NCBI GenBank assembly: GCA_963835925.1
Contig: CAWIHH010000004.1
Coordinates: 377,289-441,288, forward strand
DNA: 64,000 nt
Direction of reading: 5' to 3'
Source: Candidatus Bathyarchaeota archaeon
GTDB lineage: Archaea > Thermoproteota > Bathyarchaeia > 40CM-2-53-6
This document shows positions 1-64,000 of the stretch, one piece after another (positions within the stretch are counted from its first letter, which is position 1; the number at the start of each line of letters is the position of its first letter). The notes below the pieces were generated by a model, which had not been told where the DNA came from, searched no databases, and saw only the letters and a program-made list of their open reading frames with translations. A program made the translations under genes and the position numbers.

Positions 1-101
1 GGTTCATTTACCTTCAGCTTCGAGCAGAGGAGACAGTACGTAGCTTGCGCTAGAGCACACAGCAAAAAAAGAAGAAAAAGAAAGGAAGGGAAAAAGGCAG
101 C

Positions 102-1766
102 TTATTCGGGTGGAATCTCGGTGAAGATAGTTGTGTAGTCGACGTCTTTCTTGCCGTACTTGTAGTAGAAGTAGACAATGGCGCCTATCACACCAAGCAC
201 CACCGTCAGCGATAGGGTCTCATACTCCCCTGAGATAATCAAGTAGTCCAAGTATAGATTGGCGATGACACCAGCCATTCCGATTGCTGCGATCCCTGCC
301 TTTCCTCCAATCTTAATCGGGGACTTCTCGTAGATTTGAGGGCGTCTGTACGGGAGGACCACCAGTGCCAATGCGAAGAGGGTGAAGAAGACTGCGTCGA
401 AGAGATCTGTATTTTGAACTCCCGCCGAGAAGATCCAATCCAACCCGGATCCCAGCCATCCGCTTGGACTCCAGCTGCCACCCATACTTACTATTCCGGA
501 TTCGGATAAGCAGCCCAGTATACCGAATATACCTGTCACGATTGTTGCGTTGACTGGAGAGTGGAATCTTTCGTTGACACTTGCCATCGACGCTGGTAGC
601 ACTCTGTCGAAAGCCATGGCGAAAAGAATTCTGGACGCTGTGAGAATGAATGGAGGTATGTCATTGGCGACCCATAGCACACCGAAAATGAAGAGCAACC
701 AGTTCAGGCTGCTGAGTCCCATGCCGATCCCTGTAAAGGCAGCGACTGTTGTTGTCCAAGCCCTGGGGAGACCCGTCGGTGCGAGATTTCCTGCGCCGTA
801 TGAAAGCCATGCATATGCTTCAAAAAGCGACCAGGTGTGTCCGTTGGGCAATGTGATCCTGCCCACTGCCGCAGTCGCGAATGCACCGAATGATGATACG
901 ATCACGTACATGACCATTATCACAATTGATGATAGTATCAGGACCTTGGGTAGACTCTTGTTAGCTTCTTTGACTTCTCCCGCAACGAAAGTGGAGGCAG
1001 CATATCCGATATATGCAAAGTACGCACCTCCCATCGCCACACTTACGGCTGCCCAGTAGTCGGTTACACTGACTTTATCCATCCCTTGTTTGAGTGCTTC
1101 CGCAACAACTCCTTGCGGCGTTGCCATGCCGAACGTGTGCATTCCCGCCATCAATGCCGCTGGGTTAGCTACTGAACTGCCGAGGAGGTATAGGACGTAG
1201 ACAGTGAGAATTGCTGGGATCCAGAACATCACTTGCAGCAAATACCCTGCCATTCTTACTCCGAGACTGCCGATGGCTGTGAAGAGAATTAGCAATACCA
1301 TACCAGCGCCGAACAGTACAACGTCGCTCACCCCAACTGCTGAGATTCCGACTAATGGACCGAAGATGTAATAGACGCCTTCAAAGACAGCGACGCAGAT
1401 GATCCCGAAGGACCATGCGATGCTAAGGAACTCGAACCAAGAGCCGACGAACGCCCAACCTGGGCTTATGAGTCTGGAGATTGCGACGTAGCCTCCTCCT
1501 GAACGAGGCATTGCTGCAATGAGCACCGAGAATGCGAGTACTGAAAGCAGTATTACGATCCCACCGATAATGAAGGCCATGACCATTGGCGGTATTCCTG
1601 CAACCCAAAAGTTCTCAGGCAGCGGCGCTTTCCCTGTAAATTGGAAGACACGCTTCTGCCATCCGAGACCCATAGTATTGGCGAGTATGATGATCGCTGC
1701 TGTTAGCGGACCGATTTCCCTGACAAGCCCTGTTGCTTTACGTGCGAAAAGTTTCTTTTCCGACAA
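102..1766 (-). CDS. APC-superfamily amino acid/polyamine permease
   Basis: 554-aa ORF that is almost entirely hydrophobic, with about 12 helix-length segments. The N-terminal KATGLVREIGPLTA and the SGGGY region are typical of amino-acid permeases. The overlapping antisense ORFs in the track are shadows. Confidence 0.7.
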   Translation of the reverse strand: MSEKKLFARKATGLVREIGPLTAAIIILANTMGLGWQKRVFQFTGKAPLPENFWVAGIPPMVMAFIIGGIVILLSVLAFSVLIAAMPRSGGGYVAISRLISPGWAFVGSWFEFLSIAWSFGIICVAVFEGVYYIFGPLVGISAVGVSDVVLFGAGMVLLILFTAIGSLGVRMAGYLLQVMFWIPAILTVYVLYLLGSSVANPAALMAGMHTFGMATPQGVVAEALKQGMDKVSVTDYWAAVSVAMGGAYFAYIGYAASTFVAGEVKEANKSLPKVLILSSIVIMVMYVIVSSFGAFATAAVGRITLPNGHTWSLFEAYAWLSYGAGNLAPTGLPRAWTTTVAAFTGIGMGLSSLNWLLFIFGVLWVANDIPPFILTASRILFAMAFDRVLPASMASVNERFHSPVNATIVTGIFGILGCLSESGIVSMGGSWSPSGWLGSGLDWIFSAGVQNTDLFDAVFFTLFALALVVLPYRRPQIYEKSPIKIGGKAGIAAIGMAGVIANLYLDYLIISGEYETLSLTVVLGVIGAIVYFYYKYGKKDVDYTTIFTEIPPE

Positions 1767-2300
1767 TTTTCATCAGACGTATGTGGGCTGGCTGATGTGC
1801 ATTTAAAGGTTGACTATGGAAAAGCCGATCAAAAGAGCTTAAAAAGGCATCAAAAATATCCATTTTACATATTGGAGTGTTGCAGAGGAGTATTTTCCGT
1901 ACGATCCTACGTCAACCTCCATTTCCATTAGATTGACAGAGTCGACAACCTAGGTGCATAATTCAGTATTTCTCGAATCAGGCCCGGGCGCGAAGCGTAT
2001 TTCGGCCGTATTCCGGCCGGAACGGAAAACGTTCGAGTCAAATGACATATGAACGATTTGGGTAGACTATCTCTATCCTCCGGTTTTGTCCTCACTTAGA
2101 TTCTGCCGGGATGAGCTGCATATCATTTTCCATGATTGCGAAGAATTAACTAATGACGCTCTACAATTGCGGCAGGGACAAGGAGATTACATATACGTTG
2201 AGTTTTTCATCGTCGGAGCTGACAGAGTGTTGCAGCGCTCACAAGACTTAACGTCGTAGGGGTTCTTGTATGCGGGTCGGTCTACGGAGCGCCTGCACTG

Positions 2301-3706
2301 ATGGATAGCGACCGCCCTTCGTCGTCTGGGGAGACTTCTGCCCAGGGCATACCTGTCCACAGGCGCGTGAGCAAGTTACAGGGTTTGGCCGCTTTCTCGC
2401 CTGATGCATTGGCGTCGATTGGGTACGCTGACCAAGAAATCTACCTTGGCCTAGTCATTGCTGGAAGAGTAGGATTAGCATTCGCCGTTCCAATCGCCTT
2501 GGTCATCAGCGGATTACTTGCAGTGTTGGCAATGTCATATTATCAAGTCGTCCAGAAATTTCCGAGCGGCGGAGGCTCCTATGAAGTTGCGCGCACCACA
2601 TTGGGCACTGTACCGGGCTTGATTGCAGCAGCGGCTTTGATAGTGAACTATTTACTGAACGTGTCGGTGAGTCTTACGACCGGCGTGGACGCAATCGCGT
2701 CAGCCCTCCCCGAACTTTGGCCGCATACCGTTGAGCTTTCACTTCTGCTACTGGGAGCGATAACCATTCTGAACTTGAGGGGGATGCGGGAGAGCGGAAT
2801 AGTGATGGCGATTCCTGTCTACGTATTCCTTTTCGCCTACTTGCCTATGCTTGGGTTAGGAGGGGTGCGCCTATCTATAACCGGCCCGATTTCGCTTAGC
2901 TCAGCTCCGCCAGCCATTCAACCCCTAACCACAGCTCTACTGTTGCACACCTTCTCGACCGTTTCACAGCAATGACTGGGATTGAAGCAATCAGTAACGG
3001 TATACCATCCTTTCGACCTCCGGAAACGAAGAACGCCGGCCAAACCATGATTGCCATGGCACTTCTAATGGGCATATTGTTTCTGGGGAGTATTGGACTG
3101 ATCCAATACCTTGCAATTGTCGCGGGCCCCAATGAAACGATTCTATCCGCACTCGCGCGTCGTTTACTGGGCAGCGGCTTGGCATACTTCTTCATTCAAG
3201 CCAGTACGATGATTCTTTTGACCGTTGGAGCGAACACTAGTTTTGCAGGCTTACCGCGGCTTATGAGCGTAATGGCAAACGATGGCTATCTTCCAAAGCG
3301 ACTAGCCAAGGCGAATTCACGATCGGTCTTTGCCGACGGAATCCTTCTTCTAGCAGTTTCGTCAGGATTGTTAATCGTGTTCTTTTCTGGGAGTAGTCAC
3401 GCGTTAATTCCCCTCTTTGCAGTGGGGGTTTTCCTAGCTTGGACGCTCTCACAGACTGGAATGGTGATGATTTGGCGGCGCGAGCGGAGCAAAGGCTGGA
3501 GACTCAAGGCGTTGTTGAATGGTACAGGAGCACTGGCAACTGGGGTCACATTTGTCATCGTGGGATCAAGCAAGTTCTTTGATGGAGCCTGGATCGCTGT
3601 TCTGCTGATCCCAATTCTAGTTGCTCTATTTCTCCAAATTCACGGCCGGGGCAGAGAGGAGAACGCGCAATCGCAGATCGATGAGAATCTGTCGAAAGCT
3701 ACTTGA
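2301..3706 (+). CDS. APC-superfamily permease; frame broken once (ORF fragments 2301-2975 and 2972-3706)
   Basis: The first fragment has FPSGGGSYEVAR and several helices and ends LLLHTFSTVSQQ*. The other frame continues ..FTAMTGIEAISNGIPSFRPPETKNA, a conserved permease motif that normally follows directly. The two fragments abut, so this is one gene with an indel near 2955-2972. Confidence 0.7.
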
Positions 3707-3804
3707 CCAGGGCAATCTACCGTAGCGGACACACAGAATGGCGTCCTACTTCTGCGGCAGATCACGTACCGAACACTACAGATCAGCCTGTGTCATGTTC
3801 TGGT

Positions 3805-4035
3805 TCACTTAGGGCGTAGCAGTGTAAGCACCAAGAACAAGACTGGGAACATTAGCAGTATCAGAATGAAAGTGTACTTTTTCTTTCGTTCAGCGCGTTT
3901 GAATTGGTCCTCGCAGTTTGGTCCACAGAATTCCTTCTCCATTGAGATTGGAGTTGCGCAGACGATACAGTGCCTGTGCTTAGGAACGCTGGATTTCTGC
4001 TGCTCTGGTTTGAGGTACTTGGACATTTGAGTCAT
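3805..4035 (-). CDS. DUF2116-like zinc-ribbon protein with C-terminal membrane helix
   Basis: 76 aa. Has HCIVCATPIsmekeFCGPNCEDQF (CxxC..CxxxC), followed by a KKK stretch and one hydrophobic helix. This layout matches the archaeal DUF2116 family as I remember it. Confidence 0.5.
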   Translation of the reverse strand: MTQMSKYLKPEQQKSSVPKHRHCIVCATPISMEKEFCGPNCEDQFKRAERKKKYTFILILLMFPVLFLVLTLLRPK

Positions 4036-4264
4036 TTGTAGCTTCGTTCTGTTGCTAATAAATGTGCTAAATCGGCGGTGTTAGAATTTGGTTTGAAACA
4101 ACAAATTCCCGCGGCTGCACGATTTTGCAGAGCGAATGTTTAGTGAGAAATGAACGAATAATCCGAGCTCCTTGATGGCTATTCAACTACAATGCACAGT
4201 AATTGCACGTTGGTATTGTCGAAATCGTTAAAAAGGCACCTCGACTCATGCTCGGCGATTCGTT

Positions 4265-4387
4265 ATGACCATTGTGGGATATTTCAAGGCGCACCCGAAC
4301 CGGATTGGAATGACCATCGGATTCTTCTTGCTGCTGGTTATCGCCATATTTATCGCGCTACATCAGCAAGCACCTCCACCTCCCTGA
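4265..4387 (+). CDS. possible 40-aa single-helix membrane peptide
   Basis: ATG ORF MTIVGYFKAHPNRIGMTIGFFLLLVIAIFIALHQQAPPPP*. It is below the ORF-track size cutoff, sits in an otherwise empty 550-nt gap, and has no homology argument. Confidence 0.2.
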   Translation: MTIVGYFKAHPNRIGMTIGFFLLLVIAIFIALHQQAPPPP

Positions 4388-4593
4388 ACCGATCGGTCGT
4401 TACATGCCTTCAATTTACCTGAATTTTTCAATAGGCCTTTGTTGATAAATCACGTACCCTTTTTTGCCGGAGCCAGCGCGATCACTCATCACGAAGAAGA
4501 GGACGCCGATAAAGTCGAGCCTGTTTTACGCCATCATATGATAAGGTAACAGCGCCGCCCAAGCAGGGTACTGACGGGTTGAATTTTCGGAAG

Positions 4594-4788
4594 CTATGAG
4601 GGGGCTTCCTTTCGCTCACGCCAGAATTTGCCCTCTTCCTCAGCCAACCCCTCGTGACGTCGCTCCCACGTCATATGAGTCAGATAATCCTCTTTACAGA
4701 ACAGTTTCCCGCAGTACTCGCATTTCTCAAGTTCGCTGAATTCTTTTCCGCACGTTGTGCACTCGGCCAACTTACAGCGCCCAACCAA
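4594..4788 (-). CDS. small AN1-like zinc-finger protein
   Basis: 64 aa with C-x2-C-x9-C-x2-C-x4-C...H spacing (CTTCGKEFSELEKCEYCGKLFCKEDYLTH). TTG start immediately after an in-frame stop. Confidence 0.45.
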   Translation of the reverse strand: MVGRCKLAECTTCGKEFSELEKCEYCGKLFCKEDYLTHMTWERRHEGLAEEEGKFWRERKEAPS

Positions 4789-5237
4789 TTATGCATCGTT
4801 CCAACATTAAAGGTATCACGCTTCGAGCACATCCCGAATATTCGACCGATTACGACCGCTAGAGTCCAGGGTGAGAGTTCATTCCGCATCATTCCGCTTG
4901 ATTTTCATGTAAACGGTGAGGTTGGAATAAGGATCCTCATACATCGCTCACATTTCTTGGCCTCAATTCTTTCTGGGACCATCTTGCCTAGGTTCAAGAT
5001 TATCGGGATGTCCGTGTGGCCCAAGAAGAAGCATTGAAGCCTCTTGGAAAGCTGTTGTAAGTTCATCATCTCCCCATCGTTATGAGGACGAAATATATCA
5101 TTGTGGAGTTTTTGTTCAATTATTTTTCGCACTGCATATGAGCATTACGGGCAGCGTCTTGGATAGGGTTACGCCAGTTCCGAGGCCTCGTGGAGCATTT
5201 ATGTTAAAAGTAGGTAGTGGGCAGATACTTCTAGCAA

Positions 5238-6056
5238 ATGGGGCCTCTGCGTTTGAAGTGCGAGAGGTGTGGTGTCGAAGTTGATCTTCCTTTCAGGTGC
5301 AACTATTGCGAAAACTACTATTGCCCTGAGCACAGGCTCCCCGAGAATCATGATTGCGCCGAATCTTGGCTAGTGAAAGCTGTCAGATCAGCTAGGACTG
5401 GGACTTCGCCAGTGCAACTGGCGTCGAAAGCTGGGAACGTGCTATCTCGTCCCCAACTACCCGCGATGCGATTTAGTCAAACAGAGATCCGGCACCTGGT
5501 GGTCGGAACGATACTGGTCACTCTGGCGGGAATCTCTTTCTTTTTGGGAAGCCCTTCGTCGGTCGGCATTTTCGGACTGGTTCTCTCTTCAATCTTCTTC
5601 GCTATGGGTTTCATCTTGCACGAGCTCGCTCACAAGTACGTAGCTCAAGGTTACGGGCTGTGGGCTGAATTTCGACTAAACATGACGGGATTATTGCTTA
5701 CCGCGATATCGATTGTTTCACCGATCAAATTCATCGCCCCGGGCGCGATGATGATAGGCGGTTTCGCTGATCGGGAGCGTATGGGTCGAACTGCTTTTGC
5801 TGGACCGTTGGTCAACGTGATAATAGCGAGCGCTCTTTTGATCGTGTTGCCGGCTGTTAGAACAACGGGTTTCTACAACGCGGTGATTGCAGGTGCAGCT
5901 ATCAACGCCTTTCTTGCGCTTTTCAACTTGATCCCATTTGCAGTGTTTGATGGGCGAAAAGTCTACGCGTGGAACCGCGTCTATTGGGCCGCTCTGCTCC
6001 TCGTTTCGCTGGGCTTAACGATTTATGCGTATTTCGTTTTGGGGCCTTTCTCTTAG
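5238..6056 (+). CDS. M50 (site-2 protease) family metalloprotease with N-terminal AN1 zinc finger
   Basis: Complete AN1 pattern CERCGVEVDLPFRCNYCENYYCPEHRLPENHDC. This is followed by a polytopic domain with HELAHKY (HExxH) and NLIPFAVFDG (NxxPxxxxDG). Confidence 0.8.
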   Translation: MGPLRLKCERCGVEVDLPFRCNYCENYYCPEHRLPENHDCAESWLVKAVRSARTGTSPVQLASKAGNVLSRPQLPAMRFSQTEIRHLVVGTILVTLAGISFFLGSPSSVGIFGLVLSSIFFAMGFILHELAHKYVAQGYGLWAEFRLNMTGLLLTAISIVSPIKFIAPGAMMIGGFADRERMGRTAFAGPLVNVIIASALLIVLPAVRTTGFYNAVIAGAAINAFLALFNLIPFAVFDGRKVYAWNRVYWAALLLVSLGLTIYAYFVLGPFS

Positions 6057-6064
6057 CCGCAGCG

Positions 6065-6274
6065 TCAGTCTCTCAGCAGTCGGATTAGCAAGAAGATGCC
6101 AACAAGAAAAACGGCAAGTGCAATTATGGCAGCAGCTGAGATCGGTATTTTCAGCCTACTCATCATTATATCTGCCAAATAACTCGGAGACATTATCATG
6201 ACTACTGACACAAGCGCGACCATGAAGTCTCGGGGTCCTCGTTTTCTCGGTTGCACTTGAGATTTTTCTGCCAA
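6065..6274 (-). CDS. small two-helix membrane protein, unknown function
   Basis: 69-aa ORF with two hydrophobic helices, lying convergent to the M50 gene. Confidence 0.35.
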   Translation of the reverse strand: MAEKSQVQPRKRGPRDFMVALVSVVMIMSPSYLADIMMSRLKIPISAAAIIALAVFLVGIFLLIRLLRD

Positions 6275-6336
6275 CCATGTTCACCTGTGAAACTGACTAG
6301 GTCCCTGGTTCCGTCAAATAAAAACTTCCCATAGGC

Positions 6337-6342
6337 TTTATA
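6337..6342 (+). promoter_or_regulatory. TATA-box-like element upstream of gdhA
   Basis: TTTATA lies 51-56 nt upstream of the gdhA ATG. A GGTGA Shine-Dalgarno-like element lies about 11-15 nt before the start. Confidence 0.35.
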
Positions 6343-6392
6343 CAGAGTTATGTTTTGCACTATCTTCAATCCAATTTAGTTGGTGAAAAGGA

Positions 6393-7754
6393 ATGGATGA
6401 TTATGTCTCAAAACTTATGGCCGAAGTAAAGGCCAAGAACGCTGGCGAACCTGAGTTCTATCAAACTGTTCAGGAAGTAGCTGAGTCACTCACTCTCGTG
6501 TTTGAGCGTCGCCCCGCATACCGGGAAGCCAAAATTCTCGAACGTATCATCGAGCCGGAACGCGTGATCATGTTCCGAGTACCATGGCAGGATGACCGCG
6601 GCCATTTTCAATTGAACCGCGGGTTCCGGATTGAAATGAACAGCGCGCTCGGCCCCTACAAGGGTGGTTTGAGATTCCACCCCTCCGTTTACCTTGGGAT
6701 TCTCAAGTTCCTGGCCTTTGAGCAAGTTCTCAAGAACTCACTGACCACCCTTCCCATGGGAGGCGGCAAGGGGGGCTCGGACTTTGACCCGAAGGGGAAG
6801 AGCGACAACGAGGTTATGCGTTTCTGCCAGAGCTTTATGAACGAACTGTTCCGCCATATCGGTCCAAACACCGACGTTCCCGCGGGCGATATTGGAGTTG
6901 GCGGTCGCGAGATCGGCTTTTTGTTCGGCCAGTACAAGCGGCTCAAGAATGAGTTTACCGGAGTTTTGACTGGCAAAGGGCTCAACTGGGGCGGTTCCCT
7001 AATTCGACCGGAGGCTACCGGCTACGGCTCAGTTTACTTCGCACAGGAGATGCTCAGGACTCGCGGTGAGACACTTAAGGACAAGATCGCACTGGTCTCC
7101 GGCAGCGGCAACGTTGCCCAATACACAGTCGAAAAGCTACTTGATTTGGGAGCCAAGCCTGTAACATTATCGGACTCAAACGGCTTCATCTACGACCAAG
7201 ACGGAATTAACCGCGAAAAACTCGACTTCGTGATGGAACTGAAAAACGTTCGTCGCGGTAGAATCAAAGAGTACGCGGACAAGTTCAAGTCCGCTAAGTA
7301 CACACCCATTAACACGAGCTTGGATTACAACCCGATCTGGGATATCAAAGCGCAGTGTGCGTTCCCTAGCGCGACCCAGAACGAGATCAACATAAAGGAT
7401 GCTGCCAATCTATTGAAGAACGGAGTCTACGTTGTTTGCGAAGGGGCAAACATGCCTTCAACCTTGGAAGCAACGAGGATGTTTCTAGAGCGCAAAATCC
7501 TCTACGGGCCCGCTAAGGCGGCGAACGCGGGGGGCGTAGCCACATCCGGCCTCGAAATGTCGCAGAACAGCTTGCGAATGAATTGGACTCGCGAGGAGGT
7601 TGATTCCAAGCTACATGACATCATGGTTAAGATCCACAAGAACTGCTTCGAAACTGCCGCCCTCTTCGGCACGCCGGGCAATCTTGTCAACGGCGCCAAC
7701 ATCGCAGGCTTCATAAAAGTTGCCGACGCCATGATGGACCAAGGTCTCGTTTAA
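6393..7754 (+). CDS. gdhA: glutamate dehydrogenase (hexameric ~450-aa GdhA type)
   Basis: 453 aa with the hallmark KGGLRFHPSV, LPMGGGKGGSDFDPKGKS and DVPAGDIGVGGREIG. The C-terminal NAGGVATSGLEM is also present. Confidence 0.95.
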   Translation: MDDYVSKLMAEVKAKNAGEPEFYQTVQEVAESLTLVFERRPAYREAKILERIIEPERVIMFRVPWQDDRGHFQLNRGFRIEMNSALGPYKGGLRFHPSVYLGILKFLAFEQVLKNSLTTLPMGGGKGGSDFDPKGKSDNEVMRFCQSFMNELFRHIGPNTDVPAGDIGVGGREIGFLFGQYKRLKNEFTGVLTGKGLNWGGSLIRPEATGYGSVYFAQEMLRTRGETLKDKIALVSGSGNVAQYTVEKLLDLGAKPVTLSDSNGFIYDQDGINREKLDFVMELKNVRRGRIKEYADKFKSAKYTPINTSLDYNPIWDIKAQCAFPSATQNEINIKDAANLLKNGVYVVCEGANMPSTLEATRMFLERKILYGPAKAANAGGVATSGLEMSQNSLRMNWTREEVDSKLHDIMVKIHKNCFETAALFGTPGNLVNGANIAGFIKVADAMMDQGLV

Positions 7755-7812
7755 CCACCAGCAAGAACGAGGCAACCTAGCCTGACCTCATCTCGCTCCT
7801 AGGTGACAATAA

Positions 7813-8199
7813 GTGAAAATCCTGCATACCTGTCTAAACGTCTCCGACATCAATCGTTCTGTGGATTTCTACACAAACGAACTTGGCCTGAAGCTAACGG
7901 GTAGGCGCGAGGTGAAACAGAACGATGCCGAAATCGCTTTCCTGAAAGATGAAAGCGGAACGGCCATAGAGTTGACTCACTGGCGCTACAAGAAAGCCTT
8001 GACCGAAGGCGACAATTTTGACCACATAGCGTTCGGAGTGGGGGATGTCCGATCGGTAGTCGAACAGCTTAGGGGAAGAGGGGTTACAATAGCAATGGAA
8101 CCCTTCTCCCTCCAGGGTTCTTCCTCAAAGATTGCGTTCATCAAGGACCCTGACGGGAACTGGCTGGAACTCATTGAGGCAGAGCAGTCCCATCAATAA
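7813..8199 (+). CDS. VOC/glyoxalase I family protein (lactoylglutathione lyase-like)
   Basis: 128 aa, GTG start. Has the HTCLNVSDINRSVDFYTNELGLK beginning and the FIKDPDGNWLELIE end typical of glyoxalase I / VOC proteins. Confidence 0.75.
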   Translation: MKILHTCLNVSDINRSVDFYTNELGLKLTGRREVKQNDAEIAFLKDESGTAIELTHWRYKKALTEGDNFDHIAFGVGDVRSVVEQLRGRGVTIAMEPFSLQGSSSKIAFIKDPDGNWLELIEAEQSHQ

Positions 8200-9034
8200 T
8201 TGATTCAGGCCTGTTGAACCGTTCATCATGGAGCTCCTTGGTCTGCTCCACGGTCCGAATAATTTTCTGTGCGAAAGTCATGTATCCCGTATGTCCGACC
8301 ATGATGGTCGCAGGCCTGGTTTTCCCGGTGTCTGCTCGGATATCTCTTATGAAACATTCAATCGTGTGAACGTTCACGAATCCTCCATGTGCGAAGGCTT
8401 CTGTGGTCTTCTCCACTTGATTGACCGTTGGGCTGAACGAGACAACGGCCGCTCCGCCCAACAGAGCTTTGTGTACGTGGGGGATTATTGGCCAGGGGTC
8501 GCCTACATCAATTACGGCCGCGTGGAATTCTGACCCTTCGATGCCGTCACGTGCGTCAGCATTGTGGATTGTAACGTGTTCCAGAACCGATGCTCTCTTC
8601 AAGTTTCGCTCAGCTATTTCAGCGAACTCCTTTCGAGCCTCATAGGTGTGTACGTGACCACTCGGCCTGACTGACATGGCTGCTGCAACTGTCATTGCAC
8701 CGCTTCCAGTACCTATCTCCAATACTTTCAATCCAGATGTCAGTCCCAGCTTGAGAATAATGAGACCGATATCCTTGGGGTACATGATCTGAGTCTTGCG
8801 AGCGCTGTGCATTACGAGATCATGCGTTGTAGGTCTTAGAGCCCAGAAGGCGTACCCGAGGGAGCTCTTAACTTCGCTTCCAAACGGTTTCTCCAACAGT
8901 TCAGCTAGGTTGACGAAGCCCTTGTGTGTGTGAAATTGCCTGTCTTTGTCAACGCGTAGAAGCCACTGGCGCCTCAAGTCAAAGTATAGAAGTATGATCG
9001 ATCCTTCCGCAATCGAGTTGCTGCTGTCTGACAT
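8171..9034 (-). CDS. trmI: tRNA (adenine-N1)-methyltransferase TrmI/GCD14 family
   Basis: 287 aa. Has TQIMYPKDIGLIILKLGLTSGLKVLEIGTGSGAMT (the SAM-binding GxGxG) preceded by the small N-terminal beta domain typical of TrmI. Confidence 0.75.
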   Translation of the reverse strand: MSDSSNSIAEGSIILLYFDLRRQWLLRVDKDRQFHTHKGFVNLAELLEKPFGSEVKSSLGYAFWALRPTTHDLVMHSARKTQIMYPKDIGLIILKLGLTSGLKVLEIGTGSGAMTVAAAMSVRPSGHVHTYEARKEFAEIAERNLKRASVLEHVTIHNADARDGIEGSEFHAAVIDVGDPWPIIPHVHKALLGGAAVVSFSPTVNQVEKTTEAFAHGGFVNVHTIECFIRDIRADTGKTRPATIMVGHTGYMTFAQKIIRTVEQTKELHDERFNRPESIIDGTALPQ

Positions 9035-9035
9035 G

Positions 9036-9518
9036 TTAAATCCCCGTGGATGCTCCGTGAAATCGCCTCGCTAGACTTCTGCCTTGTTGGGCAGGTACGA
9101 AATGGATAAGAAAGGACTTGGGCGTGTCCCCCCAGGTTATTGCGACGTCAACAAACAGCGCGTAGCCAACAGTAGGGATCGCGAACAGAACTGTAGCGAG
9201 CAGGGCAACGGTACCGAATGTTTCCCTTTGCCATGTCGAAAGATTGAACAAGAACCAGAGAGCGTTGTATCTGACTAGAATGGTTGCGATAGCTGCCAAA
9301 GCCGTGAATCCCGCGAATGGAACGATGCTTCTGCGTCGAACAATTACCGCGGCTACTTTTTGGATCGGGAGTTCGTAAAAGTCCGCCTTCCCAGACAGTG
9401 CCTTCTTGATAATCATCTTGTCAGATCGCAGAGTCACTGTATAGTTGACGCCCTTGCACGTGAATTCCTTGACCTCAGACAATTGTGAAACCTTGGCTGT
9501 TTGCGCATTCAGGCTCAC
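9036..9518 (-). CDS. membrane protein with N-terminal soluble (PH-like?) module, unknown function
   Basis: 160 aa: about 60 soluble residues followed by three hydrophobic helices. It is tightly packed between trmI and the HAD gene. Confidence 0.4.
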   Translation of the reverse strand: MSLNAQTAKVSQLSEVKEFTCKGVNYTVTLRSDKMIIKKALSGKADFYELPIQKVAAVIVRRRSIVPFAGFTALAAIATILVRYNALWFLFNLSTWQRETFGTVALLATVLFAIPTVGYALFVDVAITWGDTPKSFLIHFVPAQQGRSLARRFHGASTGI

Positions 9519-9527
9519 TCGTAGATA

Positions 9528-10160
9528 TCAGATGAGGTATTGAAGAATTCTGGTCAGGTTGTCCTCATCAATTATGACGTTTGCCTGTTGCCTAGCGATG
9601 TCATTTTTTGGTTTGAAAGCAATTCTGAGACACTCCGGTTGCGCTAGGTCAAAAGCTTGATCCCCTATCAATGCGACTTCATCCAATGGGATACCTAGAT
9701 CTGTTGCGATTTGTTCTACGATTTGCTTCTTTTCGTTGACAGCGACCTTTACCGTGATTTTGCCGGTAAGATGGCCATCGTTGGTCTGAAGCTCGTTGGA
9801 AAGCGTGAGGTCGGCGCCTAGTTCTCTTGCAGCCTTGTCCGCTAGGAAAGATAGACCAGCGCTGACTATGGCGGTTTTCACTTTCCTCTTCTTTAGAGAC
9901 TGGAAAACCTCTCGAACTCCCTGACGGTACGGTATCTGTTCTAGCACTTTCATTATTCTAGAAATTGGAGCGCCAGTCCAACACTTGGCATCGGTCTCTG
10001 CCCACTCTTTGTAGGAAATCTCTCCCCGTTTGTATTTCTGTGCCGCGATCTTCCCCTGATCCCAGGTTCCAAACTCTTCGTGAAGATATTCCCACAAGCT
10101 TTCCACTGTGGTCAATGTCCCGTCCAAATCGAAAACAGCCAATCTAATTCTTCGGCCCAT
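9528..10160 (-). CDS. HAD-IB family phosphatase (phosphoserine phosphatase-like)
   Basis: 210 aa. Carries motif I (VFDLDGTLT), a helical cap with KYKRGEISYKEW, motif III (K..AIVSAG) and motif IV (GDQAFD). Confidence 0.7.
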   Translation of the reverse strand: MGRRIRLAVFDLDGTLTTVESLWEYLHEEFGTWDQGKIAAQKYKRGEISYKEWAETDAKCWTGAPISRIMKVLEQIPYRQGVREVFQSLKKRKVKTAIVSAGLSFLADKAARELGADLTLSNELQTNDGHLTGKITVKVAVNEKKQIVEQIATDLGIPLDEVALIGDQAFDLAQPECLRIAFKPKNDIARQQANVIIDEDNLTRILQYLI

Positions 10161-10173
10161 TGAATGTTGCCCC

Positions 10174-11829
10174 TCAATTGGACTCTCTAAGCATTTTGGC
10201 GATTTCTAGGAGGATCGGTGCGGGCGTCCATATCGAAAAGACTCGAAGGTATCTGATGCTGGCGGCTCGTTTCAGTCTCGTTCCATCGCCTTTTCTTAGG
10301 TATCCTTGCATGAACGCCTGAACCATTTCTTTCAGTCCCCCGGTCGGTGTGGAGCTCGTGCTGTAGTGGCCGGCATAGAAAAGTAGCTCTGCGAGGTCCC
10401 ACGAGTAATCTTCTCTTTTTCCAGCCTGCTCGAGATCCACAACATACAGTTCCCCATCCTTTGAAATGAAGTTCTCAGGTTTTGAGTCACCCATGGAGAC
10501 ATTTACCGCATGGATTCGTGCAATGGTTTCGCCGAGCGATTCCATAAGTTGATACTGCGGCTTTGAGAGGGCTCTTTGAGTCATGTTTTGTGTTACGATT
10601 TCGATCAGTGGAGTTCCGGCGATGTAGGTTTCGAGAAGAATTCTCGCTTTTAGGTTAATGTGTACGATCTGAGGAACATTAAGCCCTTTTTTGGCCAGAT
10701 AACGGTTGATTCCGTACTCGTTGCTGATCCTAGTCTTGCCTGATACGGCAAAGAACTTGCTGCCCAGTGAGACGAGATTCAGCGTGAACCATTTGAATCC
10801 ATCCCAGTCGGTGAACTTCTTGGCCACAAAACGTTCCTTGCCTGTCGTTACAAGGAAGACCTCGTTGAGTGCTCCTGCAAGTGGGGATATTGTGATGGGG
10901 CGGCCGCGGTTGAGCTCGGAAACAAGATCTTCAAGGGAGGCTCGTTCGTTGAGAGACGTCGACCCTCCCGCAGTCCGGAGGTACAAGAAGTTCTTGGGAT
11001 CTTCAGGCTCTCTGCCTTTAACTTCGATTTCCAATCCGATTCTAATGGGACTGTAGAATTCCCTTGCAAGCAGGTCCAGATCCGGGTAAATGGCACGGCC
11101 CCTAGTCAAGTAGGAGTAAAACGTCTGTCGACTCTGTCGCAGAACGTTCACGACCTGCTCAGAGGACCTTTTGACCAGCCATCTGTCGATATTAGAATCG
11201 AGAATTGTTACGTCGTCTCCATGCAACTCGACGACACCGCCCTGCATCGTCAGGATGGCGTTTTTGAATGACTCTCGTAGTGCGGAAAGGTTCTTTTCAC
11301 GAACATCGGTTTCGAGAAGTTTCAAGTACTGATCCAAGCTAGGGACGAAGACACGCGCACGCTTCCTCATTCGCGACAGACCGAAGAATTCTGGTTTGGC
11401 CACTAGCCCTCGGCACATTTCGCCGTATTCGATAACGAGATCCTTGGCCTCTTCCTTTATGATTCGAGCTTTTGCTTCGAGCTCCAAGTTTTTCAGATAT
11501 GTTTGGTTTGCGATTGGCCGATACGGATAGATGAATATCTCCGTTAGAAAATCCCCCAACGTTCCTTTTTGAACGTCTGATTCGATCAGGGTTCGGTCTG
11601 CGACGAGAAATCTTGTCTCTTCACCGTTCGCAATTCTCCGTTGAGAGCGGAGCGCGTTCGCATATTCTTCGGAGATTATGAGTATGTCTTGGCCCGGGTG
11701 GTGCGCGTATGCTGAGGGGCCGTAGGCGCACACGGCCACTCTCTGTGCAGACGGAGCAAGCTCCTCAAGTTGCTTTAGGTCTCTCTCGAGCCCCGTCCTT
11801 CCGGACATGTTGTAGCCAACTGAGCTCAT
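10174..11829 (-). CDS. protein-kinase-like (Bud32/RIO-like) protein with large N-terminal domain
   Basis: 551 aa. The C-terminal ~200 aa carry the catalytic-loop-like GDSKPENF and a VVDLEQA (DFG-equivalent) segment. The N-terminal ~330 aa are unassigned. Confidence 0.5.
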   Translation of the reverse strand: MSSVGYNMSGRTGLERDLKQLEELAPSAQRVAVCAYGPSAYAHHPGQDILIISEEYANALRSQRRIANGEETRFLVADRTLIESDVQKGTLGDFLTEIFIYPYRPIANQTYLKNLELEAKARIIKEEAKDLVIEYGEMCRGLVAKPEFFGLSRMRKRARVFVPSLDQYLKLLETDVREKNLSALRESFKNAILTMQGGVVELHGDDVTILDSNIDRWLVKRSSEQVVNVLRQSRQTFYSYLTRGRAIYPDLDLLAREFYSPIRIGLEIEVKGREPEDPKNFLYLRTAGGSTSLNERASLEDLVSELNRGRPITISPLAGALNEVFLVTTGKERFVAKKFTDWDGFKWFTLNLVSLGSKFFAVSGKTRISNEYGINRYLAKKGLNVPQIVHINLKARILLETYIAGTPLIEIVTQNMTQRALSKPQYQLMESLGETIARIHAVNVSMGDSKPENFISKDGELYVVDLEQAGKREDYSWDLAELLFYAGHYSTSSTPTGGLKEMVQAFMQGYLRKGDGTRLKRAASIRYLRVFSIWTPAPILLEIAKMLRESN

Positions 11830-11846
11830 CTGTTTGGGTTGCAGGC

Positions 11847-13136
11847 TTAAAGCTCTTGGAGTTTCTTAGGTCGATTACCTGGATTTAGATGGTTTTCCTT
11901 AATCGGTGATCGAATTGGGGAGGTTAGGGTGCTCAGAAATCTTTTGATTTGCTTCTGCCACGCTGGGTTGAAGTAGGCAAAATATGCCCCTAAAACAATG
12001 AGCTGTCTCAACGCCGCGACTGTATTGATTAGCCCGAATGGGGTAAGTTGATCTTTGAGGTAACTGGGAAGTTGCGGGTTGCTGCCACCGATGAAGTAGA
12101 ACAAGATTATGGATGCATTGAACAAGTCTGCAAGTCGGTAGAGGATGAAGTTGAAGTTCGGTGTGAGGATCATGATTGGGAAGAGCTGAATCCACATTTG
12201 CGGGTCAAAGAGGTAGATTGCTCCGAACCATGCGTACCATGAGAGAATTATCTTCTCAATGGGTTTCTTGTCAGAGGCTAATGCTCGGATGATTAGGTAC
12301 CCGATGATTCCAAGGCTGATCAAATGACCTGCGGTGCGTCCTGAAATCACATCGCCCAAGCCTAGAGATAGGGTTAGCATCGATATCCAAGTATTCTGAA
12401 GTTGATGGTTGGAAGTATGCGTGAACTGTTGCAACCATAACCAGAAGTTGGCTATTGCGAAGGGGGCATTGACCGCTACCCAGATAACTGAAGCGATTGC
12501 GATGAATCTCAGCCTAGCCTTGTTGTTTGGGAGCCCCAGCACCATCGCGGGCGCCATGCAGATTGGAATAAACTTGCTGAGTATTCCTCCAGCCAAAGCG
12601 ATAGAGCTAGCGTCGTATCTCTTCTTAAGATAGAACAGTATTGAGAGACTGACGAAATAGGCGACTATGAAGTCCCAATTATAAAAGCCGTAGATTATGA
12701 ACGTTAGAGTCGTGAGCAGATACAAGTAGATTCGTTTTTTGTCGATTCGGAGTGTGTTGCAAAGCAGGTAGATGTTGTAGATCGTGCCGATCATGAATGG
12801 ATATTGCAGAAGAGATTCAGTAACCATGTACGTGTTATATTGGTCTAGGATGACTGGCAGGTACGTTCCTACGGCCTGACCGATCCATATGATTGCCCCT
12901 ATCATTGGAGGGTATTCAAGATTGTAATCCACATATGGGATACCCATATTGTGTTGGCCCTGGTACACGTCTCGAAACCAGAGGTAACCCACATCACTGT
13001 AATTGCTGGGACTCATGAAAGGAAGTTTGGTCAGTGAAGTGTAGATCCATAGGCTGGTGGCAATGATAAGCATAAGCTTGAACTCTCGGTTGCGTCTTGT
13101 GAGGTTAACGAAACCGCCCAAGCTTTCTCTCAGCAA
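11847..13136 (-). CDS. GT-C-fold-like polytopic membrane glycosyltransferase (DUF2029/GT87-like)
   Basis: 429 aa with more than 10 helices. The first extracytoplasmic loop, SDVGYLWFRDVYQGQHNMGIPYVDYNLEYPPMIG, matches the D..Y...G..PY.D...EYPP signature I associate with DUF2029-type mannosyltransferases. Confidence 0.55.
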   Translation of the reverse strand: MLRESLGGFVNLTRRNREFKLMLIIATSLWIYTSLTKLPFMSPSNYSDVGYLWFRDVYQGQHNMGIPYVDYNLEYPPMIGAIIWIGQAVGTYLPVILDQYNTYMVTESLLQYPFMIGTIYNIYLLCNTLRIDKKRIYLYLLTTLTFIIYGFYNWDFIVAYFVSLSILFYLKKRYDASSIALAGGILSKFIPICMAPAMVLGLPNNKARLRFIAIASVIWVAVNAPFAIANFWLWLQQFTHTSNHQLQNTWISMLTLSLGLGDVISGRTAGHLISLGIIGYLIIRALASDKKPIEKIILSWYAWFGAIYLFDPQMWIQLFPIMILTPNFNFILYRLADLFNASIILFYFIGGSNPQLPSYLKDQLTPFGLINTVAALRQLIVLGAYFAYFNPAWQKQIKRFLSTLTSPIRSPIKENHLNPGNRPKKLQEL

Positions 13137-13205
13137 GAGGAGCCGCCTAGATCATTCTGCGAGCTTACTAGTCTTTAGAAGCTTTCTACGCGAGGGGTGA
13201 GCCGA

Positions 13206-13946
13206 TTACTCGGTCGATGGGGAAAAGCGCGCCTGCCAGAAGATGTGCATTAGCTCCCTGAACATACCCATGATGTCTCTGGACAGTCTCATTGAGGAAT
13301 CGGGGTTGTAGTGCCATTGCACTGGAAGTTCTACGACCTTGGCGCCCAGGCGCTTAGCCTGTATCAGAAACTCCACGTCATAGGCGAATCCTGGGTTCGC
13401 AATTTGAGCAAAGGCACGCTGCCCCACACTCGTCTTGACAGCCTTAAATCCGCACTGAGAATCCCAACGCATCCCCAGCAAAACCCTTGCAAGCACGTGG
13501 AATCCCTTGCTCAAAGCCCTCCTGCGGAATGGCTCGTCTCTGCTGCTTCCTTTCATCACGCGACTTCCAGCGACAACATCCGCGCCTCCCTGAAGGAGTT
13601 CTACAGCACGAGTAATGGTTTCAAGTGGGACGGGGAGATCCGTGTCGGTAAACACCGTATAGACACCCCGCGCTCCATCCACACCCCGCTTGAGTCCGCC
13701 GCCCTTTCCCAGCCGCGTAGCCGAATGAAGCAAAGTGATCGGGACCCCGCTGGGATTCTGTTTTCTGAACTCGTTAACGATATCAACTGTCCTATCCTTG
13801 CTTCCATCCTCGCTGGCCACAATTTCCGACGAAGGATGATTGGCGCTCAGGAAAGCATTCAGCAGTCTTAGACACGATTCCATTCGCTTCTCTTCATTAT
13901 GCGCCGGGATCAAAACCGTAAGTTCGAAGTTCGATTCAGAGATCAA
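13206..13946 (-). CDS. GT2 family glycosyltransferase, dolichyl-phosphate sugar synthase-like
   Basis: 246 aa. Has LTVLIPAHNEE, SEDGSKDRT and FTDTDL (DxD). Its size and layout match Dol-P-Glc/Man synthases. Confidence 0.75.
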   Translation of the reverse strand: MISESNFELTVLIPAHNEEKRMESCLRLLNAFLSANHPSSEIVASEDGSKDRTVDIVNEFRKQNPSGVPITLLHSATRLGKGGGLKRGVDGARGVYTVFTDTDLPVPLETITRAVELLQGGADVVAGSRVMKGSSRDEPFRRRALSKGFHVLARVLLGMRWDSQCGFKAVKTSVGQRAFAQIANPGFAYDVEFLIQAKRLGAKVVELPVQWHYNPDSSMRLSRDIMGMFRELMHIFWQARFSPSTE

Positions 13947-14072
13947 CTGATTTCAGCTTCAGTGTTATGTTATTGCCTTTCTCAAAGATTTCGCCCAGAG
14001 TAATAAGATTGCAAGATGAGCTTCCTCAGTATCTTTTAAGTAACTCTGGACAATTCAAAGTCCGGTTTCAGC

Positions 14073-14912
14073 TTGAAGGTCAAAACTCTCGTCACCGTCT
14101 TCTTCGCGGTCTACATCATCTCACTAAGCTTCATTCCCCTAGTACATGAGACCCTTTTGGCTCAAGATGCGTGGCTTGGTTACGGAACCGGTGCCTATTC
14201 CTTTCAAAGCGCAAATTACTTCATCCTGTTCAATGATCCATATGATGGCAGCAGCAAACCGAACGTGCTCATAAACCCCTATTTCGCTCCGAACGATCGA
14301 ATCAGCCTGATTGAGTTCAGCGATTGGACTTCCTATGTCAACAACTATAACCTGTTCAATGACTTTAACACGACCATGAGAGCTAGCCAGCAGGCTCTCA
14401 AAGTCACCTATGCGCGTCCTGAAATTACACTTTACAAATATGTACTCGTTTCTCCGAACCAGGTCACGATCAAGTTCAATTCGACTAGGGAATTCACAGC
14501 CCATTTAGAACTTTGGAATTGGGTGATGACTTCGGTGAACGGTTTGACTATCAAACAAACACCTAAACCTGCACAGATTCCCACGACCACACAAATTGAC
14601 TTCACATTCCAAGATCAGCGGTTGAAAAGTCATGGAGCAGGTAGGATCGTGCTATCCCGTACGCCGGTTCAAATCATGATTTGGCCCTTCGAGAACGGAT
14701 TTAACAAAATAACGATAGATTTTGTTAACAGCGAGATGGCGCTGACCGTTTCAGGTTCCATGACAGCTCCAGGAGAATCATATCCAACTTTGACTTACGC
14801 AGAACTCCCCTATATTTTACCCGTAGTAGCGGTACTAGTTGTTTCCATTTACCTGCTGGTTGACAAGTATGGAGAAACGCTCAAAAATCGTTTTTCTCGC
14901 TCTCGCCGTTAG
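14073..14912 (+). CDS. secreted protein with C-terminal membrane anchor, unknown function
   Basis: 279 aa. N-terminal signal-like helix, a beta-rich Asn/Thr-rich body with N-x-S/T sequons, and a C-terminal helix plus basic tail (..LPVVAVLVVSIYLL..RFSRSRR). Confidence 0.5.
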   Translation: MKVKTLVTVFFAVYIISLSFIPLVHETLLAQDAWLGYGTGAYSFQSANYFILFNDPYDGSSKPNVLINPYFAPNDRISLIEFSDWTSYVNNYNLFNDFNTTMRASQQALKVTYARPEITLYKYVLVSPNQVTIKFNSTREFTAHLELWNWVMTSVNGLTIKQTPKPAQIPTTTQIDFTFQDQRLKSHGAGRIVLSRTPVQIMIWPFENGFNKITIDFVNSEMALTVSGSMTAPGESYPTLTYAELPYILPVVAVLVVSIYLLVDKYGETLKNRFSRSRR

Positions 14913-16179
14913 ACTGGCTATCGCACCGTTCTTCATGCATGCCGGCGATGTTGGAACAATTTACGAATCCAGCGCCATGACCCTACAAGGCGCAAACCTC
15001 TTCGATTTTGTCTACGGAAAAACACTCCAGATACAACAGGCGACAGGTCTCCCAATCTTCTTCGAGGGTTACGCCTACCATCCATTACTGATCTACTTCT
15101 TCACACCGTTCTACTGGCTGTTCACATTGATCGCTGGACCGAATCCTGTCATGATTGATGGACACTACCCCTCTCTACCCGTACTGGTATACCCATGGAC
15201 GCCAATTCTGCTGCTGCTACTCAAAATGCCCATAATACTCGCAGACGTTGCGGTAGTTTACATCCTCTCTGGAATGGATATTCGGAAGGCCGAGATCTAT
15301 GCCTTATGCCCCTACATAGTTTTCATATCAGTTGTTTGGGGGATGTTCGATGCCATGGTTGCCGTTTTCCTGCTGGCATCCTATCTCACTTTCTCACGTA
15401 ACTCGTTTCTCTCTGGAGTTCTATACGGACTAAGCTTGATGAAGCTCTACACGATCGTGCTGTTGCCGCTGTTCGTGGTAAGACTTTTCGGAAAATGGAA
15501 AGCGCTCTTCCAGTTCCTCGCCGGCCTCACTCTAACATTGCTTCCGGTGGCCTACTACCTTATCGTCAGCCCTACCTCGATTTGGAATGTTCTCGTCACA
15601 TTTCAAGGAACGAGAGTGATGGGGGGGGTGAACCTCTACAACTTCATCTGGGTAGTTCAGGATCTGCCGTTCGACCTCAGTGTTTCAATAATCCCGAACA
15701 TCCTGCTCGTGGTTAGCCTTCTGTTGCTGTTATGGAGGTTCGGGAGAAAAGGCCCAATGCTAGAATCCATACTCGCCTTCATGCTGGCCAGCTTCCTATT
15801 TGGCAGGGTACTCAACGAACAATTTCTAGTTTCTATCTTCCCGCTAATTCTGCTCTGCAAAGAATGTGACTATCGACTGTGGGTCGCTCCGTTCGCATTC
15901 ATTTTTCTACGATCACCATTTTACTACTTTGCCCTGCCGATCCTTTGGGCCAGCCCCATCTTCTACTCATACTACCTCCAGGCGGATAACGTATGGAGGG
16001 GACTTCAAGCTGCGGGTTATCTTCAGATACCTCTCTATGCGGTTGGAGTGGCGTTTTCCTTGCTGTTGCTGTGGAACCTGCTTAGAATTCTAGATGCGAC
16101 TTCTCTCGAGTCCAACAGTAGATTACAGTGGGCAAACTTCATGCGTATATTGACGCGCGTTTTGAATGCTGCTAGGTAG
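14869..16179 (+). CDS. GT-C-like polytopic membrane protein (putative glycosyltransferase)
   Basis: About 436 aa from ATG 14869 (the track starts at TTG 14839) and overlapping the previous gene. Has more than 10 helices and an early loop, DVGTIYESSAMTLQGANLFDFVY...GYAYHPL, that resembles the loop of 11847-13136. Confidence 0.5.
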   Translation: MEKRSKIVFLALAVRLAIAPFFMHAGDVGTIYESSAMTLQGANLFDFVYGKTLQIQQATGLPIFFEGYAYHPLLIYFFTPFYWLFTLIAGPNPVMIDGHYPSLPVLVYPWTPILLLLLKMPIILADVAVVYILSGMDIRKAEIYALCPYIVFISVVWGMFDAMVAVFLLASYLTFSRNSFLSGVLYGLSLMKLYTIVLLPLFVVRLFGKWKALFQFLAGLTLTLLPVAYYLIVSPTSIWNVLVTFQGTRVMGGVNLYNFIWVVQDLPFDLSVSIIPNILLVVSLLLLLWRFGRKGPMLESILAFMLASFLFGRVLNEQFLVSIFPLILLCKECDYRLWVAPFAFIFLRSPFYYFALPILWASPIFYSYYLQADNVWRGLQAAGYLQIPLYAVGVAFSLLLLWNLLRILDATSLESNSRLQWANFMRILTRVLNAAR

Positions 16180-16789
16180 GCCTCTGCGGCCTTTTCGGCA
16201 GGTTTCGCATCCTTTTCAGGTAGTCAACCGAGAAGCATGACATGGCGAAAATCAAGACGACCAACTTGGCTGCGAAGACGACGTTGATCGCATATGGATT
16301 GGCGGGCCACCAGTTCACAATTATGTCCGGGTTCTGGAGCCCTTGAACAGACAGCCCAGCCGACCACAATACGATATGATACATGACCTCAAAACCACTC
16401 ATCATCACGAAGAACCATGCAAGCACGTATAGCGATTCGAATAGGCGATCACCAATTTTTAGGAATCTCTCCTTCGAGACTGACGAGTTTAGGCCGAAGC
16501 CGTAAGATAGAAAGAAGAGGTAGGTGAACAGTGTGATCGGTTTGATCTGTATGAGAATTAGGTTTACTTCGGCTAAGACGAGATTTTCGCCGATAACGTA
16601 TGGCGCCGTTGCCTTGAAGGAATAGGCCAGCAGCACACCTATGGCAACGATTCCAAGAATGATCGATAGAACGTTGTTTATCTCTATTGGAAAGCTCAGA
16701 GTGGAAATGGTTTTGCTGGGAACTGGGTGAGCACCGATCTTCGAACCCGGTTCCATGGTTCTTGTGAGCTTCTTTTGCATCGCGACCAC
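16172..16789 (-). CDS. four-to-five-helix membrane protein, paralogue of 58886-59437
   Basis: 205 aa. Shares IKPITLFTYL / SGFEVMYH / KLVVLIFAMS blocks with FKPVTIITYL / SGYEVIWN / KITFLIFASS in ORF 58886-59437. Confidence 0.5.
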   Translation of the reverse strand: MVAMQKKLTRTMEPGSKIGAHPVPSKTISTLSFPIEINNVLSIILGIVAIGVLLAYSFKATAPYVIGENLVLAEVNLILIQIKPITLFTYLFFLSYGFGLNSSVSKERFLKIGDRLFESLYVLAWFFVMMSGFEVMYHIVLWSAGLSVQGLQNPDIIVNWWPANPYAINVVFAAKLVVLIFAMSCFSVDYLKRMRNLPKRPQRPT

Positions 16790-16824
16790 AATTATCCTGT
16801 CTCGAAACAGCCCATGTTAAACCT

Positions 16825-17658
16825 TTACTGCCAGATGCGAAATTCCGGTCTTACGAAAATTGAGGTTAGGCGCTTAGCATCGCAAAATGAGAGCTCGGAG
16901 TGTGTTGCGTCTGAGGATCCATCTTGTCTAGAATTGGCTTGGGAATTCGCCACGTGAATGCTATTCACGTAGGCACTGTGCAGCCCGATAGCGTACGCGC
17001 CGGCTTCGAATACTAGGCTGAAAGTGAGATGGTCTGGAGGAGCCCATTGCGCGAGTGCGTATTGCCTGGTCACGTTGAAGTGCTGATACGTCCACGCCCC
17101 TAATTGCGTCCTAAGGTACACGAACCGATGAGCTAGGAGCGTCCTAGCCTCGCTCGCCTCGTCCGAGAATATGAAAGTGATTGTGTGAATGCCGTCGTTT
17201 AACTCGACGCCGAAAATCAAAGACCGTGTTGTAGATGAGCCATTACACGAACATGGCTCCGCGAGAACCCAAATGCCGACGTCATCCTCAAGCAGTTCTG
17301 CCAATCGTGCACCGTCGATTGTTTGTTTCAAGTAGAGGTAAACAGGTGCATTATCAGTGCCGCTCTGCCCGATGAGCATCTGAGCTGCGCTCTTACCGTC
17401 CACTACGGTTTCGTGTATTGAAACGTTGTCCGCGGGCCCCTTCACGTACTCCATATCCCAGAGCATGAGCCTCCTCGCTCCCGGGTCCCCGACCCAAAGT
17501 TGAAAGTTCGGATCCAGAATTGGAGGTGGACCGACGAAGTTAGGCTGCAAATCGAGGAACGCTAGTCCAGCTATTATGAGTAATAGAGTCACAGATATTG
17601 GCGCAATGAGCTTCTTGTAGGATCTCACGTTACTATCGCACCACTCTTCCCACTTCAT
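16825..17658 (-). CDS. type-II anchored extracytoplasmic protein, unknown function
   Basis: 277 aa with one N-terminal helix (LIAPISVTLLLIIAGLAFL) and then a soluble domain. It overlaps the upstream GT-C-like gene by 26 nt, consistent with an operon. Confidence 0.45.
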   Translation of the reverse strand: MKWEEWCDSNVRSYKKLIAPISVTLLLIIAGLAFLDLQPNFVGPPPILDPNFQLWVGDPGARRLMLWDMEYVKGPADNVSIHETVVDGKSAAQMLIGQSGTDNAPVYLYLKQTIDGARLAELLEDDVGIWVLAEPCSCNGSSTTRSLIFGVELNDGIHTITFIFSDEASEARTLLAHRFVYLRTQLGAWTYQHFNVTRQYALAQWAPPDHLTFSLVFEAGAYAIGLHSAYVNSIHVANSQANSRQDGSSDATHSELSFCDAKRLTSIFVRPEFRIWQ

Positions 17659-18883
17659 CTTTGTACCAGAGCACTAAGCTAAGCAAGAGTAGAGGCATCC
17701 AGTAGATCACGTAGTTGGTTAGGGCGCGATAAGAGAACCACAGAATGATCCCCGGGAACACCCAGAAAACGTACTTCAACTTATCAAAATACGCACAGAA
17801 GTTGACCAGGAGCGTGACTAGAACTGCGATGGCGAGAATTGTGTAGAAAGTTCTCCCAACTTCAACCAAGCCAACCTGAGTCAGGACTGATGGCCCTTGA
17901 CTGAGAATAACCAGATCCGAAGCGATAGGCGTCAACACATCGCCAAACCAAGTTCCCGCAGCACCGATCATGAAAGGAACGTTCACGGCAAGGAAAACCG
18001 CAGCGGCCGCGCCGGCGAACTTCAGGGTTCGCCCAAGTCTGACCCGGTTTGAAGCTTTCCGATCAATTTGCAGCATGTAGATCAGCAGAAAAGGAGCGAG
18101 CAGCCATGGAATCTGTTTGAATGCGCACGATATACCGTAGAAGATTCCGGAAAGCATCGGTTTCTTCAGGCTGAAGGCGGCGAACATCAAAGGCAGTACC
18201 CATAACATGTCTGTCACGCTGGCAGCTGTGAAATTAATCATGAGATCAGAGCCGGCAAAGAGTGGCAGTAGGATCATGGGCCTGAGATTCTGCGGACACA
18301 AAAAGTATAGCGCAAACATAACGCCGATTTCAAATGCGACAAGAACCCAACGCATGTCTGAGAGCCCGAGCCAGACGAATGGGACAAAAATGAGGAAGTG
18401 TAACGCGGGGTATTGAAACGTCGTCAGATAATTTCCTGACGTCAAAGGAGTTAGGTCGCCTGGTTGAACGCGAAACATGTCCAGTGCCCTGGACATGTCC
18501 TGCAGGTATGGGTTCGCGCCGTGATTGACGAACATGATTGCCGCGTATTGACTATATGCCAGCACATCTGTCCGGTAGGAGCCCCTGTACGCTATCTCCG
18601 CCACAACATAGACCCCTCCTAGAGTGGCAATTACGAACGGGACCAAAGGTAGATGCCGAAACCTAAGGACAACTTTAGGGGGCATTAGTGCGAGTGCCAG
18701 TACCAGGATTGAAACGCCGTAGATTATCAACGTAAGAACTGCTACTTCCGGGTTCAAGTCCGCCCTTCCCCGATTCCAATCTTGAAATCCTTCGTAGATT
18801 GCGAATTGGGCGGAGAACAGAAAGGTTACTCTAAGGATGAATAGGTTGTCGATTGGACTGAGGTTGGGACTTGTGGATTTCAC
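17633..18883 (-). CDS. GT-C-like polytopic membrane protein (putative glycosyltransferase)
   Basis: The track ORF runs to 19015, but a GTG at 18883 forms a GTGA start/stop overlap with the upstream gene and precedes the first helix. The loop TDVLAYSQYAAIMFVNHGANPYLQ...FQYPALH resembles the other two GT-C-like genes. Confidence 0.5.
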   Translation of the reverse strand: MKSTSPNLSPIDNLFILRVTFLFSAQFAIYEGFQDWNRGRADLNPEVAVLTLIIYGVSILVLALALMPPKVVLRFRHLPLVPFVIATLGGVYVVAEIAYRGSYRTDVLAYSQYAAIMFVNHGANPYLQDMSRALDMFRVQPGDLTPLTSGNYLTTFQYPALHFLIFVPFVWLGLSDMRWVLVAFEIGVMFALYFLCPQNLRPMILLPLFAGSDLMINFTAASVTDMLWVLPLMFAAFSLKKPMLSGIFYGISCAFKQIPWLLAPFLLIYMLQIDRKASNRVRLGRTLKFAGAAAAVFLAVNVPFMIGAAGTWFGDVLTPIASDLVILSQGPSVLTQVGLVEVGRTFYTILAIAVLVTLLVNFCAYFDKLKYVFWVFPGIILWFSYRALTNYVIYWMPLLLLSLVLWYKDEVGRVVR

Positions 18884-19611
18884 TCCTTTTCGACCGCCCC
18901 TTTCTCGCGTCGACGTTGTGAATTGGCTCCACGCCTCTTGCGAACGTAGCGGGTTAGCAGTTCCACCAGCGGGAAGTTCAGAATGATTATTGCAACGATC
19001 CCAACCGAGAGCCAAGCGACTACCACTGCACTCTCAGCACGGCCGGCGTGCAAGAATGGTTGAGCAGTCATCACTCGCCTGAGCTGCTCAGTCTCACCTG
19101 TTCCAACTATCACGTCACGCCAAATAGTGCCTCCATTGGTCGTGCTCACGATGTCGAAGGTTGTGGTACCAATGCCTCCCGTCATTAGCCAGATGTAGAT
19201 TTGGGGAGCATCGATGTCAACCTCTAAGACCAATTCCGCGTAGGCTTCGGTGTAGTTAAAGTTACGAATTCCTTTGAAGAAGGCCACCATGTCACCATTT
19301 CGGGTCACGATATGCTCGTATTCTGTGTCCGGCCAAGGTATCTTTCGTCCCGCGTCGAGCACGTTGTTCTCACCGTTTCCCACCAGCCATCCACTATTTA
19401 GCACAGTTTTGATTCTGATTCCATTGGTGTTTGTGCCGTTGAGGTCGTCGAACATGATTCTCCCCCAATCGGCAGTTGAATCAATAAGCACCTTCACAGG
19501 GTCAACCTGACGCCACTGATCACCCTCGTTCTGGGCTGCTACGAAGGGCGAATAGAAAGTTGAAAGAATCACCAGGGCAATGATAAGGGATGTGACCACC
19601 CTATTGGACAA
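18880..19611 (-). CDS. secreted protein with C-terminal membrane anchor, unknown function
   Basis: 243 aa. Has a signal peptide (LIIALVILSTFYSPFVAAQ), a soluble domain, a C-terminal helix and a strongly basic tail (RKRRGANSQRRREK). Confidence 0.5.
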   Translation of the reverse strand: MSNRVVTSLIIALVILSTFYSPFVAAQNEGDQWRQVDPVKVLIDSTADWGRIMFDDLNGTNTNGIRIKTVLNSGWLVGNGENNVLDAGRKIPWPDTEYEHIVTRNGDMVAFFKGIRNFNYTEAYAELVLEVDIDAPQIYIWLMTGGIGTTTFDIVSTTNGGTIWRDVIVGTGETEQLRRVMTAQPFLHAGRAESAVVVAWLSVGIVAIIILNFPLVELLTRYVRKRRGANSQRRREKGAVEKE

Positions 19612-19617
19612 GCGTCA

Positions 19618-20718
19618 TCAGCTCCTTGCCTTTACCGGAGTGTTGCCCCTAGCTCGGGTTACTTTACCTCTGGGTTTCTGCCGCGCTATGGCTCTGCGAG
19701 GAGACGCACGGGTTTTTCGTGACTTCGTGGTCCGCCGCTCATTATTAGCTAGTCTTCCTTCAATATGAAGCACAAGAGCGAGGAAAGCAACTATCCAGAT
19801 TGGGAACAGGATCTCGCCTATCGAATTATGAAAGGCGTCCAGTTCCTGTCCGGTGTATGCGTAGGCGAAGCCATAGTATGCAATTGTGAAAATCCGGATA
19901 ACGTTTAGGAAAATCGTTCCGAGTACGCCAATTGTCGCATAGATAACTTTCCTCTTGAGCGGCGAGTCCAGCTTTGCAGCGAGCAGTATCATGACTAGCG
20001 AGTAAATGAGCATGCTCTGAACTCCCACGCTGGGCCAGTAGACTGCGAGTCTAAAGAAGCCGTGAACTCCGTTGATGGTGAGGAGATTGCTAAAACCGTA
20101 GATTGGGAGTCCGACAAGCCATGCGAGAAAGCCGACCGAGGCCACAATGGAATTAGCCCAGAACTGTAATGGCCCGATGCTTCCGTATGGGAAGAAGGCA
20201 TCGAGTAGGTAGAAGATGAGCATTCCGATCGACAGGATTATTGGAGTGATAACGCCGCGAACCGCTTTCACACCGAAGAGTACTATTGAGAGCACAAGTA
20301 GATACAACGCCATTACGAAGTAATCACTAGCCATTAGCCAACTGTTGCTAACCTGCCCTGACGCACCTAATGTCTTGCCGACCGAATAGATCATCGCCGT
20401 GAACACGGGCAATACGCCAAGCCCTCCAAAATAGACTAGACCCAGCCCCAGAACTATGATGGCCGCGATTAGGTAGGGTCGGTTGAGACGTGGCTTGTGG
20501 TCTTTTCGAAAGTCCCATAGTTCGAACGCCAAGAAAAACAGCACGAAAAAAAGCCCTCCCCGGCCGAGCTTGCCGAACCCTGCCCAGCTGAGTTCGAAAG
20601 TGTCCGGCGCTAGAGCGAATAACACTAGGACTGGAATTGCGGCCAAGATGAGCAGTAAGTCCGCGGATCTGAGGCGGCTAATCAGGGCTGCTTTGAACTG
20701 CTTCCTCGAGTACTGCAT
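19618..20718 (-). CDS. archaeosortase/exosortase-family homologue with Ser in place of the catalytic Cys; long basic C-terminal tail
   Basis: 366 aa, polytopic. It aligns by eye to the small archaeosortase at 33491-34027: VYWPS230VGVQS vs ERMC77TGVQV, LNVIR275I vs ANVAR119I, and AFH297NSIG vs LAH138YPTG, with similar spacings (37/34 and 20/17 residues). The codon at 20029-20031 is AGC. The last 45 aa are Arg/Lys-rich. Confidence 0.6.
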   Translation of the reverse strand: MQYSRKQFKAALISRLRSADLLLILAAIPVLVLFALAPDTFELSWAGFGKLGRGGLFFVLFFLAFELWDFRKDHKPRLNRPYLIAAIIVLGLGLVYFGGLGVLPVFTAMIYSVGKTLGASGQVSNSWLMASDYFVMALYLLVLSIVLFGVKAVRGVITPIILSIGMLIFYLLDAFFPYGSIGPLQFWANSIVASVGFLAWLVGLPIYGFSNLLTINGVHGFFRLAVYWPSVGVQSMLIYSLVMILLAAKLDSPLKRKVIYATIGVLGTIFLNVIRIFTIAYYGFAYAYTGQELDAFHNSIGEILFPIWIVAFLALVLHIEGRLANNERRTTKSRKTRASPRRAIARQKPRGKVTRARGNTPVKARS

Positions 20719-20742
20719 GTGCTGCCGCCAGAGATGAGCCTG

Positions 20743-21492
20743 TCAGAAGATTCTGTCTTTCGGGAACACTTCTACGCCAGATTCGGAGATTTGATAGGGC
20801 CGGAGCTGAGTATCATGCGCGACCCCTCTCATCTTCTCAATTTGTATTCCTCGAATCACGTTTCCGTCATGAACCATAGTATGCAAAAGCACAACACCTT
20901 CAGAGAGAAATTCCTCAAGCTGAAATCTACGCTCAAGGACTGATGTTCGAAGCTCACTTATCATCAGACACGAGCATCCTGTTGACTCAAGTGCATCAAA
21001 AAAGAGCAGCAGCGCCTTTCTCCGCTTAACTTCCTCCGGGTATCGAAGCATGAGCGAAGTTATGGGGTCAACAATAATCCTCTGCGTTCCCTCCTCCGCG
21101 GCGATGCGCCTAATCGTTCTCAACAATGAGCCTAACGTCACTTCCGGTAGTGTCAAGGTGATTCGATCTTCTGGGCTAACCATACCCTGACCAATTCTGT
21201 TCGACGGCTTCCGCAGCTCGGTCGCGTCTATGAACGTAATCTTGCCATCATGCTCCAAAGCATCCAAATTCCAGCCAAACGAGGACAGGTTTGCTTTCAT
21301 TCGTTCCGGCTTTTCTTCCAGCGATATATACAGCCCAGGTTCACCCAAGTTTCCCCCGCCGACCAGGAACTGCATACCAAACGTAGTTTTTCCGGATCCT
21401 GGGCTCCCAACAACCAGAATCGTCCGCCCCTTCAGAAGACCACCGTGGAGCATCTCGTCGAGCCCTTTGATTCCTGTAGTGACACGGTCCAA
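20743..21492 (-). CDS. KaiC/RecA-superfamily ATPase (single-domain, archaeal KaiC-like)
   Basis: 249 aa. Has TGIKGLDEMLHGGLLKGRTILVVGSPGSGKTTFGMQF (Walker A), a Walker B region (RIIVDPITSL) and the IQIEKMRG..H tail typical of PF06745-type ATPases. Confidence 0.8.
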   Translation of the reverse strand: MDRVTTGIKGLDEMLHGGLLKGRTILVVGSPGSGKTTFGMQFLVGGGNLGEPGLYISLEEKPERMKANLSSFGWNLDALEHDGKITFIDATELRKPSNRIGQGMVSPEDRITLTLPEVTLGSLLRTIRRIAAEEGTQRIIVDPITSLMLRYPEEVKRRKALLLFFDALESTGCSCLMISELRTSVLERRFQLEEFLSEGVVLLHTMVHDGNVIRGIQIEKMRGVAHDTQLRPYQISESGVEVFPKDRIF

Positions 21493-21642
21493 TGTAATCT
21501 GACTCAGTTTAATTCAACAACCTTACAGAGGTCAGTATTAATTCATTCTTTCTAACGGCGCCAACTGAACACAATCACATTCTTCGAGCCATCCTCAAAA
21601 GTCGACGCGCATGGCGCGGACTGTCGTCTTGTTTTCGTGAAT

Positions 21643-21649
21643 AAAAAAA
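21643..21649 (-). terminator. oligo-T tract downstream of the PEF-CTERM giant gene
   Basis: A T7 run on the minus strand about 32 nt after the stop at 21681-21683. A flanking 6-bp inverted repeat (cgtctt/aagacg) lies around it. Archaeal terminators are typically oligo-T. Confidence 0.35.
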
Positions 21650-21680
21650 GACGGAAAAAGGGAGGGTACGCTCGCAGTGC

Positions 21681-24600
21681 CTATTGGCGTCTGCGGCGTA
21701 GTAGGTATAGTGATGCTGCAAGCGCTGATAGTGCTACGACTGCTATTCCGCTGAACTCTGGGACTGGAATGTTGCTTTGCGGCAATCCAACGTTATTACC
21801 AGAGCCTGGAACGGACGACTGCCCGCTCGTGACACTGATAGTGCCCATTGGTGTTGATCTGTATCCTGGACCTGACATGCTCATACTGTACGTGCCTGGA
21901 ACCAAGTAGAATTCGTAGATGCCATCCTCCGTGTACGATGCGAACGAGGGACCTGTTGCGTTCCCTACCGCCGCGCCTTGCACGGTTACTGTGTACCAGC
22001 TGATGGATCTGAACTCATTGCTCCAGGTGAACGCTAGCGCTGTTCCTGAAATGTATCCGTTCAGGTCGACTTCCCAGATTGCACTGCTCTCTCCGCTCAG
22101 TGGTGCGTTGGTGAAAGTCCACACGCCCTGCTGGCTGTATGGGCCTAGATGGTTGGCGACCATTGAGTGGCCGAGGAAGTACTTGTCCAGTGCCCCGTCT
22201 TCAGTTAAGCTGATGTGGCTTGTTGCTGCTGTGCCTGGAATGATGTGGAACGATTCTCCCATTAGGAGACCTGGAACCACTGGATAGAAGTTGTTGAAGT
22301 AGCTATTGGCTTTGATTAGCTCGTGCTGGCTTATTGGACTGACTGCGGATGGGTCTTGTGGGACCATTGAGTCGTTGAGGTACCAGTTGACGAAGTCTGA
22401 CTCGGCAGTCCAACCCGTACCAGTATAGTCGGGTTGTCCGAGTATGCCTTGGTTGGCGAAGTGTGCTTTGGCAACGGACCAGTAATCGGCTGGCCAATTG
22501 TCAATTTCGAAGTCGCTGCCTGTGCCTGGTGTGAAGACTGGGTCGCCGTACGAAGCGTAAGGAGGAAGACCTGCTGTCTGGATGTGAAGCTGAGTCACTC
22601 CGCCTGGCACGTAGTTCAAGCCACCACCGATTGGGTAGCTAGCGGCCGTCAGTTGAGTGTTGTCCGCTGCTCTAGCTCTACCGTTGCTTGATCCTGGACT
22701 GCCAGTGATGACTGCATTACCGTTGATGTATGTAGTACCGTAGGTGTAGACGCCTTCGCTTGACATCCATTCTGCGACTAGTCTGCCTGAGTCGTCGAAG
22801 AAGCGTACTCTCGCTGACATGTTGTAAGGTGTTCCAGTGACCAAATGCTCCTTCTTGAAGATTATGTCCAATGTCAGGTTTACGCCGATTAGAAGGTTAA
22901 TTTTCATGTCGGCGATTTGGCCCTTGTTAACGTAGATCGCGTAATCTTTGTCTTGTATGTAGCCGTAGGTTTGGCCTTGGAAGAAGTATTGACCGGAATC
23001 GAGTGCTCCTGGGTATAGGTGGCTATCGGTGAACAGGCCCCAAGCGTTCTTGGCGCTGCCGACGGTGAACACGTCATAACTCCACATGTATCCACCAACG
23101 TCACTACCTGTACCTGCAGGACAGCTTAGGCTGGTGCAGGCATTACCTGTCTTCGTTACGGGTATAGCCTCATCGTTGTCTCCAGCGAAGTAGGCGACTT
23201 CTTTTCCGAACCAGACATATTTCGCGTTGCCTGTTCCTCTGCCTTCTATCTCGCTAAAGTATGTTGAGCGGTTCTGGAAGTAACCTATAGTCCCGAAAGC
23301 GTTGCCCGCTTTGTTTAGCCCTGCTTCATCTCCTGTACAAACGTAACATGCGGCTGCGACGAAGCTGTATTTGCTGTCGTAGACTCCGATGCTGATGTCC
23401 TTGCCGTTCCAGACCCAGTTACGATTAACTCTAGGTCTTTCCCAGTCAATGCTGTACACGGTGAAGTTGAAACCAACACCACGATACAAATGATTACTGA
23501 CTAGAATTGGAGTTCCACTGAGTGTGACTGAGACTAGGTCCTGGGTTTGTTGTAGGTAACCTAACGCTTGCACCTTCGGTCTATAGGTGCCAGCTGGGAT
23601 ACCGTAATTTTGTCCAAGCCAAGTGCTGTTGAACCCGTAGAAGGTAACATACGAGTTACCGTACTGGTTCATGTAATTGATATTCGCTTGCTGCTGCGCT
23701 AATAGATTGTTCGTGTACGTCGTGCCGTACGCTAGACCGGTGAAATCCGTGAATACAGGTTGAGCAGTTGCGCATGGGTATTGAGTGGTACCGCAGAGCA
23801 ATGTTTGGTTGTAAGAGTACAATACGCCTGATCGGGAATCCAGTAGACTACCAACCAGAACATTTGCGCCCGTATCGATTGGACTTGTAACTAATGTTCC
23901 TGCGTTGTCGTGGAAGTGAACTGTCTTGTTAACCCAACTGCTAATCCTGAGGTCGAGTGGAATCGAAATGTCACCAGCCCACTCGTTCGGAGTGACCTGG
24001 AACGAATATTCTTGGAATGTTGCGCCGTCAATGGCGGTTTGAACGTATCGGAAGACCCACGCGCGAACGTAGTATCTTCCAGCCGTCAACCCGTTAACCC
24101 ATGTGGCGTAGCGTTGTGGAACGTGTCCATCAAGGTCTCTGGGAGCACCGAACATGCCTTTCTCTCCGAACTCATAATGGAACTTGTCGTTAACACCGTC
24201 AGCGACAACATACCAATTCTGAGCCGGACCAACACCCTCTGGATCAGTGGATGGCGTTGCTCCGGTGAACACTCCACCAGGGCCGCCAAGAACTTGGTTC
24301 CAGTAGGTATCGGGGGCGCCGATGCCGCTAATAGGGGCACCTCCCCATGGGAAGGCGATTTTCTGAGCTGTTCGTGGATCTCCACAAGCATTTGCGTCAT
24401 CTCCTGGGTAGTAGTTTGTTTGACCGCCCGCGACGCATGGTAGCGGGGACCAGGAGACTAGGCTAGCGTTTGAGCTGGGTACGTTGTTGACTGTGGGTTT
24501 ATCGTAAAGTTCAATCTTAATGTACTCTCTTCCCGGACCGTTGGTACCAGTGAACTGTCCTATTCCATTAAAGCAGGCGCTAACACTAGCACAGTATCCG

Positions 24601-25193
24601 TCAGCAGTGTAGGGTCCTGTATCACCGTAGAAAGGCCATGGTTCTGATCCGAAAGCGTGTTTACTGAACACGTCTCCGTGAATTACTGGACCAGGGTTCA
24701 AGTATCCATCAAAGTGCAACGATTGCCCCTTGAGAACCTGAACGTTAGTGGCGATTGGTGTAAGCGGATATCCAGCAGCCTCAGCGTAGAGGGTGTAAAC
24801 GCCTGGCGCAACACCTTCCACCTCATAATGGCCGTCAGATGTTTCGTTGAAGTAGCCGACTGCATCAGCACAACCAACCGCAGAAGGATTGCTCGCCTTA
24901 GTGCAGTCAACCACACTCTTGCCAGTGTACGGATCAAACTTGGTCTGCATTTGAGCCCAAACTTTACCCGCCAATTCAACTGGTTGACCGTAGAGTGTTG
25001 AGTTGTAACCACCGTACTTGATTGTTCCAGTAATGATGGATGGATCAAGCTCACCCTTCACAAGCAGCACAGGCCAGTTAGGAGTAGGAACCCAACCTGA
25101 TGGGTCAGCTGTGCCTGTCTGGGCATTTAGTGGACCGGTAAGGGTACTGGGTATAATTCCAGCGCCGTTCGGTCCAACGCTTTGGGACGTCAC
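21681..25193 (-). CDS. giant PEF-CTERM surface (S-layer-like) glycoprotein candidate
   Basis: 1170 aa, rich in Tyr/Gly/Thr/Asn with many N-x-S/T sequons. It has repeated G.Y..... motifs (GVAPGVYTLYAEAAGY, IPAGTYRPKVQALGY, LVPGTYSMSMSGPGY) like carboxypeptidase-regulatory/Ig-like modules. The C-terminus is NIPVPEF-SGIAVVALSALAASLYLL-RRRRQ. There is no N-terminal signal peptide in this ORF (see finding). Confidence 0.75.
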   Translation of the reverse strand: MTSQSVGPNGAGIIPSTLTGPLNAQTGTADPSGWVPTPNWPVLLVKGELDPSIITGTIKYGGYNSTLYGQPVELAGKVWAQMQTKFDPYTGKSVVDCTKASNPSAVGCADAVGYFNETSDGHYEVEGVAPGVYTLYAEAAGYPLTPIATNVQVLKGQSLHFDGYLNPGPVIHGDVFSKHAFGSEPWPFYGDTGPYTADGYCASVSACFNGIGQFTGTNGPGREYIKIELYDKPTVNNVPSSNASLVSWSPLPCVAGGQTNYYPGDDANACGDPRTAQKIAFPWGGAPISGIGAPDTYWNQVLGGPGGVFTGATPSTDPEGVGPAQNWYVVADGVNDKFHYEFGEKGMFGAPRDLDGHVPQRYATWVNGLTAGRYYVRAWVFRYVQTAIDGATFQEYSFQVTPNEWAGDISIPLDLRISSWVNKTVHFHDNAGTLVTSPIDTGANVLVGSLLDSRSGVLYSYNQTLLCGTTQYPCATAQPVFTDFTGLAYGTTYTNNLLAQQQANINYMNQYGNSYVTFYGFNSTWLGQNYGIPAGTYRPKVQALGYLQQTQDLVSVTLSGTPILVSNHLYRGVGFNFTVYSIDWERPRVNRNWVWNGKDISIGVYDSKYSFVAAACYVCTGDEAGLNKAGNAFGTIGYFQNRSTYFSEIEGRGTGNAKYVWFGKEVAYFAGDNDEAIPVTKTGNACTSLSCPAGTGSDVGGYMWSYDVFTVGSAKNAWGLFTDSHLYPGALDSGQYFFQGQTYGYIQDKDYAIYVNKGQIADMKINLLIGVNLTLDIIFKKEHLVTGTPYNMSARVRFFDDSGRLVAEWMSSEGVYTYGTTYINGNAVITGSPGSSNGRARAADNTQLTAASYPIGGGLNYVPGGVTQLHIQTAGLPPYASYGDPVFTPGTGSDFEIDNWPADYWSVAKAHFANQGILGQPDYTGTGWTAESDFVNWYLNDSMVPQDPSAVSPISQHELIKANSYFNNFYPVVPGLLMGESFHIIPGTAATSHISLTEDGALDKYFLGHSMVANHLGPYSQQGVWTFTNAPLSGESSAIWEVDLNGYISGTALAFTWSNEFRSISWYTVTVQGAAVGNATGPSFASYTEDGIYEFYLVPGTYSMSMSGPGYRSTPMGTISVTSGQSSVPGSGNNVGLPQSNIPVPEFSGIAVVALSALAASLYLLRRRRQ
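21684..21761 (-). other. PEF-CTERM tripartite sorting signal
   Basis: A PEF motif, a 17-18 residue hydrophobic helix and an RRRRQ cluster at the extreme C-terminus. Confidence 0.8.
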
Positions 25194-25963
25194 TGGTTAG
25201 CGTCTTCCAGGAACATTTTGAAGAAGTATCTGCCAGCGATCGTTGGTGCAGTTACACCGTTGACTCTAACATAATACCATTCATCTTGTCCCGTGTAGAA
25301 GTGAATTGGGTTATTCCCGCCGTTGCATGCCCCGTCCGCACACGTTCCTGTATCAGCGAGGATTCTGATTAGAGTCCAGCCTGGAACGTATCGGTCGTAT
25401 GCATTAGCAGTGAAAGTCCAAATGTTCGCGTAATTGTTTGTGATGGTTGTAACGACTTGTTCAGGTGTGTTTGGAACTTTGAACTCAGGAGGGATAGCGA
25501 TCCAGAGTGCGCTGTACTGGCACGTAGGTCCCGGGCAACTGGCCCATGTTCCGGTGCGGTTGATTGCGAAGATCAAGTCACCCGTCGAACCGACCACAAT
25601 AGCGCCGAAAGGCGCGTACTCATCACCGTCAGATTGGGCATAGTTCTGAGACCAAATGGTTGGGTAGAGACCTGCTTTCGTTAAGGCGTTGACTGGATAT
25701 GGTGCGACATATCCGGGTCCTACAATCTTCAAAGTGTTAGGTACACTTCCAGTTGGAGAACCGTCGTATGTGTCTTCACCACCACCAGGCCAAACATACC
25801 CAATTACGCCTGGGATGTGCGGATCAAAGTTCGTCACTGTGTATGGGTAAGCGCCTTCGTTGTTCAACCCAAGCGTAAAGTGCGCTTGGACTGGAGCGAG
25901 GATTGCGATTGTACTTAGTAGGAATATTGCTATAGTTAGACTTGCAGCTAATTTCTTATTCAA
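25190..25963 (-). CDS. secreted protein (signal peptide), possibly the N-terminal part of the PEF-CTERM giant protein
   Basis: 257 aa, TTG start, with signal peptide LTIAIFLLSTIAILAPVQA-H and no anchor. It ends AGRYFFKMFLEDANQ* and overlaps the GTG of the next ORF by GTGA. Its composition is similar to the 1170-aa ORF, and it has a related motif (AGRYFFKMF vs AGRYYVRAWVF). Confidence 0.55.
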   Translation of the reverse strand: MNKKLAASLTIAIFLLSTIAILAPVQAHFTLGLNNEGAYPYTVTNFDPHIPGVIGYVWPGGGEDTYDGSPTGSVPNTLKIVGPGYVAPYPVNALTKAGLYPTIWSQNYAQSDGDEYAPFGAIVVGSTGDLIFAINRTGTWASCPGPTCQYSALWIAIPPEFKVPNTPEQVVTTITNNYANIWTFTANAYDRYVPGWTLIRILADTGTCADGACNGGNNPIHFYTGQDEWYYVRVNGVTAPTIAGRYFFKMFLEDANQ

Positions 25964-26039
25964 ATTTTCATTTACTCCTTTAATTCATTTGGAATGCGCA
26001 CATTCTGCGCGCACAAAAGGCTCCTAGCTCCCCAATGCG

Positions 26040-26047
26040 TATATAAG
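26040..26047 (-). promoter_or_regulatory. strong TATA box (CTTATATA) for the surface-protein operon
   Basis: Minus-strand cttatata lies about 77-84 nt upstream of the TTG start at 25963. An AAAGGAG Shine-Dalgarno-like element sits close to the start. The GAATG-CGCA-CATTC palindrome (25992-26005) lies between them. Confidence 0.45.
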
Positions 26048-26130
26048 AGCGATAGTTGGGTTCCGACACATACGCCGATTCAATCTGAACCGTCTTTGTT
26101 CCAGGCCGGCAGACGTTTCACCACATTTTT

Positions 26131-27655
26131 CTACGAGCGCCCAAAATTTGGATTTTGTGCTTGAAAGCCAACCGCGCTGGCTCGTCTCTTTGCGACGCTG
26201 CGCGATCGGGTTTTGACTTTCGCTCTAGGTTTAGAGCGTTTCGCTCTCAGAGTCAAGGCGCCCGCAAGGAGAACGATTGCGATGATCGCGATTATTCCGT
26301 ATATGAAATCTGAGCGTTGTTCCACTGGGGGTTGAGTTAATGTGGTTATTTCTACGGTTTCTTGCGTTGTTTGTTCCATGGTTGTGGAAGGCGTTCGACG
26401 CCGTAACTGTTGCGAACGAGACTGGGTATTCTCCTGGAATGCTTACGTACGCGGCCCTTACCAAAGCGTACAGTGCTAGTGCATCAACGCCAAGATCAGC
26501 GTACCCGATGGTACCGTTACGATCAATTCCTGCATAGAACCCTCCACCGCCAGCGGGGCCCGTTGCACTCTGCAGGTCCGTGGAAAGTTCATTTTTCCCA
26601 GTTATCCAATCATACAATCTTGACGAATCATTCCAGTAAACCTCGGGACCGAGGTTGATCCAAACATCCACCGTCGCTTGAAGTACCGACGTCACACCCA
26701 TGGTTGTCTTCGGGTATGAGATCACACCTCCAGTTCCCCTTCCGTATGCTATGCCACCCCAAGAGTCGAAGAGTCTCTCCACGAAACCAACCATCCAGTC
26801 AATCATCACCTGCTTGAGATCTGTGATGGATGGTTGGAAGTCTTGAAGGAGCAGTGAGGCTGCCTTGTAGTAGCTGTTCAACCCGAACATGATGAGTCCA
26901 TTCTCGAAGGAAGGTTGAAGTGTCCTGCTTTGGTCGGAGTAGAATCCCCCAAAGCCCCAAACGGAACTGTTTTTCTCCTGAAATGAAAACAGCCAGCTCG
27001 CGATGTTCTGGGCCAACTTGGCATATTTAGTTGCGAGATTTCCGTCTCCCCAGCTATGTTCGAACAGCGCGATATAGGTGAGGCTCACGAGGAGCGCTGC
27101 GTTCGCTGCAATATCAGCTCTGGTCGTCCCATCGGAAAAAGAGAACACTACCGCACCATCGTTATTCTGAGCGGAGACAACCCATGAGTCTACGCATTTC
27201 CTGAGGATGTCGATCACACCCGCCCAATATGTTTTCTCAGCTTGGTCTTGACTTGTGATTACAAATGCCGCGTATGCTGGTCCCATCATTGCATACGAAT
27301 TCCAAGAATAGAGCCGTCCTCCGTTGCTCCAGCTTTGGTTGTTGAGATCGAAATACTCATAGAAATCTCCGGAAGCAGTTTGCGCTCTTCCAATGAAATC
27401 CGCTGAAGTTTTGATATACGAATAGGAATCTTGGGAGTAATGCGTTTCCTGATAAGCTGAAAGAGCCAAAGCTACTAGACTGGCGTCTTCCGAGTACATT
27501 CTTCCAGGCTCCCCTGTACCGGGTGCATGTAAGAAACCTCGCGCCTGAGAAGTGGCGTGCAGCTGGTCCTCGATGAATCCTATCTCTGATCTGAGCCTAT
27601 CCTCAATCCCGCGAGTGGCAGCACCGTGAGCAGAACTAAAGGAACTTACGAACAA
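26131..27655 (-). CDS. secreted repeat-helical (possibly alpha/alpha-toroid) protein with Thr-rich linker and C-terminal anchor; frame broken once (fragments 26231-27655 and 26131-26379)
   Basis: The 474-aa ORF ends in a low-complexity, out-of-frame-looking tail. The overlapping frame reads TTMEQTTQETVEITTLTQPPVEQRSDF-IYGIIAIIAIVLLAGALTL-RAKRSKPRAK, which is a linker, a helix and a basic tail. The body has many W/Y/G-rich helical repeats, and its function is unknown. A signal-like NIKRFFALFAILLL continues in frame upstream of the first canonical start. Confidence 0.45.
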
Positions 27656-27877
27656 GAGTAGGATTGCAAAGAGGGCGAAAAATCGTTTGATGTTCGTCTC
27701 GCGCTCCCTCCTCAGTCGCCTATGTACCTCTCAGAATTGCAGGTTATAATTTCCTTTCCGTCTGGAACCCGGTTGCACATGAGCAGACCCAACGAGCATT
27801 CTAGAGCGGCGAAAAGCTACGCGAACTACGCGAATCTCCAATAACCCTAAATTGGGACGAAGAAGTACCGCCCGTGG

Positions 27878-30034
27878 ATGTCGTTGACGCGGCCACGCTT
27901 CTTGTTCATGGTCCTCGCGCTTCTAATCATTATAACGCCGAGCGCGAGCGTTTGGCCCCAAGCGTCACCCATCAATTACATCGTACTCTATGCGCACACT
28001 TCCAACAATTCTCGCATCCTAAACGCAGTCCCAAACTGGGGCGGCATCAGAATCGAGAACGTGAACGGGACACTGAGTTTCAAACTGACCCCCACACTTG
28101 GAGAGAATTTGCGAATCACCGGTGCAATAGCTGTAACGCTCTACATGCGAGCTACTTCTGGAGTTCTGAGCAATTTGAATTTCAGCTTGACTGAGCTCAA
28201 AAGCACCGGAGTGCAGGTGCCCGTTCCCGGAGCGAAAATTCAATCACTCACAGTATTAGACACGCGATTTCTCCCATTCACGGTGGGCGTTGGCGTAATT
28301 GACTATGAATTTCAAAAGGGTTCTGCGATCGTGCTCTCGGTCCGAGTAGACGCCAACAGCGCCACGCCTTATCTCGCATGGGATGACCCCTCGGCGCCCA
28401 CTAGCATCACACTTCCAGCCGTGAGCCCACTGCATGTTGCAATCACATTTCTAGATTATCAATCCCATCGAGCAAATCTGATTCAAACCGAGAATCAGAC
28501 CAGTTTAGTTCAAGTGCACTTCAGAGCAAACGTGACGGATCCAATAGGAATCTACCGATTGAACAACGCCATAGCAATTATCAATGCACCAAACGGAACT
28601 TCTTCAAGAATTCAACCAGCACAGCAATTCATCTCGCAATATGCCAACGATTACTCTTTTGATCTTGCGCTGGGTGCGGGATCATGGCACGTGACTCTTG
28701 AAGTCAATGACAAGTCGGGTGGCGTTTACGATTTCTTAGGCGAAATCTTAGTGACTCCATTCTATCACGTCGAAGTAAACGTCGTCGATTCGTCAGGAAG
28801 AGGTCTGGCGAATGCCTCGGTAAGCGTCTTCTACCAACAGCTTCAGGCTTGGAGTGGTGTTACAAATTCCACTGGGTGGGTACCGCTCGAATTGCCCGAC
28901 ACGGGAATAGTTGGCCCATTGAATCTAACGGTGAGTTGGTCGGGGGTGCAATCGTTTTCAGAGCTGAAGGTGGTGGGGAGAACCATGAGCGTTGTGAGGG
29001 TTCCTGTGTTTGATAAGACTGTGCGCCTGACTGTGGGCGGAATCCCCCTGCCGGGGGCAACAGTTCGGTTGCTCAAGAACAGCAGGACGCTGACCCAAAC
29101 CTTCAGTGGGTACGATGGCACGGTAACCTTCCACGGTCTGCCGATGAACAATTACACTCTGAGTGCCCAGTATCTATTCAGTCAATTCAATATGACTTTG
29201 AATGTGAACTCGAGCGAAATTTCAACCATCAATCTCCCCGTCCCGCATCAACCTGAACTGGTAACCTTAGTGCTGGTAGCTGGAGTTGTAGCGGTGACAG
29301 CGCTCGAAAGGAGAAGAAGAAAATCATACCCGCAGAGTTTCGGTTACTTTAATCAGCTAACTTCTGGCGGGCTACCTCAAACCTGTTTCGCGTTAGTGAC
29401 CGGTAACTCTGGAGCGGGCAAGAGCGTTCTCTTGGAAACTCTTGCGATCGAACACTCGACCATAGGGCAGAGCGTATTCATCACTAACACCGAGTCCCCT
29501 CGGAAGATCCGCGAAAGCATGAGAAGTATCGGAATGAAGGGGGAATTTGAAAATGCGCGAATTGTCTTCGTGGATGCCTATTCGGCGATTGGCGGTGCGA
29601 ACTCTGAAGAGAAATTTGCAGTGTCCTCGCACACTGACCTCACGGGTCTGGGATTGGTGATCTCGAAATGTCTTTCTGAAACAGGTCCTGGAACGGACGT
29701 GTACATAGATTCCATCAGTCCACTATTAGCTGATCTTCGAGTCAACTTCGTAATCAATTTCCTGAACTCCGTCGCGGTCAAGGTAAAATCCAACAATGGC
29801 AAACTCTGCGTTACGACAGGCACGGGCATAGAGAAATCTGACCTTAGCAAAATAGAGGAGGTAGCGGACTGCGTAATTGAAACGCAACTCCAAGAATCTC
29901 GGCGCGGCCAAACAAGAAGACTGCGAATAAAGAAGCTGCGCGGCAAAGCCTACGTCGACAAGTGGGTTAGCTTCCACATAGAAGCAGACAAGGGCATAGT
30001 TTTCTTTTCGAGGACCAAGCCGATCAAAGACTAA
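27878..30034 (+). CDS. membrane-tethered KaiC-like ATPase with large N-terminal extracellular beta-rich domain
   Basis: 718 aa. A signal peptide (FLFMVLALLIIITPSASV) is followed by about 440 aa with sequons and carboxypeptidase-regulatory-like modules (VEVNVVDSSGRGLANASVSV..., GATVRLLKNSRTLTQTFSGYDGTVTF). Then come a TM helix plus ERRRRK, and a C-terminal ATPase (LTSGGLPQTCFALVTGNSGAGKSVL..., DVYIDSISPL, RLRIKKLRG). Confidence 0.7.
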   Translation: MSLTRPRFLFMVLALLIIITPSASVWPQASPINYIVLYAHTSNNSRILNAVPNWGGIRIENVNGTLSFKLTPTLGENLRITGAIAVTLYMRATSGVLSNLNFSLTELKSTGVQVPVPGAKIQSLTVLDTRFLPFTVGVGVIDYEFQKGSAIVLSVRVDANSATPYLAWDDPSAPTSITLPAVSPLHVAITFLDYQSHRANLIQTENQTSLVQVHFRANVTDPIGIYRLNNAIAIINAPNGTSSRIQPAQQFISQYANDYSFDLALGAGSWHVTLEVNDKSGGVYDFLGEILVTPFYHVEVNVVDSSGRGLANASVSVFYQQLQAWSGVTNSTGWVPLELPDTGIVGPLNLTVSWSGVQSFSELKVVGRTMSVVRVPVFDKTVRLTVGGIPLPGATVRLLKNSRTLTQTFSGYDGTVTFHGLPMNNYTLSAQYLFSQFNMTLNVNSSEISTINLPVPHQPELVTLVLVAGVVAVTALERRRRKSYPQSFGYFNQLTSGGLPQTCFALVTGNSGAGKSVLLETLAIEHSTIGQSVFITNTESPRKIRESMRSIGMKGEFENARIVFVDAYSAIGGANSEEKFAVSSHTDLTGLGLVISKCLSETGPGTDVYIDSISPLLADLRVNFVINFLNSVAVKVKSNNGKLCVTTGTGIEKSDLSKIEEVADCVIETQLQESRRGQTRRLRIKKLRGKAYVDKWVSFHIEADKGIVFFSRTKPIKD

Positions 30035-30252
30035 GCGCGAGCTGCCCCTTTTATTCATCGATTGATTCGACGCAAGCACTCCCGCTTTCCCAGTCGGCCT
30101 TGGCCAGTTCCAGGCCAATATTCCAGCACCTGTTAACATACGGCTCAAATTACGACTTCGTCAATCACCAATTGACGATTGTTACACGGTGGCATTAGAA
30201 TTCAAGGATCTCGTGATCAGTTGGAGAGTACGTGGTGGGATAACTGGCCATT

Positions 30253-32562
30253 CTAGTTAGCGACGGCCCTGGCCACTAACACGCTGAACCCTAGCGGTAC
30301 GAGCAGGGCGTTGCTTGCTACCAAAAGAAGCGTTGAAGCCGTAAGCAGCGACTGGGGGACCGTTAGAAAGGACCCGCTTGCGATCAGAATGGCTAGCGTA
30401 GCGATCCACATGGTAAACAGTGGGATAAGCCATATAACGCTCGGCGACCGCCGATTCTTTGATGCGCGGTAGGAAAATATTACTGCGCTTATTGGGAAAA
30501 CGAACACGAATCCAAGCAAGAGGCTTCCTATGAAATAGCCAACCACTGGAGCACCTCCTGAAACTAGCAATGCGGCGAGTAGAGCCCCAAGTGCCAAGAA
30601 TGCCCGAGCCAGAGCGATGGGTGTGGAGGCAAACAGCCAACCATTTGTCACCTTCGGCAATTCTTGAGAAATGTTTGGCAAATTAACTGGGCCGCCCAGA
30701 TTTGCAGGAGCCGTGGTTTGTACCTTCACGGGCACCATGTCCCAGGATGAGACATGTCTTGCGTCACCTTGCCAGTACGCTCTTACAGTGTAGGATCCGG
30801 GCGCGTCTGGGGTCCAGGCGTAGGAGAAGAGCCCCCCCTGCCCTGTAGAGACATTCGCAATAGGTTGCCAATTCTCTCGGTCCGCACTGAACGACAAATG
30901 CACCGTTGAAAAATTGTCATCCACCGATAGCGATCCAGATATGGTCACCGGGTCCCCGGATATAGCGGAGACAGGGTTCACCTGAACGGTAATTGATGAA
31001 GGAGCTTTTTGTTGACTCGTGAAAACGACATTTATCGTAGTGGGTTTCGTCACGTTAACGATAGAAGTGGAAACCTGACCGTTAACTTGAAGGTCTATGA
31101 AGTTGTAGTTAACAGATGTTGCATGAATCTGTGTCGTGGGTACTTCGACGTCTAGTTGAGTATTATTGTCGGCCCAAAGTTCAGCTGCCTCGGTTCCATT
31201 GACTACTGTTGGTTTGCCGTTCACGTTGACCACAACAGTAGAATTCTTGGGGACGCCTGATAATTGGAGTTTAACGTCGTACTGTGTTTTCCAATTGGCG
31301 GTTACGTGTTTCGCCGAGTTCATAAGGACGTATCCTGTGCTTGAAGCGGAATTGTAGTCTCCGCTGAAACCTAGGAAAACCCGACGAGTACCATTTTGCG
31401 AACTCAAAATACTAGGAACACTAAAGGTCGCGTTAGTTCCGGCCTGATACCAACCCGCCCCTTTGCCATTGGAGTATTTGTTTTCGATCGTCAACGAGTA
31501 TTCCGTACGGTAGTTTGCCACGAGTTGAATGAGGGAATTCACACTCATATTGAGTGGGTTTGCTGTGCCATAATTGTCCCATGAGGAGAAACGCATTCTC
31601 ATGCCGTTTGTCGACGAAGTCTCATTTGGCACTTCGACCGATGCCCAATCGCCTGGGACGCCCACTGATAGTACGCCATTACTGTTCGTTTGAAATGGGA
31701 AACCATCGACTTTAACGATTGAACTTGATGTTGGAAGCCTTATCTCTAGAGTGGAGGCAAAATGGCCGTTGACCCATTGCGCATCGAATGCCCTACCTCC
31801 GGGGGTTCGGAAATCGTTGAGCCTAAGTTGATGTTCAAGAATCGTGTGATGCAGGTCGCTGTTTTGCATGTAGAGTATGGCGAAGTAGTAATTTCCAAGG
31901 TCGTCCGATAGAAGTGACCAGAGTTCGTTGTAGTCGTCGGGGCCGTTAAAGACTTGGGTCTGGAGAGAGGCTAGCTTCAAGCTAATTGAACCATTCAACA
32001 CCGTACCATAATTCCCATCCACGAATATCTCACGCCCTAATACTGTGAAGCTGTTGGGAGCCTGGGATTTGACGTCAAAGTGTGGAGTTGGGGATGTTTA
32101 CCGAACCTGTGTTCACCAGTTTGCGGGAGATCTGTTGGGTGCCTTCTACGACTATTGTGTTGTAACTTCCACCCTGATATTCGAAAATTCTAAGCACGAT
32201 TTGGCTCGAGGAATTGGTCAAATAGAGGAAGGCGATGTAGAAGTCGTTCTGCGTTACATTCGCCAAGAAAATGATGTTGACTGGTCCACTGTCCCAATTC
32301 GCCGTCACATAACTCCATGGTATCAGTGTTATCTTTGAACTGTCAGTTGAAAGATAGCCTCCTTGGGGAGAGAGGTTCAGTGAGTAACCACTGCCAACTC
32401 CTTTGGCCGAGAAGTCTGGAACCTGATGAATTGCAGATCCGGGGGTTAGGAGTGGCGAGCTAATCGGTCGAGCGTCTGCGGCTCCAGTTCCATGGACCAC
32501 AATAGCGCGATCGTCAAGAGTACGAGAGAAAACGCCGTGGTCTTCCGACTGGTTTGGGTCAC
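30253..32562 (-). CDS. large surface protein with InlB-B-repeat-like modules and C-terminal polytopic region; two frame breaks (fragments 30253-32022, 32075-32500 and a signal-peptide frame from GTG 32562)
   Basis: The frame of the 589-aa ORF stays open upstream (..FDVKSQAPNSFTVLGREIF-VDGNYG) and meets the 141-aa ORF near 32078. A third frame from GTG 32562 encodes MTQTSRKTTAFSLVLLTIALLWS, a signal peptide. Repeats such as GWYQAGTNATFSV...RVFLGFSGDYNS...VTANWKTQY are present. The C-terminus has about 4 helices. Confidence 0.5.
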
Positions 32563-32848
32563 AGAGCTGCCGTCCTAATTGCGTTGGCTAGACTCCGTTC
32601 AGAGATGTACGTTCCCCACTATGGTTGTTAAATTCTGGAAGTGAACGGGTCCTATTGATTGCACTATTCATGTTCAGTTAAGCCAGGCATCATGTGAACA
32701 TGAAGCGAACTTTACGTTCAGGACCTTTTGCTACTCGTGTACATATCGCCGTGCGGACTTGTCGGAATCCATACGAATTTGAGAAAACATTGGAGAATAC
32801 ATGAAAACGTTTATTGCCCTTCTTGAGGCCGTCCTGAAGTGAGTTAAT

Positions 32849-33323
32849 ATGAGGCTAGCCCCTTACGCGGTTGGCATTGGGAATGTTACTAGCGTCTTTG
32901 TCCTCACGGCGCCCGCCATTTCAGCGCTATCCCCGCAGGGCGGCGGCCTAATTTTCGGCTGGGTTTACGGGTTCACTTGGGATAATCAGCTTGTTCCGCT
33001 TGCGTGGGTCCAAGTGACCGCATCAAATCCTAATGCCCTATCCAAATGCGCTATTCACTATCTCGACTGGGGGAAATGGAGTATTTGAAATGAACGTGCC
33101 CGCGGGAACTTACAATCTGACAGTTTCACCGCCCGGATTCCAAGCGCATAGCTCAATGGTGTCGGTGTCTGACGGCTCCTCATCATCAACCGCTTTCTAC
33201 TTGGAACAGTCCCACGTCCCAATTCCCGAATTCCCCACCCAGTGGGTCGCCTTGATACTCACCATTGCCCTAGCAACGACACTGCTCACTAGGAAGAACA
33301 CAAGACGCAAGCGCCAGCCGTGA
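32849..33323 (+). CDS. small PEF-CTERM protein with one carboxypeptidase-regulatory-like domain; frame broken once (fragments 32849-33088 and 33033-33323)
   Basis: Frame A reads ..GWVYGFTWDNQLVPLAWVQVTASNPNA and frame B reads YPNALFTISTGGNGVFEMNVPAGTYNLTVSPPGFQAHSSMVSVSDG. Together they make one beta-sandwich module. The C-terminus is HVPIPEF-PTQWVALILTIALATTLL-TRKNTRRKRQP. Confidence 0.6.
33225..33320 (+). other. PEF-CTERM tripartite sorting signal
   Basis: A PEF motif, a hydrophobic helix and a basic cluster at the C-terminus. It shares the context (I/V)P(V/I)PEF with the giant protein. Confidence 0.75.
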
Positions 33324-33490
33324 GTTTTCTGCTTAGTTCCTACAGGTTCCCATGGTTTCACCAGGGTCAGTTTGTTCGAGAATTGCGAATTTCACTCAAA
33401 TCGGCTCTGGGCCAAGAGAACCTTCAGAGACATCAGTGCATCTCTTCAGGCCAGCAACATTGATAATGCCCCTGCCTGCACTCAATAGCC

Positions 33491-34027
33491 ATGGACGATC
33501 AACGCAGCGAACGCCGGCACCAAGTCTACCTGCTCATGCGTTTTGCTGGAATTGCCTCAATTATCGCCATCGTTCTGTATTACGTGCCTAATTATTTCTT
33601 TCTTGAAAAGATCACAGCTGAGCACTCCGCCACGTTAATGGAGCTTATGGGAATCAAAGCTACCGTATGGACTCAGGGGAACTCGGTATTCCTGAACCAG
33701 TTCGAAGTTGAGCGAATGTGCACCGGCGTCCAGGTGGTTACAATATTCCTCGGGATTCTCGTAGCCCTCCCTAAGGCTGATGTCAAGCGAAGGATTCTGG
33801 CCTTTGGCGTCATCGCCATAAGCGTCTACTTCGCTAACGTTGCTCGCATAGCGTTTGAGATTTGGCTACTCTACACCGGGACCCTACCTTGGTCTCTCGC
33901 ACACTATCCCACGGGACTAATACTTGGGGTCTTTTCCGTAGCCTTCCTCGTGGTGGTTGCCGACCACTTCCTACCCGAAGTGGGAGACTTGGCATTCTCA
34001 GCCCTGGACGGTTTCCGAAGGGCGTAA
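33491..34027 (+). CDS. small archaeosortase/exosortase-family protein (canonical Cys/Arg/His)
   Basis: 178 aa with 4-5 helices. Has ERMC77TGVQ (the CxG nucleophile motif), ANVAR119I and LAH138YPTG. It lies directly downstream of the small PEF-CTERM gene. Confidence 0.7.
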   Translation: MDDQRSERRHQVYLLMRFAGIASIIAIVLYYVPNYFFLEKITAEHSATLMELMGIKATVWTQGNSVFLNQFEVERMCTGVQVVTIFLGILVALPKADVKRRILAFGVIAISVYFANVARIAFEIWLLYTGTLPWSLAHYPTGLILGVFSVAFLVVVADHFLPEVGDLAFSALDGFRRA

Positions 34028-35176
34028 TGTCTTTCCGCAGTGAACACAGTGTGTCCAGTCCTCCTCGACTGGTTCACCGCAACTCTCACAGAACTTTGGC
34101 GGGGCTACCTGAACAGTTTCCTGGTCTTCCGTTGGAGTCGACTTGGCTCTTTTTCTCCTAAGAAGGGCTAAGGCGACGCCTCCAAGTATTCCAATGGCAA
34201 GAACTGAAGGTAAGACCAAGGGGGTGTAATTCACCGCAAAATTCGCGTTCAGCACCTTGGGGCGGTCCATAGTGAAATTAATCGAGGGTGACCCTGAGTC
34301 TAAATCTCCAGACCAATCCTTGAATTCGTATTTAAGCCCAAGAAATTCGAGAGGCCCTCCCAGTGGGAGCGAACTCGCAACACGCAGGCTGACATTTGCA
34401 CCAATATTGTACCAGGCTGTTTGCGAATAAGTTGGAACAATGGAATCCACGTGTAGCAAGTATTGCGTCACGTAAAAGCCGACAAGTTTCGAGTTCCCGT
34501 TCAGCATCAGGATTCTATCTGTGCTGTTCATTCTGTCTTTCCAGCCCGCGAAGACCAATCTCGTTGAGTTTTCGAAAGTCAACAAACTGGGCACGCTGAT
34601 CTCATGAGCGATTCCGACGGGGAGCTGAAGAGCAACGGTTCCTGCGTTTGACGTTTTTCCTGTAGAATTATCAACTTTCACTGTGACATTGGGAATTCCC
34701 AGGTCCACCTCAAGGCTCGCAAGCTTAGCGACTTTGATCGTCAGCTCAGCAAAGCCCGGGCCTTGATAGTTGTCAGCATAGTACTGCCAGGTGCCGTTCT
34801 TGAAATAGTACGCGATAGCGGTTAGCACTAGATCTTGTTCGGTGTTGGGCGCTGTGAGGTTTACCGTCCAGAATTTGTCGCCACCTCTGCTCACATCGAT
34901 CTGGTCGCTGTGCCACAGCTCTGAGCCAAGATTCTTTAACGAACCTTGAAACAAGGTTGATTTGATTGTAGCGTTCGTATGTATTGCGTATTCGACATCG
35001 ACCACTAATGAGTATTGGCTCGAAGGGGCAACCTGTCGCGGGTATTGCGTCACAGCGACTCTCAGTAGGCCAACATTGGGTTCGTCGGCGGTGGCGAGTG
35101 ACACGCCGAAGATAGATAGGGCGACCAGCAACACTAGGAGCGACCCGATGAGTCTCCAGTATCTGATGCATTTCAC
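33998..35176 (-). CDS. surface protein with InlB-B-repeat-like modules, TM helix and cytoplasmic C-terminal zinc ribbon
   Basis: 392 aa. Has a signal peptide (LLVLLVALSIFGVSLATA), the module LKYEFKDWSGDLDSGSPSINFTMDRPKVLNANF, a TM (LPSVLAIGILGGVALALL-RRKRAK) and a tail FCESCGEPVEEDWTHCVHCGK. Confidence 0.55.
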   Translation of the reverse strand: MKCIRYWRLIGSLLVLLVALSIFGVSLATADEPNVGLLRVAVTQYPRQVAPSSQYSLVVDVEYAIHTNATIKSTLFQGSLKNLGSELWHSDQIDVSRGGDKFWTVNLTAPNTEQDLVLTAIAYYFKNGTWQYYADNYQGPGFAELTIKVAKLASLEVDLGIPNVTVKVDNSTGKTSNAGTVALQLPVGIAHEISVPSLLTFENSTRLVFAGWKDRMNSTDRILMLNGNSKLVGFYVTQYLLHVDSIVPTYSQTAWYNIGANVSLRVASSLPLGGPLEFLGLKYEFKDWSGDLDSGSPSINFTMDRPKVLNANFAVNYTPLVLPSVLAIGILGGVALALLRRKRAKSTPTEDQETVQVAPPKFCESCGEPVEEDWTHCVHCGKTLRPSETVQG

Positions 35177-35182
35177 GGAAGA

Positions 35183-35842
35183 TCACTCGCCCCTGCGCAT
35201 TGTTTTCTTTCTGATTGCCCATTCCGTTGCTCTGCTGATTGCTTCACTGGAATTCTTTACCACAGAGAGTGGAAATGTTGCTCCGTCAGGTAGTCCTGGA
35301 GCTACGGGTATGATTTCAAATTGCAGTTTGAAACCGCCCCGTTCTATTTCTTCCCGCAGCCCCCGCAGTTGTCCGTCTACGTCTTCGCGCGCAAGTAGTG
35401 GAATTACTAAGTCGGCACCCAATTCTTCTGAATTGCGAAGAAGATCCAGCGGAGTCTGAGTCTTGCCTAGGTTCAGGGCGTTGAAGCCTATGGACCTTAG
35501 AGCAGCACAGAGAGTGAGTGAGAGGAGATTACCTGCCTTCAAGCCGAGAGGGCCAACGGTTGCCTTAACATTGAATCTGCCTTGGGAGGCTGTGAGTCTA
35601 TCTTCGATAACTTGCAGGGCTGAGCTAACTGCAGTCTCCACAGAGATCAATTTTTCGGAATCATATTCTCCCACGTCGTGTAGGTCGACGACGATATTGA
35701 CGGCTTCAGTAATCGCATCCAAAATATCGTTACTCGTGGCTCCATGGCCTAGGGCGCCGTATGCATTCTGTCTGGCTTCATCGGTTTTTCCAGCCAAGAC
35801 AGCATTGGTCAATTTCTGGAGCCGTTGCTCTATCTCACTCAA
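35183..35842 (-). CDS. corrinoid-protein-like (B12-binding fold) protein lacking the DxHxxG motif
   Basis: 219 aa. A helical N-domain is followed by a Rossmann-like part that aligns by eye to MtaC/MtbC (..VGPLGLKAGNLLSLTLCAALRSIGFNALNLG..ADLVIPLL..). GPLGLKAGN stands where GDxHDIGKN is expected. Confidence 0.35.
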   Translation of the reverse strand: MSEIEQRLQKLTNAVLAGKTDEARQNAYGALGHGATSNDILDAITEAVNIVVDLHDVGEYDSEKLISVETAVSSALQVIEDRLTASQGRFNVKATVGPLGLKAGNLLSLTLCAALRSIGFNALNLGKTQTPLDLLRNSEELGADLVIPLLAREDVDGQLRGLREEIERGGFKLQFEIIPVAPGLPDGATFPLSVVKNSSEAISRATEWAIRKKTMRRGE

Positions 35843-35875
35843 GGTTGAGTTCGAGTTCTGCCGGTTGCTGTCAAA

Positions 35876-36604
35876 TTAGTGCTTCGGTCTAGGATCGAGG
35901 TTCACATGAGCTTTGACTGCCCAGTCTGGGGGTTGACTGGAATACTTTTGAGGTTTTCGTCGAAAGGGGAGGCCCCGTATAGAAAACTGATTAACTTTGA
36001 GACGGCGACAATTGGAACGCCGTCCACTAGTCCTTCGCGGCTCACACAGACTCAGGATCGTGGGCATCAGCAAACGGTTCTCAGGATTACTTACCCCAAG
36101 CTTCTTCAACAAATCATATCGCTCCGCCAGCGCTTCAGCTCTTTCAACTTGAGCTTGTGTAACATGACGGGCGCATGAATGAGAAAGGCCGCGCAACCAG
36201 TGCTTACAGTCGATTACCAGAAGCAAACTGTCGTTCCAAGCGAGGAGATCAATTTCACGTCTCCCAATTCTGCTTTTGAAGACGACGTGCTTCACTGTTC
36301 GAAACCCATTCCGTTCTAAGGATTCTCCAGCAAACTCTTCGAATTCCTTCCAGTCAAGGGTCCGTGAAACTTTTTGTGGGTCACGCCCTTCATGGACAAG
36401 TCGCTCTGCCAGTCTCATGCGTTGGGCGGTGTCCATCTCCAAAAGCCCTTCATGAGAATTAACGAATTTTCCTGCGGCGAGCTTCTCCATTCTCTCAGCT
36501 AACATTTCCGAACGGGTATGCAGGTTCTGGGCGAGTTCGTCAATGGTGATTCTGTTTTTCTTTCTAGTCAATTCCAGAAGTTTGATCTCTGGATCGGTTT
36601 GCAA
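35876..36604 (-). CDS. winged-helix + PD-(D/E)xK nuclease-fold protein (restriction-endonuclease-like); probable frame break near 36030-36055, alternative end 35902
   Basis: The N-terminus (ITIDELAQNLHTRSEMLAERMEKLAAGKFV) is wHTH-like. The core GRREIDLLAW..LLLVIDCKHW fits D...(D/E)xK. The ORF tail is Arg-rich low complexity, while the +2 frame reads a more natural REGLVDGVPIVAVSKLISFLYGASPFDENLKSIPVNPQTGQSKLM*. Confidence 0.45.
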   Translation of the reverse strand: MQTDPEIKLLELTRKKNRITIDELAQNLHTRSEMLAERMEKLAAGKFVNSHEGLLEMDTAQRMRLAERLVHEGRDPQKVSRTLDWKEFEEFAGESLERNGFRTVKHVVFKSRIGRREIDLLAWNDSLLLVIDCKHWLRGLSHSCARHVTQAQVERAEALAERYDLLKKLGVSNPENRLLMPTILSLCEPRRTSGRRSNCRRLKVNQFSIRGLPFRRKPQKYSSQPPDWAVKAHVNLDPRPKH

Positions 36605-36628
36605 AGTTCTTCGACTTGTTCCAGATTG

Positions 36629-37795
36629 TCAGAGGATAACGAACGAGAGAGCGAGGATTACCAGAGATGTGGCGAAGAGCGCCTTTCGTGAGTTTGACAG
36701 CGGTGAAACGTCGTCCAACGGTATGACGCCGTGGAGTGGACTTCGGCTGGCGAACATGAATGCGATGAGGAGGATTGCGAATGGCCAGAAGCCTGCTGCA
36801 ATAAGAGTTGCGAAGCCAAGAAATGCTCCAAGCTTGTGACCTTGGTCGCCTAAAGTCGCCCGGGAGATGTGACCGCCATCGAGCTGCCAGATAGGGAGTA
36901 AGTTCAGGAAGGTGATTAGTGCACCGACCTGGACGGCAAAGAATACGCTCGGTAGGACCATATCATAGCCTGTAGGCGGGTTTCGTAATCCTGCCTGCTG
37001 AATTAACTCTACGAGTAGGGGCACGTTAGGCCAAGCAGTTGACACGAGAAGTTTTTCGGTCATTAAGGTCTCAAGCTGCTGAGCGCCTATTATGGGGGCG
37101 GTCATTATCATGAAAATTCCCACAGTGAGAGTTGCTAGGAATCCGGCAACGGGGCCGCTAAATCCAAGGTCGAATAGTTGGTCGCGATTTGCAGGTGCAC
37201 CCCGGAGGGAGATCATCGCGCCGAATGTTCCGATTGGTGGGGGAGCTGGCACGAAGTATGGCAAGGTCGCGTCCATTTTATGATGACGAACGGCCATAAG
37301 ATGCCCGGTCTCGTGGAGCCCCACTATTCCCAGTATTGAGATGGAGAACACTAACATTTGTTGACCCGACCCGGAGCCGGCAAATAGGATAGTACTCACT
37401 CTTGGGTCGATCGTGGAGATGTAAAAGTAGCTTGCCAGGCTAACAGTGGCCACAGTAGCCAGGAAGAGAATCAGGTTGATTATTTTGCGAGGTTGAGTGA
37501 GCTTTGGTTTTGGGAATACTGAGATCACGAGTTTGCCAGCGACCTTCTGGATCCTGGCCATTAGGTTGTGATTTGCGAGGTCACGCAAGAGCTCTTGGAA
37601 CTTATCTTTGATCGGCTCCTGCGCAGCCGCGAAGGTGGCCATGCCATAGGTATCTACGTAGGCATCTAGCAGGTTGAAGCGATATTCGACCATGCTCTTG
37701 ATCGATCCAAAATCCAGAGGATAAACTGGCAGAGTTAAGGTTGCAGATTGTGACGGTTTAGATGACACCGGAAGGCCTTCCGAGGTTCTCCGCAT
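36629..37795 (-). CDS. M50 (site-2 protease) family membrane metalloprotease
   Basis: 388 aa. Has HETGHLMAV (HExxH) and NLLPIWQLDGGH, in a polytopic protein. Confidence 0.8.
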   Translation of the reverse strand: MRRTSEGLPVSSKPSQSATLTLPVYPLDFGSIKSMVEYRFNLLDAYVDTYGMATFAAAQEPIKDKFQELLRDLANHNLMARIQKVAGKLVISVFPKPKLTQPRKIINLILFLATVATVSLASYFYISTIDPRVSTILFAGSGSGQQMLVFSISILGIVGLHETGHLMAVRHHKMDATLPYFVPAPPPIGTFGAMISLRGAPANRDQLFDLGFSGPVAGFLATLTVGIFMIMTAPIIGAQQLETLMTEKLLVSTAWPNVPLLVELIQQAGLRNPPTGYDMVLPSVFFAVQVGALITFLNLLPIWQLDGGHISRATLGDQGHKLGAFLGFATLIAAGFWPFAILLIAFMFASRSPLHGVIPLDDVSPLSNSRKALFATSLVILALSFVIL

Positions 37796-37832
37796 ACCAA
37801 GAAAACGTCATTTAAACGTATTCTAATACGGT

Positions 37833-38381
37833 TTGGGACGGTTGGTAGATAGAATCATATATCAGAAATCTAATTGCGAAAATTCCGATCCATCTTTGTT
37901 AGTCCAGAAGAACTATGCATTGCGCCAGTTCACTCCCGCAGATCTCGAGGCAGTGATGAACATTAATCGAGTCTGTCTTCCGGAGAATTATGCCCCATAC
38001 TTCTTTATGGACACGTTCACCACGTTACCGGAAACATTCGTCGTTGCGGAATCCCAGGGGCGCGTTGCGGGGTACATTATGTGCAGAATCGAGCATGGTT
38101 TTTCCGACCTGAAGAAACTCCGGTTTGCCAAGAAGGGGCATATTATCTCTGTCGCCGTCATGCCCGACTATCGAAAGCAAGGTATCGCCTACTCGCTTGT
38201 TGAACAAGCGCTCTCGGCCCTCACTGCTTTGCGTACGGATGAATGTTACCTCGAGGTAAGAGTGTCTAATGATGCAGCCATCAAGCTTTACAGCAAGATG
38301 GGTTTTGACACTACCAGAACAATCCCTCGTTACTATTTTGATGGCTCCGACGCCTTCGTAATGACGAAAACGCTTACTTGA
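37833..38381 (+). CDS. GNAT N-acetyltransferase, RimI/Ard1-like
   Basis: Has GHIISVAVMPDYRKQGIAYSLVEQAL (Q/RxxGxG/A) and a YSKMGF tail. The start is uncertain because there is no ATG before the conserved core; an internal TTG near 37890 is possible. Confidence 0.75.
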   Translation: MGRLVDRIIYQKSNCENSDPSLLVQKNYALRQFTPADLEAVMNINRVCLPENYAPYFFMDTFTTLPETFVVAESQGRVAGYIMCRIEHGFSDLKKLRFAKKGHIISVAVMPDYRKQGIAYSLVEQALSALTALRTDECYLEVRVSNDAAIKLYSKMGFDTTRTIPRYYFDGSDAFVMTKTLT

Positions 38382-38471
38382 CCTTTCAAGTTGCCATTAC
38401 AAGCGCAACTAATTCTCACCTAGGGCATTGAAAGGACAAGGATTATCTCCCCAGAACTCCATAGTACCCAT

Positions 38472-38867
38472 GTGTTCTCGTTGACCAAAAGATGCGGAAA
38501 TTGTGGCGCCGAGAATAGGGAGGAAGCAAACTACTGCTTGAAATGCGGCCGATCGGTGTTGATCCCACCAATAGCAGTGATGGCTGTTGCTCCACCACTA
38601 GCTTCTCCTTTTGTGATGGTGCGACCTCCGCCTCGCCGAGTGTGCCTCTTTCACACGACTCTGCCTTCCAACTATAACTGTGCGGGTTGCGGAGCGCCAA
38701 TTTGCTTCTCTTGTGCTGGGTCTTACTATGGTGCTATGTTCTGTCCGATATGTTATTCGAGTCGCTCCAGAACCTGGGGGCCCAAAACATCTCTCATATA
38801 TTTGGACTCGTTCGCCCCAAGATTTGTTTACGGTGTGGGCTCAGCGCGCTGGTTTACGAATTTGTAG
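38472..38867 (+). CDS. double zinc-ribbon protein, unknown function
   Basis: 131 aa, GTG start. Has CGNCGAENREEANYCLKCG, and later CAGCGAPICFSCAG...CPIC. Confidence 0.45.
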   Translation: MFSLTKRCGNCGAENREEANYCLKCGRSVLIPPIAVMAVAPPLASPFVMVRPPPRRVCLFHTTLPSNYNCAGCGAPICFSCAGSYYGAMFCPICYSSRSRTWGPKTSLIYLDSFAPRFVYGVGSARWFTNL

Positions 38868-38889
38868 GATTTGCGAAGCTTCTTTGTTG

Positions 38890-39090
38890 CTAGCCTTTCA
38901 TGGTGACGTAGGCCGCGATGATTCCGGAAAGGGCGGTCGGGAAATAGATGAGAGTAACTTCGAACTCGAGAACCAAGAACTGTCTTCCCGTTAAGCGCAA
39001 CGCAATCATTGCTAATGATATTAGAAGTAGTATAAGGAAAGCACAGATCCAGGCAGTCTTCTCATCAGAGTTGGTTGCAGAATCAGCCAT
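38890..39090 (-). CDS. small two-helix membrane protein
   Basis: 66-aa hydrophobic ORF downstream of rpoK on the same strand. Confidence 0.3.
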   Translation of the reverse strand: MADSATNSDEKTAWICAFLILLLISLAMIALRLTGRQFLVLEFEVTLIYFPTALSGIIAAYVTMKG

Positions 39091-39098
39091 TCTTCTAT

Positions 39099-39407
39099 CT
39101 ACTGTTCCGCTTCTTCCCGTTCTCCCTCGAGCAAAGTCTTCAAAGGAATGTTCATGCTCGTGCCATCAGGAAGGGCCCGCCGAATACTGATTGGAAGAAC
39201 ACCCTCTCGCAACTCCAACTCTCCCAGTTCTATGGGAGATTTAATCAAATCCGGCACGTCCAGAAGAACTGGAGCTCCCATGGAAATCTGCAGCGCCCTC
39301 GCACCGACAATCCGAGCCCGTTCGAAACGTGTAAGCTTCTTCGGCCCAATCAGCGCTACCGAAACCCTTCTAGTACTCGCCTTCTCCTTCTTCTTTGGCA
39401 CTTTCAT
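39099..39407 (-). CDS. rpoK: DNA-directed RNA polymerase subunit K (Rpo6)
   Basis: Has [27 protein letters not shown] and [15 protein letters not shown], the RpoK/Rpb6 hallmarks. I chose ATG 39407 (MKVPKKK..); the track ORF extends to 39458 inside the thermosome gene. Confidence 0.8.
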
Positions 39408-41024
39408 CTGGCCCCTTGGGCGCTCCTCCGCCCCCTTCCTTCGACTTTGAAGCCGCAATCACGTCATCGATCTTCAAGATCATGCAGGCGGCTTCACCAG
39501 CGGATTTCAGAGCCTGCACTTTGACGGCAAGGGGCTCGTAAACTTCGAGTTTCGACAAATCAGTAACTCTACCCCTCATCGGATCGATACCGGCCCAAAT
39601 CTGCTTGGCCTGGTGCTTAGATCGGACTTCCATTAACGCGTTAATGGGATCCATTCCCGCATTCTCAGCCAAAGTCAAAGGAATAGCTTCGAGAGCATCA
39701 GCATACGCTTGAATCGCCAACTGCTCCTTGCCCGATAGTTTCTGTGATCGTACTCTTAGCAATTTGGATAACTCGGCTTCAACAGCTCCTCCGCCCGCCA
39801 CCACATAGGGCTCAATAACGACATCCCTAACAACACTCAACGCGTCATGAATTGCTCGCTCCGCTTCGTCTACAACACACTCAGTTCCACCGCGCACAAG
39901 AACACTGACGGCTTTCGGGTCCTTGCAGCCTTCAACGAACGTCATCTTATCATCCGAAACTTTGCGTTCATCCACCAATTTCGCGTGACCCAGATCGGCG
40001 GATTTTATCTCCTCCAAATTTGAGAGAATCCTAGCACCCGTGGCCTTTGCAAGCTTCTCCATATCTGACTGTTTAACTCTTCGAACCGCCAGAATGCCCT
40101 TGTTGGCCATGAAGTGCTGTGCCACGTCGTCGATTCCTTTCTCACAGATTACGACGTTCGCGCCACTGGAAGCAATCTTGTCAACCATGTTTCTCATGAT
40201 CTTCTCTTCTCCATCCAAGAATCCTTTCATCTGCCCAGGGTTTTGGATGTTCAGCTTTGCATCGAACTCAGTTTTCTCAACCTCCAGCGCACAGTTGAGA
40301 AGCGCGATCTTTGCGGTCTCAACACGCTTTGGCATACCCGGATGAACGACTTCCTTGTCGAGTAGAACCCCCTTGATTAGCACAGTATCGGTGAGTGAGC
40401 CTCCTGGCTTCTTCTCGACTTTTACGTCGTCAATGTCCGCTTTGTAGCCGGTCCCCGATTTTTCAGCGACTTGTAGAACGGCGTCGACAGCAAGATCGGC
40501 AACGTATTCTTTGTGCTCCGCAAGGAGCTTGCTTGCGAGCGCTACTTTGGCGACTTTTCTGAGCATGACTCTGTCGGTTGGATTGACCTTGATAGCCATT
40601 TTCTGAAGGAGTTCCAAAGCCTTTTCGCCTGCAGACTGGTAACCATCGACCACTACCGTGGGATGAACATCCTTGTCGATCAACGCTTCAGCCTTGCTGA
40701 GCAGTTCACCTGCCAATATGACTGCGCTCGTCGTTCCATCGCCAACCTCATCATCCTGAGTCTTTGCAACTTCAACCATCATCTTGGCGGCAGGGTTTTG
40801 GACATCCATTTCGTCGAGGATGGTTGCACCATCATTGCTGATCGTGACGTCTCCAAACCCGTCCACCAGCATTTTATCCATACCTTTAGGACCTAACGAA
40901 GAACGGACGGATTCTGCGATGACCAGTGCAGCTGTAATGTTGGAATGTTGAGCTTCGCACCCTGAGACCGTGAAGTTCCTTCTTTGAGAATTATTGCCGA
41001 CTGACCCGCAAAATTACTTGACAA
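39370..41024 (-). CDS. ths: thermosome subunit (group II chaperonin); frame broken once near the 5' end (track ORF 39370-40881)
   Basis: The ORF starts at the conserved [11 protein letters not shown]. Upstream, the same frame reads ..[25 protein letters not shown], and a frame offset by one reads (TTG)[22 protein letters not shown]. Restoring one nt near 40955-40962 gives the canonical [15 protein letters not shown]..NI N-terminus. A GGAGG lies 9 nt before TTG 41024. Confidence 0.9.
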
Positions 41025-41073
41025 TTCTGAAAGCCTCCGCTAAACGCAGTCAACCCACAACAAAAAGCAATTT

Positions 41074-41081
41074 CATAAATA
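41074..41081 (-). promoter_or_regulatory. BRE/TATA-like element of the thermosome gene
   Basis: Minus-strand cgcaaag-tatttatg lies about 50-57 nt upstream of TTG 41024. The IS end lies only about 15 nt further upstream. Confidence 0.4.
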
Positions 41082-41099
41082 CTTTGCGTTTTGGACAAC

Positions 41100-41115
41100 A
41101 ATGCTGTGTCGAATA
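41100..41115. repeat. IS terminal inverted repeat (left)
   Basis: aatgctgtgtcgaata, the exact reverse complement of 42144-42159. Confidence 0.85.
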
Positions 41116-41161
41116 GCTGTGATGTTCGGTGAGCTTCCGATATTGTTTCGCTCAGGTTTTG

Positions 41162-42055
41162 TCAGAGGTTGGTTGTTAACGCGATGAACGTGTTGTACGG
41201 GTTGGCTTTAACAATCAGTTTCCCAGTCATGTTTTCCGGTTTCTTGGCGGAAACGTATTCTCCAAAGGTTCGTTTGTAGGATGAGAAGACGGTTTCAGCC
41301 ATCCATGGCTGGCCGTAGTCATGTTTGCGTTTCCACGCTTGAGGATCGCTGAGGTACTCTACCACAACCCTCTTTCTAGGCATACATCCCCCAGCTTTCC
41401 TTGAACTGTTCCGCCTCACCCGTATCACAGGTCCAATCCCTTTCCCGGCCAGATAGCGAAAGTTGCTCTTCGTGTCGTATGCACCGTCTCCCAGCATCTC
41501 AACGATCTTAGCCTTCTTGGAAGCCTCTTCAACCAGTGGCTGGAGCATCCGCCCATCTCCCACCTTCTCACTGGTCACCTCCAACGCCAGAATCTTCTTC
41601 CTCTTCACATCCACAGCGATATGGATCTTCAAATAGCCACGTCTCACCTTCCATTTGTGCCGCATCCAGTCACCCCGATTCGCCACCTTGATGCCTGACA
41701 CATCCAAGGCTATGATTACATCCTCATTCGAATCCGCAAGCATCTTCTCAAGCCTGACCGGAAGCTTCTCAGCCCTCCACTGAATGCTCGAACGGTCTGG
41801 CGCCTTCAACCCCTTCACGTATCTGGCTAAGGCTTTCGTGAACCCTTCCAGTTGACGGTAAGGAAGATGCAGGTAGACACGCATGAAGAGGAGAAGGCGA
41901 ACGAAGCTGTCCGGGTAACGGAACACGGCGCCTTCCTTCCCCTTATTCACAGCTTCAAGCTCATCCTCCCAGCCCTTCACGAAATCCAGGTCGAACAGAA
42001 GCTCCCCACGCCTCACCAAATCCTCATTGATACGCTTCCAGTCACGCTTAGACAT
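41162..42055 (-). CDS. DDE transposase, IS4/IS5 (DDE_Tnp_1) type
   Basis: About 297 aa from ATG 42055 (MSKRDWKRINEDL; the track ORF starts further upstream, close to the right IR). Candidate DDE residues lie in IIALDVSG, MLGDGAYDT and WMAETVFSSYKRTFG. Confidence 0.75.
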   Translation of the reverse strand: MSKRDWKRINEDLVRRGELLFDLDFVKGWEDELEAVNKGKEGAVFRYPDSFVRLLLFMRVYLHLPYRQLEGFTKALARYVKGLKAPDRSSIQWRAEKLPVRLEKMLADSNEDVIIALDVSGIKVANRGDWMRHKWKVRRGYLKIHIAVDVKRKKILALEVTSEKVGDGRMLQPLVEEASKKAKIVEMLGDGAYDTKSNFRYLAGKGIGPVIRVRRNSSRKAGGCMPRKRVVVEYLSDPQAWKRKHDYGQPWMAETVFSSYKRTFGEYVSAKKPENMTGKLIVKANPYNTFIALTTNL

Positions 42056-42143
42056 AACCTGGCTGAAGGCTAAGAACCACGTAAGAAGATAATCTAAAAG
42101 AATACCACAAAAACGCTCAGAATCCAAACACAAAATATGCAGT

Positions 42144-42159
42144 TATTCGACACAGCATT
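42144..42159. repeat. IS terminal inverted repeat (right)
   Basis: tattcgacacagcatt, the exact reverse complement of 41100-41115. Confidence 0.85.
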
Positions 42160-42543
42160 TTTGGATCATTGGAATCATAGTACACTTGGTGGAAGTTCAT
42201 CCTAGGGGCTGCTCCACGATGCAGCCAACTCCTCTCGTGCGGTCCTCCAATAGAATCATCTCGGGCAACCAAGAATCTGGCTTGGCTCATGGATGGTCGA
42301 CTATGCCGCTCTGTTTTGATCAGAGATTCTTCCCAATCTGGGAAAAACGCCAGTTTCCGGATCGGTGACTTGGACTTGATCAGAAACGACTGCTAGGCCT
42401 TACTCTGGAGTGTCTTTCTGCAAATTCGAAAAACGGTGCCAACGCACTTGATTTGGGTTTAGTATGCAATTCGCAACCTTCTCGCCAGAAATACTTTTAG
42501 AGCGACGTTCGCCTAGACACGGGTTAATTACGAGACGGTAATT

Positions 42544-43660
42544 GTGCGCGACATAATTCGAATAAATCAGCCAATTATTGGGAAAGAGGAAATTGACGCG
42601 GCCACCGAGGTTCTGAAGAGCGGCATTCTGACCGAAAAGAGTGGCATGGGCCCTCGAGTCTTGGATTTCGAGAAGGAATTTGCCCGTTATGTCGGGGCTA
42701 GACAGGCGGTTGCCGTAACGAGTGGTACTGCGGCACTCCACGCTTCCTTGCTCGTCGCGGGTGTTAAGCAAGGGGACGAAGTGGTCGTGCCCTCATTTAC
42801 CTTTCACTCAACCGCTGAAGCCGTTCTTCTCTGTGGTGCACAGCCAGTGTTCGCTGACATCGAGCCGGATAGTTACACAGTTAGTGCAGATACAATTGAA
42901 AGCGTCCTCACCCGGAACACTAAGGTGATCATGCCTGTTCACCTGTACGGCCTTCCGGCTGACCTTGATCCGCTCAGAAAGCTCGCGAGGGAGAGAGGGA
43001 TAACGCTGATTGAAGATGCAGCCCAGGCTCATGGTGCAGAGTACAAGGGGCCAAAGATAGGTTCGATCGGCGACATGACGTGCTTCAGTTTCTATGCTGG
43101 AAAGAATATGACGACTGGGGAAGGAGGCATGGTCACTACGAACGATGATGATTATGCCGAGAAACTTCGAATGGTAAGAACACACGGGGAACAACGACCC
43201 TACTGGCCTATTTCAATTGGCAACAACTATAGAATGAATGAAATCCTCGCCGCCATTGGACTCGCTCAATTGAAGAAGCTGCCCCTCTTTCTTGAACGGC
43301 GAAGAAAAAACAGCAGTTCCTAAGTGAAAAGCTGGGAGTTTTGGGGAAAGTAATTTCACCAAAAGAACCTGACGGAAGGAAACACGCCTGGTACGTTTAC
43401 ACTCTCAGATTACCGGCGCAAACGCGGGGAAACGTAATAAAGCGATAGAGAAACTTAGGTCTAAGAACATCGAGGCAGCGGTTTACTACGAGTCTCCGTT
43501 GCACATGTTACCTTTGTACCGTGAATCCTCGACAACCCGTCGACCGTTACCGGAGACTGAGAAGGCGTGCCGACAAGTGTTCTCTATTCCAGTGCATCCC
43601 AAGCTTGACGAGTCGGACCTGGGATACATTTTCGAAACGCTCAAACGTGTGCTAACGTGA
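42544..43660 (+). CDS. DegT/DnrJ/EryC1/StrS-family PLP aminotransferase; two frame breaks (track ORF 42544-43323)
   Basis: GTG start. Has AVTSGTAALH, DAAQAHG and FSFYAGKNMTTGEGG (the PLP Lys). After the A6 run at 43315-43320 the frame shifts to ..QQFLSEKLGVLGKVISPKEPDGRKHAWYVYTLRLP. It shifts again (43412-43445) to ..NKAIEKLRSKNIEAAVYYESPLHMLPLYRE...FSIPVHPKLDESDLGYIFETLKRVLT*. Confidence 0.8.
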
Positions 43661-43678
43661 AGGTCTGGGTAGGTCAAT

Positions 43679-45004
43679 CTACATGGCGCGAAGTATTTCT
43701 TCGAGTGTTGGTTTGGTGACCTCACGCATCTCGTAGCGAACTCTGACAGCTGGCTTCGGGACTTTCATTATCCTCCGCAAGTCTATCGGAGTTCCAAGTA
43801 CGAACGTGTCGCAATCAATGGCAGCGATCGTTTGTTCTAGTTCCTTGATTTGTTTCTCTCCGTAACCCATTGCTGGAAGCACCTTTCCGAGGTGTGGGTA
43901 TCTTTCGTAGATACGTTTGATTGATCCAACTGCATATTTCCTGGGATCTATCAGTTGTTTCGCTCTAAACTTTCTAGCAGCTATGGCGCCGACGCCCTCC
44001 TTCATACCGCCGTGAGTGACTGTAGGTCCGTCCTCCACTGCGACGACTTTCTTGCCTCGAATTAGTGTCTTGTCGTCTACATAGATATCCGACGCTGTCT
44101 CAACGATTTTTGCTTCTGGCCTTATTCGTTTGACGTTGTTGCGGACGGTTTTGACATTTTTGGCTGGGGCAGTGTCCACTTTGTTAATCACGACCACATC
44201 TGCCATTCTCAAATTTGTTTCTCCCGGATAGTAGCTGAGCTCATCTCCTGGTCGGAGAGGATCCACGACAACTATCTGTAGGTCTGGTTTGTAAAATGGT
44301 AGATCATTGTTTCCGCCGTCCCATAGGATCACATCAGCCTCTTTCTCCGCTTCGCTCAAGATCTTGCCATAGTCCACGCCTGCGTAGACTACGTTTCCCA
44401 TGTCGATATGAGGTTCATATTCTTCACGTTCCTCAATCGTGCACTTGAAGTGATTCATGTCGTCGTACGTTGCGAATCGTTCACACACCTCTTCGGCCAA
44501 ATTGCCGTAGGGCATTGGGTGTCGAACAACAACAACTCGACCAAGGAGTTTCTTGAGAGACTTTGAAACACTCCGGGAGACTGTGCTCTTACCCGCTCCG
44601 GTTCTCACGGCGCAGACAGAGACTACGGGTAGTTTCGACTTGAGCATCGTTGTTTTCGGCCCCATGAGTCGAAAGTCAGCTCCGCACGCTAATACTATCG
44701 AAGCTTTGTGCATGACATCCGCGTCTGAGAGATCGCTGTAGGCCAATACAACGAGATCTACGTCCCTCTCTTTGATGGCCCTGGGCAAATCTTCCTCTCG
44801 CAGGATTGGAATGCCCTTTGGATACCGAGGTCCCGAAAGAGTCGGGGGATAGGTTCTCCCTTCGATACCAGGGATTTGCGTGGCTGTAAAGGCAACAATT
44901 TCATAATCGGATCGATTTTTGAAATAGACGTTGAAATTGTGGAAGTCTCTGCCTGCAGCGCCCATAATCACCGTGCGAACAGGGTCGTTCAATGGTTCAT
45001 TCAA
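43679..45004 (-). CDS. COG2403-type P-loop NTPase (predicted GTPase)
   Basis: 441 aa. Has RTVIMGAAGRDFHNFNVYF..YEIVAFTATQIPGIEGRTYP and the Walker A VCAVRTGAGKST, a family I recall as a conserved archaeal predicted GTPase. Confidence 0.55.
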   Translation of the reverse strand: MNEPLNDPVRTVIMGAAGRDFHNFNVYFKNRSDYEIVAFTATQIPGIEGRTYPPTLSGPRYPKGIPILREEDLPRAIKERDVDLVVLAYSDLSDADVMHKASIVLACGADFRLMGPKTTMLKSKLPVVSVCAVRTGAGKSTVSRSVSKSLKKLLGRVVVVRHPMPYGNLAEEVCERFATYDDMNHFKCTIEEREEYEPHIDMGNVVYAGVDYGKILSEAEKEADVILWDGGNNDLPFYKPDLQIVVVDPLRPGDELSYYPGETNLRMADVVVINKVDTAPAKNVKTVRNNVKRIRPEAKIVETASDIYVDDKTLIRGKKVVAVEDGPTVTHGGMKEGVGAIAARKFRAKQLIDPRKYAVGSIKRIYERYPHLGKVLPAMGYGEKQIKELEQTIAAIDCDTFVLGTPIDLRRIMKVPKPAVRVRYEMREVTKPTLEEILRAM

Positions 45005-45233
45005 CTCTATGTCCGCAACAGCAAGAAGAGTGGTAGTTATCTGTTTCCCACAAAACTCTCAAGACCAGCAATTTCATATGAAATCGATAGCAACACATCG
45101 TTTAAACATAACTTCACACTCGGCAGAACCTAAGAGTCCGCGGGGAAATTGATTGAGCACAGAGTCTTCAACACCTCCCACGCAACCCAGCGACAAAGCC
45201 CTCTGAGACCGATGTTACGGGTACAAGATCCGT

Positions 45234-45575
45234 TTGATTGCTGAAGGCCATGGAGAGGCTGAAGGGGAGCTCGTACGATTTCAGAGTCCAATGACCGTTG
45301 ATAGCTTAGCGAAAGCGTTGCCCTTCGAAGGGCGGGCTGCCAAGTGGAGGGAGGAGATCTATTTTGAAACACCTGTCAGGTTGGGTGCTGAGAAACCGAA
45401 ACCCAAAGTTGAGGTGGGCACAGTTGCTTACTGGCCAATGGGCTCCGCCTTGTGCATTTTCTACGGACCGACGGACCCCTACAGCCCAGTAAACGTTGTG
45501 GGAAAAATCCTGTCGAACCTAGAGATGTTCCGGACAGTGAAAAGCGGAACAAAAGTGCGCGTTGAAAAGATCTAG
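45234..45575 (+). CDS. cyclophilin-like fold protein (PF04126-like)
   Basis: 113 aa, TTG start. GTVAYWPMGSALCIFYGPT and the overall size resemble the small cyclophilin-like family. Confidence 0.45.
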   Translation: MIAEGHGEAEGELVRFQSPMTVDSLAKALPFEGRAAKWREEIYFETPVRLGAEKPKPKVEVGTVAYWPMGSALCIFYGPTDPYSPVNVVGKILSNLEMFRTVKSGTKVRVEKI

Positions 45576-45896
45576 GCTCCGGCCAGCTTGAAGAGCTTGA
45601 TCCTAGTATTCCCGCCCACAGAGGTTACTAGCCTTCTTCGCTCGAGTTCTTCAAGTATGTCTCTGGCGACGCTCAAGCGAACGTTGTATTGAGACGCAAT
45701 TGAATAAGGAGTTAGGGCGCCCATCTTTGATAATTCACCAACGATCTTCTCATTGTCGAAGTTTGGCATGGCTATACCTGCCGTCTTCTTCTCCGCAGGT
45801 CTTGCCCTTAGTCTTCTTGGCAGGTTCGGGTTTCTTATCCTGTTGGTCCTGCTGCTTTTCCATTTGCGCCATGCTCTTCTTCTTAGATCCACCCAT
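45572..45896 (-). CDS. rps25e: 30S ribosomal protein S25e; frame broken once in the Lys-rich N-terminal region (track ORF 45572-45892)
   Basis: The C-terminus LTPYSIASQYNVRLSVARDILEELERRRLV is S25e-like. The classic MGGSKKKSMAQMEKQQ.. start (ATG 45896) is in the neighbouring frame and stops near 45750. Confidence 0.7.
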
Positions 45897-46023
45897 GAGA
45901 AATCACTACCGCCCCGCTACAATATTTGCTAGATAAAAATCTTGGTCTTGAACCTGACATAGCGTAATCATTTGCATTCGTTCAAGTAGGTCTAGTTGCA
46001 TCCATTCTGTACGTGACTCGAAG

Positions 46024-46771
46024 TTAGATGGCCAATTCGCGATAACGACTGGCGGCTCCTGACGGATCTGAAGCTGCATAGATGGACCGGCCCACGATAA
46101 GATAGTCTGCCCCAGCAGCAATCGCCTTCCGAGCATCGCCACCCTGAACACCGACCCCAGGGCTGAATATGCCCATGTCTGGACCGACAAGCTTCCGCAC
46201 TCTGGATATTATGTCGGGTTTCGTCGCTCCAACGATGACGCCACTTGCATTCCATTGAACGGCCATTTCAGCAAAGATCTCGAACACGGCTCTCGACTTT
46301 CCATCTGGACGTTCTGTCTTCAACGAATATAGGGGCTCAGCTCCTGGATTGCTCATGTACACGAGCAAGATCACACCCTTTCCTAGGGAATCTGTGAGTT
46401 TAAACACTGAATCCAAGCCTCCTTCCCATCCAGCGACTGGGCTCGCGATGATCCCATCAAAACCAGTGTCAATGTATGAGCGTCATGAACTCATTCGTGT
46501 GACCCACATCGTTCAGTTTTGCGTCCATGATTGCGGGCAATGATTGCTCGTGAATCAGTTTTACAATAGTGTCTACGCCATCCAGTAATCCTAGAGCGAG
46601 CACAAGTTGACGATTGATTTTCACGGCACATATGAATTTGCCAACATCCTTGACCATCTCGCAGCTCCTTCGAATGAGGCTGTTGCGGTCTGGATCCTCC
46701 AGATCGAGCGCGAGAACAATTTTGCTCTTGTTTACTCTGGATGACTCACGAAGTTTATCCTGGAAGGACAC
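46024..46771 (-). CDS. pyrF: orotidine 5'-phosphate decarboxylase; frame broken once (fragments 46469-46771 and 46024-46416)
   Basis: The N-fragment has KIVLALDL..AVKINRQL..IMDAKLNDVGHT. The second frame continues YIDTGFDGIIASPVAGWEGGL..LVYMSNPGA..FSPGVGVQGGD..ADYLIVGRSI. Confidence 0.8.
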
Positions 46772-46830
46772 TTGCTTGCCTCAGTGTACATCCGGCACGT
46801 GGTCTAATAAGAATCTCGAAAGGTGAGAGG

Positions 46831-47568
46831 CTAGAATCTGAGAAAGTTGATAGTCGTTTTGTCGGTCACTTCGGGAAGACTGGCATATTCTCGACTCTTA
46901 TGATTTTCGTAGAAGTATTTGCCGTCGTTGGTGTTATTTGAATATTCAATCTTTTCGCCGAGCGGTTTCACAGCTATGTACTTGACGAACCCGTCGGGAG
47001 GAGGATCGTCGGATGAAACGTAGAAGAACACGGGCAGGGCGTCCGCCTCATAGTAGTGTTCGAACGGTATGCATGTGCCGACGATATGTTTCTTTCCCCG
47101 CGCGAATTGCCACAGCGGAAACAAGGTTCCCTCGCGAAGTGAGAGAGGAAGGAGAATTCTAGCTATTGATCGGATATCCTCAACTTCGGCAAGCAACGGG
47201 GGCGCCACATCGGGAAACCTTCCCTCCAAGCTCTCAGCGAAGGCTTCTGGAACAGCCTTTAGCTCGACAAATGAGGCGTATCGAAAGCGCGTATCCCCCG
47301 CCTCATCTGAAAACATCCATTCCTCTCCTTTCGGAGAATCACTTCGGTACGCTAGGAAAGCTTTGGGTGGAGCATCTGAGAACGCATATGCCAGTATCGG
47401 TAGATCTCCGTCCCAGTACATGTATGCGGTGAAGAGCCCCAAGACGTGCTTGCCTTTGTACTTCAGATGCCAAAGGATCTGTGAACCTTCAGTCAACCCT
47501 AATGCCAATCTGGCGAAACTCAACATATCGGAAACATGTACAGGCACGGGGGGTTTTAGAGACTCCAC
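46831..47568 (-). CDS. hypothetical protein with internal duplication
   Basis: 245 aa. The two halves share LWHLKYKGKHVLGLFTAYMYWDGDLPILAYAFSDAPPKAFLAY and LWQFARGKKHIVGTCIPFEHYYEADALPVFFYVSSDDPPPDGFVKY. Confidence 0.45.
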   Translation of the reverse strand: MESLKPPVPVHVSDMLSFARLALGLTEGSQILWHLKYKGKHVLGLFTAYMYWDGDLPILAYAFSDAPPKAFLAYRSDSPKGEEWMFSDEAGDTRFRYASFVELKAVPEAFAESLEGRFPDVAPPLLAEVEDIRSIARILLPLSLREGTLFPLWQFARGKKHIVGTCIPFEHYYEADALPVFFYVSSDDPPPDGFVKYIAVKPLGEKIEYSNNTNDGKYFYENHKSREYASLPEVTDKTTINFLRF

Positions 47569-47638
47569 TTAGAACACCGGTTCAGCTACAGACGAACCAT
47601 AGCACAAATTAACTTTGCGAACGTCTCTTAGTATGAGT

Positions 47639-48385
47639 TCAGCGGAACAAGTCCTCTTCTTCAGGTCTGATCAAGTCCTTCGCTGACCCCTTTCCACGCG
47701 GATACTCGAATCCTCTAACGATCGCAACTGGGACGCCGTCACTCTTGTTCATGGCAAGTTCTGCGGCCGAGGCCAGTTCGTCCGCGATTGCTATTTGAGT
47801 TACATTGAGAACGTGGCCAAACATGTCCTTCTTGCCGCGGTAGTCTTGGACCGGTCGCAAGCCGTCCACGCCAATTGCGACATCAACTTGACCTATTCGC
47901 CAGGCTCGTCCGAATGTGTCTGACACTATAACGCCAACGTCGGCTCCTGTCAAGTCTTTGATTCTCTTCCTTATTTCAAAAGCTGATTTGTCCGGATCGG
48001 CAGGTAGGAGGGTTACCGAATCATCGTTCTCGACATTTGACCTATCTACGCCCGCATTTGCGCACACAAAACCATGGCGAGTCTGGACAATAAGGTGACC
48101 TTGCCGCATTCTCACAATACTATCGGTTTCTCTCAGGACCGTCTCGATGTGTCTAGGATCCTTTCCCGTAGTTTTGCAGATTGCCTTTGCAAAAGCTGAA
48201 GGTGTTATCGATTTCAAGTCGACAATCATACTCTCAGCCTTCGAGATTATTTTCTGTGCGATAACCACGATATCGCGATTTTGAATTTGTAGACCTTCTG
48301 CCTTTGCGGCCTTCACGATCTCGTCTCCAAGGTTATCCCCTTGCTTTATGAGGGGAATCTTCGTTAGGCCGTATATCTGGATCAT
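47639..48385 (-). CDS. cofE: coenzyme F420-0:L-glutamate ligase
   Basis: 248 aa. Has IVVIAQKIISKAE, GFVCANAGVDRSNV and VIVSDTFGRAWRIGQ, which are CofE hallmarks. Confidence 0.8.
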   Translation of the reverse strand: MIQIYGLTKIPLIKQGDNLGDEIVKAAKAEGLQIQNRDIVVIAQKIISKAESMIVDLKSITPSAFAKAICKTTGKDPRHIETVLRETDSIVRMRQGHLIVQTRHGFVCANAGVDRSNVENDDSVTLLPADPDKSAFEIRKRIKDLTGADVGVIVSDTFGRAWRIGQVDVAIGVDGLRPVQDYRGKKDMFGHVLNVTQIAIADELASAAELAMNKSDGVPVAIVRGFEYPRGKGSAKDLIRPEEEDLFR

Positions 48386-48418
48386 ACATCACATTCTCCG
48401 GCAGAGGCCAAGAGTAAT

Positions 48419-50976
48419 CTAACCCGAAAAGAATGATTCAAGCTTCTTCACTCCAGTCAGGTCCTCGAATTCGAGACCTAGAGAGTCGAGAACCTGATCA
48501 AAGGTGCCTCTGATGTATTCAATGTACTTCTCGCTGTCCACTTCGTCTATTCTTGCGAGCTGTACCGGTTTCACTCCAGGTTCTCCCGCACTTTCACGAA
48601 CGACACGATGTCTCCAGGTTTCATCTCTGTACCAGCCTGCTGCAACTGTCTGGCAGCCTTCACGTGCTGAGGAGTTGTCTTGGTGTATCCGTCTGGGCTT
48701 CGGCTCATCATCATTGAGAACGCCAAATCTGCGAGAGTGTACTCCTTGTTGCGCAGTTTGAGGTAGCAGTCCTTCACGATGTTTGCGGTCTTGGCCTTCG
48801 CGACTTCAATATCCTCCGGTGATTTGACCTCACTGAGGACGGAGACCATGTCGTAGAAAGCACTATGGAGGAATCCTGGGATGTGCCGTTTTTTCCCTGT
48901 CAACCCCTTTATGTCCACCTGTCCATCTGGCAGTACACCGAAGTAGTTCTTTTTCCTCGAGCTGAGGGCCAAGTAGCGGTAGTTCTTGTCGATTTCAAGT
49001 TCCATTTTGAGTTGATCCCGTGACCATTCGATCAATTTGCTCAGGGAGTCTGCATATTGGCCTTCCAGGAAAATTGAGTCGGTGTCTCCATAGAATACTT
49101 CTAGACCCAGATCTCGCGATTTTTGAATCGCCTGGGTTATGACATGTCGCCCAATGGCTGCAGTGGCCTCCGCAACTGGTGGGCAATACAGGGCAAAATT
49201 ATCGGCGCCGAAGACGCCGTAACTCGCGTTCAAAACCACTTTCAGTGCGTCAGAGACGACTTTGTACCAACTTTGCGCCGGCTTGGGTATGGTGCGATCC
49301 TTCGATCTAACTTTGTACCACTTGACGCGAAGGTCTCTCAAGGAACCTATCAAGAGACTCTCAAGGCCTCGCTTCTTAGTGCAAGCCCAGTGGGGGGTTC
49401 CGGGTATCAGGTTCGTCTTGCACTCCTCATGAGGGCATCGTACTGTTTCGTATCCCAAGTTCCAAATCTTGATTATGGATGGGTATAGGGAGGCGAAGTC
49501 GAGGACTGCGACGTTAAAATGGACACCTGGCTTTGGCTCCACTACGATCGCGCCCTTGTACTTCTTTCCCTTGATGATGGCCTCGGTCGCTGTTTGGCCC
49601 TTGACTTCTAGGATTTCGTCCCTTCGCGGTATGAGGTAACCTCGCTTTCTGTGGTGGCAGAACATTATGCTCCGAATCCACCCCGACACACCTTGCCTTG
49701 AAACATCATCCAAAGTCATGTAGCTGATCCGCGACAGAGCGGTCATCAACTTCATGACAAGATCATCGTTGAACGACGTCAACGTTAGAACGATCTCAGA
49801 ATCTCGATAGCAGTAGGCCGCAAGCTCTCTATACGGAGAATTTGAAACAGATTCTATATCGATTTTGGCCGTACCAACCAGCGCTTCGCCGACGGCATCA
49901 AGTGTGTTCTCACGGTACTTCTGACCGAAAGCATAGATTTGGATTGATCGGTTGAAGAAGAACTTGTAGAGGTCTATATGCACACCATATTTCAGGTTAG
50001 CGACGTCCCGCCCTAGGTCAATCGGAATTTCTTCGTTCTTGAATCCCAGTCTCTGGGCGCGGTGGTATAGATATTTGAGATCGAAATCGTCTCCGTTGAA
50101 CGTAATCACGAACGGAAACTCGAGAAACGCTTGAAAAATCGCGGCCAGGAGGTCGAGTTCATTTTCGAAGAACTCAAGCTGTGTGTTTAGTGGAAGTGGG
50201 GCGTTCCCGTCCGAAATTCCCTCTCGCTTGAGCAACAGCACCCTCTTCGTACCATCCGAGCCAACCAAGCTGGCACAGATTACGGCTTGTTCAGCAATTT
50301 CGGGATCGGGCACGCGAGTTTCAACCTGTTGAGCTACCTCGATGTCAAATGCAATTCGGCGATACTGGGGCACGGGGCACTCGAGAAGTCGCGCCCATTC
50401 ATTTGCAAGCGCTTTGTAGTCAGGAACTTCCCCCGACAGAAGTCGGTCAATTTCGTTGAGTGTCTGCCCGGGCAGCTCAAAGTTGACCTGGGAGAGCTGT
50501 TTGTCCCTGTACTCGTACATCATTCCAGGTTCGAGGCCGCGATCATAGATGTAATTCTCTACATATTTTATGTCTGCTTCCCAGGCCGTGATCGATTCTC
50601 TGATCGACCCAGTTGGTTTCCCGCCAATAGTAAGGGGATCCTTGGCAATGATCTTAGTTACATTGACCGGTTGGCTTCGCAGAGCGTCGAACCTCGAACC
50701 TTGTTCGAAGTGATCGAACCCGGGGTTTCTCGCTATCGCATCAATTTTCTGGAGTTCTGCGGGTGTCTGCTTGCTGTAGCAGTATGGTTTGTGTTCCGAA
50801 TCGTCATACCAGAAACAGATTTTGTGTGTGGTCGGATCGTAGAATCGCAGAAAACACTTTTTTCGATCGCCGTCGTAACCGATCGACACTAGGTACGATG
50901 GAGGAATAGTTGTGGGAGTCTGGGGCGTGAAAACGAGACTGTTCCGATTTATCGGCGGCTTTGAAATGGTTATCAA
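48419..50976 (-). CDS. polB: family B DNA polymerase; frame broken once near the 3' end (track ORF 48571-50976)
   Basis: Has exonuclease motifs (FDIEV, FNGDDFDL), polymerase motifs (DFASLYPSII, KVVLNASYG, YGDTDSIF) and KKRH. After ..SFVKVR the neighbouring frame continues GEPGVKPVQLARIDEVDSEKYIEYIRGTFDQVLDSLGLEFEDLTGVKKLESFFSG*, a typical PolB tail with a PIP-like LESFF. Confidence 0.95.
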
Positions 50977-51176
50977 TGCCTCATCCCTGAAGTAGCTTTC
51001 GAGCGTTTTCGCCGTATTCCAGCCCCCGCAAAACTGAGTAACATCAATCAGTATGCTCAGAATCTAATCGTATTTCTTCTTTAAACTGACTTAAAGAAGC
51101 GACGGCTTCGGCCTAGAGCTTCGGAGAGAGCAACAAAACAGTCACAATTTGGCTGAGCAGAAGAGAAGGGAAGAAA

Positions 51177-51192
51177 GAAGCGTTGTCGCTTC
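51177..51192 (-). terminator. hairpin plus T-rich tract after the molybdoenzyme operon
   Basis: gaagcg-ttgt-cgcttc (6-bp stem) lies 11 nt after the stop at 51203-51205 and is followed on the minus strand by tttcttccc. It is also T-flanked on the plus strand. Confidence 0.3.
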
Positions 51193-51202
51193 TTTTCCTG
51201 TT

Positions 51203-52014
51203 CTAGAGCGGTATATCTCCCAGGTCCTTGTTCGTATCTAGTGAGACGGAGATGGTTTTGGTTCTGCCGGCACCGTTGATTGTGACTTCGTAGGTCTTCT
51301 TTGCGTCTAGGCCGTCGAGCCAGAAGTCTCCGAAGACATCAGACTTGGCCGTGGAGGTGGTGCCTGCGGTTGTGTCTTTGCATGTGATATCTGCGCCTAT
51401 GAGGCATTCGCCTGTTGAGCTGTCTATTAGTGCGCCCACGATGAACGTTTTGGGCACGCCTGCATAGTAGACTCTAGGTTTCGCGTTGTATTCCGGATTG
51501 AGGATAACGGCATTCTTCTGGTCGATCATCGTCTTGAGCTGATCGTACTCTCCGAAGGATAGCGCCTCGGACGGGCATGCGCCGACGCATCTTGGTAATG
51601 TTCGTCCTTGGTCAAGTAGGTGCCGCAGAAGGTGCACTTCTGAGGTATGTTCAAAGCGTCGTTCCAGTATATGGCTCCGTATGGGCATGATGCGACCAGT
51701 TGCTTCTGACCGACGCTCTTGATGGGGTCGATGATGACGATGCCGTCGGTTCTCTTGTATATCGCTCCGCTCTGGGCTGCTTTCATGCAGGGTGGATCTT
51801 CGCATTGCATGCAGGGTTGAGCAACCCAGGAGGCTCTGACTTTCGGTTGTGTACCTCTTTCGATCTCCTGCACTTTCATCCAGAAGGTATTTTCATTGGG
51901 TTGGGGTTTGGTGTAGGGTAGCCATTCGTTTTCGACATGTTCGTCTTTGCATGCGATGACGCAGGTGTAGCATCCAATGCATTTTGTAACGTCCATAATC
52001 ATTGCTTTGGTCAT
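51203..52014 (-). CDS. 4Fe-4S cluster subunit (DMSO-reductase-family beta subunit) with C-terminal beta-sandwich domain; frame broken once (fragments 51526-52014 and 51203-51805)
   Basis: Cys clusters CIGCYTCVIACK, CMQCEDPPC, CPYGAIY and KCTFC are followed in the neighbouring frame by RHLLDQGRTLPRCVGACPSEAL. The C-terminus IVGALIDSSTGECLIGADITCKD...TYEVTINGAG is carboxypeptidase-regulatory/transthyretin-like. Confidence 0.8.
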
Positions 52015-52015
52015 T

Positions 52016-54637
52016 TCACGTCCCCCACTTCTCGATCTGAACGAGGGCGTTGAAGGCCACTATCAACGCGTGTGTGGACATAGGCCTGTTTGATGTCAGT
52101 AAGTTAGCGCTGCCACCTTTGTCAAGCGAACTCGGGTCTTTAGGATTCGCTAGGTCAGACCATGAGCCGTAACTGACCTGTACGACCCCTGGCTTGATTT
52201 TTTCAGTCACTTTCGCGCCGCAGAGGATTTGACCTCTGTCATTGAATACCCTTACTATGTCTCCCTGCTTGATGCCTCTCGCGTTGGCATCCGTGGAACT
52301 AATCCAAACAGGTTCGTACTCATAACCATCTTTTCCTTTAATCTTGTACAACTCTCGAAGCCATGAGTTCTCACCAAATTGTTCATGAAGCCTGAACTTT
52401 GGGTGTGAAGTAAGAAGTTGCAGAGGATACTTGTTTGTGAGTGGGTCATACCTGCCTTCCCATTGAGTGATGTACTTGGGTACCGGTGGGATCTCGGGAT
52501 TGTTGGCGCCGTATTGGCCGAATATCGTTTGTGAGAAGATCTCAATCTTCCCTGATGGTGTATCGAGGCCTGAGCCTTGAGGTTGATCGTGGTACCATCT
52601 AAAGGCGGTGGCTGGTTGGAAGTTGTCCGGTAACTCGAAGACGTAGTAGCCTTTCTCCTTGAAAACGTCGTATGCTAGGGGAATGGTGGTCGTGTTATAC
52701 AGTTTCTTAAGCCAATCGTCTTCAGTGTTCCCTTCTGTGAAAGTGTCTGCAAAGCCCAGTTTCTTGGCGAGGGCAGAATATATGTCAAGGTCGTTCATTG
52801 ATTCGAAAAGAGGAGGAATCCCGTGACTGTAGATCGCAATCAGGTCGTTGCCTGTATTCGCAACGAGATCGTTTCGCTCATAGCCCGTGCATGCGGGTAA
52901 TATGATATCGGCATATTTGGTCGCGGGGTCCCAGCGAAAGTTCACCGAAGATATGAACTCGATCTTCGGATTTAGCATTACTCTTATGAACCTGCCAGCT
53001 TCGGGGGGTATGGTTGCTGTGCTTCCGCCCTGGAAATGAAAGGCCTTGACCTCAGAGTAGCCTTGCATCGGATAGGTGTACTCGGTCCAAGCGTCTCTTC
53101 CGAAATGGTCTGAAAGGCTAGCTCCCCCTTTCCAAGTAACCGGGGGTGAAACTATTGATTGTTCGAACAGTGTGTAGTTTATTACTTGCTTAATGGGGTT
53201 CGGAGGTTTCGCTTTTGAGACAGCCTCCATCCCTCCTGCGCTGTAGAATGGTGGGGGTATCTGACTCAGGTCTCTCGGCAGCGACTCCTTGCCTGGGATT
53301 GTGTACCACGATAACAATCCGACTCCGGGTTTGCCGATTCCCTGCATAGCTTGAAGCGTAACCATCATTCTGGTCCATTCGTTACCGTAGGCGGTTCGAT
53401 TTATTCCTGAGTAATAACACTCGAGCATTGTTGGGTTTGATCCCCACACTCTGGCCAGGGCTCTAATCGTTCTAGCTGGGACTCCGCAAATCTTCTCGGC
53501 CCATTCCGGAGTCTTAGGAACACTGTCCCCTAGGCCTAGTATGTAACTCTCGAATGATGTGTTTGGGGGGGCTCCTTTCGGGAGGTGGTCTTCGTCGAAG
53601 CCGATAGTATGGGTATCTAGGTAATTCTTGTCGTAGGTTCCTTCTTTGATCCATGTATAAGCAATGCCCGCAGCCAGTGCGCAATCGGTGCCTGGGTAGA
53701 CCGCTATCCACTTGTCAGCCATGCATGCAGCTGTATCATGGAAATTAGGAGAAATAGCAACTGTTACTTTTCCTAACTCTTTGAACCACTGACCCGCCGG
53801 CAGTTCCGGCTCATAACCCTCATAAAACGAGGTTGTAAGTTTGTCAGTACCCCAATATACGACCACTTTGCTGTTTTGCAGCGCATCCCAAACGAGGTTA
53901 TCGCCGTCACCACAACCTCCTCTCCAGACGAAACCCCACTCGTAAATCGCCCCGTACATCCAACCAACCCAGCTATGGCCCGCACTCTGCTTTGTGGTAT
54001 TGCCTCCTAAGCAGTTGAAGAATCTTTGAATTTCTCTTGTATAGTGCAGGGAACCAAATTCGCCGTGGGAAGGTGCCCAATCACAAAACGCAGAGTTTCC
54101 GTACTTCTCCTTTATCCTCTTAAACTCGTTGGCAACCAGGTCTAGTGCCTCAGCCCAACCAATCCTGACGAACTCTCCCTTTGCCCTGTCACCACTGTTC
54201 TCCCCGCCATGTCCAGGGGTGAAACTCACCCTCTTCATGGGATAGCCGATTCTGAGCGGACTGTATATGTACCGCCTATATGCGAGATAATTACTCCTCA
54301 CGAGCGATTTGCGAGGTGGTGATAGGGTGCGACCATTAACGGTAAGTGTCCATGTTTTGGCGTCCTCGTATGTAAATGGTTCAATCCTTATGATCCTGCC
54401 ATTCCGAGTATAGTAGAAGAAAGCTCCGCCATCAGTCTTGACGATCGACCTTATCTCCTCTGCCTGCGTGACAGTCTGCATCTCTGTTACTGTGGTTACG
54501 GGCCGTAGGAGTTGGTTTGCTTCGTAGCCTGCTCCTATGCCCACAGCCGCGGTTACGGCTAGTGCTCCTGTCCATTTGAGCATTGAACGTCTACTGACTT
54601 TCTTATCTGTGATTGGTTCCTTCTTTTCTTCAGACAA
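52016..54637 (-). CDS. molybdopterin oxidoreductase catalytic subunit (DMSO reductase family, no N-terminal Fe-S motif), Tat signal; pyrogallol-transhydroxylase-like
   Basis: 873 aa, TTG start. Has a twin-arginine signal (VSRRSMLKWTGALAVTAAVGIGAG). The blocks GRIIRIEPF, LSPPRKS, SPLRIGYPMKRVSF, ILPACTGYERNDL, YPLQLLTSHPKFRLH, ARGIKQGDIVRVFNDRG and ALVQIEKW match my memory of the Pelobacter transhydroxylase alpha subunit. Confidence 0.8.
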   Translation of the reverse strand: MSEEKKEPITDKKVSRRSMLKWTGALAVTAAVGIGAGYEANQLLRPVTTVTEMQTVTQAEEIRSIVKTDGGAFFYYTRNGRIIRIEPFTYEDAKTWTLTVNGRTLSPPRKSLVRSNYLAYRRYIYSPLRIGYPMKRVSFTPGHGGENSGDRAKGEFVRIGWAEALDLVANEFKRIKEKYGNSAFCDWAPSHGEFGSLHYTREIQRFFNCLGGNTTKQSAGHSWVGWMYGAIYEWGFVWRGGCGDGDNLVWDALQNSKVVVYWGTDKLTTSFYEGYEPELPAGQWFKELGKVTVAISPNFHDTAACMADKWIAVYPGTDCALAAGIAYTWIKEGTYDKNYLDTHTIGFDEDHLPKGAPPNTSFESYILGLGDSVPKTPEWAEKICGVPARTIRALARVWGSNPTMLECYYSGINRTAYGNEWTRMMVTLQAMQGIGKPGVGLLSWYTIPGKESLPRDLSQIPPPFYSAGGMEAVSKAKPPNPIKQVINYTLFEQSIVSPPVTWKGGASLSDHFGRDAWTEYTYPMQGYSEVKAFHFQGGSTATIPPEAGRFIRVMLNPKIEFISSVNFRWDPATKYADIILPACTGYERNDLVANTGNDLIAIYSHGIPPLFESMNDLDIYSALAKKLGFADTFTEGNTEDDWLKKLYNTTTIPLAYDVFKEKGYYVFELPDNFQPATAFRWYHDQPQGSGLDTPSGKIEIFSQTIFGQYGANNPEIPPVPKYITQWEGRYDPLTNKYPLQLLTSHPKFRLHEQFGENSWLRELYKIKGKDGYEYEPVWISSTDANARGIKQGDIVRVFNDRGQILCGAKVTEKIKPGVVQVSYGSWSDLANPKDPSSLDKGGSANLLTSNRPMSTHALIVAFNALVQIEKWGT

Positions 54638-55205
54638 TTTTGATTAATTCCTTTTCTGTTTGTTTGCTGCTTGAACACAACTCGGCCCTATCCGTCGTTA
54701 TTGTCGCTTCGAACTAGACTTCGAGGTATTCAGGCAGACAAAGGTGCGCCTATGGTGGTCTGAGAATATACAGGTTCGCAAATTACTGTCCTTACATGCA
54801 TTTACTTCATTGGTTAATCTACCAACACCGCAAATACTTCGTGCTGAACTCCTTCGAGACTGAGTGTGGCACTTCAAATAAGCAGGCTAAAAATATTGGT
54901 TGGTTAGAAGGAAGAATTGGGAGATGAAAGCGCCTTGAAGTATGGGAAGCGATTGCCCAACACAGCCATATGTTCGCTCGAATCGATATGTCGATATACC
55001 GTCCACGCATAGACGGATGGTGATGGTTACATCCGTTCGGAGTGGACCTTCACGAGAAACATGAAAGACCCGAAAACCACTCTTTTCATGGCGTTTCAGC
55101 CCAGGTCAGAAGTTACGTTCAATACGAAAATAGCGTTAAACATCAATTACTGTTCTTACTAAATAGTTGCGCAGGAGAAACTGCGGTTAAGGAGCGGGTC
55201 CGGAT

Positions 55206-56537
55206 TTGACTGAGAATTCTCTCGCAGTTGCCATTGAAGCGATGAGCTGGGTAGCATACACTGGTGTCGGTGAGAGAACCGCGCTTTTCAAGGCCGCCGG
55301 GCAGTTGGAGGTCGGGCGTTCCAATGAACTTCGACAAGCCCACAAGCTCGTGATGGAAACAGCGAGATACCAGAACCGCCTCGAAAGCTTGATACGAGTA
55401 TTGACATCGGGAAACAAAGTCGAGCGTAGCGCACACGGCGTAACGAGTTTCCTGAAGATACTCGCTTACCTCAAATACGTGGAGAACGTTTCATCAAAAG
55501 ACTTTGAACAAAATGTAAAATGGGGAAGACAGGTTCTTGGGTGGAGAGAACTTCTTCCCTACGAGAACCAGATCGCAATGATCGCATCTGGGACTCTGGA
55601 AGTACATAGCCCCGATCTTCCAGAGTTCGAGAGACTTGCCTTTCAGACATGTAATCCAGTCTGGTTTGTTGAGAAAACAATCCGAGTCTTCGGTAGACCT
55701 TTTGCACTCAAGATTCTACATCGAAATCTCAGTCTATTGCCCGCCTACATACGTCTCAACATGTTGAAGATCCGCAGCCAAGACAACGCCGATGCTATCG
55801 CGAATAAGATACAAGGTGGCACAGTGCAGGGGCTACGAAACGTACTGAGAACAGAGAGAGCGCCTAGTGCCTCGGCTAGATCTGATTCCTTTCGTTCTGG
55901 AAAGATTGTAACGCAGGATTTGGCCAGCATCGTTGCTAGCCTCGTGGCTTCTCCCAAGCGGGGTTCAGTGGTTCTTGACGTTTGCGCGGCTCCTGGCAAT
56001 AAGACGAGCCACTTGGCCGATATCATGGATAACACAGGTGAGATTTTTTCAATAGAGCTCTCCGAGAAAAGGCTCTCACATTGGAAGATGGAAATGGAGA
56101 GAACAGGTGTAACGGTGGCGTACCCTATCCGAGCAGAGGCCAGAAACATACCAATCCGCAAAAGAGCAGACGTGGTACTAGTTGATCCCCCATGTTCCAA
56201 TACGGGAGTATTCGCCAGAAACCCCAGCATCAAATGGAAAACTTCGGCCGCAAACATCAAGGAGTTCGCATTGAGACAATACTGGATTCTGAGGGCGGCG
56301 GCGGCCAATCTGATTCCAAACGGTACCCTTGTTTATTGCACTTGTAGCTTGTTGCCAGACGAGAACGAGCTTGTGGTTGAAGAGTTTTTGAGAAGAGAGC
56401 AGGATTTCAAACTCGCACGCCAGACGCCTTTCATAGGATCCCCTGGGCTTAGAGGCTTAGATCTTTGCCAGCGATTCTATCCACACGTTCACGATTGCAA
56501 TGGCTACTTTATCGCTAAATTACAACGGACCAATTAG
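55206..56537 (+). CDS. NOL1/NOP2/Sun-family RNA (cytosine-C5)-methyltransferase
   Basis: 443 aa. Has VLDVCAAPGNKTSHL (SAM motif I), VLVDPPCSNTGV (motif IV PC) and YCTCSLLPDENE (motif VI TC). Confidence 0.85.
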   Translation: MTENSLAVAIEAMSWVAYTGVGERTALFKAAGQLEVGRSNELRQAHKLVMETARYQNRLESLIRVLTSGNKVERSAHGVTSFLKILAYLKYVENVSSKDFEQNVKWGRQVLGWRELLPYENQIAMIASGTLEVHSPDLPEFERLAFQTCNPVWFVEKTIRVFGRPFALKILHRNLSLLPAYIRLNMLKIRSQDNADAIANKIQGGTVQGLRNVLRTERAPSASARSDSFRSGKIVTQDLASIVASLVASPKRGSVVLDVCAAPGNKTSHLADIMDNTGEIFSIELSEKRLSHWKMEMERTGVTVAYPIRAEARNIPIRKRADVVLVDPPCSNTGVFARNPSIKWKTSAANIKEFALRQYWILRAAAANLIPNGTLVYCTCSLLPDENELVVEEFLRREQDFKLARQTPFIGSPGLRGLDLCQRFYPHVHDCNGYFIAKLQRTN

Positions 56538-56950
56538 CCTAATCTAGCCTTCTCAGCCTGAGCGATAATTTCAAAAATTATGCGGGCAGCGGCGGTGACA
56601 CCGGTGTCGCAGAGTGGACAAACCTCCATAAGGTCGAAGCCAATCATTCGTTCGCGAGCAACGGCGGGCGGCGATCTGTATCAGCTCATTCCGTGTTACT
56701 CCATCGAACTCGGGATTGGCAACACCCGAGGCAAATGCAGAGTCCAACACGTCCGTCTCGATGGTGAGGAATATGTGGCTGAATTTCCTTGTAAACTCCA
56801 CCACTCGTTTGTTAGTCCTCTGAAGCTTTCGATCATTGAGGTGTGGAAGGTCAGGTTTTCCAACCAGTATGACTCCGGTGGGGAACTGGTAAGGTTTTAT
56901 GGCAGGTCCTTAGCCGTAATAGGGCCTCCCGAATTTGCGGTGGCGCGAGA

Positions 56951-57388
56951 TTGACAGAGAAATTCACTGAAAGAACGGCGGGAATCTGGCTTCCCTTGAT
57001 ATTCTACGTTGCGGGTGGCGTGTACATGTTGGCCTTTTGGGGAGTCTTCGACAGAACCGCCTTTCACCTTACCGTGCTCGGCGCGGTGTCAATAGTCATA
57101 GCTGTAGCGCTATTCGCAACATCTCGCTGGGCCTTCTTCCTTGGCCTCTTCACATTTCCGTTACTCTTCATTGAATTCCTTTACTCCCTACTGACCTCGG
57201 TGAATTTGGTGGGATGGAATCCGAACCTTCAGACTGCTGCCTTCCAAGCGTCCATGATAGTCTACTTGGTGTTTTTGACGCTTTCATTGATCCTGTTGAT
57301 CGACAAGAGAAACACCCTGAAGAGCGACAGAATACTCGACCTCCTGAACAGGCCTGCCGCAGCTCCCGAGAGTTCTAAATCGAAGTAG
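56951..57388 (+). CDS. four-helix membrane protein, unknown function
   Basis: 145-aa hydrophobic ORF convergent with the GT2 gene. Confidence 0.4.
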   Translation: MTEKFTERTAGIWLPLIFYVAGGVYMLAFWGVFDRTAFHLTVLGAVSIVIAVALFATSRWAFFLGLFTFPLLFIEFLYSLLTSVNLVGWNPNLQTAAFQASMIVYLVFLTLSLILLIDKRNTLKSDRILDLLNRPAAAPESSKSK

Positions 57389-58783
57389 GCCGGATTAACC
57401 CTTTTTTCTGCGTGATCGAAATAGTCGTCACTAGACTTCTCGACCCGGTAACTCTCGGTTGGCTCATCTGAGAATAGCCTGTTGTAGGTAACAGACCTGA
57501 CTTGGGGGTTCTGTGGAAGTAGGGTGCCCGAGAGAATAAGCCTTCAATCGCGGCTTTGGTGTTGCTGAATAGGGTTCCCCAGAGCACTACGCCCAGGTAT
57601 CCCAAATGCAGCATTCGTCGGAGTTTGGACACGCCAGATTGGGAAAATGCGGACAGAGTGACCACTGAAGCCATGAATGGAGCGGTATAGATGACGAGCG
57701 AGAACAGCAATGTCAACCATGCGACTTGGTATCTCCAATATCCTTCGAGCCAGAACGACGGTGGAAAAATCGAATAGTAGAGGAGACCCACAACAATTCC
57801 GATTATGGTTAAGGGAGACATGAAATAGGTAGCTAGATGCATTATTGCTTCTAACTTCTGGAAAAAACCCAGGTTCTTGCTGCGAACTATTGCACCGGCA
57901 TATCGCCTCAGGCATTCGGAGAATCCTTGCGCCCAGCGAAATTGCTGGAGTTTTAGCCCGTCAAAGCTTCTTGGGATTTCTCCAGGACAGGCGACGGTTG
58001 GTACGTATATGTAGCGCCAGCCTCTCAAGTGAAGCCTGATGGAGAGATCAAGGTCCTCCGTGAGGCTGTCACTCGTCCAGCCGCCAACGTCCTCGATGGC
58101 TTCTCTCCTGAAGACGCCGCACGTTCCGCTGAAGTGTGCAAGCAGATTGCCGACGGAACGGGCTCTCTGGTCCACGAAGGCGTAAATGTCTATTGCGAGG
58201 GAGATAGCTTTGGCAAACCAAGAAAACTGCCCGTCCAGGTATGTCCATCTGGCTTGGGCGAAGGCCGCCCCCTTGTCTAGATACATATAGGGGATCATCT
58301 GCTTCAGGAAACTACGGGGAGGTACGTAGTCGGCGTCAAATAGTGAAATGAATTCCCCGTGGCTATGTTGCATTGCGACCGTGAGTGCTCCCGCTTTGAA
58401 CCCAGTTCGATCGTCTCTGTGATACAGCTTAACGAGATTTGGATACTTTGTTTCAAATTCGCGTGCTACATCCGTCGTTCGGTCGGTTGAATCGTCCACT
58501 ATGATTATCTCGAGTTTGTCCGAGGGTAGTCGAAGTTCACGCAAGCATCGATCAGTCTCCCGGCTACGTTTTCTTCATTGTAGAATGGCAGGTGGACCGA
58601 GACCAGCGGCCACGAGTCCCTTTCCGGTGGCTTGGGAAGCTTTCTTCCCCTGATTGAAAGCAGGCTGAGAAACCACATGTTGCATCCATATATGGCGACT
58701 ATGCCAGTCACCATGGTTGCCAGTGTAAGGACTAGTTGCTGCACGGTGGTTAGATCGGCTGGGAACCAATTCATGAACATCAA
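57375..58783 (-). CDS. membrane GT2 glycosyltransferase (processive, cellulose/chitin-synthase-like); frame broken once (fragments 58505-58783 and 57375-58544)
   Basis: The N-fragment ends VSVHLPFYNEENVAGRLIDACVNFDYP and the next frame continues SDKLEIIIVDDSTDRT. It then has FDADYVP (DxD), TEDLDLS and QQFRWAQG (QxxRW), followed by C-terminal helices. Confidence 0.8.
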
Positions 58784-58885
58784 CGTGGAAATCGATAAAC
58801 CACAATGGTAACTTGGCGATGCTCCTGCAGCACACGTTCTATCTCTGAAAATCCAGACTAGGACTTATAGAGCTTTGTCTAATGG

Positions 58886-59437
58886 TTGTCTTTGTGGTGG
58901 GCAATGCCAATCGGGCGCATCGAAAATCGAACAATGTTAGTGCTGGGTGTGATCTGCGTGGCTCTCGCTTGTTCGATAGTTGCGTATTATGCGATTGCGA
59001 TTCCGTTTGAGAAATCTTTTGGCGAGCGGTATGTGAAGACTGAGATTCCATTGATCTTTCCCTTCTTCGTATTAATGTCGTTCAAGCCGGTGACCATCAT
59101 TACATATTTGAGCTTCGCCGGCGTGGTGCTCATTTTAGAGGCGAGCACGGATCGGTTGAGGATGCTCGAAACGCGCGGGGCGAAAATCCTGCTGCTACTC
59201 GTAACGTTCGCCTCTGGATATGAAGTGATTTGGAATTTCTTCGCATGGTTTACAGCCTGGGAGGCAAGGGGCGGGACTCTCGACGTCATACCTAACGTGA
59301 CCCATGAATACGCTTTTCTGCCGGCCAACTTCGATTTCGCGACGAAGATCACTTTCCTCATTTTCGCCTCGTCTCTTTACGCGAGCCTCTTTTTGCAAAA
59401 CCTCGAACAAACCACAAGGATCAATCACAGCACTTGA
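58886..59437 (+). CDS. membrane protein, paralogue of 16172-16789
   Basis: 183 aa with blocks shared with ORF 16172-16789 (see that entry). It is divergent from the GT2 gene. Confidence 0.5.
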   Translation: MSLWWAMPIGRIENRTMLVLGVICVALACSIVAYYAIAIPFEKSFGERYVKTEIPLIFPFFVLMSFKPVTIITYLSFAGVVLILEASTDRLRMLETRGAKILLLLVTFASGYEVIWNFFAWFTAWEARGGTLDVIPNVTHEYAFLPANFDFATKITFLIFASSLYASLFLQNLEQTTRINHST

Positions 59438-59454
59438 CGAGCTGTGGTCGTGTC

Positions 59455-61608
59455 CTATATCTCGACCGAGTGGTTTCTTCCCGAAGCTGATGGCGTCCTA
59501 TTTTGTGACCTTGCGCGAAGTGCAACCTTTCCGGGTTCTTGAGAATTAGATTTGTTGACGAAGCAGTTCGAACACGAGATCATCGGGCGTCGCCCTTTGG
59601 ATCGGACTTGGACCATTTGAAATCCGCACTCTGGACAACCTTTTCCTAGAAGATTCAAGGTGCCGAGCTGTGGTAAGGGGAGGGAGAATCCGCATTTCTT
59701 CTCCCATTTTCCTGAACATCCAATAAAGCGCTTCTTGGTCTTCGAATTCTTTACCACTCTAAGTTTTGACCCGCATCTGGGGCATGGAACGGTGAGGGTG
59801 GTCGAAGCTTGCCAGGTTTCTCGAATTATATGCGTTAGCTCTTTTCCGATCTCCTCTTCGTTTGTTTTGAGGTCTTCGATGATGGGTTTCAGATAGTTAA
59901 TCGTCTCGAGAACTACATGCTCACGGGTCTGTTTCCCCTGCTCAATCTGAGCCATCATCGATTCGAGTTCACGTGTGAATGTCACGTCAATAACTCTGGG
60001 GCAGAATTTCGTTAAGATTTCCGTGACTCTGAATGCAAGTTGGGTCGGGGCCATCCTTTGATCCTTGACGTAGCCGCGGCGGAGAAGCGTTTCTATTATG
60101 TCGGCACGTGTTGCTTTCGTTCCGATTTCAGCGTCCTCCATGGTCTTGAGCAGGCTGCTCGGGTTGTATCTGGGAGAAGGCTGGGTATACTTCTCTTCCA
60201 AAGCAATCTTCTGGACGGTCACTTCTTGACTCTCTCTCAGCGGAGGCAAGTTGATGTCCTCGAATCTTGCGTACGGCGTGTAGAGAGAGATCCAGCCTTT
60301 CTTCAAAGTTCGAGATCCGTGTAAGAAGAACGTGTAATCACCCACTTTGATGGTCGCTTTATTGCTCTGCTTGGTCGCGGCCTCACCGAATGTTGCGAGG
60401 AAGCGTCGAACAATCAGGTCGAAGATCTTCTTTTCGCTAGGGTCGAGGCCTCTCTTCGGAGTTGATCCAGTTGGATAGATTGCTGGATGCGCCGGGTCTT
60501 CCTTTTGTCCTTCATTTGGGAGAAGAGATTTAGAAACCATCAGCCTGGTCGTCGCCGATCGGTATTCTTCCATTTGGCTAAGGTTCTGCAGAATTTCCAC
60601 GTAGCCGATTGAAGGCGGGAGTTTCTGGCTGGAAGTTCTTGGATAGGAGATGAGCTGATCTAGGTACAGCCTCTCCGCTATGCTCAAGGCAAATCGTGGT
60701 GTGAGCAGGAAATGCCTGTACGCTTCCGTTTGCAAGGCTGTGAGATCGAAGGGTGTTGGAGGGGATAAACGATAGGTCCGTGATTCGAGTTTTTCGATTG
60801 CCCCCTTCTTCCCTGCGCAGTCCTTGATTGTTGATTCAGCTTTGGCTTTCACTTCGAAACGTTCGACCTCGCTTTCGGCTTCGATCGCTTGGCCGTCCAC
60901 ATCCATGATAGTCTTAATGGTCCAATACGGGGTGGGAACGAAAGTGGTAATCTCTTTCTCCCGGTCTACGACAAACCGGAGTGTCGGACCTTGGACTCTG
61001 CCGGTGCTGAGCGTGGAATAACGTTTACTGGCATTGTACGCGGCTTGAGTGAGTGCTCGGGATAGATTTATCCCGTAAAGCCAGTCCACCTCATGACGAC
61101 ACATACCGGCATAGGCTAACTGGAAGTCAAGTTCCAACGAGATCTTCGAGTATGCATCCTGCAATTCCTTGGCGGTAAGGGTGGAGAATTTCATTCGTTG
61201 GGCTTTCTTGTCGGCACCGTGACAGGCGTACTTCAAGATCGTGTAGCCGATCAGCGATCCTTCAACATCGTAGTCGCAGGCGTTAATGAAACGGTCGACA
61301 CGTTCGGAAACTTTCGCGATCGATTCGATGAATTTCCGTTGCCTTTCCTGCCCACGCTCGACAAGATGTTTGGGCTTCCATTCAAAGTCCCAGACAGGAT
61401 ACTTTGTCCTTGCTTCGCCTCCTTTGGAGGCAACTGCATATAAGTGCCCGAGCGCGGAACAGACAACAATCCGGTCCTCTCCATCTTCAACCTCATAGAA
61501 AGGAACACCTCCAACACTGATTTTCTTTGGTGCATGTTTTGCTCCAAGGGCTTCCGCGACATGCAGTGCTGCGTCAGGTTTTTCAGTGACAATGAGAGTC
61601 GTCACCAT
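59455..61608 (-). CDS. topA: type IA DNA topoisomerase (archaeal TopA/Topo III-like) with C-terminal zinc ribbons
   Basis: 717 aa. Has a Toprim start (LIVTEKPDAA, DYDVEGSLIG), the active-site region ISYPRTSSQKL and C-terminal CPRCGSKL...CPECG motifs. Confidence 0.9.
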   Translation of the reverse strand: MVTTLIVTEKPDAALHVAEALGAKHAPKKISVGGVPFYEVEDGEDRIVVCSALGHLYAVASKGGEARTKYPVWDFEWKPKHLVERGQERQRKFIESIAKVSERVDRFINACDYDVEGSLIGYTILKYACHGADKKAQRMKFSTLTAKELQDAYSKISLELDFQLAYAGMCRHEVDWLYGINLSRALTQAAYNASKRYSTLSTGRVQGPTLRFVVDREKEITTFVPTPYWTIKTIMDVDGQAIEAESEVERFEVKAKAESTIKDCAGKKGAIEKLESRTYRLSPPTPFDLTALQTEAYRHFLLTPRFALSIAERLYLDQLISYPRTSSQKLPPSIGYVEILQNLSQMEEYRSATTRLMVSKSLLPNEGQKEDPAHPAIYPTGSTPKRGLDPSEKKIFDLIVRRFLATFGEAATKQSNKATIKVGDYTFFLHGSRTLKKGWISLYTPYARFEDINLPPLRESQEVTVQKIALEEKYTQPSPRYNPSSLLKTMEDAEIGTKATRADIIETLLRRGYVKDQRMAPTQLAFRVTEILTKFCPRVIDVTFTRELESMMAQIEQGKQTREHVVLETINYLKPIIEDLKTNEEEIGKELTHIIRETWQASTTLTVPCPRCGSKLRVVKNSKTKKRFIGCSGKWEKKCGFSLPLPQLGTLNLLGKGCPECGFQMVQVRSKGRRPMISCSNCFVNKSNSQEPGKVALRARSQNRTPSASGRNHSVEI

Positions 61609-61842
61609 CTAGTTTGCCGCTCCCTTTCCGCGGATGCAGTAAATCACGTCTTTGACCGATTGGCCGGTCTCCGGCAAGACCTTGATTTTATCGAAGCATT
61701 CCTCTTTGCTGATTCTTCCTTCGTAGGCTTTGTTCCATGAAGAGAATGCGCTTTCAAGATTTCTCATGGCGGCGTTGTGGAGGCTGCAGAATTCCGAAGG
61801 AGATTCTCTTGGCCTTTCACATAGAGGACACTGATCGGCCAT
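61609..61842 (-). CDS. small Cys-containing protein, unknown function
   Basis: 77 aa from ATG 61842 (MADQCPLCERPRESPSEFCSLH..). The longer track ORF overlaps the upstream membrane gene. Its stop abuts the topA start. Confidence 0.35.
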   Translation of the reverse strand: MADQCPLCERPRESPSEFCSLHNAAMRNLESAFSSWNKAYEGRISKEECFDKIKVLPETGQSVKDVIYCIRGKGAAN

Positions 61843-61931
61843 GCCATCTACCAGAGATGAGCCTTCCCTCTGAAAGGAAACTGGGGACCTTTTAGCCGTT
61901 ATTGGCAGACTTAGCCTAGAACACGTGCGAG

Positions 61932-62486
61932 TTACTGTTTCCGAACTCTTCGAGTGGCTCTGCCCAAGGCCCACACGCCCAACACCAAGGCCGCAGGCGC
62001 CAGAGTCTGAGAGAGCGAGTACTGCCACAGCAAATTCATAGTCATCCATGATTGAACGCTGCTGAGAAGGGAGTTACCGAAACCTAGAACCTGCGTGCTA
62101 CCCTTTTCAGCTGCGCTTAGACTGCTCCAAAACCAATTAGATCGAATCAGGGCGGGAATAAATAAAACAAGAATGAATAGAGTCGTGGAGAAGGCTATCG
62201 CTCTCACAAGTCGCATTCGGCCCATGGGATCAATCTCGATCCCCCTTCGAGGGAAGATCCGGTAGTAAGCTTCGTACCAAGTGACAAGAGAGAGCAATAC
62301 TACGCCGAACACGGGCAACCATAGAAGTGGCACTGACACATTGATGCTGTTCAGCATGAGCGTTTGGGTCTTTAGTTCAAGTCCTTTTGCGACTACATAG
62401 GTAAGGTAGAACCAATCAAGCAGGGAAATCAATACACTGACTCCCAAGATCGAGGACATCTTTATTGTGAATGAGCTTATTGCCAA
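61932..62486 (-). CDS. four-helix membrane protein, unknown function
   Basis: 184-aa hydrophobic ORF. Confidence 0.4.
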   Translation of the reverse strand: MAISSFTIKMSSILGVSVLISLLDWFYLTYVVAKGLELKTQTLMLNSINVSVPLLWLPVFGVVLLSLVTWYEAYYRIFPRRGIEIDPMGRMRLVRAIAFSTTLFILVLFIPALIRSNWFWSSLSAAEKGSTQVLGFGNSLLSSVQSWMTMNLLWQYSLSQTLAPAALVLGVWALGRATRRVRKQ

Positions 62487-62615
62487 CAGCTAAACTTCCA
62501 GTTTCCGTCCTTCAAGACTTGTTTCGCTACCCGTAATCCATTGATCTATAAGAATATCTCAGTCTAAACCTTTAGTATCATTGAAGAAACATTTGGAGTT
62601 CACAGGAGAGGACGC

Positions 62616-64000
62616 GTGAAAGCCGACATTATTGGACGTGGAACCTGGCTCGACATGGTTGCCCACCGCGTCCTCGAACGTGAAAAACAACTTGGAAGGA
62701 AAGTTGACGCGCTCCGAACCGAGAGCGGCCTCGGGGCATCTGGGATTCCCCACATCGGAAGCCTGGGAGACGTAATCCGTGCCTACGGCATCAAACTCGC
62801 ATCTAGAGACCCAAGGGCACAAGTCGGAATTCATCGCCTTCTCTGACGACTTGGACGGATTGAGGAAGGTTCCCTCGGGGATGCCTGAATCGCTCCAGAA
62901 ATTCATTGGCCATCCGGTGTCGGCAATTCCGGACCCTTACAATTGTCATGAAAGCTACGGCTTGCACATGAATTCGCTTCTCCGAGAGGCCATGGATAAG
63001 TGCTGTGTTGAATATGCGTTCCACTCGGCCAGTGAAGATTATCGGAAGGGGCTCTTCACGGAACAAATACGAAAAATACTCTCCGCAGCTGATCGGGTGG
63101 GGAAGATCGTCAAGGATGAGGTGGGTCAAGAGAAGTACACGACCATGTTGCCCTACTTCCCGATATGCGGATCGTGCGGAAGAATCTACACGACCCGAAG
63201 CTTAGAGTTCGAACCATCCACGGACAAAGTACAATACGCTTGCGAAGGCGAGGCTGAAATCAAAGGCCAAACTTTGGAGGGTTGCGGATTCAAAGGCGAG
63301 GCTGACATAAAAGACGGGCGTGGCAAAGTGCCGTGGAAGGCGGAATTCGCGACCCGCTGGGATGCGCTAAAGATAAACTTCGAAGCACACGGCAAAGAAC
63401 TCACCGATTCAGTCCGAATCAACGACAGAGTGTGCGAAGAGATCTTGGGCTATCCCGCACCCTACCATGTGCGCTACGAGCTTTTCCTTGACAAGGGTGG
63501 AAAGAAGATTTCCAAATCGAAGTCAGCATTGGACGTGATTACCCCGCAGACTTGGTTCAAGTACGCCCCCCCACCGTCGCTGAATTTGCTAATGTTCAAA
63601 CGCATCACGGGAGCTCGAAACCTTGGCGTCGAGGACATTCCCACGTACGTTAACGAACTTGATCAATTGGAAGAGACGTACTTCAACCAACGGACGGTTG
63701 CTGATGAGAAAGAGCTGGCTAAGCTGAAGAGGTTTGTACGAGTATTCATGGTTTCTAAAACCTCCATCTACTCCAGGAATTCACATCCCATACAGCCTAC
63801 TCGTCTATCTAGTCACCGTAGCACCGCCCGACAAGATGAAGGAATATGTTGAATCCAAGCTTCGCGAGTACGGTCACCTGAAAGAATGCACCGACCTTGG
63901 ACATTCAGGATCGACTTGAATACGCCAAGAATTGGGCTAAGGACTTCAAAGAGATACCTGAAACACAGATTGAGATTACGAACCCACAAAAGCTGGCCGT
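62616..64000 (+). CDS. lysK: class I lysyl-tRNA synthetase, 3'-truncated by window; at least three frame breaks (fragments 62616-62846, 62779-63852, 63734-63919, then to window end)
   Basis: Has GASGIPHIGSLGD (HIGH-like) and GGKKISKSKS (KMSKS-like). The frames hand over at ..IRAYGIKLA / QGHKSEFIAFSDDLDGLRKVP, at ..ELAKLKR / LYEYSWFLKPPSTPGIHIPYSLLVYLVTVAPPDKMKEYVESKL, and at ..GHLKE / ..QDRLEYAKNWAKDF. Confidence 0.85.

Follow-up and report, generated by a model that had tools for sequence, protein, structure and literature searches.

Here, we describe a conserved gene island of the cell-envelope type that encodes a Ser-type sortase together with KaiC-type ATPases. It comes from an uncultured archaeon of the Bathyarchaeia, a label carried by all of its nearest relatives. 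The window (the whole 64-kb stretch of DNA analyzed) contains just two KaiC-like ORFs, two sortase-family ORFs that were found, and two PEF-type tails, and their clustering inside 15.5 kb exceeds chance. This locus belongs to a cell-envelope biogenesis island of ~23 kb at about 11.8–35.2 kb of the window (Table 1). KaiC249 and KaiC718 are genuinely associated with the sortase system in Bathyarchaeia. The locus is best explained as a Ser-sortase operon with PEF-tailed substrates and a regulatory pair of KaiC proteins in an envelope island, a reading to which we assign a probability of about 0.6. Every ORF listed in a preliminary description was found where it had been placed, and its two sortase-domain and two KaiC calls hold. 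The Ser-sortase is not of the ArtC branch, however, and the PEF-CTERM HMM scores are sub-threshold. Its boundaries enclose the sortase and KaiC genes but leave out the genes most closely linked to the sortase (16172–19611). About seven frameshifts, most likely assembly errors, occur in 35 kb, and several gene models need mending.

Table 1. Genes of the envelope island, with positions in the window
Feature	Position	Strand	Basis or remark
429-aa polytopic membrane protein	11847..13136	-	Distant paralog (22–23% identity) of 446-aa protein
GT2 glycosyltransferase	13206..13946	-	PF00535, 82.8 bits
279-aa secreted protein, C-terminal TM helix and basic tail	14073..14912	+	Sequence
446-aa polytopic membrane protein, ~8 TM by hydropathy, family unassigned	14839..16179	+	tblastn
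205-aa four-TM protein, last gene of operon	16172..16789	-	TM prediction, orthologs
277-aa extracytoplasmic protein, N-terminal anchor, in operon	16825..17658	-	Sequence, synteny
GT-C-type membrane glycosyltransferase, GT87/DUF2029-like	17633..19015	-	Ortholog PF09594 matches
243-aa protein: signal peptide, ~170-aa ectodomain, TM helix, basic tail	18880..19611	-	Ortholog alignment
Ser-type thaumarchaeosortase-like archaeosortase, 366 aa	19618..20718	-	TIGR04297 and TIGR04178 profiles, alignments
KaiC249, single-domain KaiC-type ATPase, first gene of operon	20743..21492	-	PF06745, PDB KaiC match
Large PEF-tailed surface protein, S-layer candidate, one gene	21681..25963	-	Orthologs as single ORFs
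Surface-anchored protein ("helical repeat")	26131..27715	-	Frameshift near 26380–26420
KaiC718, receptor-like membrane KaiC: ectodomain, TM, cytoplasmic KaiC ATPase	27878..30034	+	PF06745
~765-aa surface protein, three C-terminal TM segments	30253..32500	-	Frameshift ~32078–32091
Small secreted CarboxypepD_reg protein (~155 aa), PEF-type tail	32849..33323	+	Frameshift ~33034–33042
178-aa Cys/Arg/His archaeosortase	33491..34027	+	TIGR04178, 44.3 bits
392-aa surface protein, TM helix and cytoplasmic zinc ribbon	33998..35176	-	Sequence, profiles

The Ser-type sortase and its operon

The Ser-type sortase matched TIGR04178 (49.5 bits, cut-off 23), PF09721 (33 bits), and TIGR04297 (142.7 bits, profile positions 7–301 of 307), the last match being full-length but below the cut-off of 250. 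Judged by these profiles, it is a sub-threshold member of the thaumarchaeosortase branch (TIGR04297). The protein is polytopic, contains no Cys at all, and carries Ser230, Arg275, and His297; Ser230 is aligned opposite Cys77 of the 178-aa sortase, itself invariant, in agreement with the earlier call of an archaeosortase homolog with Ser at the nucleophile position. Its AlphaFold2 model had a pLDDT of 89.2. The Ser, Arg, and His residues are invariant in an alignment of 14 orthologs, and the same column is Cys in related clades (67 CRH versus 51 SRH representatives). Canonical TIGR04297 members (526.8, 270.2, and 257.7 bits) likewise carry Ser at the nucleophile position, which makes this residue a trait of the family. 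The alternation of SRH and CRH between clades is the pattern expected of an exchangeable nucleophile, not of a dead enzyme. Assignment to ArtC, the branch linked with PEF-CTERM in the preliminary description, was rejected, since no ArtC model matched either sortase at E ≤ 0.1 and the enzyme falls to TIGR04297, where Ser is the norm. No paper using the word "thaumarchaeosortase" was found in a literature search, and we know of no experiment on any thaumarchaeosortase, which counts against our preferred reading.

The core transcription unit comprises six co-directional genes (KaiC249, Ser-sortase, 243-aa protein, GT87-like GT-C, 277-aa protein, and 205-aa protein) that overlap or are spaced by 6–35 nt. 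Several partners are linked to the sortase more tightly than KaiC is: a conserved single-pass protein, the GT87-like glycosyltransferase, and three further membrane proteins. The tightest is the 243-aa protein, whose gene lies immediately 3′ of the sortase at every Bathyarchaeia locus and likewise in L101 of the sister clade (56% identity). Its ectodomain is very conserved, with 57 invariant columns among 17 sequences, and it had no match in Pfam or PDB. The glycosyltransferase, with a true start likely near 18904–18925, shows 60–81% identity across all loci; PF09594 (GT87) matched 11 of 15 orthologs (best E = 3.1e-7), and the window protein itself scored 24.6 bits against Alg6_Alg8 (cut-off 25). 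An ortholog of the 205-aa protein was found at every locus with sufficient flank. The 446-aa gene is constantly located at the end of the operon on the opposite strand (tblastn, 62–84% identity, 13 loci), and its product had no match in Pfam or PDB. The set sortase-243-460-277-205 plus 446 (named by length in amino acids) is present at every Bathyarchaeia locus with sufficient flank. Farther out, L001, L097, and L098 have an ortholog of the 279-aa protein, of equal length, encoded beside the 446-aa protein, and the GT2 gene, which may have a dolichyl-phosphate-sugar-synthase-like role, is syntenic in L001 and L097. The 429-aa protein had no match in Pfam; its counterpart is a syntenic 409-aa gene in L097.

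PEF-tailed surface proteins and the small Cys-type sortase

The large PEF-tailed protein had been described as two proteins of 257 and 1170 aa, the former secreted. Two separate genes were rejected: in the window, one gene breaks into these ORFs at a frameshift that lies between ~25103 and ~25208, and the orthologs are unbroken ORFs of 1290–1473 aa (L097, L012, and L104–L107). The tail of PEF, helix, and RRRRQ is as described (NIPVPEFSGIAVVALSALAASLYLLRRRRQ), and NIP[VI]PEFS..LRRRR[QR] is kept among the orthologs. The epithet "sequon-rich" does not apply (12 N-x-S/T against 10.3 ± 3.0 in shuffles). The protein also scored 44 bits with CarboxypepD_reg. In L001, L012, L013, and L097, as in the window, its gene is the immediate upstream neighbor of the Ser-sortase operon, and the protein is likely the substrate of the adjoining Ser-sortase. 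The two PEF tails did not reach the curated PEF-CTERM and PEFG-CTERM cut-offs (18.3 bits for the large protein and 12.8 bits against TIGR03024, cut-off 23; 12.1 bits against TIGR04296, cut-off 25), although the tripartite architecture of motif, TM helix, and basic residues is strongly conserved in the ortholog tails.

Other surface genes are likewise frameshifted. The "helical-repeat" protein is surface-anchored as proposed but not in a single frame, as the anchor lies in a separate frame (26131–26379) and the true start is at ~27715. The anchor ORF matched the PEF-tail HMM with E = 0.064, and the L097 ortholog (489 aa) terminates in PVPEFPG, a TM helix, and RPRNR. The size of ~770 aa given for the next surface protein agrees with orthologs of 763–766 aa, but the gene is present as 589-aa and 141-aa ORFs in different frames (Big_3_5, 24.9 bits, below cut-off). 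The 392-aa protein does have the described zinc ribbon (CxxC...CxxC; PF13248, E = 6e-5, below cut-off), in addition to a signal/TM segment and a TM helix at 313–331. Paralogs of its gene flank the sortase in "type B" loci.

The 178-aa sortase is a canonical archaeosortase, as first called, and its triad Cys77/Arg119/His138 is invariant in 121 sequences. It fits no named Art subfamily, and all subfamily scores are below cut-off (best score/cut-off: heimdallarchaeosortase 52.1/130, ArtH 40.2/200, and ArtA 33.8/75). The small protein next to it has the PEF-type tail attributed to it (HVPIPEFP, TM, and RRKRQP), but the frameshift had truncated its model at the N terminus; the signal-peptide part is at 32849–33034, and orthologs have 150–164 aa. 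A BLASTP match (E = 4e-8) to residues 1090–1170 of the large PEF protein makes it a homolog of that protein's C-terminal domain, and orthologs of the small protein are immediately upstream of the small sortase in L104–L107. Both tails share P-[VI]-P-E-F, and thus the motif does not assign either tail to one sortase.

KaiC ATPases and their linkage to the sortase

KaiC249, previously noted as a stand-alone KaiC/RecA ATPase, scored 201.9 bits with PF06745 and matched a solved KaiC in the PDB (E = 4e-54) and PH0284 (131.7 bits). Its Walker A (GSPGSGKT) and Walker B (RIIVD) motifs are intact, and only 24 nt separate the end of its gene from the start of the sortase gene. Poly-T is found behind the upstream large PEF gene, and the region ahead of the KaiC249 start is A/T-rich. 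KaiC718 has the predicted receptor-like layout, with a hydrophobic segment at the N terminus, an ectodomain of ~440 aa that matches CarboxypepD_reg (43 bits), a TM helix at ~458–476, and a KaiC domain at 490–712 (PF06745, 87.1 bits; DUF7504, 35.8 bits for the protein); its Walker A (GNSGAGKS) and Walker B motifs are also intact. Orthologs were found in L003, L012, L097/L104, and L105–L107, with a similar fusion in L101. The block of a KaiC718-type gene, surface proteins, the small PEF protein, and the 178-aa sortase recurs in four other genomes.

In the window, KaiC249 is the direct upstream neighbor of the Ser-sortase, as it is at 9 of 15 other informative Bathyarchaeia loci (L001, L008, L009, L010, L012, L013, L016, L097, and L099); at three more (L002–L004), it lies within 10 kb. 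In the sister clade (L101/L102), a membrane-anchored KaiC fusion is directly upstream of two Ser-sortase paralogs, the order being KaiC fusion, sortase paralog, TM protein, sortase, and 243-aa homolog. KaiC was absent within ±10 kb of the sortase in L098, within the sequence covered in L015, and at the loci of a Ser-type paralog (L103) and a Cys-type relative (L100); neither KaiC nor any other module gene was near the canonical thaumarchaeosortase at 80 ammonia-oxidizer loci (0/80). The sortase therefore needs no adjacent KaiC, and the linkage sought after the preliminary description exists within the Bathyarchaeia lineage but is specific to it.

The proximity might simply reflect a gene order passed down in a lineage that rearranges slowly, with the KaiCs serving other signaling. 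Synteny also includes housekeeping genes (M50 peptidase, acetyltransferase, methyltransferase, and thermosome), so that conserved order alone is weak evidence of function, and KaiC, displaced or absent at five to seven loci and absent from the ammonia-oxidizer loci, L100, and L103, points the same way. However, KaiC249 stays by system genes in the rearranged L002–L004: in L003, its divergent neighbor is a KaiC718-type gene, with a small PEF-type protein close by, and in L004, it is beside a PEF-tailed protein. In L101/L102, the gene order is another one, yet Ser-sortases, the 243-aa protein, and a KaiC fusion are still joined. Moreover, every KaiC-like ORF in 381 kb of Bathyarchaeia loci is of the KaiC249 or KaiC718 type, no other paralog was found there or in the rest of the window, and the gene spacing is operon-like. 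We consider an absence of functional coupling rather unlikely.

Proposed mechanism

Here, we propose a mechanism by homology with the experimentally studied ArtA/PGF-CTERM system. The large surface protein would be exported via its own signal peptide, and its C-terminal helix, together with the stop-transfer tail RRRRQ, would keep it in the membrane. The polytopic sortase would cut at the P-E-F motif and then transfer the protein to a membrane acceptor, presumably employing Ser230 with Arg275 and His297 where Cys is usual. An obligatory extracytoplasmic subunit is the probable role of the 243-aa protein, and the glycosyltransferases probably decorate the substrate or acceptor. The small Cys-type sortase is paired with its own small PEF-tailed protein. 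From gene context, KaiC249 and KaiC718 are most likely a regulatory ATPase pair: the KaiC718 ectodomain would read the state of the envelope, and the pair would couple this state to the activity of the sortase or the surface proteins.

Alternatively, the KaiCs could be mechanical parts of the sortase machine: a membrane-docked RecA-type hexamer of KaiC718, possibly with KaiC249, would feed substrates using ATP or pull the cleaved TM-plus-basic remnant out of the membrane from the cytoplasmic side. Bacterial PEP-CTERM/exosortase loci have a dedicated ATPase family, and the intact Walker motifs and the position of KaiC249 at the head of the operon fit such a machine. The juxtamembrane NLPVPHQPE, TM, and RRRRK of KaiC718 also resembles a PEF signal, and when 2762 ORFs were searched with an HMM, the ortholog segments ranked just under the genuine PEF tails, but this resemblance is statistically non-significant (E = 0.043 in L012, 0.43 in L105, and 12 in the window). 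No KaiC is near canonical thaumarchaeosortases or at some of the Bathyarchaeia loci, and to our knowledge no sortase, exosortase, or ArtA reaction needs ATP; we regard a mechanical role as distinctly unlikely.

The least probable reading is that the Ser-type protein, devoid of the canonical nucleophile, is a noncatalytic scaffold or has other chemistry, and that the small sortase, a complete Cys/Arg/His enzyme 13 kb away beside a PEF-tailed protein whose PIPEF matches the PVPEF of the large one, processes all PEF-tailed proteins; the invariant Ser/Arg/His, the SRH/CRH alternation between sister clades, and the large PEF gene directly upstream of the Ser-sortase operon argue against it, as do the 80 ammonia-oxidizer loci, where no module component other than the Ser-type enzyme was found. 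Following the TIGRFAMs descriptions, those genomes are not known to have another sortase but do have PEFG-CTERM proteins.

Under the regulatory reading, the locus may represent regulated S-layer anchoring, with the large PEF protein as the S-layer candidate; we infer the role of the KaiCs, whether regulatory or mechanical. Ser at the nucleophile position is shared with the canonical thaumarchaeosortases of ammonia oxidizers, whereas a nearby KaiC is confined to the lineage of the window. The component types are all known already, and it is the pairing of sortase and KaiC that appears to be undescribed.

Gene models and the two sortases

The features of the locus are collected in the table below. 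Every ORF named in the preliminary description exists at the position given there. The 257-aa and 1170-aa ORFs, which it had taken for separate proteins, are one frameshifted gene, represented in orthologues by single ORFs of 1290–1473 aa. About seven frameshifts relative to the orthologues occur within 35 kb, in surface and housekeeping genes alike. Phase variation or pseudogenisation confined to the surface genes was considered and dropped, because the nuclease-like and aminotransferase genes are hit too. As the frameshifts are not limited to surface genes, they look like long-read assembly errors, which suggests that the source contig was left uncorrected and that the cause is not biological. 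The window contains no match to rRNA, tRNA, or any Rfam family.

Features of the sortase–KaiC locus and its surroundings (window positions; TM, transmembrane helix)
Feature	Position	Strand	Description
Ser-type sortase (366 aa)	19618-20718	(-)	TIGR04178 49.5 bits (cut-off 23); best specific match TIGR04297
KaiC249	20743-21492	(-)	single-domain KaiC ATPase, PF06745 201.9 bits
Run ctttttccgtcttttttt	21640-21680	(-)	immediately 3′ of the large PEF stop codon
Large PEF gene	21681..25963	(-)	257-aa and 1170-aa ORFs; frame shift ~25103-25208
Helical-repeat gene	start ~27715		frame change ~26380-26420 needed to reach TM anchor
KaiC718	27878-30034	(+)	N-terminal hydrophobic segment, CarboxypepD_reg ectodomain, TM ~458-476, KaiC domain 490-712 (87.1 bits)
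KaiC718 juxtamembrane segment	29230-29320		residues ~452-480, NLPVPHQPE + TM + RRRRK
~765-aa surface gene			frameshift ~32078-32091
Small PEF gene	32849..33323	(+)	signal-peptide part 32849-33034 in other frame; shift ~33034-33042
Small Cys-type sortase (178 aa)	33491-34027	(+)	TIGR04178 44.3 bits; all named subfamily models far below cut-off
Zinc-ribbon surface protein	33998-35176		TM helix, then cytoplasmic zinc ribbon at the C-terminus
242-aa nuclease-like gene			frameshifted ~36030
Aminotransferase gene	42.5-43.7 kb		frameshifted twice (~43300-43450)

Both proteins described as archaeosortases exceed the cut-off of the superfamily signature TIGR04178 and, in the HMM scan, that of PF09721 (33 bits for the 366-aa and 37.4 bits for the 178-aa protein; cut-off 25.7). 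Their placement in the PEF-CTERM/ArtC branch was abandoned for either enzyme, because no archaeosortase C family is among the NCBIfam matches at E ≤ 0.1. The 178-aa sortase scored 52 bits against heimdallarchaeosortase (cut-off 130), 40 against ArtH (200), 33.8 against ArtA (75), and 30 against ArtE (95); the 366-aa sortase has no match to the ArtA model. In the HMM scan, the latter enzyme aligned with profile positions 7–301 of 307 of the thaumarchaeosortase model TIGR04297 at 142.7 bits (E = 1.7e-41), below the curated cut-off of 250 bits.

The catalytic residues were located by alignment with MAFFT. The Ser that the preliminary description had placed at the nucleophile position of the 366-aa sortase, Ser230, occupies the column of Cys77 of the 178-aa sortase, and Arg275 and His297 align with the Arg and His of the smaller enzyme. 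The canonical Cys/Arg/His triad read in the 178-aa sortase was borne out: Cys77, Arg119, and His138 are unchanged across 121 sequences. The 366-aa sortase lacks this Cys–Arg–His constellation of the superfamily and contains no cysteine at all; its Ser/Arg/His are kept without exception in 14 orthologues. HMMER, run exhaustively over 1.84 billion representatives, yielded only 279 relatives, of which 67 have Cys/Arg/His and 51 Ser/Arg/His in the catalytic columns. Judged from the sequences, Ser at the nucleophile column characterizes the thaumarchaeosortase branch as a whole, because the representatives above the TIGR04297 cut-off (526.8, 270.2, and 257.7 bits) are all Ser-bearing and the canonical members P0138, P0143, and P0134 carry WPSAGVHS, where the window sortase has WPSVGVQS. 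The alternation of Ser and Cys between sister clades argues for an exchangeable nucleophile and against a dead enzyme. The AlphaFold2 model of the 366-aa sortase, built from a 70-sequence alignment, has a pLDDT of 89.2 and a pTM of 0.81, and no counterpart was found among solved structures (best E = 0.89).

The closest relative of the 366-aa sortase is thus thaumarchaeosortase, and it is predicted to work likewise. The homology is full-length, with 33–37% identity to 80 canonical loci of this family. The constellation WPSxGV...R...FH is common to both, as is a P-E-F-type C-terminal signal on the candidate substrates. It falls outside the family in score cut-off, host range, signal model, and neighborhood: its host belongs to the Bathyarchaeia, whereas the canonical hosts are ammonia-oxidizing Nitrososphaeria, and the partner genes described below (KaiC and the 243-aa, GT87-like, 277-aa, 205-aa, and 446-aa proteins) are missing from canonical loci. 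Tandem Ser-type sortase paralogues occur in two sister-clade loci (L101, 7980–9116 and 10001–11089; and L102). The upstream copy keeps Ser and Arg but has LDAFSN in place of the His motif LDAFHN, and may therefore be a degenerate partner subunit.

Surface proteins and their sorting signals

Two proteins had been described as PEF-CTERM substrates. Their architecture stood up, whereas the HMM assignment did not: the large and small PEF proteins scored 18.3 and 12.8 bits against TIGR03024 (PEF-CTERM), and neither passes the cut-off of 23, although this model is the best short-signal match of the large protein. Against TIGR04296 (PEFG-CTERM; cut-off 25), the small tail scored 12.1 bits and the large tail had no match; the tails here read PEFS and PEFP. 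The system shares with ArtC/PEF-CTERM the order of P-E-F, TM helix, and basic residues, and differs from it in these scores and in its sortases. Despite the sub-cut-off scores, the tripartite organization of motif, TM helix, and basic C-terminus is strongly conserved. The large tail, NIP[VI]PEFS[GA]...SALAASLY[LI]LRRRR[QR], was found at five loci beyond the window, in six ORFs (two copies at L001), and the small tail, HVP[IV]PEFP plus a TM helix and basic residues, was seen in five loci. These two proteins carry the only PEF-type tails in the 64-kb window. At L097, the helical-repeat orthologue likewise has PVPEFPG, a TM helix, and RPRNR at its C-terminus.

The small PEF protein aligns with the C-terminal ~85 residues of its large counterpart (21681–21950; 31% identity, E = 4e-8) and is a stand-alone homologue of the membrane-proximal CarboxypepD_reg domain and anchor found there. 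The large protein had been called sequon-rich; its 12 N-glycosylation sequons compare with 10.3 ± 3.0 in shuffled sequences, and the S-layer argument built on them was dropped for this lack of enrichment. At L001, the large PEF gene is tandemly duplicated (1–3111 and 3836–7550), and the second copy is split into two ORFs.

Other surface genes vary among the relatives. Proteins with a TM helix and zinc ribbon, like the one at the end of the locus, adjoin Ser-type sortases in several clades, also at L101 (758–2266 and 2301–3596) and L103 (11309–12097 and 13172–14653), and two such genes take the place of KaiC upstream of the sortase in L002–L006, L015, and L098. An extra gene of ~961 aa, absent from the window, lies between the KaiC718 gene and the ~765-aa surface gene in L105 (4043–6928), L106 (3750–6641), and L107 (3593–6478). 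It matches Peptidase_M6 and CARDB in L106 and L107 and has no Pfam match in L105.

KaiC-type ATPases and their linkage to the sortase

The two proteins first described as KaiC-type ATPases, the soluble KaiC249 and the receptor-like membrane protein KaiC718, were confirmed as such. Both exceed the PF06745 cut-off of 26.6 bits, carry Walker A and B motifs, and match solved KaiC structures by sequence. Their scores are 156.5 and 64.8 bits with the clock-type model NF006799 (cut-off 408), each protein having one KaiC domain and not two in tandem (~500 aa), and 21.6 and 49 bits with the ArlH equivalog model (cut-off 215). By these profile scores, each has a single, ordinary KaiC domain and belongs with neither the clock proteins nor ArlH. 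KaiC249 resembles PH0284 and PH0186 (131 bits), which likewise have one KaiC domain of the RecA type and both Walker motifs. KaiC718 differs from the archaeal single-domain KaiCs in the ~440-aa ectodomain and TM helix that precede its KaiC domain; kinship of this ectodomain with the large PEF protein was considered and dropped, as no significant similarity was found. ArlH is also a KaiC-like ATPase associated with membrane or surface machinery, but no archaellum genes are present at the locus, where KaiC is instead partnered with a sortase operon. Makarova, Galperin, and Koonin reportedly proposed in 2017 that KaiC-like ATPases are archaeal signaling hubs.

KaiC249 and the sortase are followed by genes for 243-, 460-, 277-, and 205-aa proteins, with spacings from KaiC249 onward of 24 nt, 6 nt, overlap, overlap, and 35 nt. 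The run ctttttccgtcttttttt looks like an archaeal oligo-T terminator parting the large PEF gene from this operon; an A/T-rich stretch precedes KaiC249, which probably heads its own transcription unit. The 243-aa protein carries a highly conserved ectodomain (57 invariant columns in 17 sequences) between its signal peptide and a TM helix that leads into a basic tail. It has no match in Pfam, NCBIfam, or the PDB (profile searches included) and a poor single-sequence structure model (pLDDT 49.4). Among orthologues of the 460-aa protein, 11 of 15 match GT87 (PF09594; best E = 3.1e-7); the window copy matches only Alg6_Alg8 (24.6 bits; cut-off 25) and has no PDB sequence match. A GT2 enzyme is also encoded near the operon. 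Assignment of the 446-aa protein, encoded on the opposite strand, and its 429-aa paralogue to GT-C was dropped for want of Pfam or PDB support (16.6% hhalign probability with the GT87-like protein).

The neighborhood was compared among 15 loci from GTDB genomes and 4 obtained by exact-protein look-up of the Ser-sortase clade, with 4 further loci around the small sortase and 4 from sister clades; L014 and L016 each hold half of a single gene from one MAG. Among GTDB species representatives, almost all relatives are labeled Candidatus Bathyarchaeia. The 243-, 460-, 277-, and 205-aa genes lie downstream of the sortase, with the 446-aa gene on the opposite strand, in every Bathyarchaeia locus with enough flank. 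KaiC249 immediately precedes the sortase gene in the window; the same holds for L001, L008, L009, L010, L012, L013, L016, L097, and L099, whereas it lies 6–9 kb away in L002–L004. Of the last three, L003 has it as the divergent neighbor of a KaiC718-type gene, with a small PEF-type protein near, and in L004 it adjoins a PEF-tailed protein. It was not seen on the short contigs L005 and L006 or in the available sequence of L015, nor at L098 within ±10 kb. KaiC718-type genes are present in L003, L012, L097/L104, and L105–L107. All KaiC-like ORFs in 381 kb of Bathyarchaeia loci are of the KaiC249 or KaiC718 type, and the 64-kb window holds no third KaiC.

Two observations concern the contigs themselves. 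TnpB (Cas12f1-like) genes are inserted into the surface-gene island or next to it in two relatives, L098 (15537–17320) and L107 (260–1279); in L098, a PIN-domain gene stands beside TnpB, and this locus has also lost the adjacent KaiC. L009 (DATKOK010000106.1), an 8.4-kb contig with the KaiC–sortase operon that is assigned to a Candidatus Methylomirabilota bacterium MAG, is probably mis-binned archaeal sequence.

The proposed survey of the sortase–KaiC neighborhood gave a divided answer, in favor of linkage in the Bathyarchaeia and against it at the canonical thaumarchaeosortase loci. Neither KaiC nor other module genes were found by tblastn and orthologue-built HMMs in the metagenome scan of 80 canonical thaumarchaeosortase loci (835 kb in total), and there is no KaiC at the Cys-type relative L100 or the Ser-type paralogue L103. 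The KaiC proteins may have no functional link to the sortase: the small sortase keeps the same neighbors as far out as the M50 peptidase, acetyltransferase, and thermosome genes, so conserved order alone is weak evidence in this lineage. The best evidence for a functional association is the distinct arrangement in the sister-clade loci L101 and L102, where the order is a KaiC fusion (701–734 aa), a sortase paralogue, a TM protein, the sortase (50% identical), and a 243-aa homologue (56% identical).

Proposed working of the system and its significance

The experimentally characterized archaeosortase is archaeosortase A (ArtA), which processes PGF-CTERM proteins in Haloferax volcanii (PMC7157517, PMC6098224). 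The enzymes described here share with it the TIGR04178 signature domain and a polytopic membrane topology; the candidate substrate is likewise a large surface protein (a glycoprotein in the case of ArtA) whose motif and TM helix are followed by a basic tail, and in both cases the substrate is presumably cleaved and anchored to a lipid. The 366-aa sortase differs in having Ser in place of Cys at the nucleophile position and PEF in place of PGF in the signal. By homology with ArtA, the large surface protein would be exported and then kept in place by the helix at its C-terminus, and the sortase would cut it at P-E-F and hand it to a membrane acceptor. From the gene context, the 243-aa protein may be a subunit of the Ser-type sortase, the glycosyltransferases may modify the substrate or the acceptor, and KaiC249 and the receptor-like KaiC718 would be the regulatory ATPase pair of the system. 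The role of KaiC may instead be mechanical.

A more elaborate reading, a new kind of ATP-coupled sortase machine with both KaiCs as integral parts, is improbable. KaiC718 would dock in the Ser-type sortase via its juxtamembrane segment, a PEF-like pseudo-signal resembling NIPVPEF + TM + RRRRQ. Once docked, it would either be cleaved by the sortase, freeing a KaiC signaling module, or bring in KaiC249, which would power or gate the transfer of the substrate. Among the orthologues in L012 and L104–L107, the close ones keep the P-x-P-H of this segment, and the orthologous segments rank just below the true PEF tails in the HMM search, at values that are not significant (E = 0.043 to 12). The GT87-like GT-C enzyme and its neighbors may build a glycolipid acceptor in this machine; if so, the system would be an archaeal analogue of GPI anchoring.

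Bacterial PEP-CTERM/exosortase (XrtA/EpsH) loci are reported, in Haft's TIGRFAMs work, to lie in polysaccharide-biosynthesis clusters with dedicated regulators and an ATPase. They would thus resemble the present locus in placing a sortase-family enzyme amid glycosyltransferases, a P-loop ATPase, and putative signaling components. Here, the ATPase is of the KaiC/RecA type, the host is archaeal, the enzyme is Ser-type, and no two-component system was seen at the window locus.

Thaumarchaeosortase/PEFG-CTERM is a computationally defined family for which no experimental work was found, and a literature search returned no paper using the term "thaumarchaeosortase." The same search found no link between archaeosortase and KaiC beyond incidental co-mention, no paper linking ArtA to a KaiC gene, and nothing relevant on Bathyarchaeia and archaeosortase. 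To our knowledge, archaeosortase biology has a single experimental model, ArtA of Haloferax, and we know of no account of how anchoring is controlled. The conserved operon of a sortase and a KaiC-type ATPase, with a receptor-like membrane KaiC, is a testable candidate for such control, and it supplies a defined context for one KaiC-like ATPase out of the many that are orphans in archaea. Ser replaces Cys in 51 of the ~130 exosortase/archaeosortase representatives with a full triad, a whole branch; together with the cysteine-free window enzyme, this raises the enzymological question of serine-based sortase chemistry. Bathyarchaeia are globally abundant and still mostly uncultured, and the locus points to their probable main envelope protein and the genes for its processing.

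Follow-up and report, generated by a model that had tools for sequence, protein, structure and literature searches.

A large archaeosortase with serine in place of the family's nucleophile cysteine was identified on the minus strand (19618..20718) of the window, by which we mean the whole 64,000-nucleotide stretch of Bathyarchaeial DNA that was analyzed. The 366-aa protein adds one more, divergent member to a kind already known and is neither an error nor a one-off, and its homologues place it in the Bathyarchaeial branch of a clade that contains the curated thaumarchaeosortases. We put at roughly 65% the probability that the gene is a genuine, selectively maintained Ser-type exosortase/archaeosortase whose product is an active Ser-nucleophile sortase processing PEF-CTERM surface proteins; among the three options offered by the initial annotation of this DNA, a Ser-nucleophile variant was the best supported, the evidence for it being comparative throughout. 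That Ser230 is catalytically competent, and what serves as substrate and as acceptor, we infer from such comparisons.

The protein belongs to the exosortase/archaeosortase superfamily, with PF09721 (33 bits, cutoff 25.7) and the exosortase/archaeosortase signature TIGR04178 (49.5 bits, E 3.9e-13, cutoff 23) both above cutoff, the latter with residues 226-319 on profile positions 3-94. The thaumarchaeosortase model TIGR04297 missed its cutoff of 250 bits (142.7 bits) and was still the best-scoring specific model, matching end to end with residues 26-330 on profile positions 7-301 of 307. The ArtA model gave no match to the large protein, and the ArtC model (TIGR03762, cutoff 100 bits) gave none at E ≤0.1. 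We collected 120 homologues with an identity of at least 56%. The AF2 model (pLDDT 82.4, pTM 0.73) is polytopic, with nine long helices and a small beta element; a Foldseek comparison of this model with the PDB returned no match at E ≤0.001, PDB sequences searched with a profile yielded nothing beyond a chance match to myosin, and we know of no solved structure for the exosortase family.

Ser230 is encoded by AGC at 20029..20031 on the minus strand (gct on the plus strand), within the motif WPSVGVQS, and occupies the place of the nucleophile Cys of the family. The initial annotation had reported Ser at this codon with Arg and His retained, and this was borne out, with SVGVQ starting at residue 230, NVIR at 272-275 (R275), and FH at 296-297 (H297). 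The codons of Arg275 (19894..19896, motif LNVIR) and His297 (19828..19830, motif AFHN) lie on the same strand. It had proposed an alignment of orthologues; the homologues collected here carried Ser at this column in 120/120 cases; Arg275 and His297 were likewise invariant in the 120 close homologues, and among cluster representatives of the wider clade Arg was conserved in 133/133 and His in 128/130. The Ser codon could be read in 15 independent MAG and metagenome contigs (14 labeled Bathyarchaeia or Bathyarchaeota and 1, L008, labeled Methylomirabilota) and was AGC in 12 and AGT in 3, a synonymous variation that indicates selection on the Ser residue. The conserved signature Cys is absent from the large protein, which has zero Cys residues, as do 93 of the 120 homologues, and Ser230 stands in the Cys column.

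A second, small Cys-type archaeosortase of 178 aa (C77/R119/H138) is encoded at 33491..34027 on the plus strand, with 44.3 bits on TIGR04178 (cutoff 23) and residues 71-160 on profile positions 1-94, and all specific models scored below cutoff on it (e.g., heimdallarchaeosortase, 52 bits vs 130). Some 400 homologues of it were found; a sample of 28 was aligned, and all of these keep C77, R119, and H138. Its synteny is the same in L097. The motif-by-motif correspondence drawn earlier between the two window sortases held for the small protein as well (CTGVQ at 77, NVAR at 116-119, AH at 137-138), with comparable spacing (large protein, 45/22 residues; small protein, 42/19). Direct comparison was weak: BLASTP gave E 0.13, yet paired S230 with C77 and R275 with R119, and hhalign of the two family alignments, both shallow (Neff about 2), gave a probability of 0.3 in the wrong region. 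Column equivalence therefore rests on the shared TIGR04178 profile, whose coverage of both motifs gives S230 and C77 one common profile position, and, more firmly, on 71 Cys-bearing relatives, whose WPC[AS]G shares a profile column with WPS[VA]G. These alignments show Ser230 to be column-equivalent to the family's Cys, the Cys of the 71 relatives falling on S230 and not, as the initial annotation had allowed for, elsewhere in the profile.

Beyond the close homologues, we profile-aligned a wider-clade sample of 150 cluster representatives and found 56 with Ser and 71 with Cys in the nucleophile column. On NJ trees, Fitch parsimony required 9 Cys/Ser switches (range 7-13 over 100 bootstraps), the trees being crude with long branches and the exact number uncertain. 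The nearest neighbor of some Ser proteins is a Cys protein, as in the pairs P0161/P0147 (47%) and P0197/P0249 (49%), the Ser protein being named first. Two Ser codon families were found, AGY in the Bathyarchaeial clade and TCA, TCC, and TCT in Nitrosopumilaceae; AGY and TCN are each one substitution from TGY and two substitutions from each other. Across the sampled sequences, these data show repeated interchange of Cys and Ser within the clade. To the fuller statement, that the nucleophile changed from Cys to Ser or back on many occasions (7-13 events, with the two Ser codon families) while Arg, His, the PEF-type signal, and the accessory genes stayed constant, we would give even odds, and a literature search did not find serial Cys/Ser nucleophile switching described in one archaeal sortase clade.

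The window gene belongs, as a normal member, to a conserved cassette for cell-surface biogenesis. Immediately upstream of it lies a KaiC/RecA-type ATPase of 249 aa (KaiC249; 20743..21492, minus strand; PF06745, 201.9 bits), which also adjoins the sortase in L007-L009, L011, L012, L015, and L096 and occurs near Cys-type relatives in 38 loci. Directly downstream is p243 (18880..19611, minus strand), a secreted or membrane-anchored protein of 243 aa that was assigned to the cassette by synteny; in L001-L014, 14 of the 15 related loci, it lies next to the sortase with 50-60% identity, and family-model searches with p243 gave no match, its family being unassigned. A polytopic membrane protein resembling GT-C glycosyltransferases (ALG6/ALG8-like; 17633..19015, minus strand), for which PF03155 narrowly missed its cutoff (24.6 bits, cutoff 25), is kept in the cassette with 61-69% identity; its true start probably lies downstream of the listed TTG, and the homologue in L096 is called at 417 aa. 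The last gene of the conserved cassette encodes p277 (277 aa, family unassigned; 16825..17658, minus strand), with 38-46% identity in 11 loci. On the plus strand at 27878..30034, domain models identified KaiC718, a 718-aa protein that combines extracellular CarboxypepD_reg domains with a TM segment and a KaiC-like ATPase (DUF7504), which is a recurrent neighbor of Cys-type relatives (39/80 loci).

Two PEF-type tripartite C-terminal signals, reading PEFS and PEFP, were identified within the window. A candidate substrate is a giant surface protein, whose C-terminal 1170-aa part (21681..25193, minus strand; TIGR03024, CarboxypepD_reg at 44 bits) ends in the PEF-CTERM-like signal PVPEFSGIAVVALSALAASLYLLRRRRQ; this tail matched the PEF-CTERM model TIGR03024 over 25/25 positions with 17.8 bits, below the cutoff of 23. 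The N-terminal 257-aa part with the signal peptide (25190..25963, minus strand) is divided from it by a frameshift at 25190-25198; one inserted base restores a giant ORF of 1427 aa, and in L011 a single 1474-aa ORF spans both parts. The same giant gene, tail included, is found upstream of the sortase in L011 and L012. The other signal, HVPIPEFPTQWVALILTIALATTLLTRKNTRRKRQP, ends a small PEF-CTERM protein with a CarboxypepD_reg domain (32849..33323, plus strand), whose gene has lost its frame through an imperfect 13-nt tandem duplication (33029-33054) and has an intact 150-aa orthologue in L097. Scores on the PEFS and PEFP tails were 11.6 bits with TIGR04296 (cutoff 25) on one and the above value with TIGR03024 on the other. 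Both candidate substrate genes of the window are frameshifted, an observation that counts against the reading of an active sortase with PEF-CTERM substrates.

In the mechanism that we propose, this polytopic membrane enzyme would use Ser230 in the role of the usual Cys nucleophile. Its substrates would be secreted surface proteins, among them the giant protein whose gene lies about 1 kb upstream of the sortase, and it would recognize on them the signal QSN-x-P-x-PEF followed by a hydrophobic helix and then an Arg cluster. Cleavage at or near PEF would proceed via an acyl-enzyme that is an oxy-ester, not a thio-ester, and either an acceptor (following the ArtA proposal, a lipid amine) or water would then resolve this intermediate, so that the surface protein ends up anchored or released. 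Ser230, Arg275, and His297 probably lie close to where the last three TM helices end on the outer side, a placement that was obtained by positive-inside reasoning from the C-terminus, using the AF2 model and the basic tail. This Lys/Arg-rich tail of 45 aa (residues 322-366; 19621..19755, minus strand) contains 17 K/R and 1 D/E, has a pLDDT of 51-62, and is predicted to be disordered and is probably cytoplasmic. The initial annotation was right about its presence and composition and wrong to call it unusual, as all close homologues have such a tail (15-49 aa, 27% K/R, sequence not conserved). An origin of the tail as a frameshift artefact was considered and rejected, since P0002 (84% identical) has the same ...KARS end.

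Several other explanations of the Ser residue were weighed. The large protein could be a non-catalytic pseudo-enzyme or scaffold, a substrate-binding or assembly partner of the small Cys archaeosortase, which would do the cleaving; this we regard as unlikely. Such a division of labor fits the position of the small sortase within about 13 kb of the large one in conserved synteny (the window and L097), from where it could in principle supply catalysis; for the pairs P0004/P0331 and P0121/P0324, contigs of matching length suggest that the two types may occur together elsewhere, and the signals of the two PEF-type proteins are so similar that one enzyme could serve both. By analogy, the critical role of Cys173 in ArtA (PMC9263693) also speaks for a scaffold and against an active Ser form. 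Against a dead site, however, stand Ser, Arg, and His at 120/120 under synonymous codon turnover, which would not be expected there, the repeated replacement of Cys and Ser forms by each other in the same gene neighborhood, and canonical thaumarchaeosortase loci (L098-L100) in which, within the loci themselves, no second sortase lies nearby.

Rather less probable again is a change of chemistry, in which the Ser form would be a hydrolase that releases or trims the protein and not a transpeptidase that attaches it to a lipid or glycan. Oxy-ester intermediates are less reactive than thio-esters toward aminolysis, a matter of general enzymology that would agree with this, as would the finding that lipid-synthesis genes such as pssA and pssD were not seen beside the cassette. 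The data, however, do not separate hydrolysis from transfer; Cys and Ser forms are accompanied by the same neighbor genes, and rhombosortase, itself a Ser intramembrane protease, has been discussed as a possible transpeptidase (Haft preprint). Two further explanations are scarcely credible. A base-call or assembly error from TGC to AGC in this genome, one of the options of the initial annotation, could draw on the two frameshifted genes, which point to flaws in the assembly or the genome, but it is dismissed by Ser in 120/120 homologues from independent projects, by AGC or AGT in 15 independent contigs, and by the lack of any Cys in the protein. Misalignment, with the true nucleophile Cys elsewhere in the large protein, would fit the non-significant direct pairwise and profile-profile alignments of the two window sortases; it is contradicted by the same lack of Cys, by the invariant WPC of the 71 relatives, which falls on WPS in the profile alignment, and by both motifs lying at the same TIGR04178 profile positions. 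An active Ser-nucleophile sortase remains the reading that we prefer.

The description of exosortases and archaeosortases as cysteine (trans)peptidases (MEROPS C106) draws on conservation and one mutagenesis study. Ser at this position occurs in two abundant archaeal lineages, the ammonia-oxidizing Nitrososphaeria and the soil and sediment Bathyarchaeia. If the Ser form is active, the mechanism of the family would be more flexible than described, serine-hydrolase probes and not thiol reagents would be the choice for inhibitors and probes, and annotation rules that demand Cys would throw out real enzymes. If serial switching is true, the clade would be a natural series of thiol/hydroxyl isozymes, and the chemistry of the exosortase family would not need a thio-ester. 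For the window itself the message is smaller: the AGC codon is correct, and the gene is an ordinary member of its cassette. The Cys/Arg/His triad, which the initial annotation took as established, derives from conservation; in the mutagenesis cited for ArtA of Haloferax, the critical residues are Cys173, Arg214, and Arg253 (PMC9263693).

Among known systems, the closest is thaumarchaeosortase (TIGR04297), which its curators paired with PEFG-CTERM (TIGR04296). Canonical members scored 526.8 (P0156), 270 (P0160), and 258 bits (P0152) on this model, carry the NCBI name thaumarchaeosortase in Nitrosarchaeum and Nitrosopumilaceae, and have Ser in WPSAGVHS in 119/120 cases. The presence of Ser in canonical Nitrosopumilaceae members makes the Ser-for-Cys replacement a trait of a known curated family, and since this subfamily also lacks the signature Cys, that Cys is not universal in the superfamily. 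The initial annotation had missed that Ser is common to the TIGR04297 family and not peculiar to the window gene, and also the recurrent alternation of Cys and Ser in the wider clade. The curator text of TIGR04297 may refer to the replacement. A literature search found no description of a Ser variant for archaeosortases, Thaumarchaeota, or Bathyarchaeota, and no paper on thaumarchaeosortase. The large window protein shares with thaumarchaeosortase the Ser in WPS[AV]GV[HQ]S as well as the Arg and His, and many of its close homologues are already labeled thaumarchaeosortase by JGI. The two differ in score (142.7 bits vs 258-527 for canonical members), host (Bathyarchaeia, in agreement with the NCBI names of close relatives, vs Nitrososphaeria), Ser codon (AGY vs TCN), length (366 aa with an extended basic tail vs about 314 aa), neighbors (KaiC/GT-C-like cassette vs Nre/DinB), and signals (PEFS or PEFP vs PEFG).

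The Cys-type relatives (e.g., P0142, P0147, P0148, and P0150; loci L016-L095) share 29-48% identity with the window protein, carry WPCAG[IV]HS in the same column, and have no specific curated model above cutoff. As in the Ser clade, homologues of KaiC249, KaiC718, the GT-C-like protein, p243, and p277 lie nearby, and the relatives adjoin small proteins ending in ...EQSN-x-PIPEF-TM-RRRKR, with the QSN-x-P-x-PEF signal as in the window. These common neighbors and sorting signals place the Ser and Cys forms in the same system. The order of the cassette differs, with p243, GT-C, and p277 upstream of the sortase in Cys-type L065-L089 and downstream in the Ser clade.

ArtC (TIGR03762) is the counterpart of PEF-CTERM (TIGR03024), to which the tail of the window's candidate substrate is closest. 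Relatives in the clade score weakly on the ArtC model (26-42 bits, far under the cutoff of 100). To our knowledge, ArtA of Haloferax volcanii is the only archaeosortase studied experimentally. A member of the same superfamily, it acts on a tripartite C-terminal signal of a surface glycoprotein; it differs in its Cys173 nucleophile and PGF-CTERM signal, and no specific similarity to the window protein was detected. Its active site has been described as extracellular (PMC9263693), and a thio-ester acyl-enzyme resolved by archaetidylethanolamine has been proposed (PMC7157517). Rhombosortase, of the unrelated rhomboid fold and family and with no sequence similarity to the window protein, is an intramembrane protease that uses a Ser nucleophile to process the GlyGly-CTERM sorting signal (PMC3237569; Haft preprint), and as an analogy it shows that Ser chemistry is compatible with sorting-signal processing.

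The large sortase gene (19618-20718, minus strand; 366 residues) has AGC (Ser) as codon 230, gct on the plus strand at 20029-20031. The motif positions of the initial annotation proved exact for this protein (S230 in SVGVQ, R275 in NVIR, H297 in FH) and for the small Cys-type archaeosortase (33491-34027, plus strand; 178 aa; C77 in CTGVQ, R119 in NVAR, H138 in AH), and the replacement of Cys by Ser, with Arg and His kept, is read from the window sequence itself. Both proteins exceed the 23-bit cutoff of the exosortase/archaeosortase signature TIGR04178, the large one at 49.5 bits (residues 226-319 on profile positions 3-94) and the small one at 44.3 bits (residues 71-160 on positions 1-94), and these alignment ranges bring S230 and C77 to a single profile position. 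BLASTP between the two gave a nonsignificant match (E 0.13) pairing S230 with C77 and R275 with R119, and hhalign between their two family alignments recovered no meaningful match.

From a search of 5.8 billion proteins, 120 homologues of the large sortase were listed at 56% identity or above, and S230, R275, and H297 were invariant in all of them, together with the surrounding W-P-S-V-G-V block. The Ser codon was AGC in 12 and AGT in 3 of 15 independent MAG/metagenome contigs, 14 labeled Bathyarchaeia or Bathyarchaeota and 1 (L008) Methylomirabilota. Synonymous turnover around a constant Ser indicates purifying selection and not sequencing error, and the base-call error proposed among the initial annotation's options is refuted. 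The large sortase contains no Cys, as do 93 of the 120 listed homologues, whose alignment has no Cys-rich column; the nucleophile has not simply relocated. Nor does profile alignment place the catalytic Cys column elsewhere, as the initial annotation had allowed for, the WPCAG[IV]HS motif of Cys-type relatives aligning on the S230 column. A misalignment hiding a true Cys elsewhere in the protein is excluded on the same 2 grounds. Contig L008 (DATKOK010000106.1) has the label Candidatus Methylomirabilota bacterium, yet its KaiC, Ser-sortase, p243, and GT-C genes form the archaeal cassette (59-70% identity); an archaeal contig binned wrongly is the probable explanation.

A profile of 44 homologues retrieved 286 relatives from 1.84 billion cluster representatives. 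Among the best 150 of these, aligned to the profile, the S230 column held 56 Ser, 71 Cys, 1 Asn, and 1 Gly, with Arg in 133/133 at the R275 column and His in 128/130 at the H297 column. With the S/C column masked, a neighbor-joining tree of 91 full-length representatives interleaved Ser and Cys forms, and Fitch parsimony required 9 Cys/Ser changes (range 7-13 over 100 bootstrap trees). Several nearest neighbors had opposite states, including P0161 (Ser) and P0147 (Cys) at 47% identity and P0197 (Ser) and P0249 (Cys) at 49%. Codon usage agrees independently with this repeated exchange: Ser is AGY in the Bathyarchaeial clade and TCA, TCC, and TCT in 3 canonical Nitrosopumilaceae genes, and as AGY and TCN are each 1 substitution from TGY (Cys) and 2 from each other, the split is expected if 2 Ser lineages arose separately from Cys.

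In 15/15 related genome loci the Ser-type gene stands first in a conserved cassette, followed by a 243-aa secreted/anchored protein (p243), a GT-C-like polytopic protein (ALG6/ALG8-like match of 24.6 bits, cutoff 25), and a 277-aa protein (p277); neither p243 nor p277 had a match to known families. A KaiC-type ATPase (KaiC249) lies directly upstream of the sortase in 7 loci. In the window, the cassette including this ATPase spans 16825-21492 (minus strand), and it is conserved in the related Ser-type loci L001-L015 and L096. For the GT-C-like ORF (17633-19015, minus strand), the TTG listed as its start gives an overlap of ~135 nt with the preceding gene; since homologues are 417-450 aa, translation probably begins at a later codon.

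Homologues of the window's neighbor proteins were also counted around 80 metagenomic Cys-type loci, where we found KaiC718 in 39, KaiC249 in 38, the GT-C-like protein in 20, p277 in 17, and p243 in 16; small proteins with a C-terminal ...EQSN-x-PIPEF-helix-RRRKR were present in 10. Common neighbors and like signals point to Ser and Cys enzymes working in the same system on the same signal type. KaiC718, the 718-aa protein of the window (27878-30034, plus strand), joins extracellular CarboxypepD_reg domains through 1 TM segment to a KaiC-like ATPase (DUF7504) on the cytoplasmic side, and may be a transmembrane signaling or assembly ATPase of the surface-protein system.

A giant secreted protein is encoded upstream of the Ser-sortase in the window and in 2 related loci (L011 and L012); its tail, ...QSNIPVPEFS-hydrophobic helix-RRRR, aligns with the whole PEF-CTERM model TIGR03024, scoring 17.8 bits where the cutoff is 23. 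Both candidate substrate genes are broken in the window sequence, whether by genuine mutation or by an error of assembly. At 25190-25198 a frameshift divides the giant gene into a 257-aa signal-peptide ORF (25190-25963, minus strand) and a 1170-aa PEF-CTERM ORF (21681-25193, minus strand); inserting a single base there restores a 1427-aa ORF, and the homologues in L011 (1474 aa) and L097, a second locus with the small archaeosortase, are single ORFs. The small CarboxypepD_reg/PEF-CTERM gene (32849-33323, plus strand), which lies beside the small archaeosortase, has lost its reading frame through a 13-nt imperfect tandem duplication at 33029-33054 (CCTAATGCCCTAT / CCAAATGCGCTAT); with either copy deleted it becomes a 153-aa ORF that corresponds to the 150-aa gene found intact in L097. 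Convergent with the small archaeosortase gene and overlapping its 3' end, as in L097, is the gene of a 392-aa protein (33998-35176, minus strand) with a signal peptide, InlB-B-repeat-like extracellular region, 1 TM segment, RRKR cluster, and cytoplasmic zinc ribbon.

AlphaFold2 modeled the large sortase (44-sequence alignment; pLDDT 82.4, pTM 0.73) as helical and polytopic, with residues 206-225 forming a small beta element. S230 immediately precedes helix 233-249, R275 falls within helix 254-285, and H297 falls within helix 290-337. Lys/Arg residues number 17 in the tail and 4 in loop 249-257, and the positive-inside rule, read back from the C-terminus, would place all 3 residues near the outer ends of the last 3 helices, in agreement with the active site of ArtA, described as extracellular (PMC9263693). 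Structure and sequence-profile searches of the PDB found no solved structure of the family. The Arg/Lys-rich tail that the initial annotation called unusual does have 45 residues, but it is a feature of the clade and no peculiarity of this gene: every close homologue carries one of variable sequence (15-49 residues, 27% K/R, 6% D/E), the window's being at the long end and sharing its ...KARS ending with the 84%-identical P0002. The tail, modeled at low confidence (pLDDT 51-62), is probably a disordered cytoplasmic extension.

Among the initial annotation's options, the comparative evidence (conservation, Cys/Ser exchange, and shared context) favors a serine-nucleophile sortase, to which we give a probability of roughly 0.65: Ser230 would attack PEF-type signals and cleave them via an oxy-ester acyl-enzyme. 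That the Ser form does the same job is argued most strongly by the system it shares with Cys enzymes. The main rival, a pseudo-enzyme or scaffold working with the small archaeosortase, draws on that protein's proximity (13 kb) in a synteny that L097 conserves, its wide distribution in Bathyarchaeia, and its own adjoining PEF-CTERM gene; we consider it unlikely, because a scaffold sits poorly with invariant Ser, Arg, and His and with repeated Cys/Ser replacement within 1 gene context. An active enzyme that hydrolyzes instead of transferring fits the data just as well as transfer does, and seems to us quite improbable. The oxy-ester route of a serine-nucleophile enzyme would be analogous to the mechanism proposed for ArtA, a thio-ester acyl-enzyme with archaetidylethanolamine as acceptor (PMC7157517).

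Our literature search found no paper discussing Ser at the nucleophile column, and Haft's preprint describes "nearly perfect conservation" of the triad. The best specific model for the large sortase is thaumarchaeosortase TIGR04297, whose end-to-end alignment scores 142.7 bits, far short of the curated cutoff of 250; many close homologues are labeled "thaumarchaeosortase" by JGI and "exosortase/archaeosortase family protein" of Candidatus Bathyarchaeia at NCBI. Canonical members score higher (P0156 526.8, P0160 270, and P0152 258 bits), and relatives of P0156 bear the NCBI name "thaumarchaeosortase" in Nitrosarchaeum and Nitrosopumilaceae. Their loci (L098-L100) differ from the window, with an Nre_N/Nre_C protein upstream of the sortase and, downstream of it, an overlapping 159-162-aa ORF and then DinB. 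Although scores differ, Ser is common to both, with WPSAGVHS in 119/120 canonical sequences, so Ser-for-Cys is inherent to a family that curators had defined before. The replacement is not new in kind; what is modestly novel is the evidence for repeated Cys/Ser exchange inside 1 conserved system. The large sortase belongs to a clade that has thaumarchaeosortase, itself a Ser-bearing family, as its curated core, and is a divergent Bathyarchaeial member there.

Follow-up and report, generated by a model that had tools for sequence, protein, structure and literature searches.

The window, that is, the whole 64,000-nucleotide stretch of DNA that was analyzed, derives from an uncultured soil archaeon of the Bathyarchaeia. 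It carries a gene for a 718-aa protein, here termed TM-KaiC, in which a signal peptide, four beta-sandwich domains, one transmembrane (TM) helix, the motif ERRRRK, and a complete KaiC/RecA-fold P-loop domain follow one another (Table 1). Genes on either side encode predicted archaeosortases, surface proteins, and a soluble KaiC. Reading of positions 27640-27940 revealed no clear TATA/BRE promoter elements.

Table 1. Features of TM-KaiC and its neighborhood, in window coordinates
Feature	Positions	Strand	Evidence
TM-KaiC gene	27878..30034	+	ORF with ATG start, 718 aa; Pfam, NCBIfam, >100 full-length homologues
Signal peptide (aa 1 to ~29)	27878..27964	+	R5/R7 n-region, h-region aa 8-26; hydropathy, AF2
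D1 (aa 32-182), jelly-roll beta-sandwich with invariant LYAH strand	27971..28423	+	AF2 pLDDT ~90
D2 (aa 186-280), Ig-like sandwich	28433..28717	+	AF2
D3 and D4 (aa 283-374, 377-453), transthyretin-like CarboxypepD_reg, membrane-proximal stalk	28724..29236	+	Pfam PF13620 in 2 stretches, AF2
Juxtamembrane motif L-P-V-P-H	29234..29248	+	P454 in 86/90, P456 in 88/90, H457 in 71/90 homologues
TM helix (aa 458-481) and basic anchor RRRRK (478-482)	29249..29323	+	Hydropathy, continuous AF2 helix
KaiC/RecA-fold domain (aa 484-712)	29327..30013	+	Pfam, PDB sequence alignment to KaiC CI, column counts, Foldseek
Walker A GNSGAGKS (aa 509-516)	29402..29425	+	G509, G512, G514, K515 invariant in 90 homologues
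Walker B region DVYIDS (aa 607-612)	29696..29713	+	D607, D611, S612 invariant in 90 homologues
Q678-x-R-R-x-R-x-K-K-x-R688-G block	29909..29944	+	Aligns to KaiC 'RRLRI.K.RG' block
Ser-type (thaumarchaeosortase-like) archaeosortase	19618..20718	-	NCBIfam TIGR04297 142.7 bits (below cut-off 250), TIGR04178 signature
Soluble single-domain KaiC, 249 aa, canonical GSPGSGKT and EE	20743..21492	-	Pfam E 1.3e-59, PDB alignment
Giant PEF-CTERM surface protein, between soluble KaiC and TM-KaiC	21681..25963	-	Tail NIPVPEF, helix, RRRRQ; synteny
589-aa surface protein, Ig-like, polytopic C-terminus, convergent with TM-KaiC	30253..32022	-	Pfam Big_3_5 (weak), synteny
Small PEF-CTERM protein, then short archaeosortase	32849..34027	+	Translation, Pfam, conserved synteny

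Membrane topology and overall architecture

Hydropathy analysis revealed only two hydrophobic stretches in TM-KaiC, at aa 8-26, within the signal peptide, and at aa 459-477. At the N-terminus, AF2 predicts a helix at residues 7-19 and models residues 20-28 with low confidence, and Q28, just past the h-region, is kept in 91% of 90 homologues; we infer that cleavage occurs near aa 29. The first 470 residues contain 12 N-x-S/T sequons (5.2 ± 2.0 in shuffled sequences) and the cytoplasmic part contains none. Across the 90 homologues, sequons per 100 aa number 2.22 outside (shuffle 0.97) and 0.40 inside (shuffle 0.63), cysteines average 4.5 inside versus 0.33 outside, and the net charge is +0.5 before the TM helix and +4.4 just after it. 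These asymmetries confirm that the N-terminal part is extracellular and the topology type I; together with hydropathy, they lead us to reject an intracellular location for this part of the protein.

In the basic anchor that follows the helix, R478 and R480 are conserved among homologues, as is position 479, as Arg or Lys. The full-length AF2 model (pLDDT 85) places the first KaiC strand at aa 484, such that the KaiC-fold domain begins 2 residues past the TM helix. More than 100 full-length homologues (35-82% identity) from independent assemblies share this layout, and the cytoplasmic domain is the best-conserved part, with a mean column identity of ~0.75 versus 0.5-0.6 outside. Taken together, sequence and model identify TM-KaiC as a type I surface protein, predicted to be N-glycosylated, whose KaiC domain is placed flush against the inner face of the membrane.

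Much of this architecture had been anticipated. The original prediction proposed a signal peptide and a sequon-rich extracellular part with carboxypeptidase-regulatory-like modules, which hydropathy, sequon counts, and two Pfam modules bear out, as well as a single TM segment followed by ERRRRK, which was found directly after the helix within the 718-aa ORF. It likewise described a complete KaiC-type ATPase domain, and the three motifs on which that description relied (GNSGAGKS, DVYIDS, and RLRIKKLRG) are all present. The topology that it assumed agrees with the sequon, cysteine, and charge counts.

The cytoplasmic KaiC-fold domain

The Pfam KaiC profile (PF06745) matches aa 490-712 over profile positions 7-229 of 231 (E 1.5e-24; 87.1 bits, cut-off 26.6), and Foldseek aligns the domain with PH0284, SSO2452, and KaiC CI at target TM-scores of 0.78-0.86. 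The RLRIKKLRG motif (aa 681-689) lies in a block in which Q678, R683, K686, and R688 are invariant and R680 and R681 nearly so (88-89 of the 90 homologues). By comparison with KaiC structures, this block presumably has an arginine-finger role, supplying trans-acting Lys/Arg residues at the ring interface.

The catalytic glutamate pair that follows strand 2 in KaiC, E77/E78 of CI, reads T538-E539 in TM-KaiC, leaving one of the two glutamates in place. Among homologues, the first position is Thr in 71/90 and the second is Glu in 78/90 or Asp in 11/90. With Thr at the first of these positions, the domain may hydrolyze ATP slowly or serve chiefly to bind nucleotide.

TM-KaiC is not a circadian KaiC: it contains a single KaiC domain, its scores against TIGR02655 and PRK09302 (29.6 and 64.8 bits) fall below the respective cut-offs of 546 and 408, and E660-E661 occupy the position of the KaiC CII phosphosites. 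Membership in an anti-phage defense system was also considered and rejected, as PADLOC defense models returned P-loop-level matches only (E at least 0.0014).

The ectodomain

The four extracellular domains are modeled by AF2 at a pLDDT of 89. Y38 and H40 of D1 are invariant across homologues, and a low-rmsd Foldseek match of the ectodomain model (210-225 columns, 4-5 Å) to the C-terminal beta domain of CocE/NonD hydrolases (3ib3, 1ju3) is attributed to D1, the aligned query residues not being reported. D2 is missing from 625-645-aa variants of other genera, in which query residues 6-184 and 293-710 match within one ORF, and D3-D4 carry the conserved sequons N312, N330, N349, and N425. In Foldseek comparisons, the ectodomain resembles SlaB, Gram-positive pilins, adhesins, and macroglobulin MG arrays. 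Kinship with the neighboring surface proteins was sought using phmmer against all window ORFs, which found nothing.

No ligand-sensor domain of the PAS, Cache, CHASE, or HAMP type was recognized in TM-KaiC, and no HisKA/HATPase_c or protein-kinase domain was matched in Pfam or NCBIfam at E≤0.1. The original prediction regarded the protein as a transmembrane sensor with a KaiC-type output; the type I topology and cytoplasmic KaiC fold on which this view depends hold, but the ectodomain is of an adhesin or S-layer-stalk type, without a recognized sensor domain.

A probable soluble KaiC partner

A second, soluble KaiC had been noted beside the Ser-type sortase, and the gene at 20743-21492 indeed encodes such a protein. 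In 29/33 Bathyarchaeia genomes, the genes for TM-KaiC and the soluble KaiC are immediate neighbors; most of these pairs are convergent and separated by 10-45 nt. The two genes are likewise adjacent and convergent, with a 4-nt overlap, in three distant members from metagenomes that carry PKD/CARDB-type ectodomains. The window is an exception to this adjacency, as the soluble KaiC orthologue resides 6.4 kb from TM-KaiC, with PEF-CTERM surface-protein genes in between. In a phylogenetic tree, membrane-anchored KaiC domains form one clade (support 97) and the partner KaiCs another (support 95), the latter being monophyletic and including the window's soluble KaiC as an orthologue. The soluble protein is probably a dedicated partner, nearly always encoded together with the TM-KaiC family. 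The suggestion that TM-KaiC might partner a soluble paralogue thus fares unevenly: gene adjacency favors the partnership, but the two proteins are not closely paralogous, as their KaiC domains share only 16 bits in phmmer and fall in separate clades.

Other genes adjacent to the KaiC pair in relatives encode an M48 protease, an aquaporin, a CDF transporter, and a GT2 protein, and we found no conserved neighbor of the pair, whether DNA-binding or of another kind, that could serve as its output. An archaeosortase was rejected as a universal third partner, given that the 6-TM neighbors in three relatives (L025, L026, and L040) have no family match and that the genera g2/g3 are without the Ser-sortase. 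An M50 site-2 protease (36629-37795), which might act on TM-KaiC by regulated intramembrane proteolysis, was rejected as well: it is absent from L016, L037, and L038, and because it is syntenic in close relatives only, its position probably reflects just conserved gene order.

A family of membrane-anchored KaiC proteins

A family search retrieved 847 representative proteins at E≤1e-3, 71 of them at E≤1e-30. Sixty-six representatives extend N-terminally by 280 aa or more; in 64 of these, a hydrophobic helix and basic cluster lie just ahead of the KaiC domain, and in 63 Walker A is present. The membrane-anchored proteins range in length from 560 to 1689 aa, and their ectodomains vary, comprising PKD, CARDB, MG2, Big_1, and CarboxypepD_reg (transthyretin-like) modules; one genus encodes up to 6-7 TM-KaiC paralogues per genome. 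The window's protein falls inside a 78-row clade (support 97), 70 rows of which are membrane-anchored, and exhibits all features of the family: signal peptide, beta-sandwich array, helix with basic cluster, and a C-terminal KaiC domain of the clade. Sequence comparison across this clade reveals a predicted helix and KaiC module that are constant, joined to an adhesin-type ectodomain that is exchangeable.

Within the full texts searched, no description of a membrane-anchored KaiC turned up. Since a large family without a description that we could find is nearly always accompanied by a partner KaiC and, at this locus, belongs to a sorting cluster, it may represent a missing receptor for archaeal KaiC signaling.

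Association with a surface-protein sorting cluster

The giant PEF-CTERM gene upstream of TM-KaiC is split in this assembly into ORFs of 257 and 1170 aa; in relatives, the collinear sequence forms a single ORF of 1382-1473 aa. On the other side, the position of the 589-aa gene is also held in relatives by a ~970-aa protein with a PGF-type tail, such tails occurring in L001, L004-L007, L009, and L016. Farther downstream, the small PEF-CTERM protein (putative start 32849, end 33323) terminates in HVPIPEF, a helix, and RKNTRRKRQP, and is followed by the 178-aa short archaeosortase at 33491-34027 (Pfam Exosortase_EpsH, 2.4e-09). The placement of TM-KaiC between genes for giant proteins with PEF- and PGF-type tails is conserved throughout L001-L016, and in four other relatives (L037, G103, G137, and G073) TM-KaiC abuts the Ser-archaeosortase gene itself.

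The window's type of ectodomain tracks the Ser-archaeosortase in 22/23 genomes (both present in 22, with 1 and 2 singletons), and in sister genera without the Ser-sortase TM-KaiC bears a different ectodomain; phylogeny confounds this co-occurrence, as nearly all of the positive genomes fall in a single order. Gene order and distribution place the KaiC pair of this orthologue group within a predicted Ser-archaeosortase/PEF-CTERM system, with which it is co-distributed. Membership in this cluster did not figure in the original interpretation of the locus.

The segment preceding the TM helix of TM-KaiC, LPVPHQ in the window protein and (V/L)P(F/L/V)PH(R/Q) as a family consensus, is similar to (I/V)P(V/I)PEF, the motif in the PEF-CTERM tails encoded at the locus. 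In the window's genome, PEF-CTERM tails account for 8 of the 12 other internal TM-plus-basic segments with [IVL]PxP. TM-KaiC itself lacks the PEF signature and a C-terminal tripartite signal, and 236 residues follow its helix and Arg cluster. Given this internal position, with a 236-aa domain behind it, the segment is not a C-terminal sorting tag.

Proposed function and alternatives

Our preferred reading, to which we assign a probability of roughly one half, is that TM-KaiC acts as a transmembrane coupler between the status of the sorted surface layer or envelope and the KaiC ring pair; a signaling role is suggested by its architecture and gene neighborhood. The input would be contacts or clustering of the ectodomain with the sorted surface layer or the glycans it bears, and this input would determine the oligomeric form and nucleotide occupancy of the KaiC ring at the membrane, a T-E variant that is probably slow. 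As nucleotide sites of the RecA fold lie between subunits and the presumed trans-acting K686/R688 block is invariant, ectodomain contacts could in this manner determine the state of the ring. The membrane ring would then engage the catalytically competent E-E ring of the soluble KaiC, either stacked like the CI and CII tiers of KaiC but assembled in trans, or in mixed rings, and the soluble ring would relay its state to cytoplasmic targets. Several observations run against a coupler: no sensor fold is recognized, and an ectodomain like that of adhesins, pilins, and SlaB would also suit a structural or assembly role; with Thr at the first catalytic position in most members, ATP turnover may be minimal; the co-occurrence with the sortase is confounded as noted above; no conserved output gene neighbors the pair; and the KaiC pair is not adjacent in the window's own genome.

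A less probable alternative, though the strongest of those considered, is that TM-KaiC uses ATP to drive assembly or quality control in the archaeosortase pathway, as a machine part rather than a sensor. By analogy, it might retain, extract, or transfer the C-terminal helices of proteins with PEF/PGF tails, or organize the sortase and GT-C glycosylation enzymes. Membrane-anchored RecA-fold ATPases serve secretion systems (VirD4-type coupling proteins, FtsK/EssC), and bacterial PEP-CTERM/exosortase loci include an AAA ATPase. The close linkage of TM-KaiC to the Ser-archaeosortase and substrate genes, both in gene order and in distribution across genomes, the abutment of TM-KaiC on the sortase gene in several genera, the very short linker that would hold the ring at the membrane, and the likeness of the juxtamembrane VPxPH to the substrates' VPxPEF are all consistent with such a role. 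However, the helix-KaiC module and its partner occur in many genomes without any archaeosortase (L025, L026, L030, L039, L040, L041-L044, and the genera g2/g3), and the loss of one catalytic Glu disfavors a high-turnover motor. Sortase-type transpeptidation is not known to depend on ATP.

It is unlikely that TM-KaiC is mainly a structural surface protein, an envelope stalk or adhesin comparable to a SlaB-like anchor or a cell-cell or substrate adhesin, in which the KaiC fold would be only an oligomerization or anchoring platform and the nucleotide a structural cofactor. The Foldseek resemblances fit this account, as do the heavy, positionally conserved glycosylation sequons, the adhesin-type repeats in all paralogue ectodomains, and the T-E catalytic position. 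Yet the cytoplasmic domain, and not the ectodomain, is the most conserved part of the protein, invariant Walker A/B motifs and trans-acting K/R residues would be odd for a passive anchor, and a dedicated soluble KaiC is conserved family-wide, in distant members as well as adjacently in Bathyarchaeia.

A further, doubtful conjecture takes the TM segment as a built-in mimic of the locus's sorting signal, docking a receptor-like KaiC in the substrate groove of the Ser-archaeosortase. From the cytoplasm, the two KaiC rings would then control sortase activity; alternatively, cleavage of the mimic would free them and shed the ectodomain. The family would comprise unrecognized archaeal single-pass receptors with a RecA/KaiC transmitter. 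If this were true, two genes of the locus would supply in trans the double KaiC ring of a sortase-coupled transmembrane signaling device; for the family at large, a RecA/KaiC ATPase would replace the kinase as the transmitter in archaeal single-pass receptors.

Finally, the idea that an assembly indel joined a surface-protein gene to a KaiC gene, or that the ORF was miscalled, was considered because the neighboring giant gene is split in this assembly, but we found no support for it and dismiss it: the ORF is unbroken, over 100 homologues in independently produced assemblies carry this fusion with matching length and order, and sequence is conserved across a junction of 2 residues between helix and KaiC domain, all of which indicates that the ORF is genuine.

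Significance

Classical transmembrane receptors are few in Archaea. KaiC-like ATPases have been proposed, from genomic evidence only, as main archaeal signaling hubs. The membrane-anchored KaiC family provides a concrete, testable candidate for carrying outside information to these ATPases: a KaiC domain wired by one helix to a predicted glycosylated ectodomain, nearly always accompanied by a dedicated soluble KaiC. Both cytoplasmic parts, the KaiC tail and the soluble KaiC, are small, soluble, and easily expressed. Bathyarchaeia are abundant in soil and sediment and have no genetic system. As the module is tied to the poorly understood Ser-archaeosortase/PEF-CTERM pathway, it could reveal how the envelope of these organisms is built or monitored.

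Comparison with known systems

Structures have been solved for the single-domain archaeal KaiC-like ATPases PH0284 (2dr3), PH0186 (2zts), and SSO2452 (2w0m). With these proteins and KaiC CI, TM-KaiC shares the RecA/KaiC fold, Walker A/B, the N-terminal 'F..L.GGLP' strand, and the RRLRI.K.RG block, and, like CI, it has an acidic EE at the CII phosphosite position. It differs in being membrane-anchored behind a 430-aa, predicted glycosylated ectodomain, in the change of the first catalytic Glu to Thr, and in forming its own clade, and it scores far below all curated NCBIfam equivalog cut-offs.

ArlH/FlaH, a KaiC-like part of the archaellum motor, is described as binding ATP and autophosphorylating, and its oligomerization as important (bioRxiv 10.1101/2021.03.19.436134; PMC8978795). 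The two proteins are alike in presenting a single KaiC-like domain at the membrane, in ArlH as a nucleotide-dependent modulator of a surface-structure machine, but ArlH is soluble and recruited by ArlI/ArlJ, whereas TM-KaiC possesses its own helix and ectodomain. TM-KaiC reaches 49 bits against the NCBIfam ArlH model (NF052589), whose cut-off is 215, and among its annotated neighbors are sortases, glycosyltransferase-like proteins, and surface proteins; archaellum or type IV pilus genes do not stand out among these annotated neighbors.

The PEF(G)-CTERM signals (TIGR04296), which are paired with thaumarchaeosortase (TIGR04297), likewise combine a proline-rich motif, a hydrophobic helix, and an Arg cluster, and the VP(F/V)PH, helix, and RRRxK of TM-KaiC resemble the VP(V/I)PEF, helix, and RRRR of the neighboring substrates, although the TM-KaiC signature is PH(R/Q) and not PEF. 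SlaB, the S-layer stalk of Sulfolobus acidocaldarius (8qox), also carries a string of beta-sandwiches above a membrane anchor (Foldseek E 3.7e-08), a match that is generic to multi-sandwich proteins and of high rmsd, and SlaB has no cytoplasmic ATPase domain. By analogy only, single-pass receptor kinases (bacterial PASTA kinases such as PknB, and those of eukaryotes) join a variable ectodomain through one helix to an oligomerization-dependent, nucleotide-using cytoplasmic domain, and they too exhibit lineage-specific expansions with swapped ectodomains; the transmitter of TM-KaiC is instead a RecA/KaiC P-loop domain, and phosphotransfer is not implied.

Archaeal KaiC-like ATPases have been described as signal transduction hubs by Makarova, Galperin and Koonin (2017, mBio; as cited in PMC5847659 and PMC6393860) and proposed as regulators of archaeal surface structures (PMC4858521), and COG0467 is named 'RecA-superfamily ATPases implicated in signal transduction'. 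TM-KaiC conforms to this scheme in combining a KaiC-family ATPase with variable input modules and partner KaiC proteins, and would differ from it in that its input is an extracellular domain acting through one membrane helix.

Architecture and topology of the membrane-anchored KaiC protein

In TM-KaiC, Pfam recognizes two CarboxypepD_reg modules and, over aa 490-712, the KaiC family PF06745, which scores 87 bits (E 1.5e-24) against a cut-off of 26.6; NCBIfam matches to KaiC, ArlH and archaeal KaiC equivalogs were all sub-threshold. Hydropathy detects exactly two hydrophobic stretches: the h-region of a signal peptide at aa 8-26, which R5/R7 precede, and a segment at aa 459-477 with ERRRRK behind it. 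The receptor-like layout put forward in the original prediction is thus borne out by reading frame, domain matches and hydropathy, and the motifs claimed there (GNSGAGKS, DVYIDS and RLRIKKLRG) are each present. In a full-length AF2 model (pLDDT 85, 32 sequences), a single continuous helix spans residues 458-481 and the KaiC domain opens with a strand at 484, so that the predicted linker is only ~2 residues long.

TM-KaiC carries 12 N-x-S/T sequons in its first 470 aa (5.2 +/- 2.0 in shuffles) and none in its tail. Over 90 full-length homologues, sequons per 100 aa number 2.22 outside (shuffle 0.97) and 0.40 inside (0.63), cysteines per protein 0.33 and 4.5, and net charge beside the helix is +0.5 and +4.4, respectively; conserved sequon positions are N239, N312, N330, N349 and N425. 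These asymmetries all point to an outside location of the N-terminal part, as originally predicted, rather than to a cytoplasmic one.

Coordinates of TM-KaiC, its domains and associated genes (window positions, TM-KaiC residues, or positions in inspected loci L and contig C4 of the window's own genome, G000)
Feature	Location	Strand	Size	Remark
TM-KaiC ORF	27878..30034	+	718 aa
Ectodomain D1	aa 32-182			AF2 model
Ectodomain D2	aa 186-280			AF2 model
Ectodomain D3	aa 283-374			AF2 model
Ectodomain D4	aa 377-453			AF2 model
Soluble KaiC partner	20743..21492	-	249 aa	matches KaiC structures, E 4e-54
Ser-type archaeosortase	19618..20718	-		thaumarchaeosortase-like
Giant protein, two ORFs	21681-25963	-	257 aa, 1170 aa	signal peptide (257 aa); PEF-CTERM (1170 aa)
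M50 site-2 protease	36629-37795	-
PGF-type protein	L001, L004-L007, L009, L016 (e.g. L005:12259-15180)		~970 aa
Tail-sharing proteins, examples	C4:692814-697169, C4:801395-803452, C4:48050-48532
Soluble relatives	L035:5801-8389, L036:5098-7711		345-355 aa
C-terminally extended members	L029:6061-8580, L032:4950-7040, L033:6026-8068		60-220 aa beyond KaiC domain	no Pfam match in extension
CARDB/PKD-type member	L043:387-4912
PKD-type member	L041:5903-9900
Six-helix protein	L025:4241-5071, L026:8592-9485, L040:4806-5636		277-298 aa	genus g2

The cytoplasmic domain

Superposition of the cytoplasmic domain on PH0284, SSO2452 and the CI tier of KaiC gives target TM-scores of 0.78-0.86. Among the 90 homologues, Walker A (G509, G512, G514, K515) and Walker B (D607, D611, S612) are invariant or nearly so, as is a Q678-x-RR-x-R-x-KK-x-R688 block that aligns with the RRLRI.K.RG of KaiC and that we take to supply the Lys/Arg acting in trans at the ring interface. 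The catalytic E-E of KaiC corresponds to T538-E539 (Thr in 71/90; Glu in 78/90 and Asp in 11/90), and the position of the CII phosphosite is E660-E661, like that of CI-type domains. By these features, the domain is a nucleotide-binding module with a complete KaiC fold; it probably forms rings and may hydrolyse slowly.

A dedicated soluble partner

A second, soluble KaiC-like ATPase beside the sortase had been proposed as a possible partner. The gene was found on the minus strand, adjoining the thaumarchaeosortase-like gene (TIGR04297, 142.7 bits, below the cut-off of 250), and its product is canonical (GSPGSGKT, E-E, CI-like). Adjacency counts, like the co-occurrence counts below, were read by hand from search tables; they place partner orthologues (the top matches per genome, 52-61% identity) directly beside TM-KaiC in 29 of 33 genomes with a strong TM-KaiC match, mostly as convergent pairs whose stop codons are separated by 10-45 nt. 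Non-adjacent pairs lie 6.4 kb apart in the window genome and 95 kb apart in G131, and in G046 and G083 the contig with the TM-KaiC match does not carry the partner. Inspection of loci L002, L015, L016, L018, L025, L026, L030 and L037-L040 agrees on adjacency. Three distant PKD/CARDB-type metagenome members, with 33-35% identity in the KaiC domain, each have a convergent soluble PF06745 gene with a 4-nt overlap, and the partners are monophyletic (support 95) in a FastTree phylogeny of 107 KaiC domains, in which supports are local SH-like values only. As far as gene linkage goes, the partnership is therefore strongly supported; close kinship, implied by the term paralogue, did not hold, as the two domains are distant relatives (16 bits, phmmer).

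Some pairs have further neighbors. Beside the CARDB/PKD-type member of L043 and its partner are a REC+PAS protein of 875 aa and another two KaiC-like genes, both small, a neighborhood that may tie the receptor-like module to two-component signalling. The PKD-type member of L041 and its partner lie beside phage-tail-like Pfam matches (HK97-gp10_like, weak, and Phage_tube_2) that could represent a provirus or tailocin. In genus g2, a conserved protein with six predicted helices and no Pfam or NCBIfam match sits beside the partner.

The archaeosortase cluster

In loci L001-L016, the TM-KaiC gene lies within a conserved cluster, whose genes all share one strand in L016. On one side is a giant protein with the tail NIPVPEF + helix + RRRR, past which are the soluble KaiC, the Ser-type archaeosortase and GT-C-like membrane proteins. 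On the other side is a relative of the 589-aa window protein, a protein with the tail PPIPGF + helix + RRRR, or both, then a small protein with the tail HVPVPEF + helix, and then a short archaeosortase. The Ser-archaeosortase gene directly abuts TM-KaiC in locus L037 and genomes G103, G137 and G073.

The PPIPGF protein, convergent to TM-KaiC, is PGF-type, not PEF; it is absent from the window, which has just the 589-aa relative with its polytopic C-terminus. With this protein in most relatives, the cluster comprises two tail types and two archaeosortases. The two window ORFs of the giant protein are collinear with single 1382-1473-aa ORFs in six related loci and, at 78-81% identity, with a paralogue of 1451 aa that the window's own genome carries intact elsewhere. 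They thus represent a single gene, which a frameshift, a sequencing indel or recoding divides at 25190-25193. In G000, the identical 35-aa tail VGLPQSNIPVPEFSGIAVVALSALAASLYLLRRRRQ ends proteins of 1451, 685 and 160 aa, and the inventory of tails comprises at least 12 of PEF type and at least 5 of PGF type. Synteny of the M50 site-2 protease with the cluster extends to close relatives (56-64% identity) and stops short of the remoter loci L016, L037 and L038; its position probably reflects conserved gene order, not a functional link.

Among 151 Bathyarchaeia genomes, with the Ser-archaeosortase called at E<=1e-40, 22 have both this enzyme and an ectodomain of the type seen in the window's TM-KaiC, one has the ectodomain alone and two the enzyme alone (one with a contig-truncated match); in 13 of the 22, the two genes lie no more than 10 kb apart on one contig. 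This overall association is confounded by phylogeny. Within the family, two sister genera (8 genomes) lack the Ser-sortase and carry a different ectodomain on TM-KaiC, a contrast that argues for a functional tie of the window's ectodomain type with the sorted surface proteins. The TM-KaiC/partner pair is found elsewhere without any sortase, and the sortase link thus belongs to this orthologue group alone, not to the family.

A motif conserved in the family directly ahead of the helix, (V/L)P(F/L/V)PH(R/Q), with P454 in 86/90, P456 in 88/90 and H457 in 71/90 homologues, resembles the (I/V)P(V/I)PEF of the neighboring sortase substrates. Among the internal 'helix + basic cluster' segments of the window's own genome, which number 277, [IVL]PxP stands at the matching position in 13, eight of these being PEF-CTERM tails and one TM-KaiC. 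This likeness to sorting signals is suggestive, not decisive; the boldest reading of it would be that TM-KaiC mimics such a signal. Set beside both the cluster membership and the sortase-free pairs, a role for TM-KaiC as an ATP-driven factor of assembly or quality control within the sortase pathway is conceivable and rather unlikely.

The ectodomain

The ectodomain is all-beta in its AF2 model (pLDDT 89, 17 sequences), which we read as four sandwiches. Foldseek searches of the PDB matched multi-sandwich surface proteins, among them TIE protein, SdrD, the S-layer stalk SlaB, Gram-positive pilins and macroglobulin MG arrays, the resemblance to SlaB being that of a multi-sandwich surface protein. 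The C-terminal jelly-roll of CocE/NonD hydrolases also matched, at a low rmsd of 4-5 A over 210-225 columns; we attribute this match to D1, the aligned query residues not being reported in the Foldseek output. Sensor domains of the PAS, Cache, CHASE or HAMP type were not detected in TM-KaiC by Pfam. With these surface-protein likenesses on one side and the conserved nucleotide-site residues on the other, a mainly structural role appears improbable.

Distribution and origin of the family

Queried with the cytoplasmic domain alone, a set of 1.84 billion representative proteins gave 847 matches at E<=1e-3 and 71 at E<=1e-30, of 560-1689 aa, with the KaiC domain at the extreme C-terminus. Sixty-six representatives extend N-terminally by 280 aa or more; in 64 of them, a 19-mer of strong hydrophobicity and a basic cluster lie directly upstream of the KaiC domain, Walker A is kept in 63, and the N-terminal part alone holds sequons. 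Paralogue ectodomains in related genomes match CARDB, MG2, Big_1, CarboxypepD_reg and PKD (Pfam), and some paralogues have a degenerate P-loop. TM-KaiC matches occur in 53 of the 151 Bathyarchaeia genomes, which include full-length orthologues at 27-33% identity and 625-645-aa variants lacking exactly D2; in one genus, up to 6-7 paralogues per genome have the helix and KaiC domain alone in common with TM-KaiC. In the 107-domain tree, one side of a branch with support 97 holds 70 anchored sequences and 8 outside the anchored filter, at least some of which are N-terminally truncated or barely below the hydropathy threshold. This is consistent with a single origin of membrane-anchored KaiC domains, then ectodomain shuffling.

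Loci L035 and L036 hold a soluble protein related to the TM-KaiC domain, extended N-terminally by ~110 aa and lacking both the helix and a canonical Walker A; with the soluble KaiC genes to either side of it, it forms a three-KaiC cassette. Canonical Walker A is also missing in the paralogues of L028, L031 and L034, which may be inactivated members. Other members extend beyond the KaiC domain.

The same domain order recurs in >100 proteins of ~720 aa from independent assemblies (35-82% identity), and the gene is uninterrupted in 17 genomic loci, nearly all bearing labels of peat and soil Bathyarchaeia, which rules out two genes fused by an assembly indel, the artefact considered with the original prediction, and leaves an artefact of any kind a negligible prospect. 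TM-KaiC is a real, conserved feature. Bathyarchaeia-type genes also occur in bacterial bins, at L002 and L003 (labelled Acidoferrum and Methylomirabilota) and L018 (labelled Rikenellaceae); L002 holds the whole syntenic cluster, and the L002 and L003 contigs are probably mis-binned.

Proposed function and relation to known KaiC-like ATPases

We infer that this membrane protein, with its conserved nucleotide-site and interface residues, dedicated partner and place in the cluster, is a coupler or receptor, at a probability of roughly one half. Because the active sites of RecA folds form at subunit boundaries and the TM-KaiC domain would be clamped at the membrane, the assembly of rings or their nucleotide state could depend on what the ectodomain contacts in the surface layer or among its glycans. 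The ring at the membrane would then engage one of soluble KaiC, either in a trans-assembled double ring resembling CI/CII or in mixed rings, with the soluble KaiC ring as the relay.

Database names of TM-KaiC-type proteins are generic ('KaiC/GvpD/RAD55 family RecA-like ATPase', 'ATPase domain-containing protein', 'PKD repeat protein/...'), and in the literature searched, a scope outside which the key 2017 paper falls, we found no description of a membrane-anchored, ectodomain-bearing KaiC. Published proposals cast KaiC-like ATPases as regulators of surface structures in archaea (PMC4858521) and, in work cited in PMC5847659, as signalling hubs.
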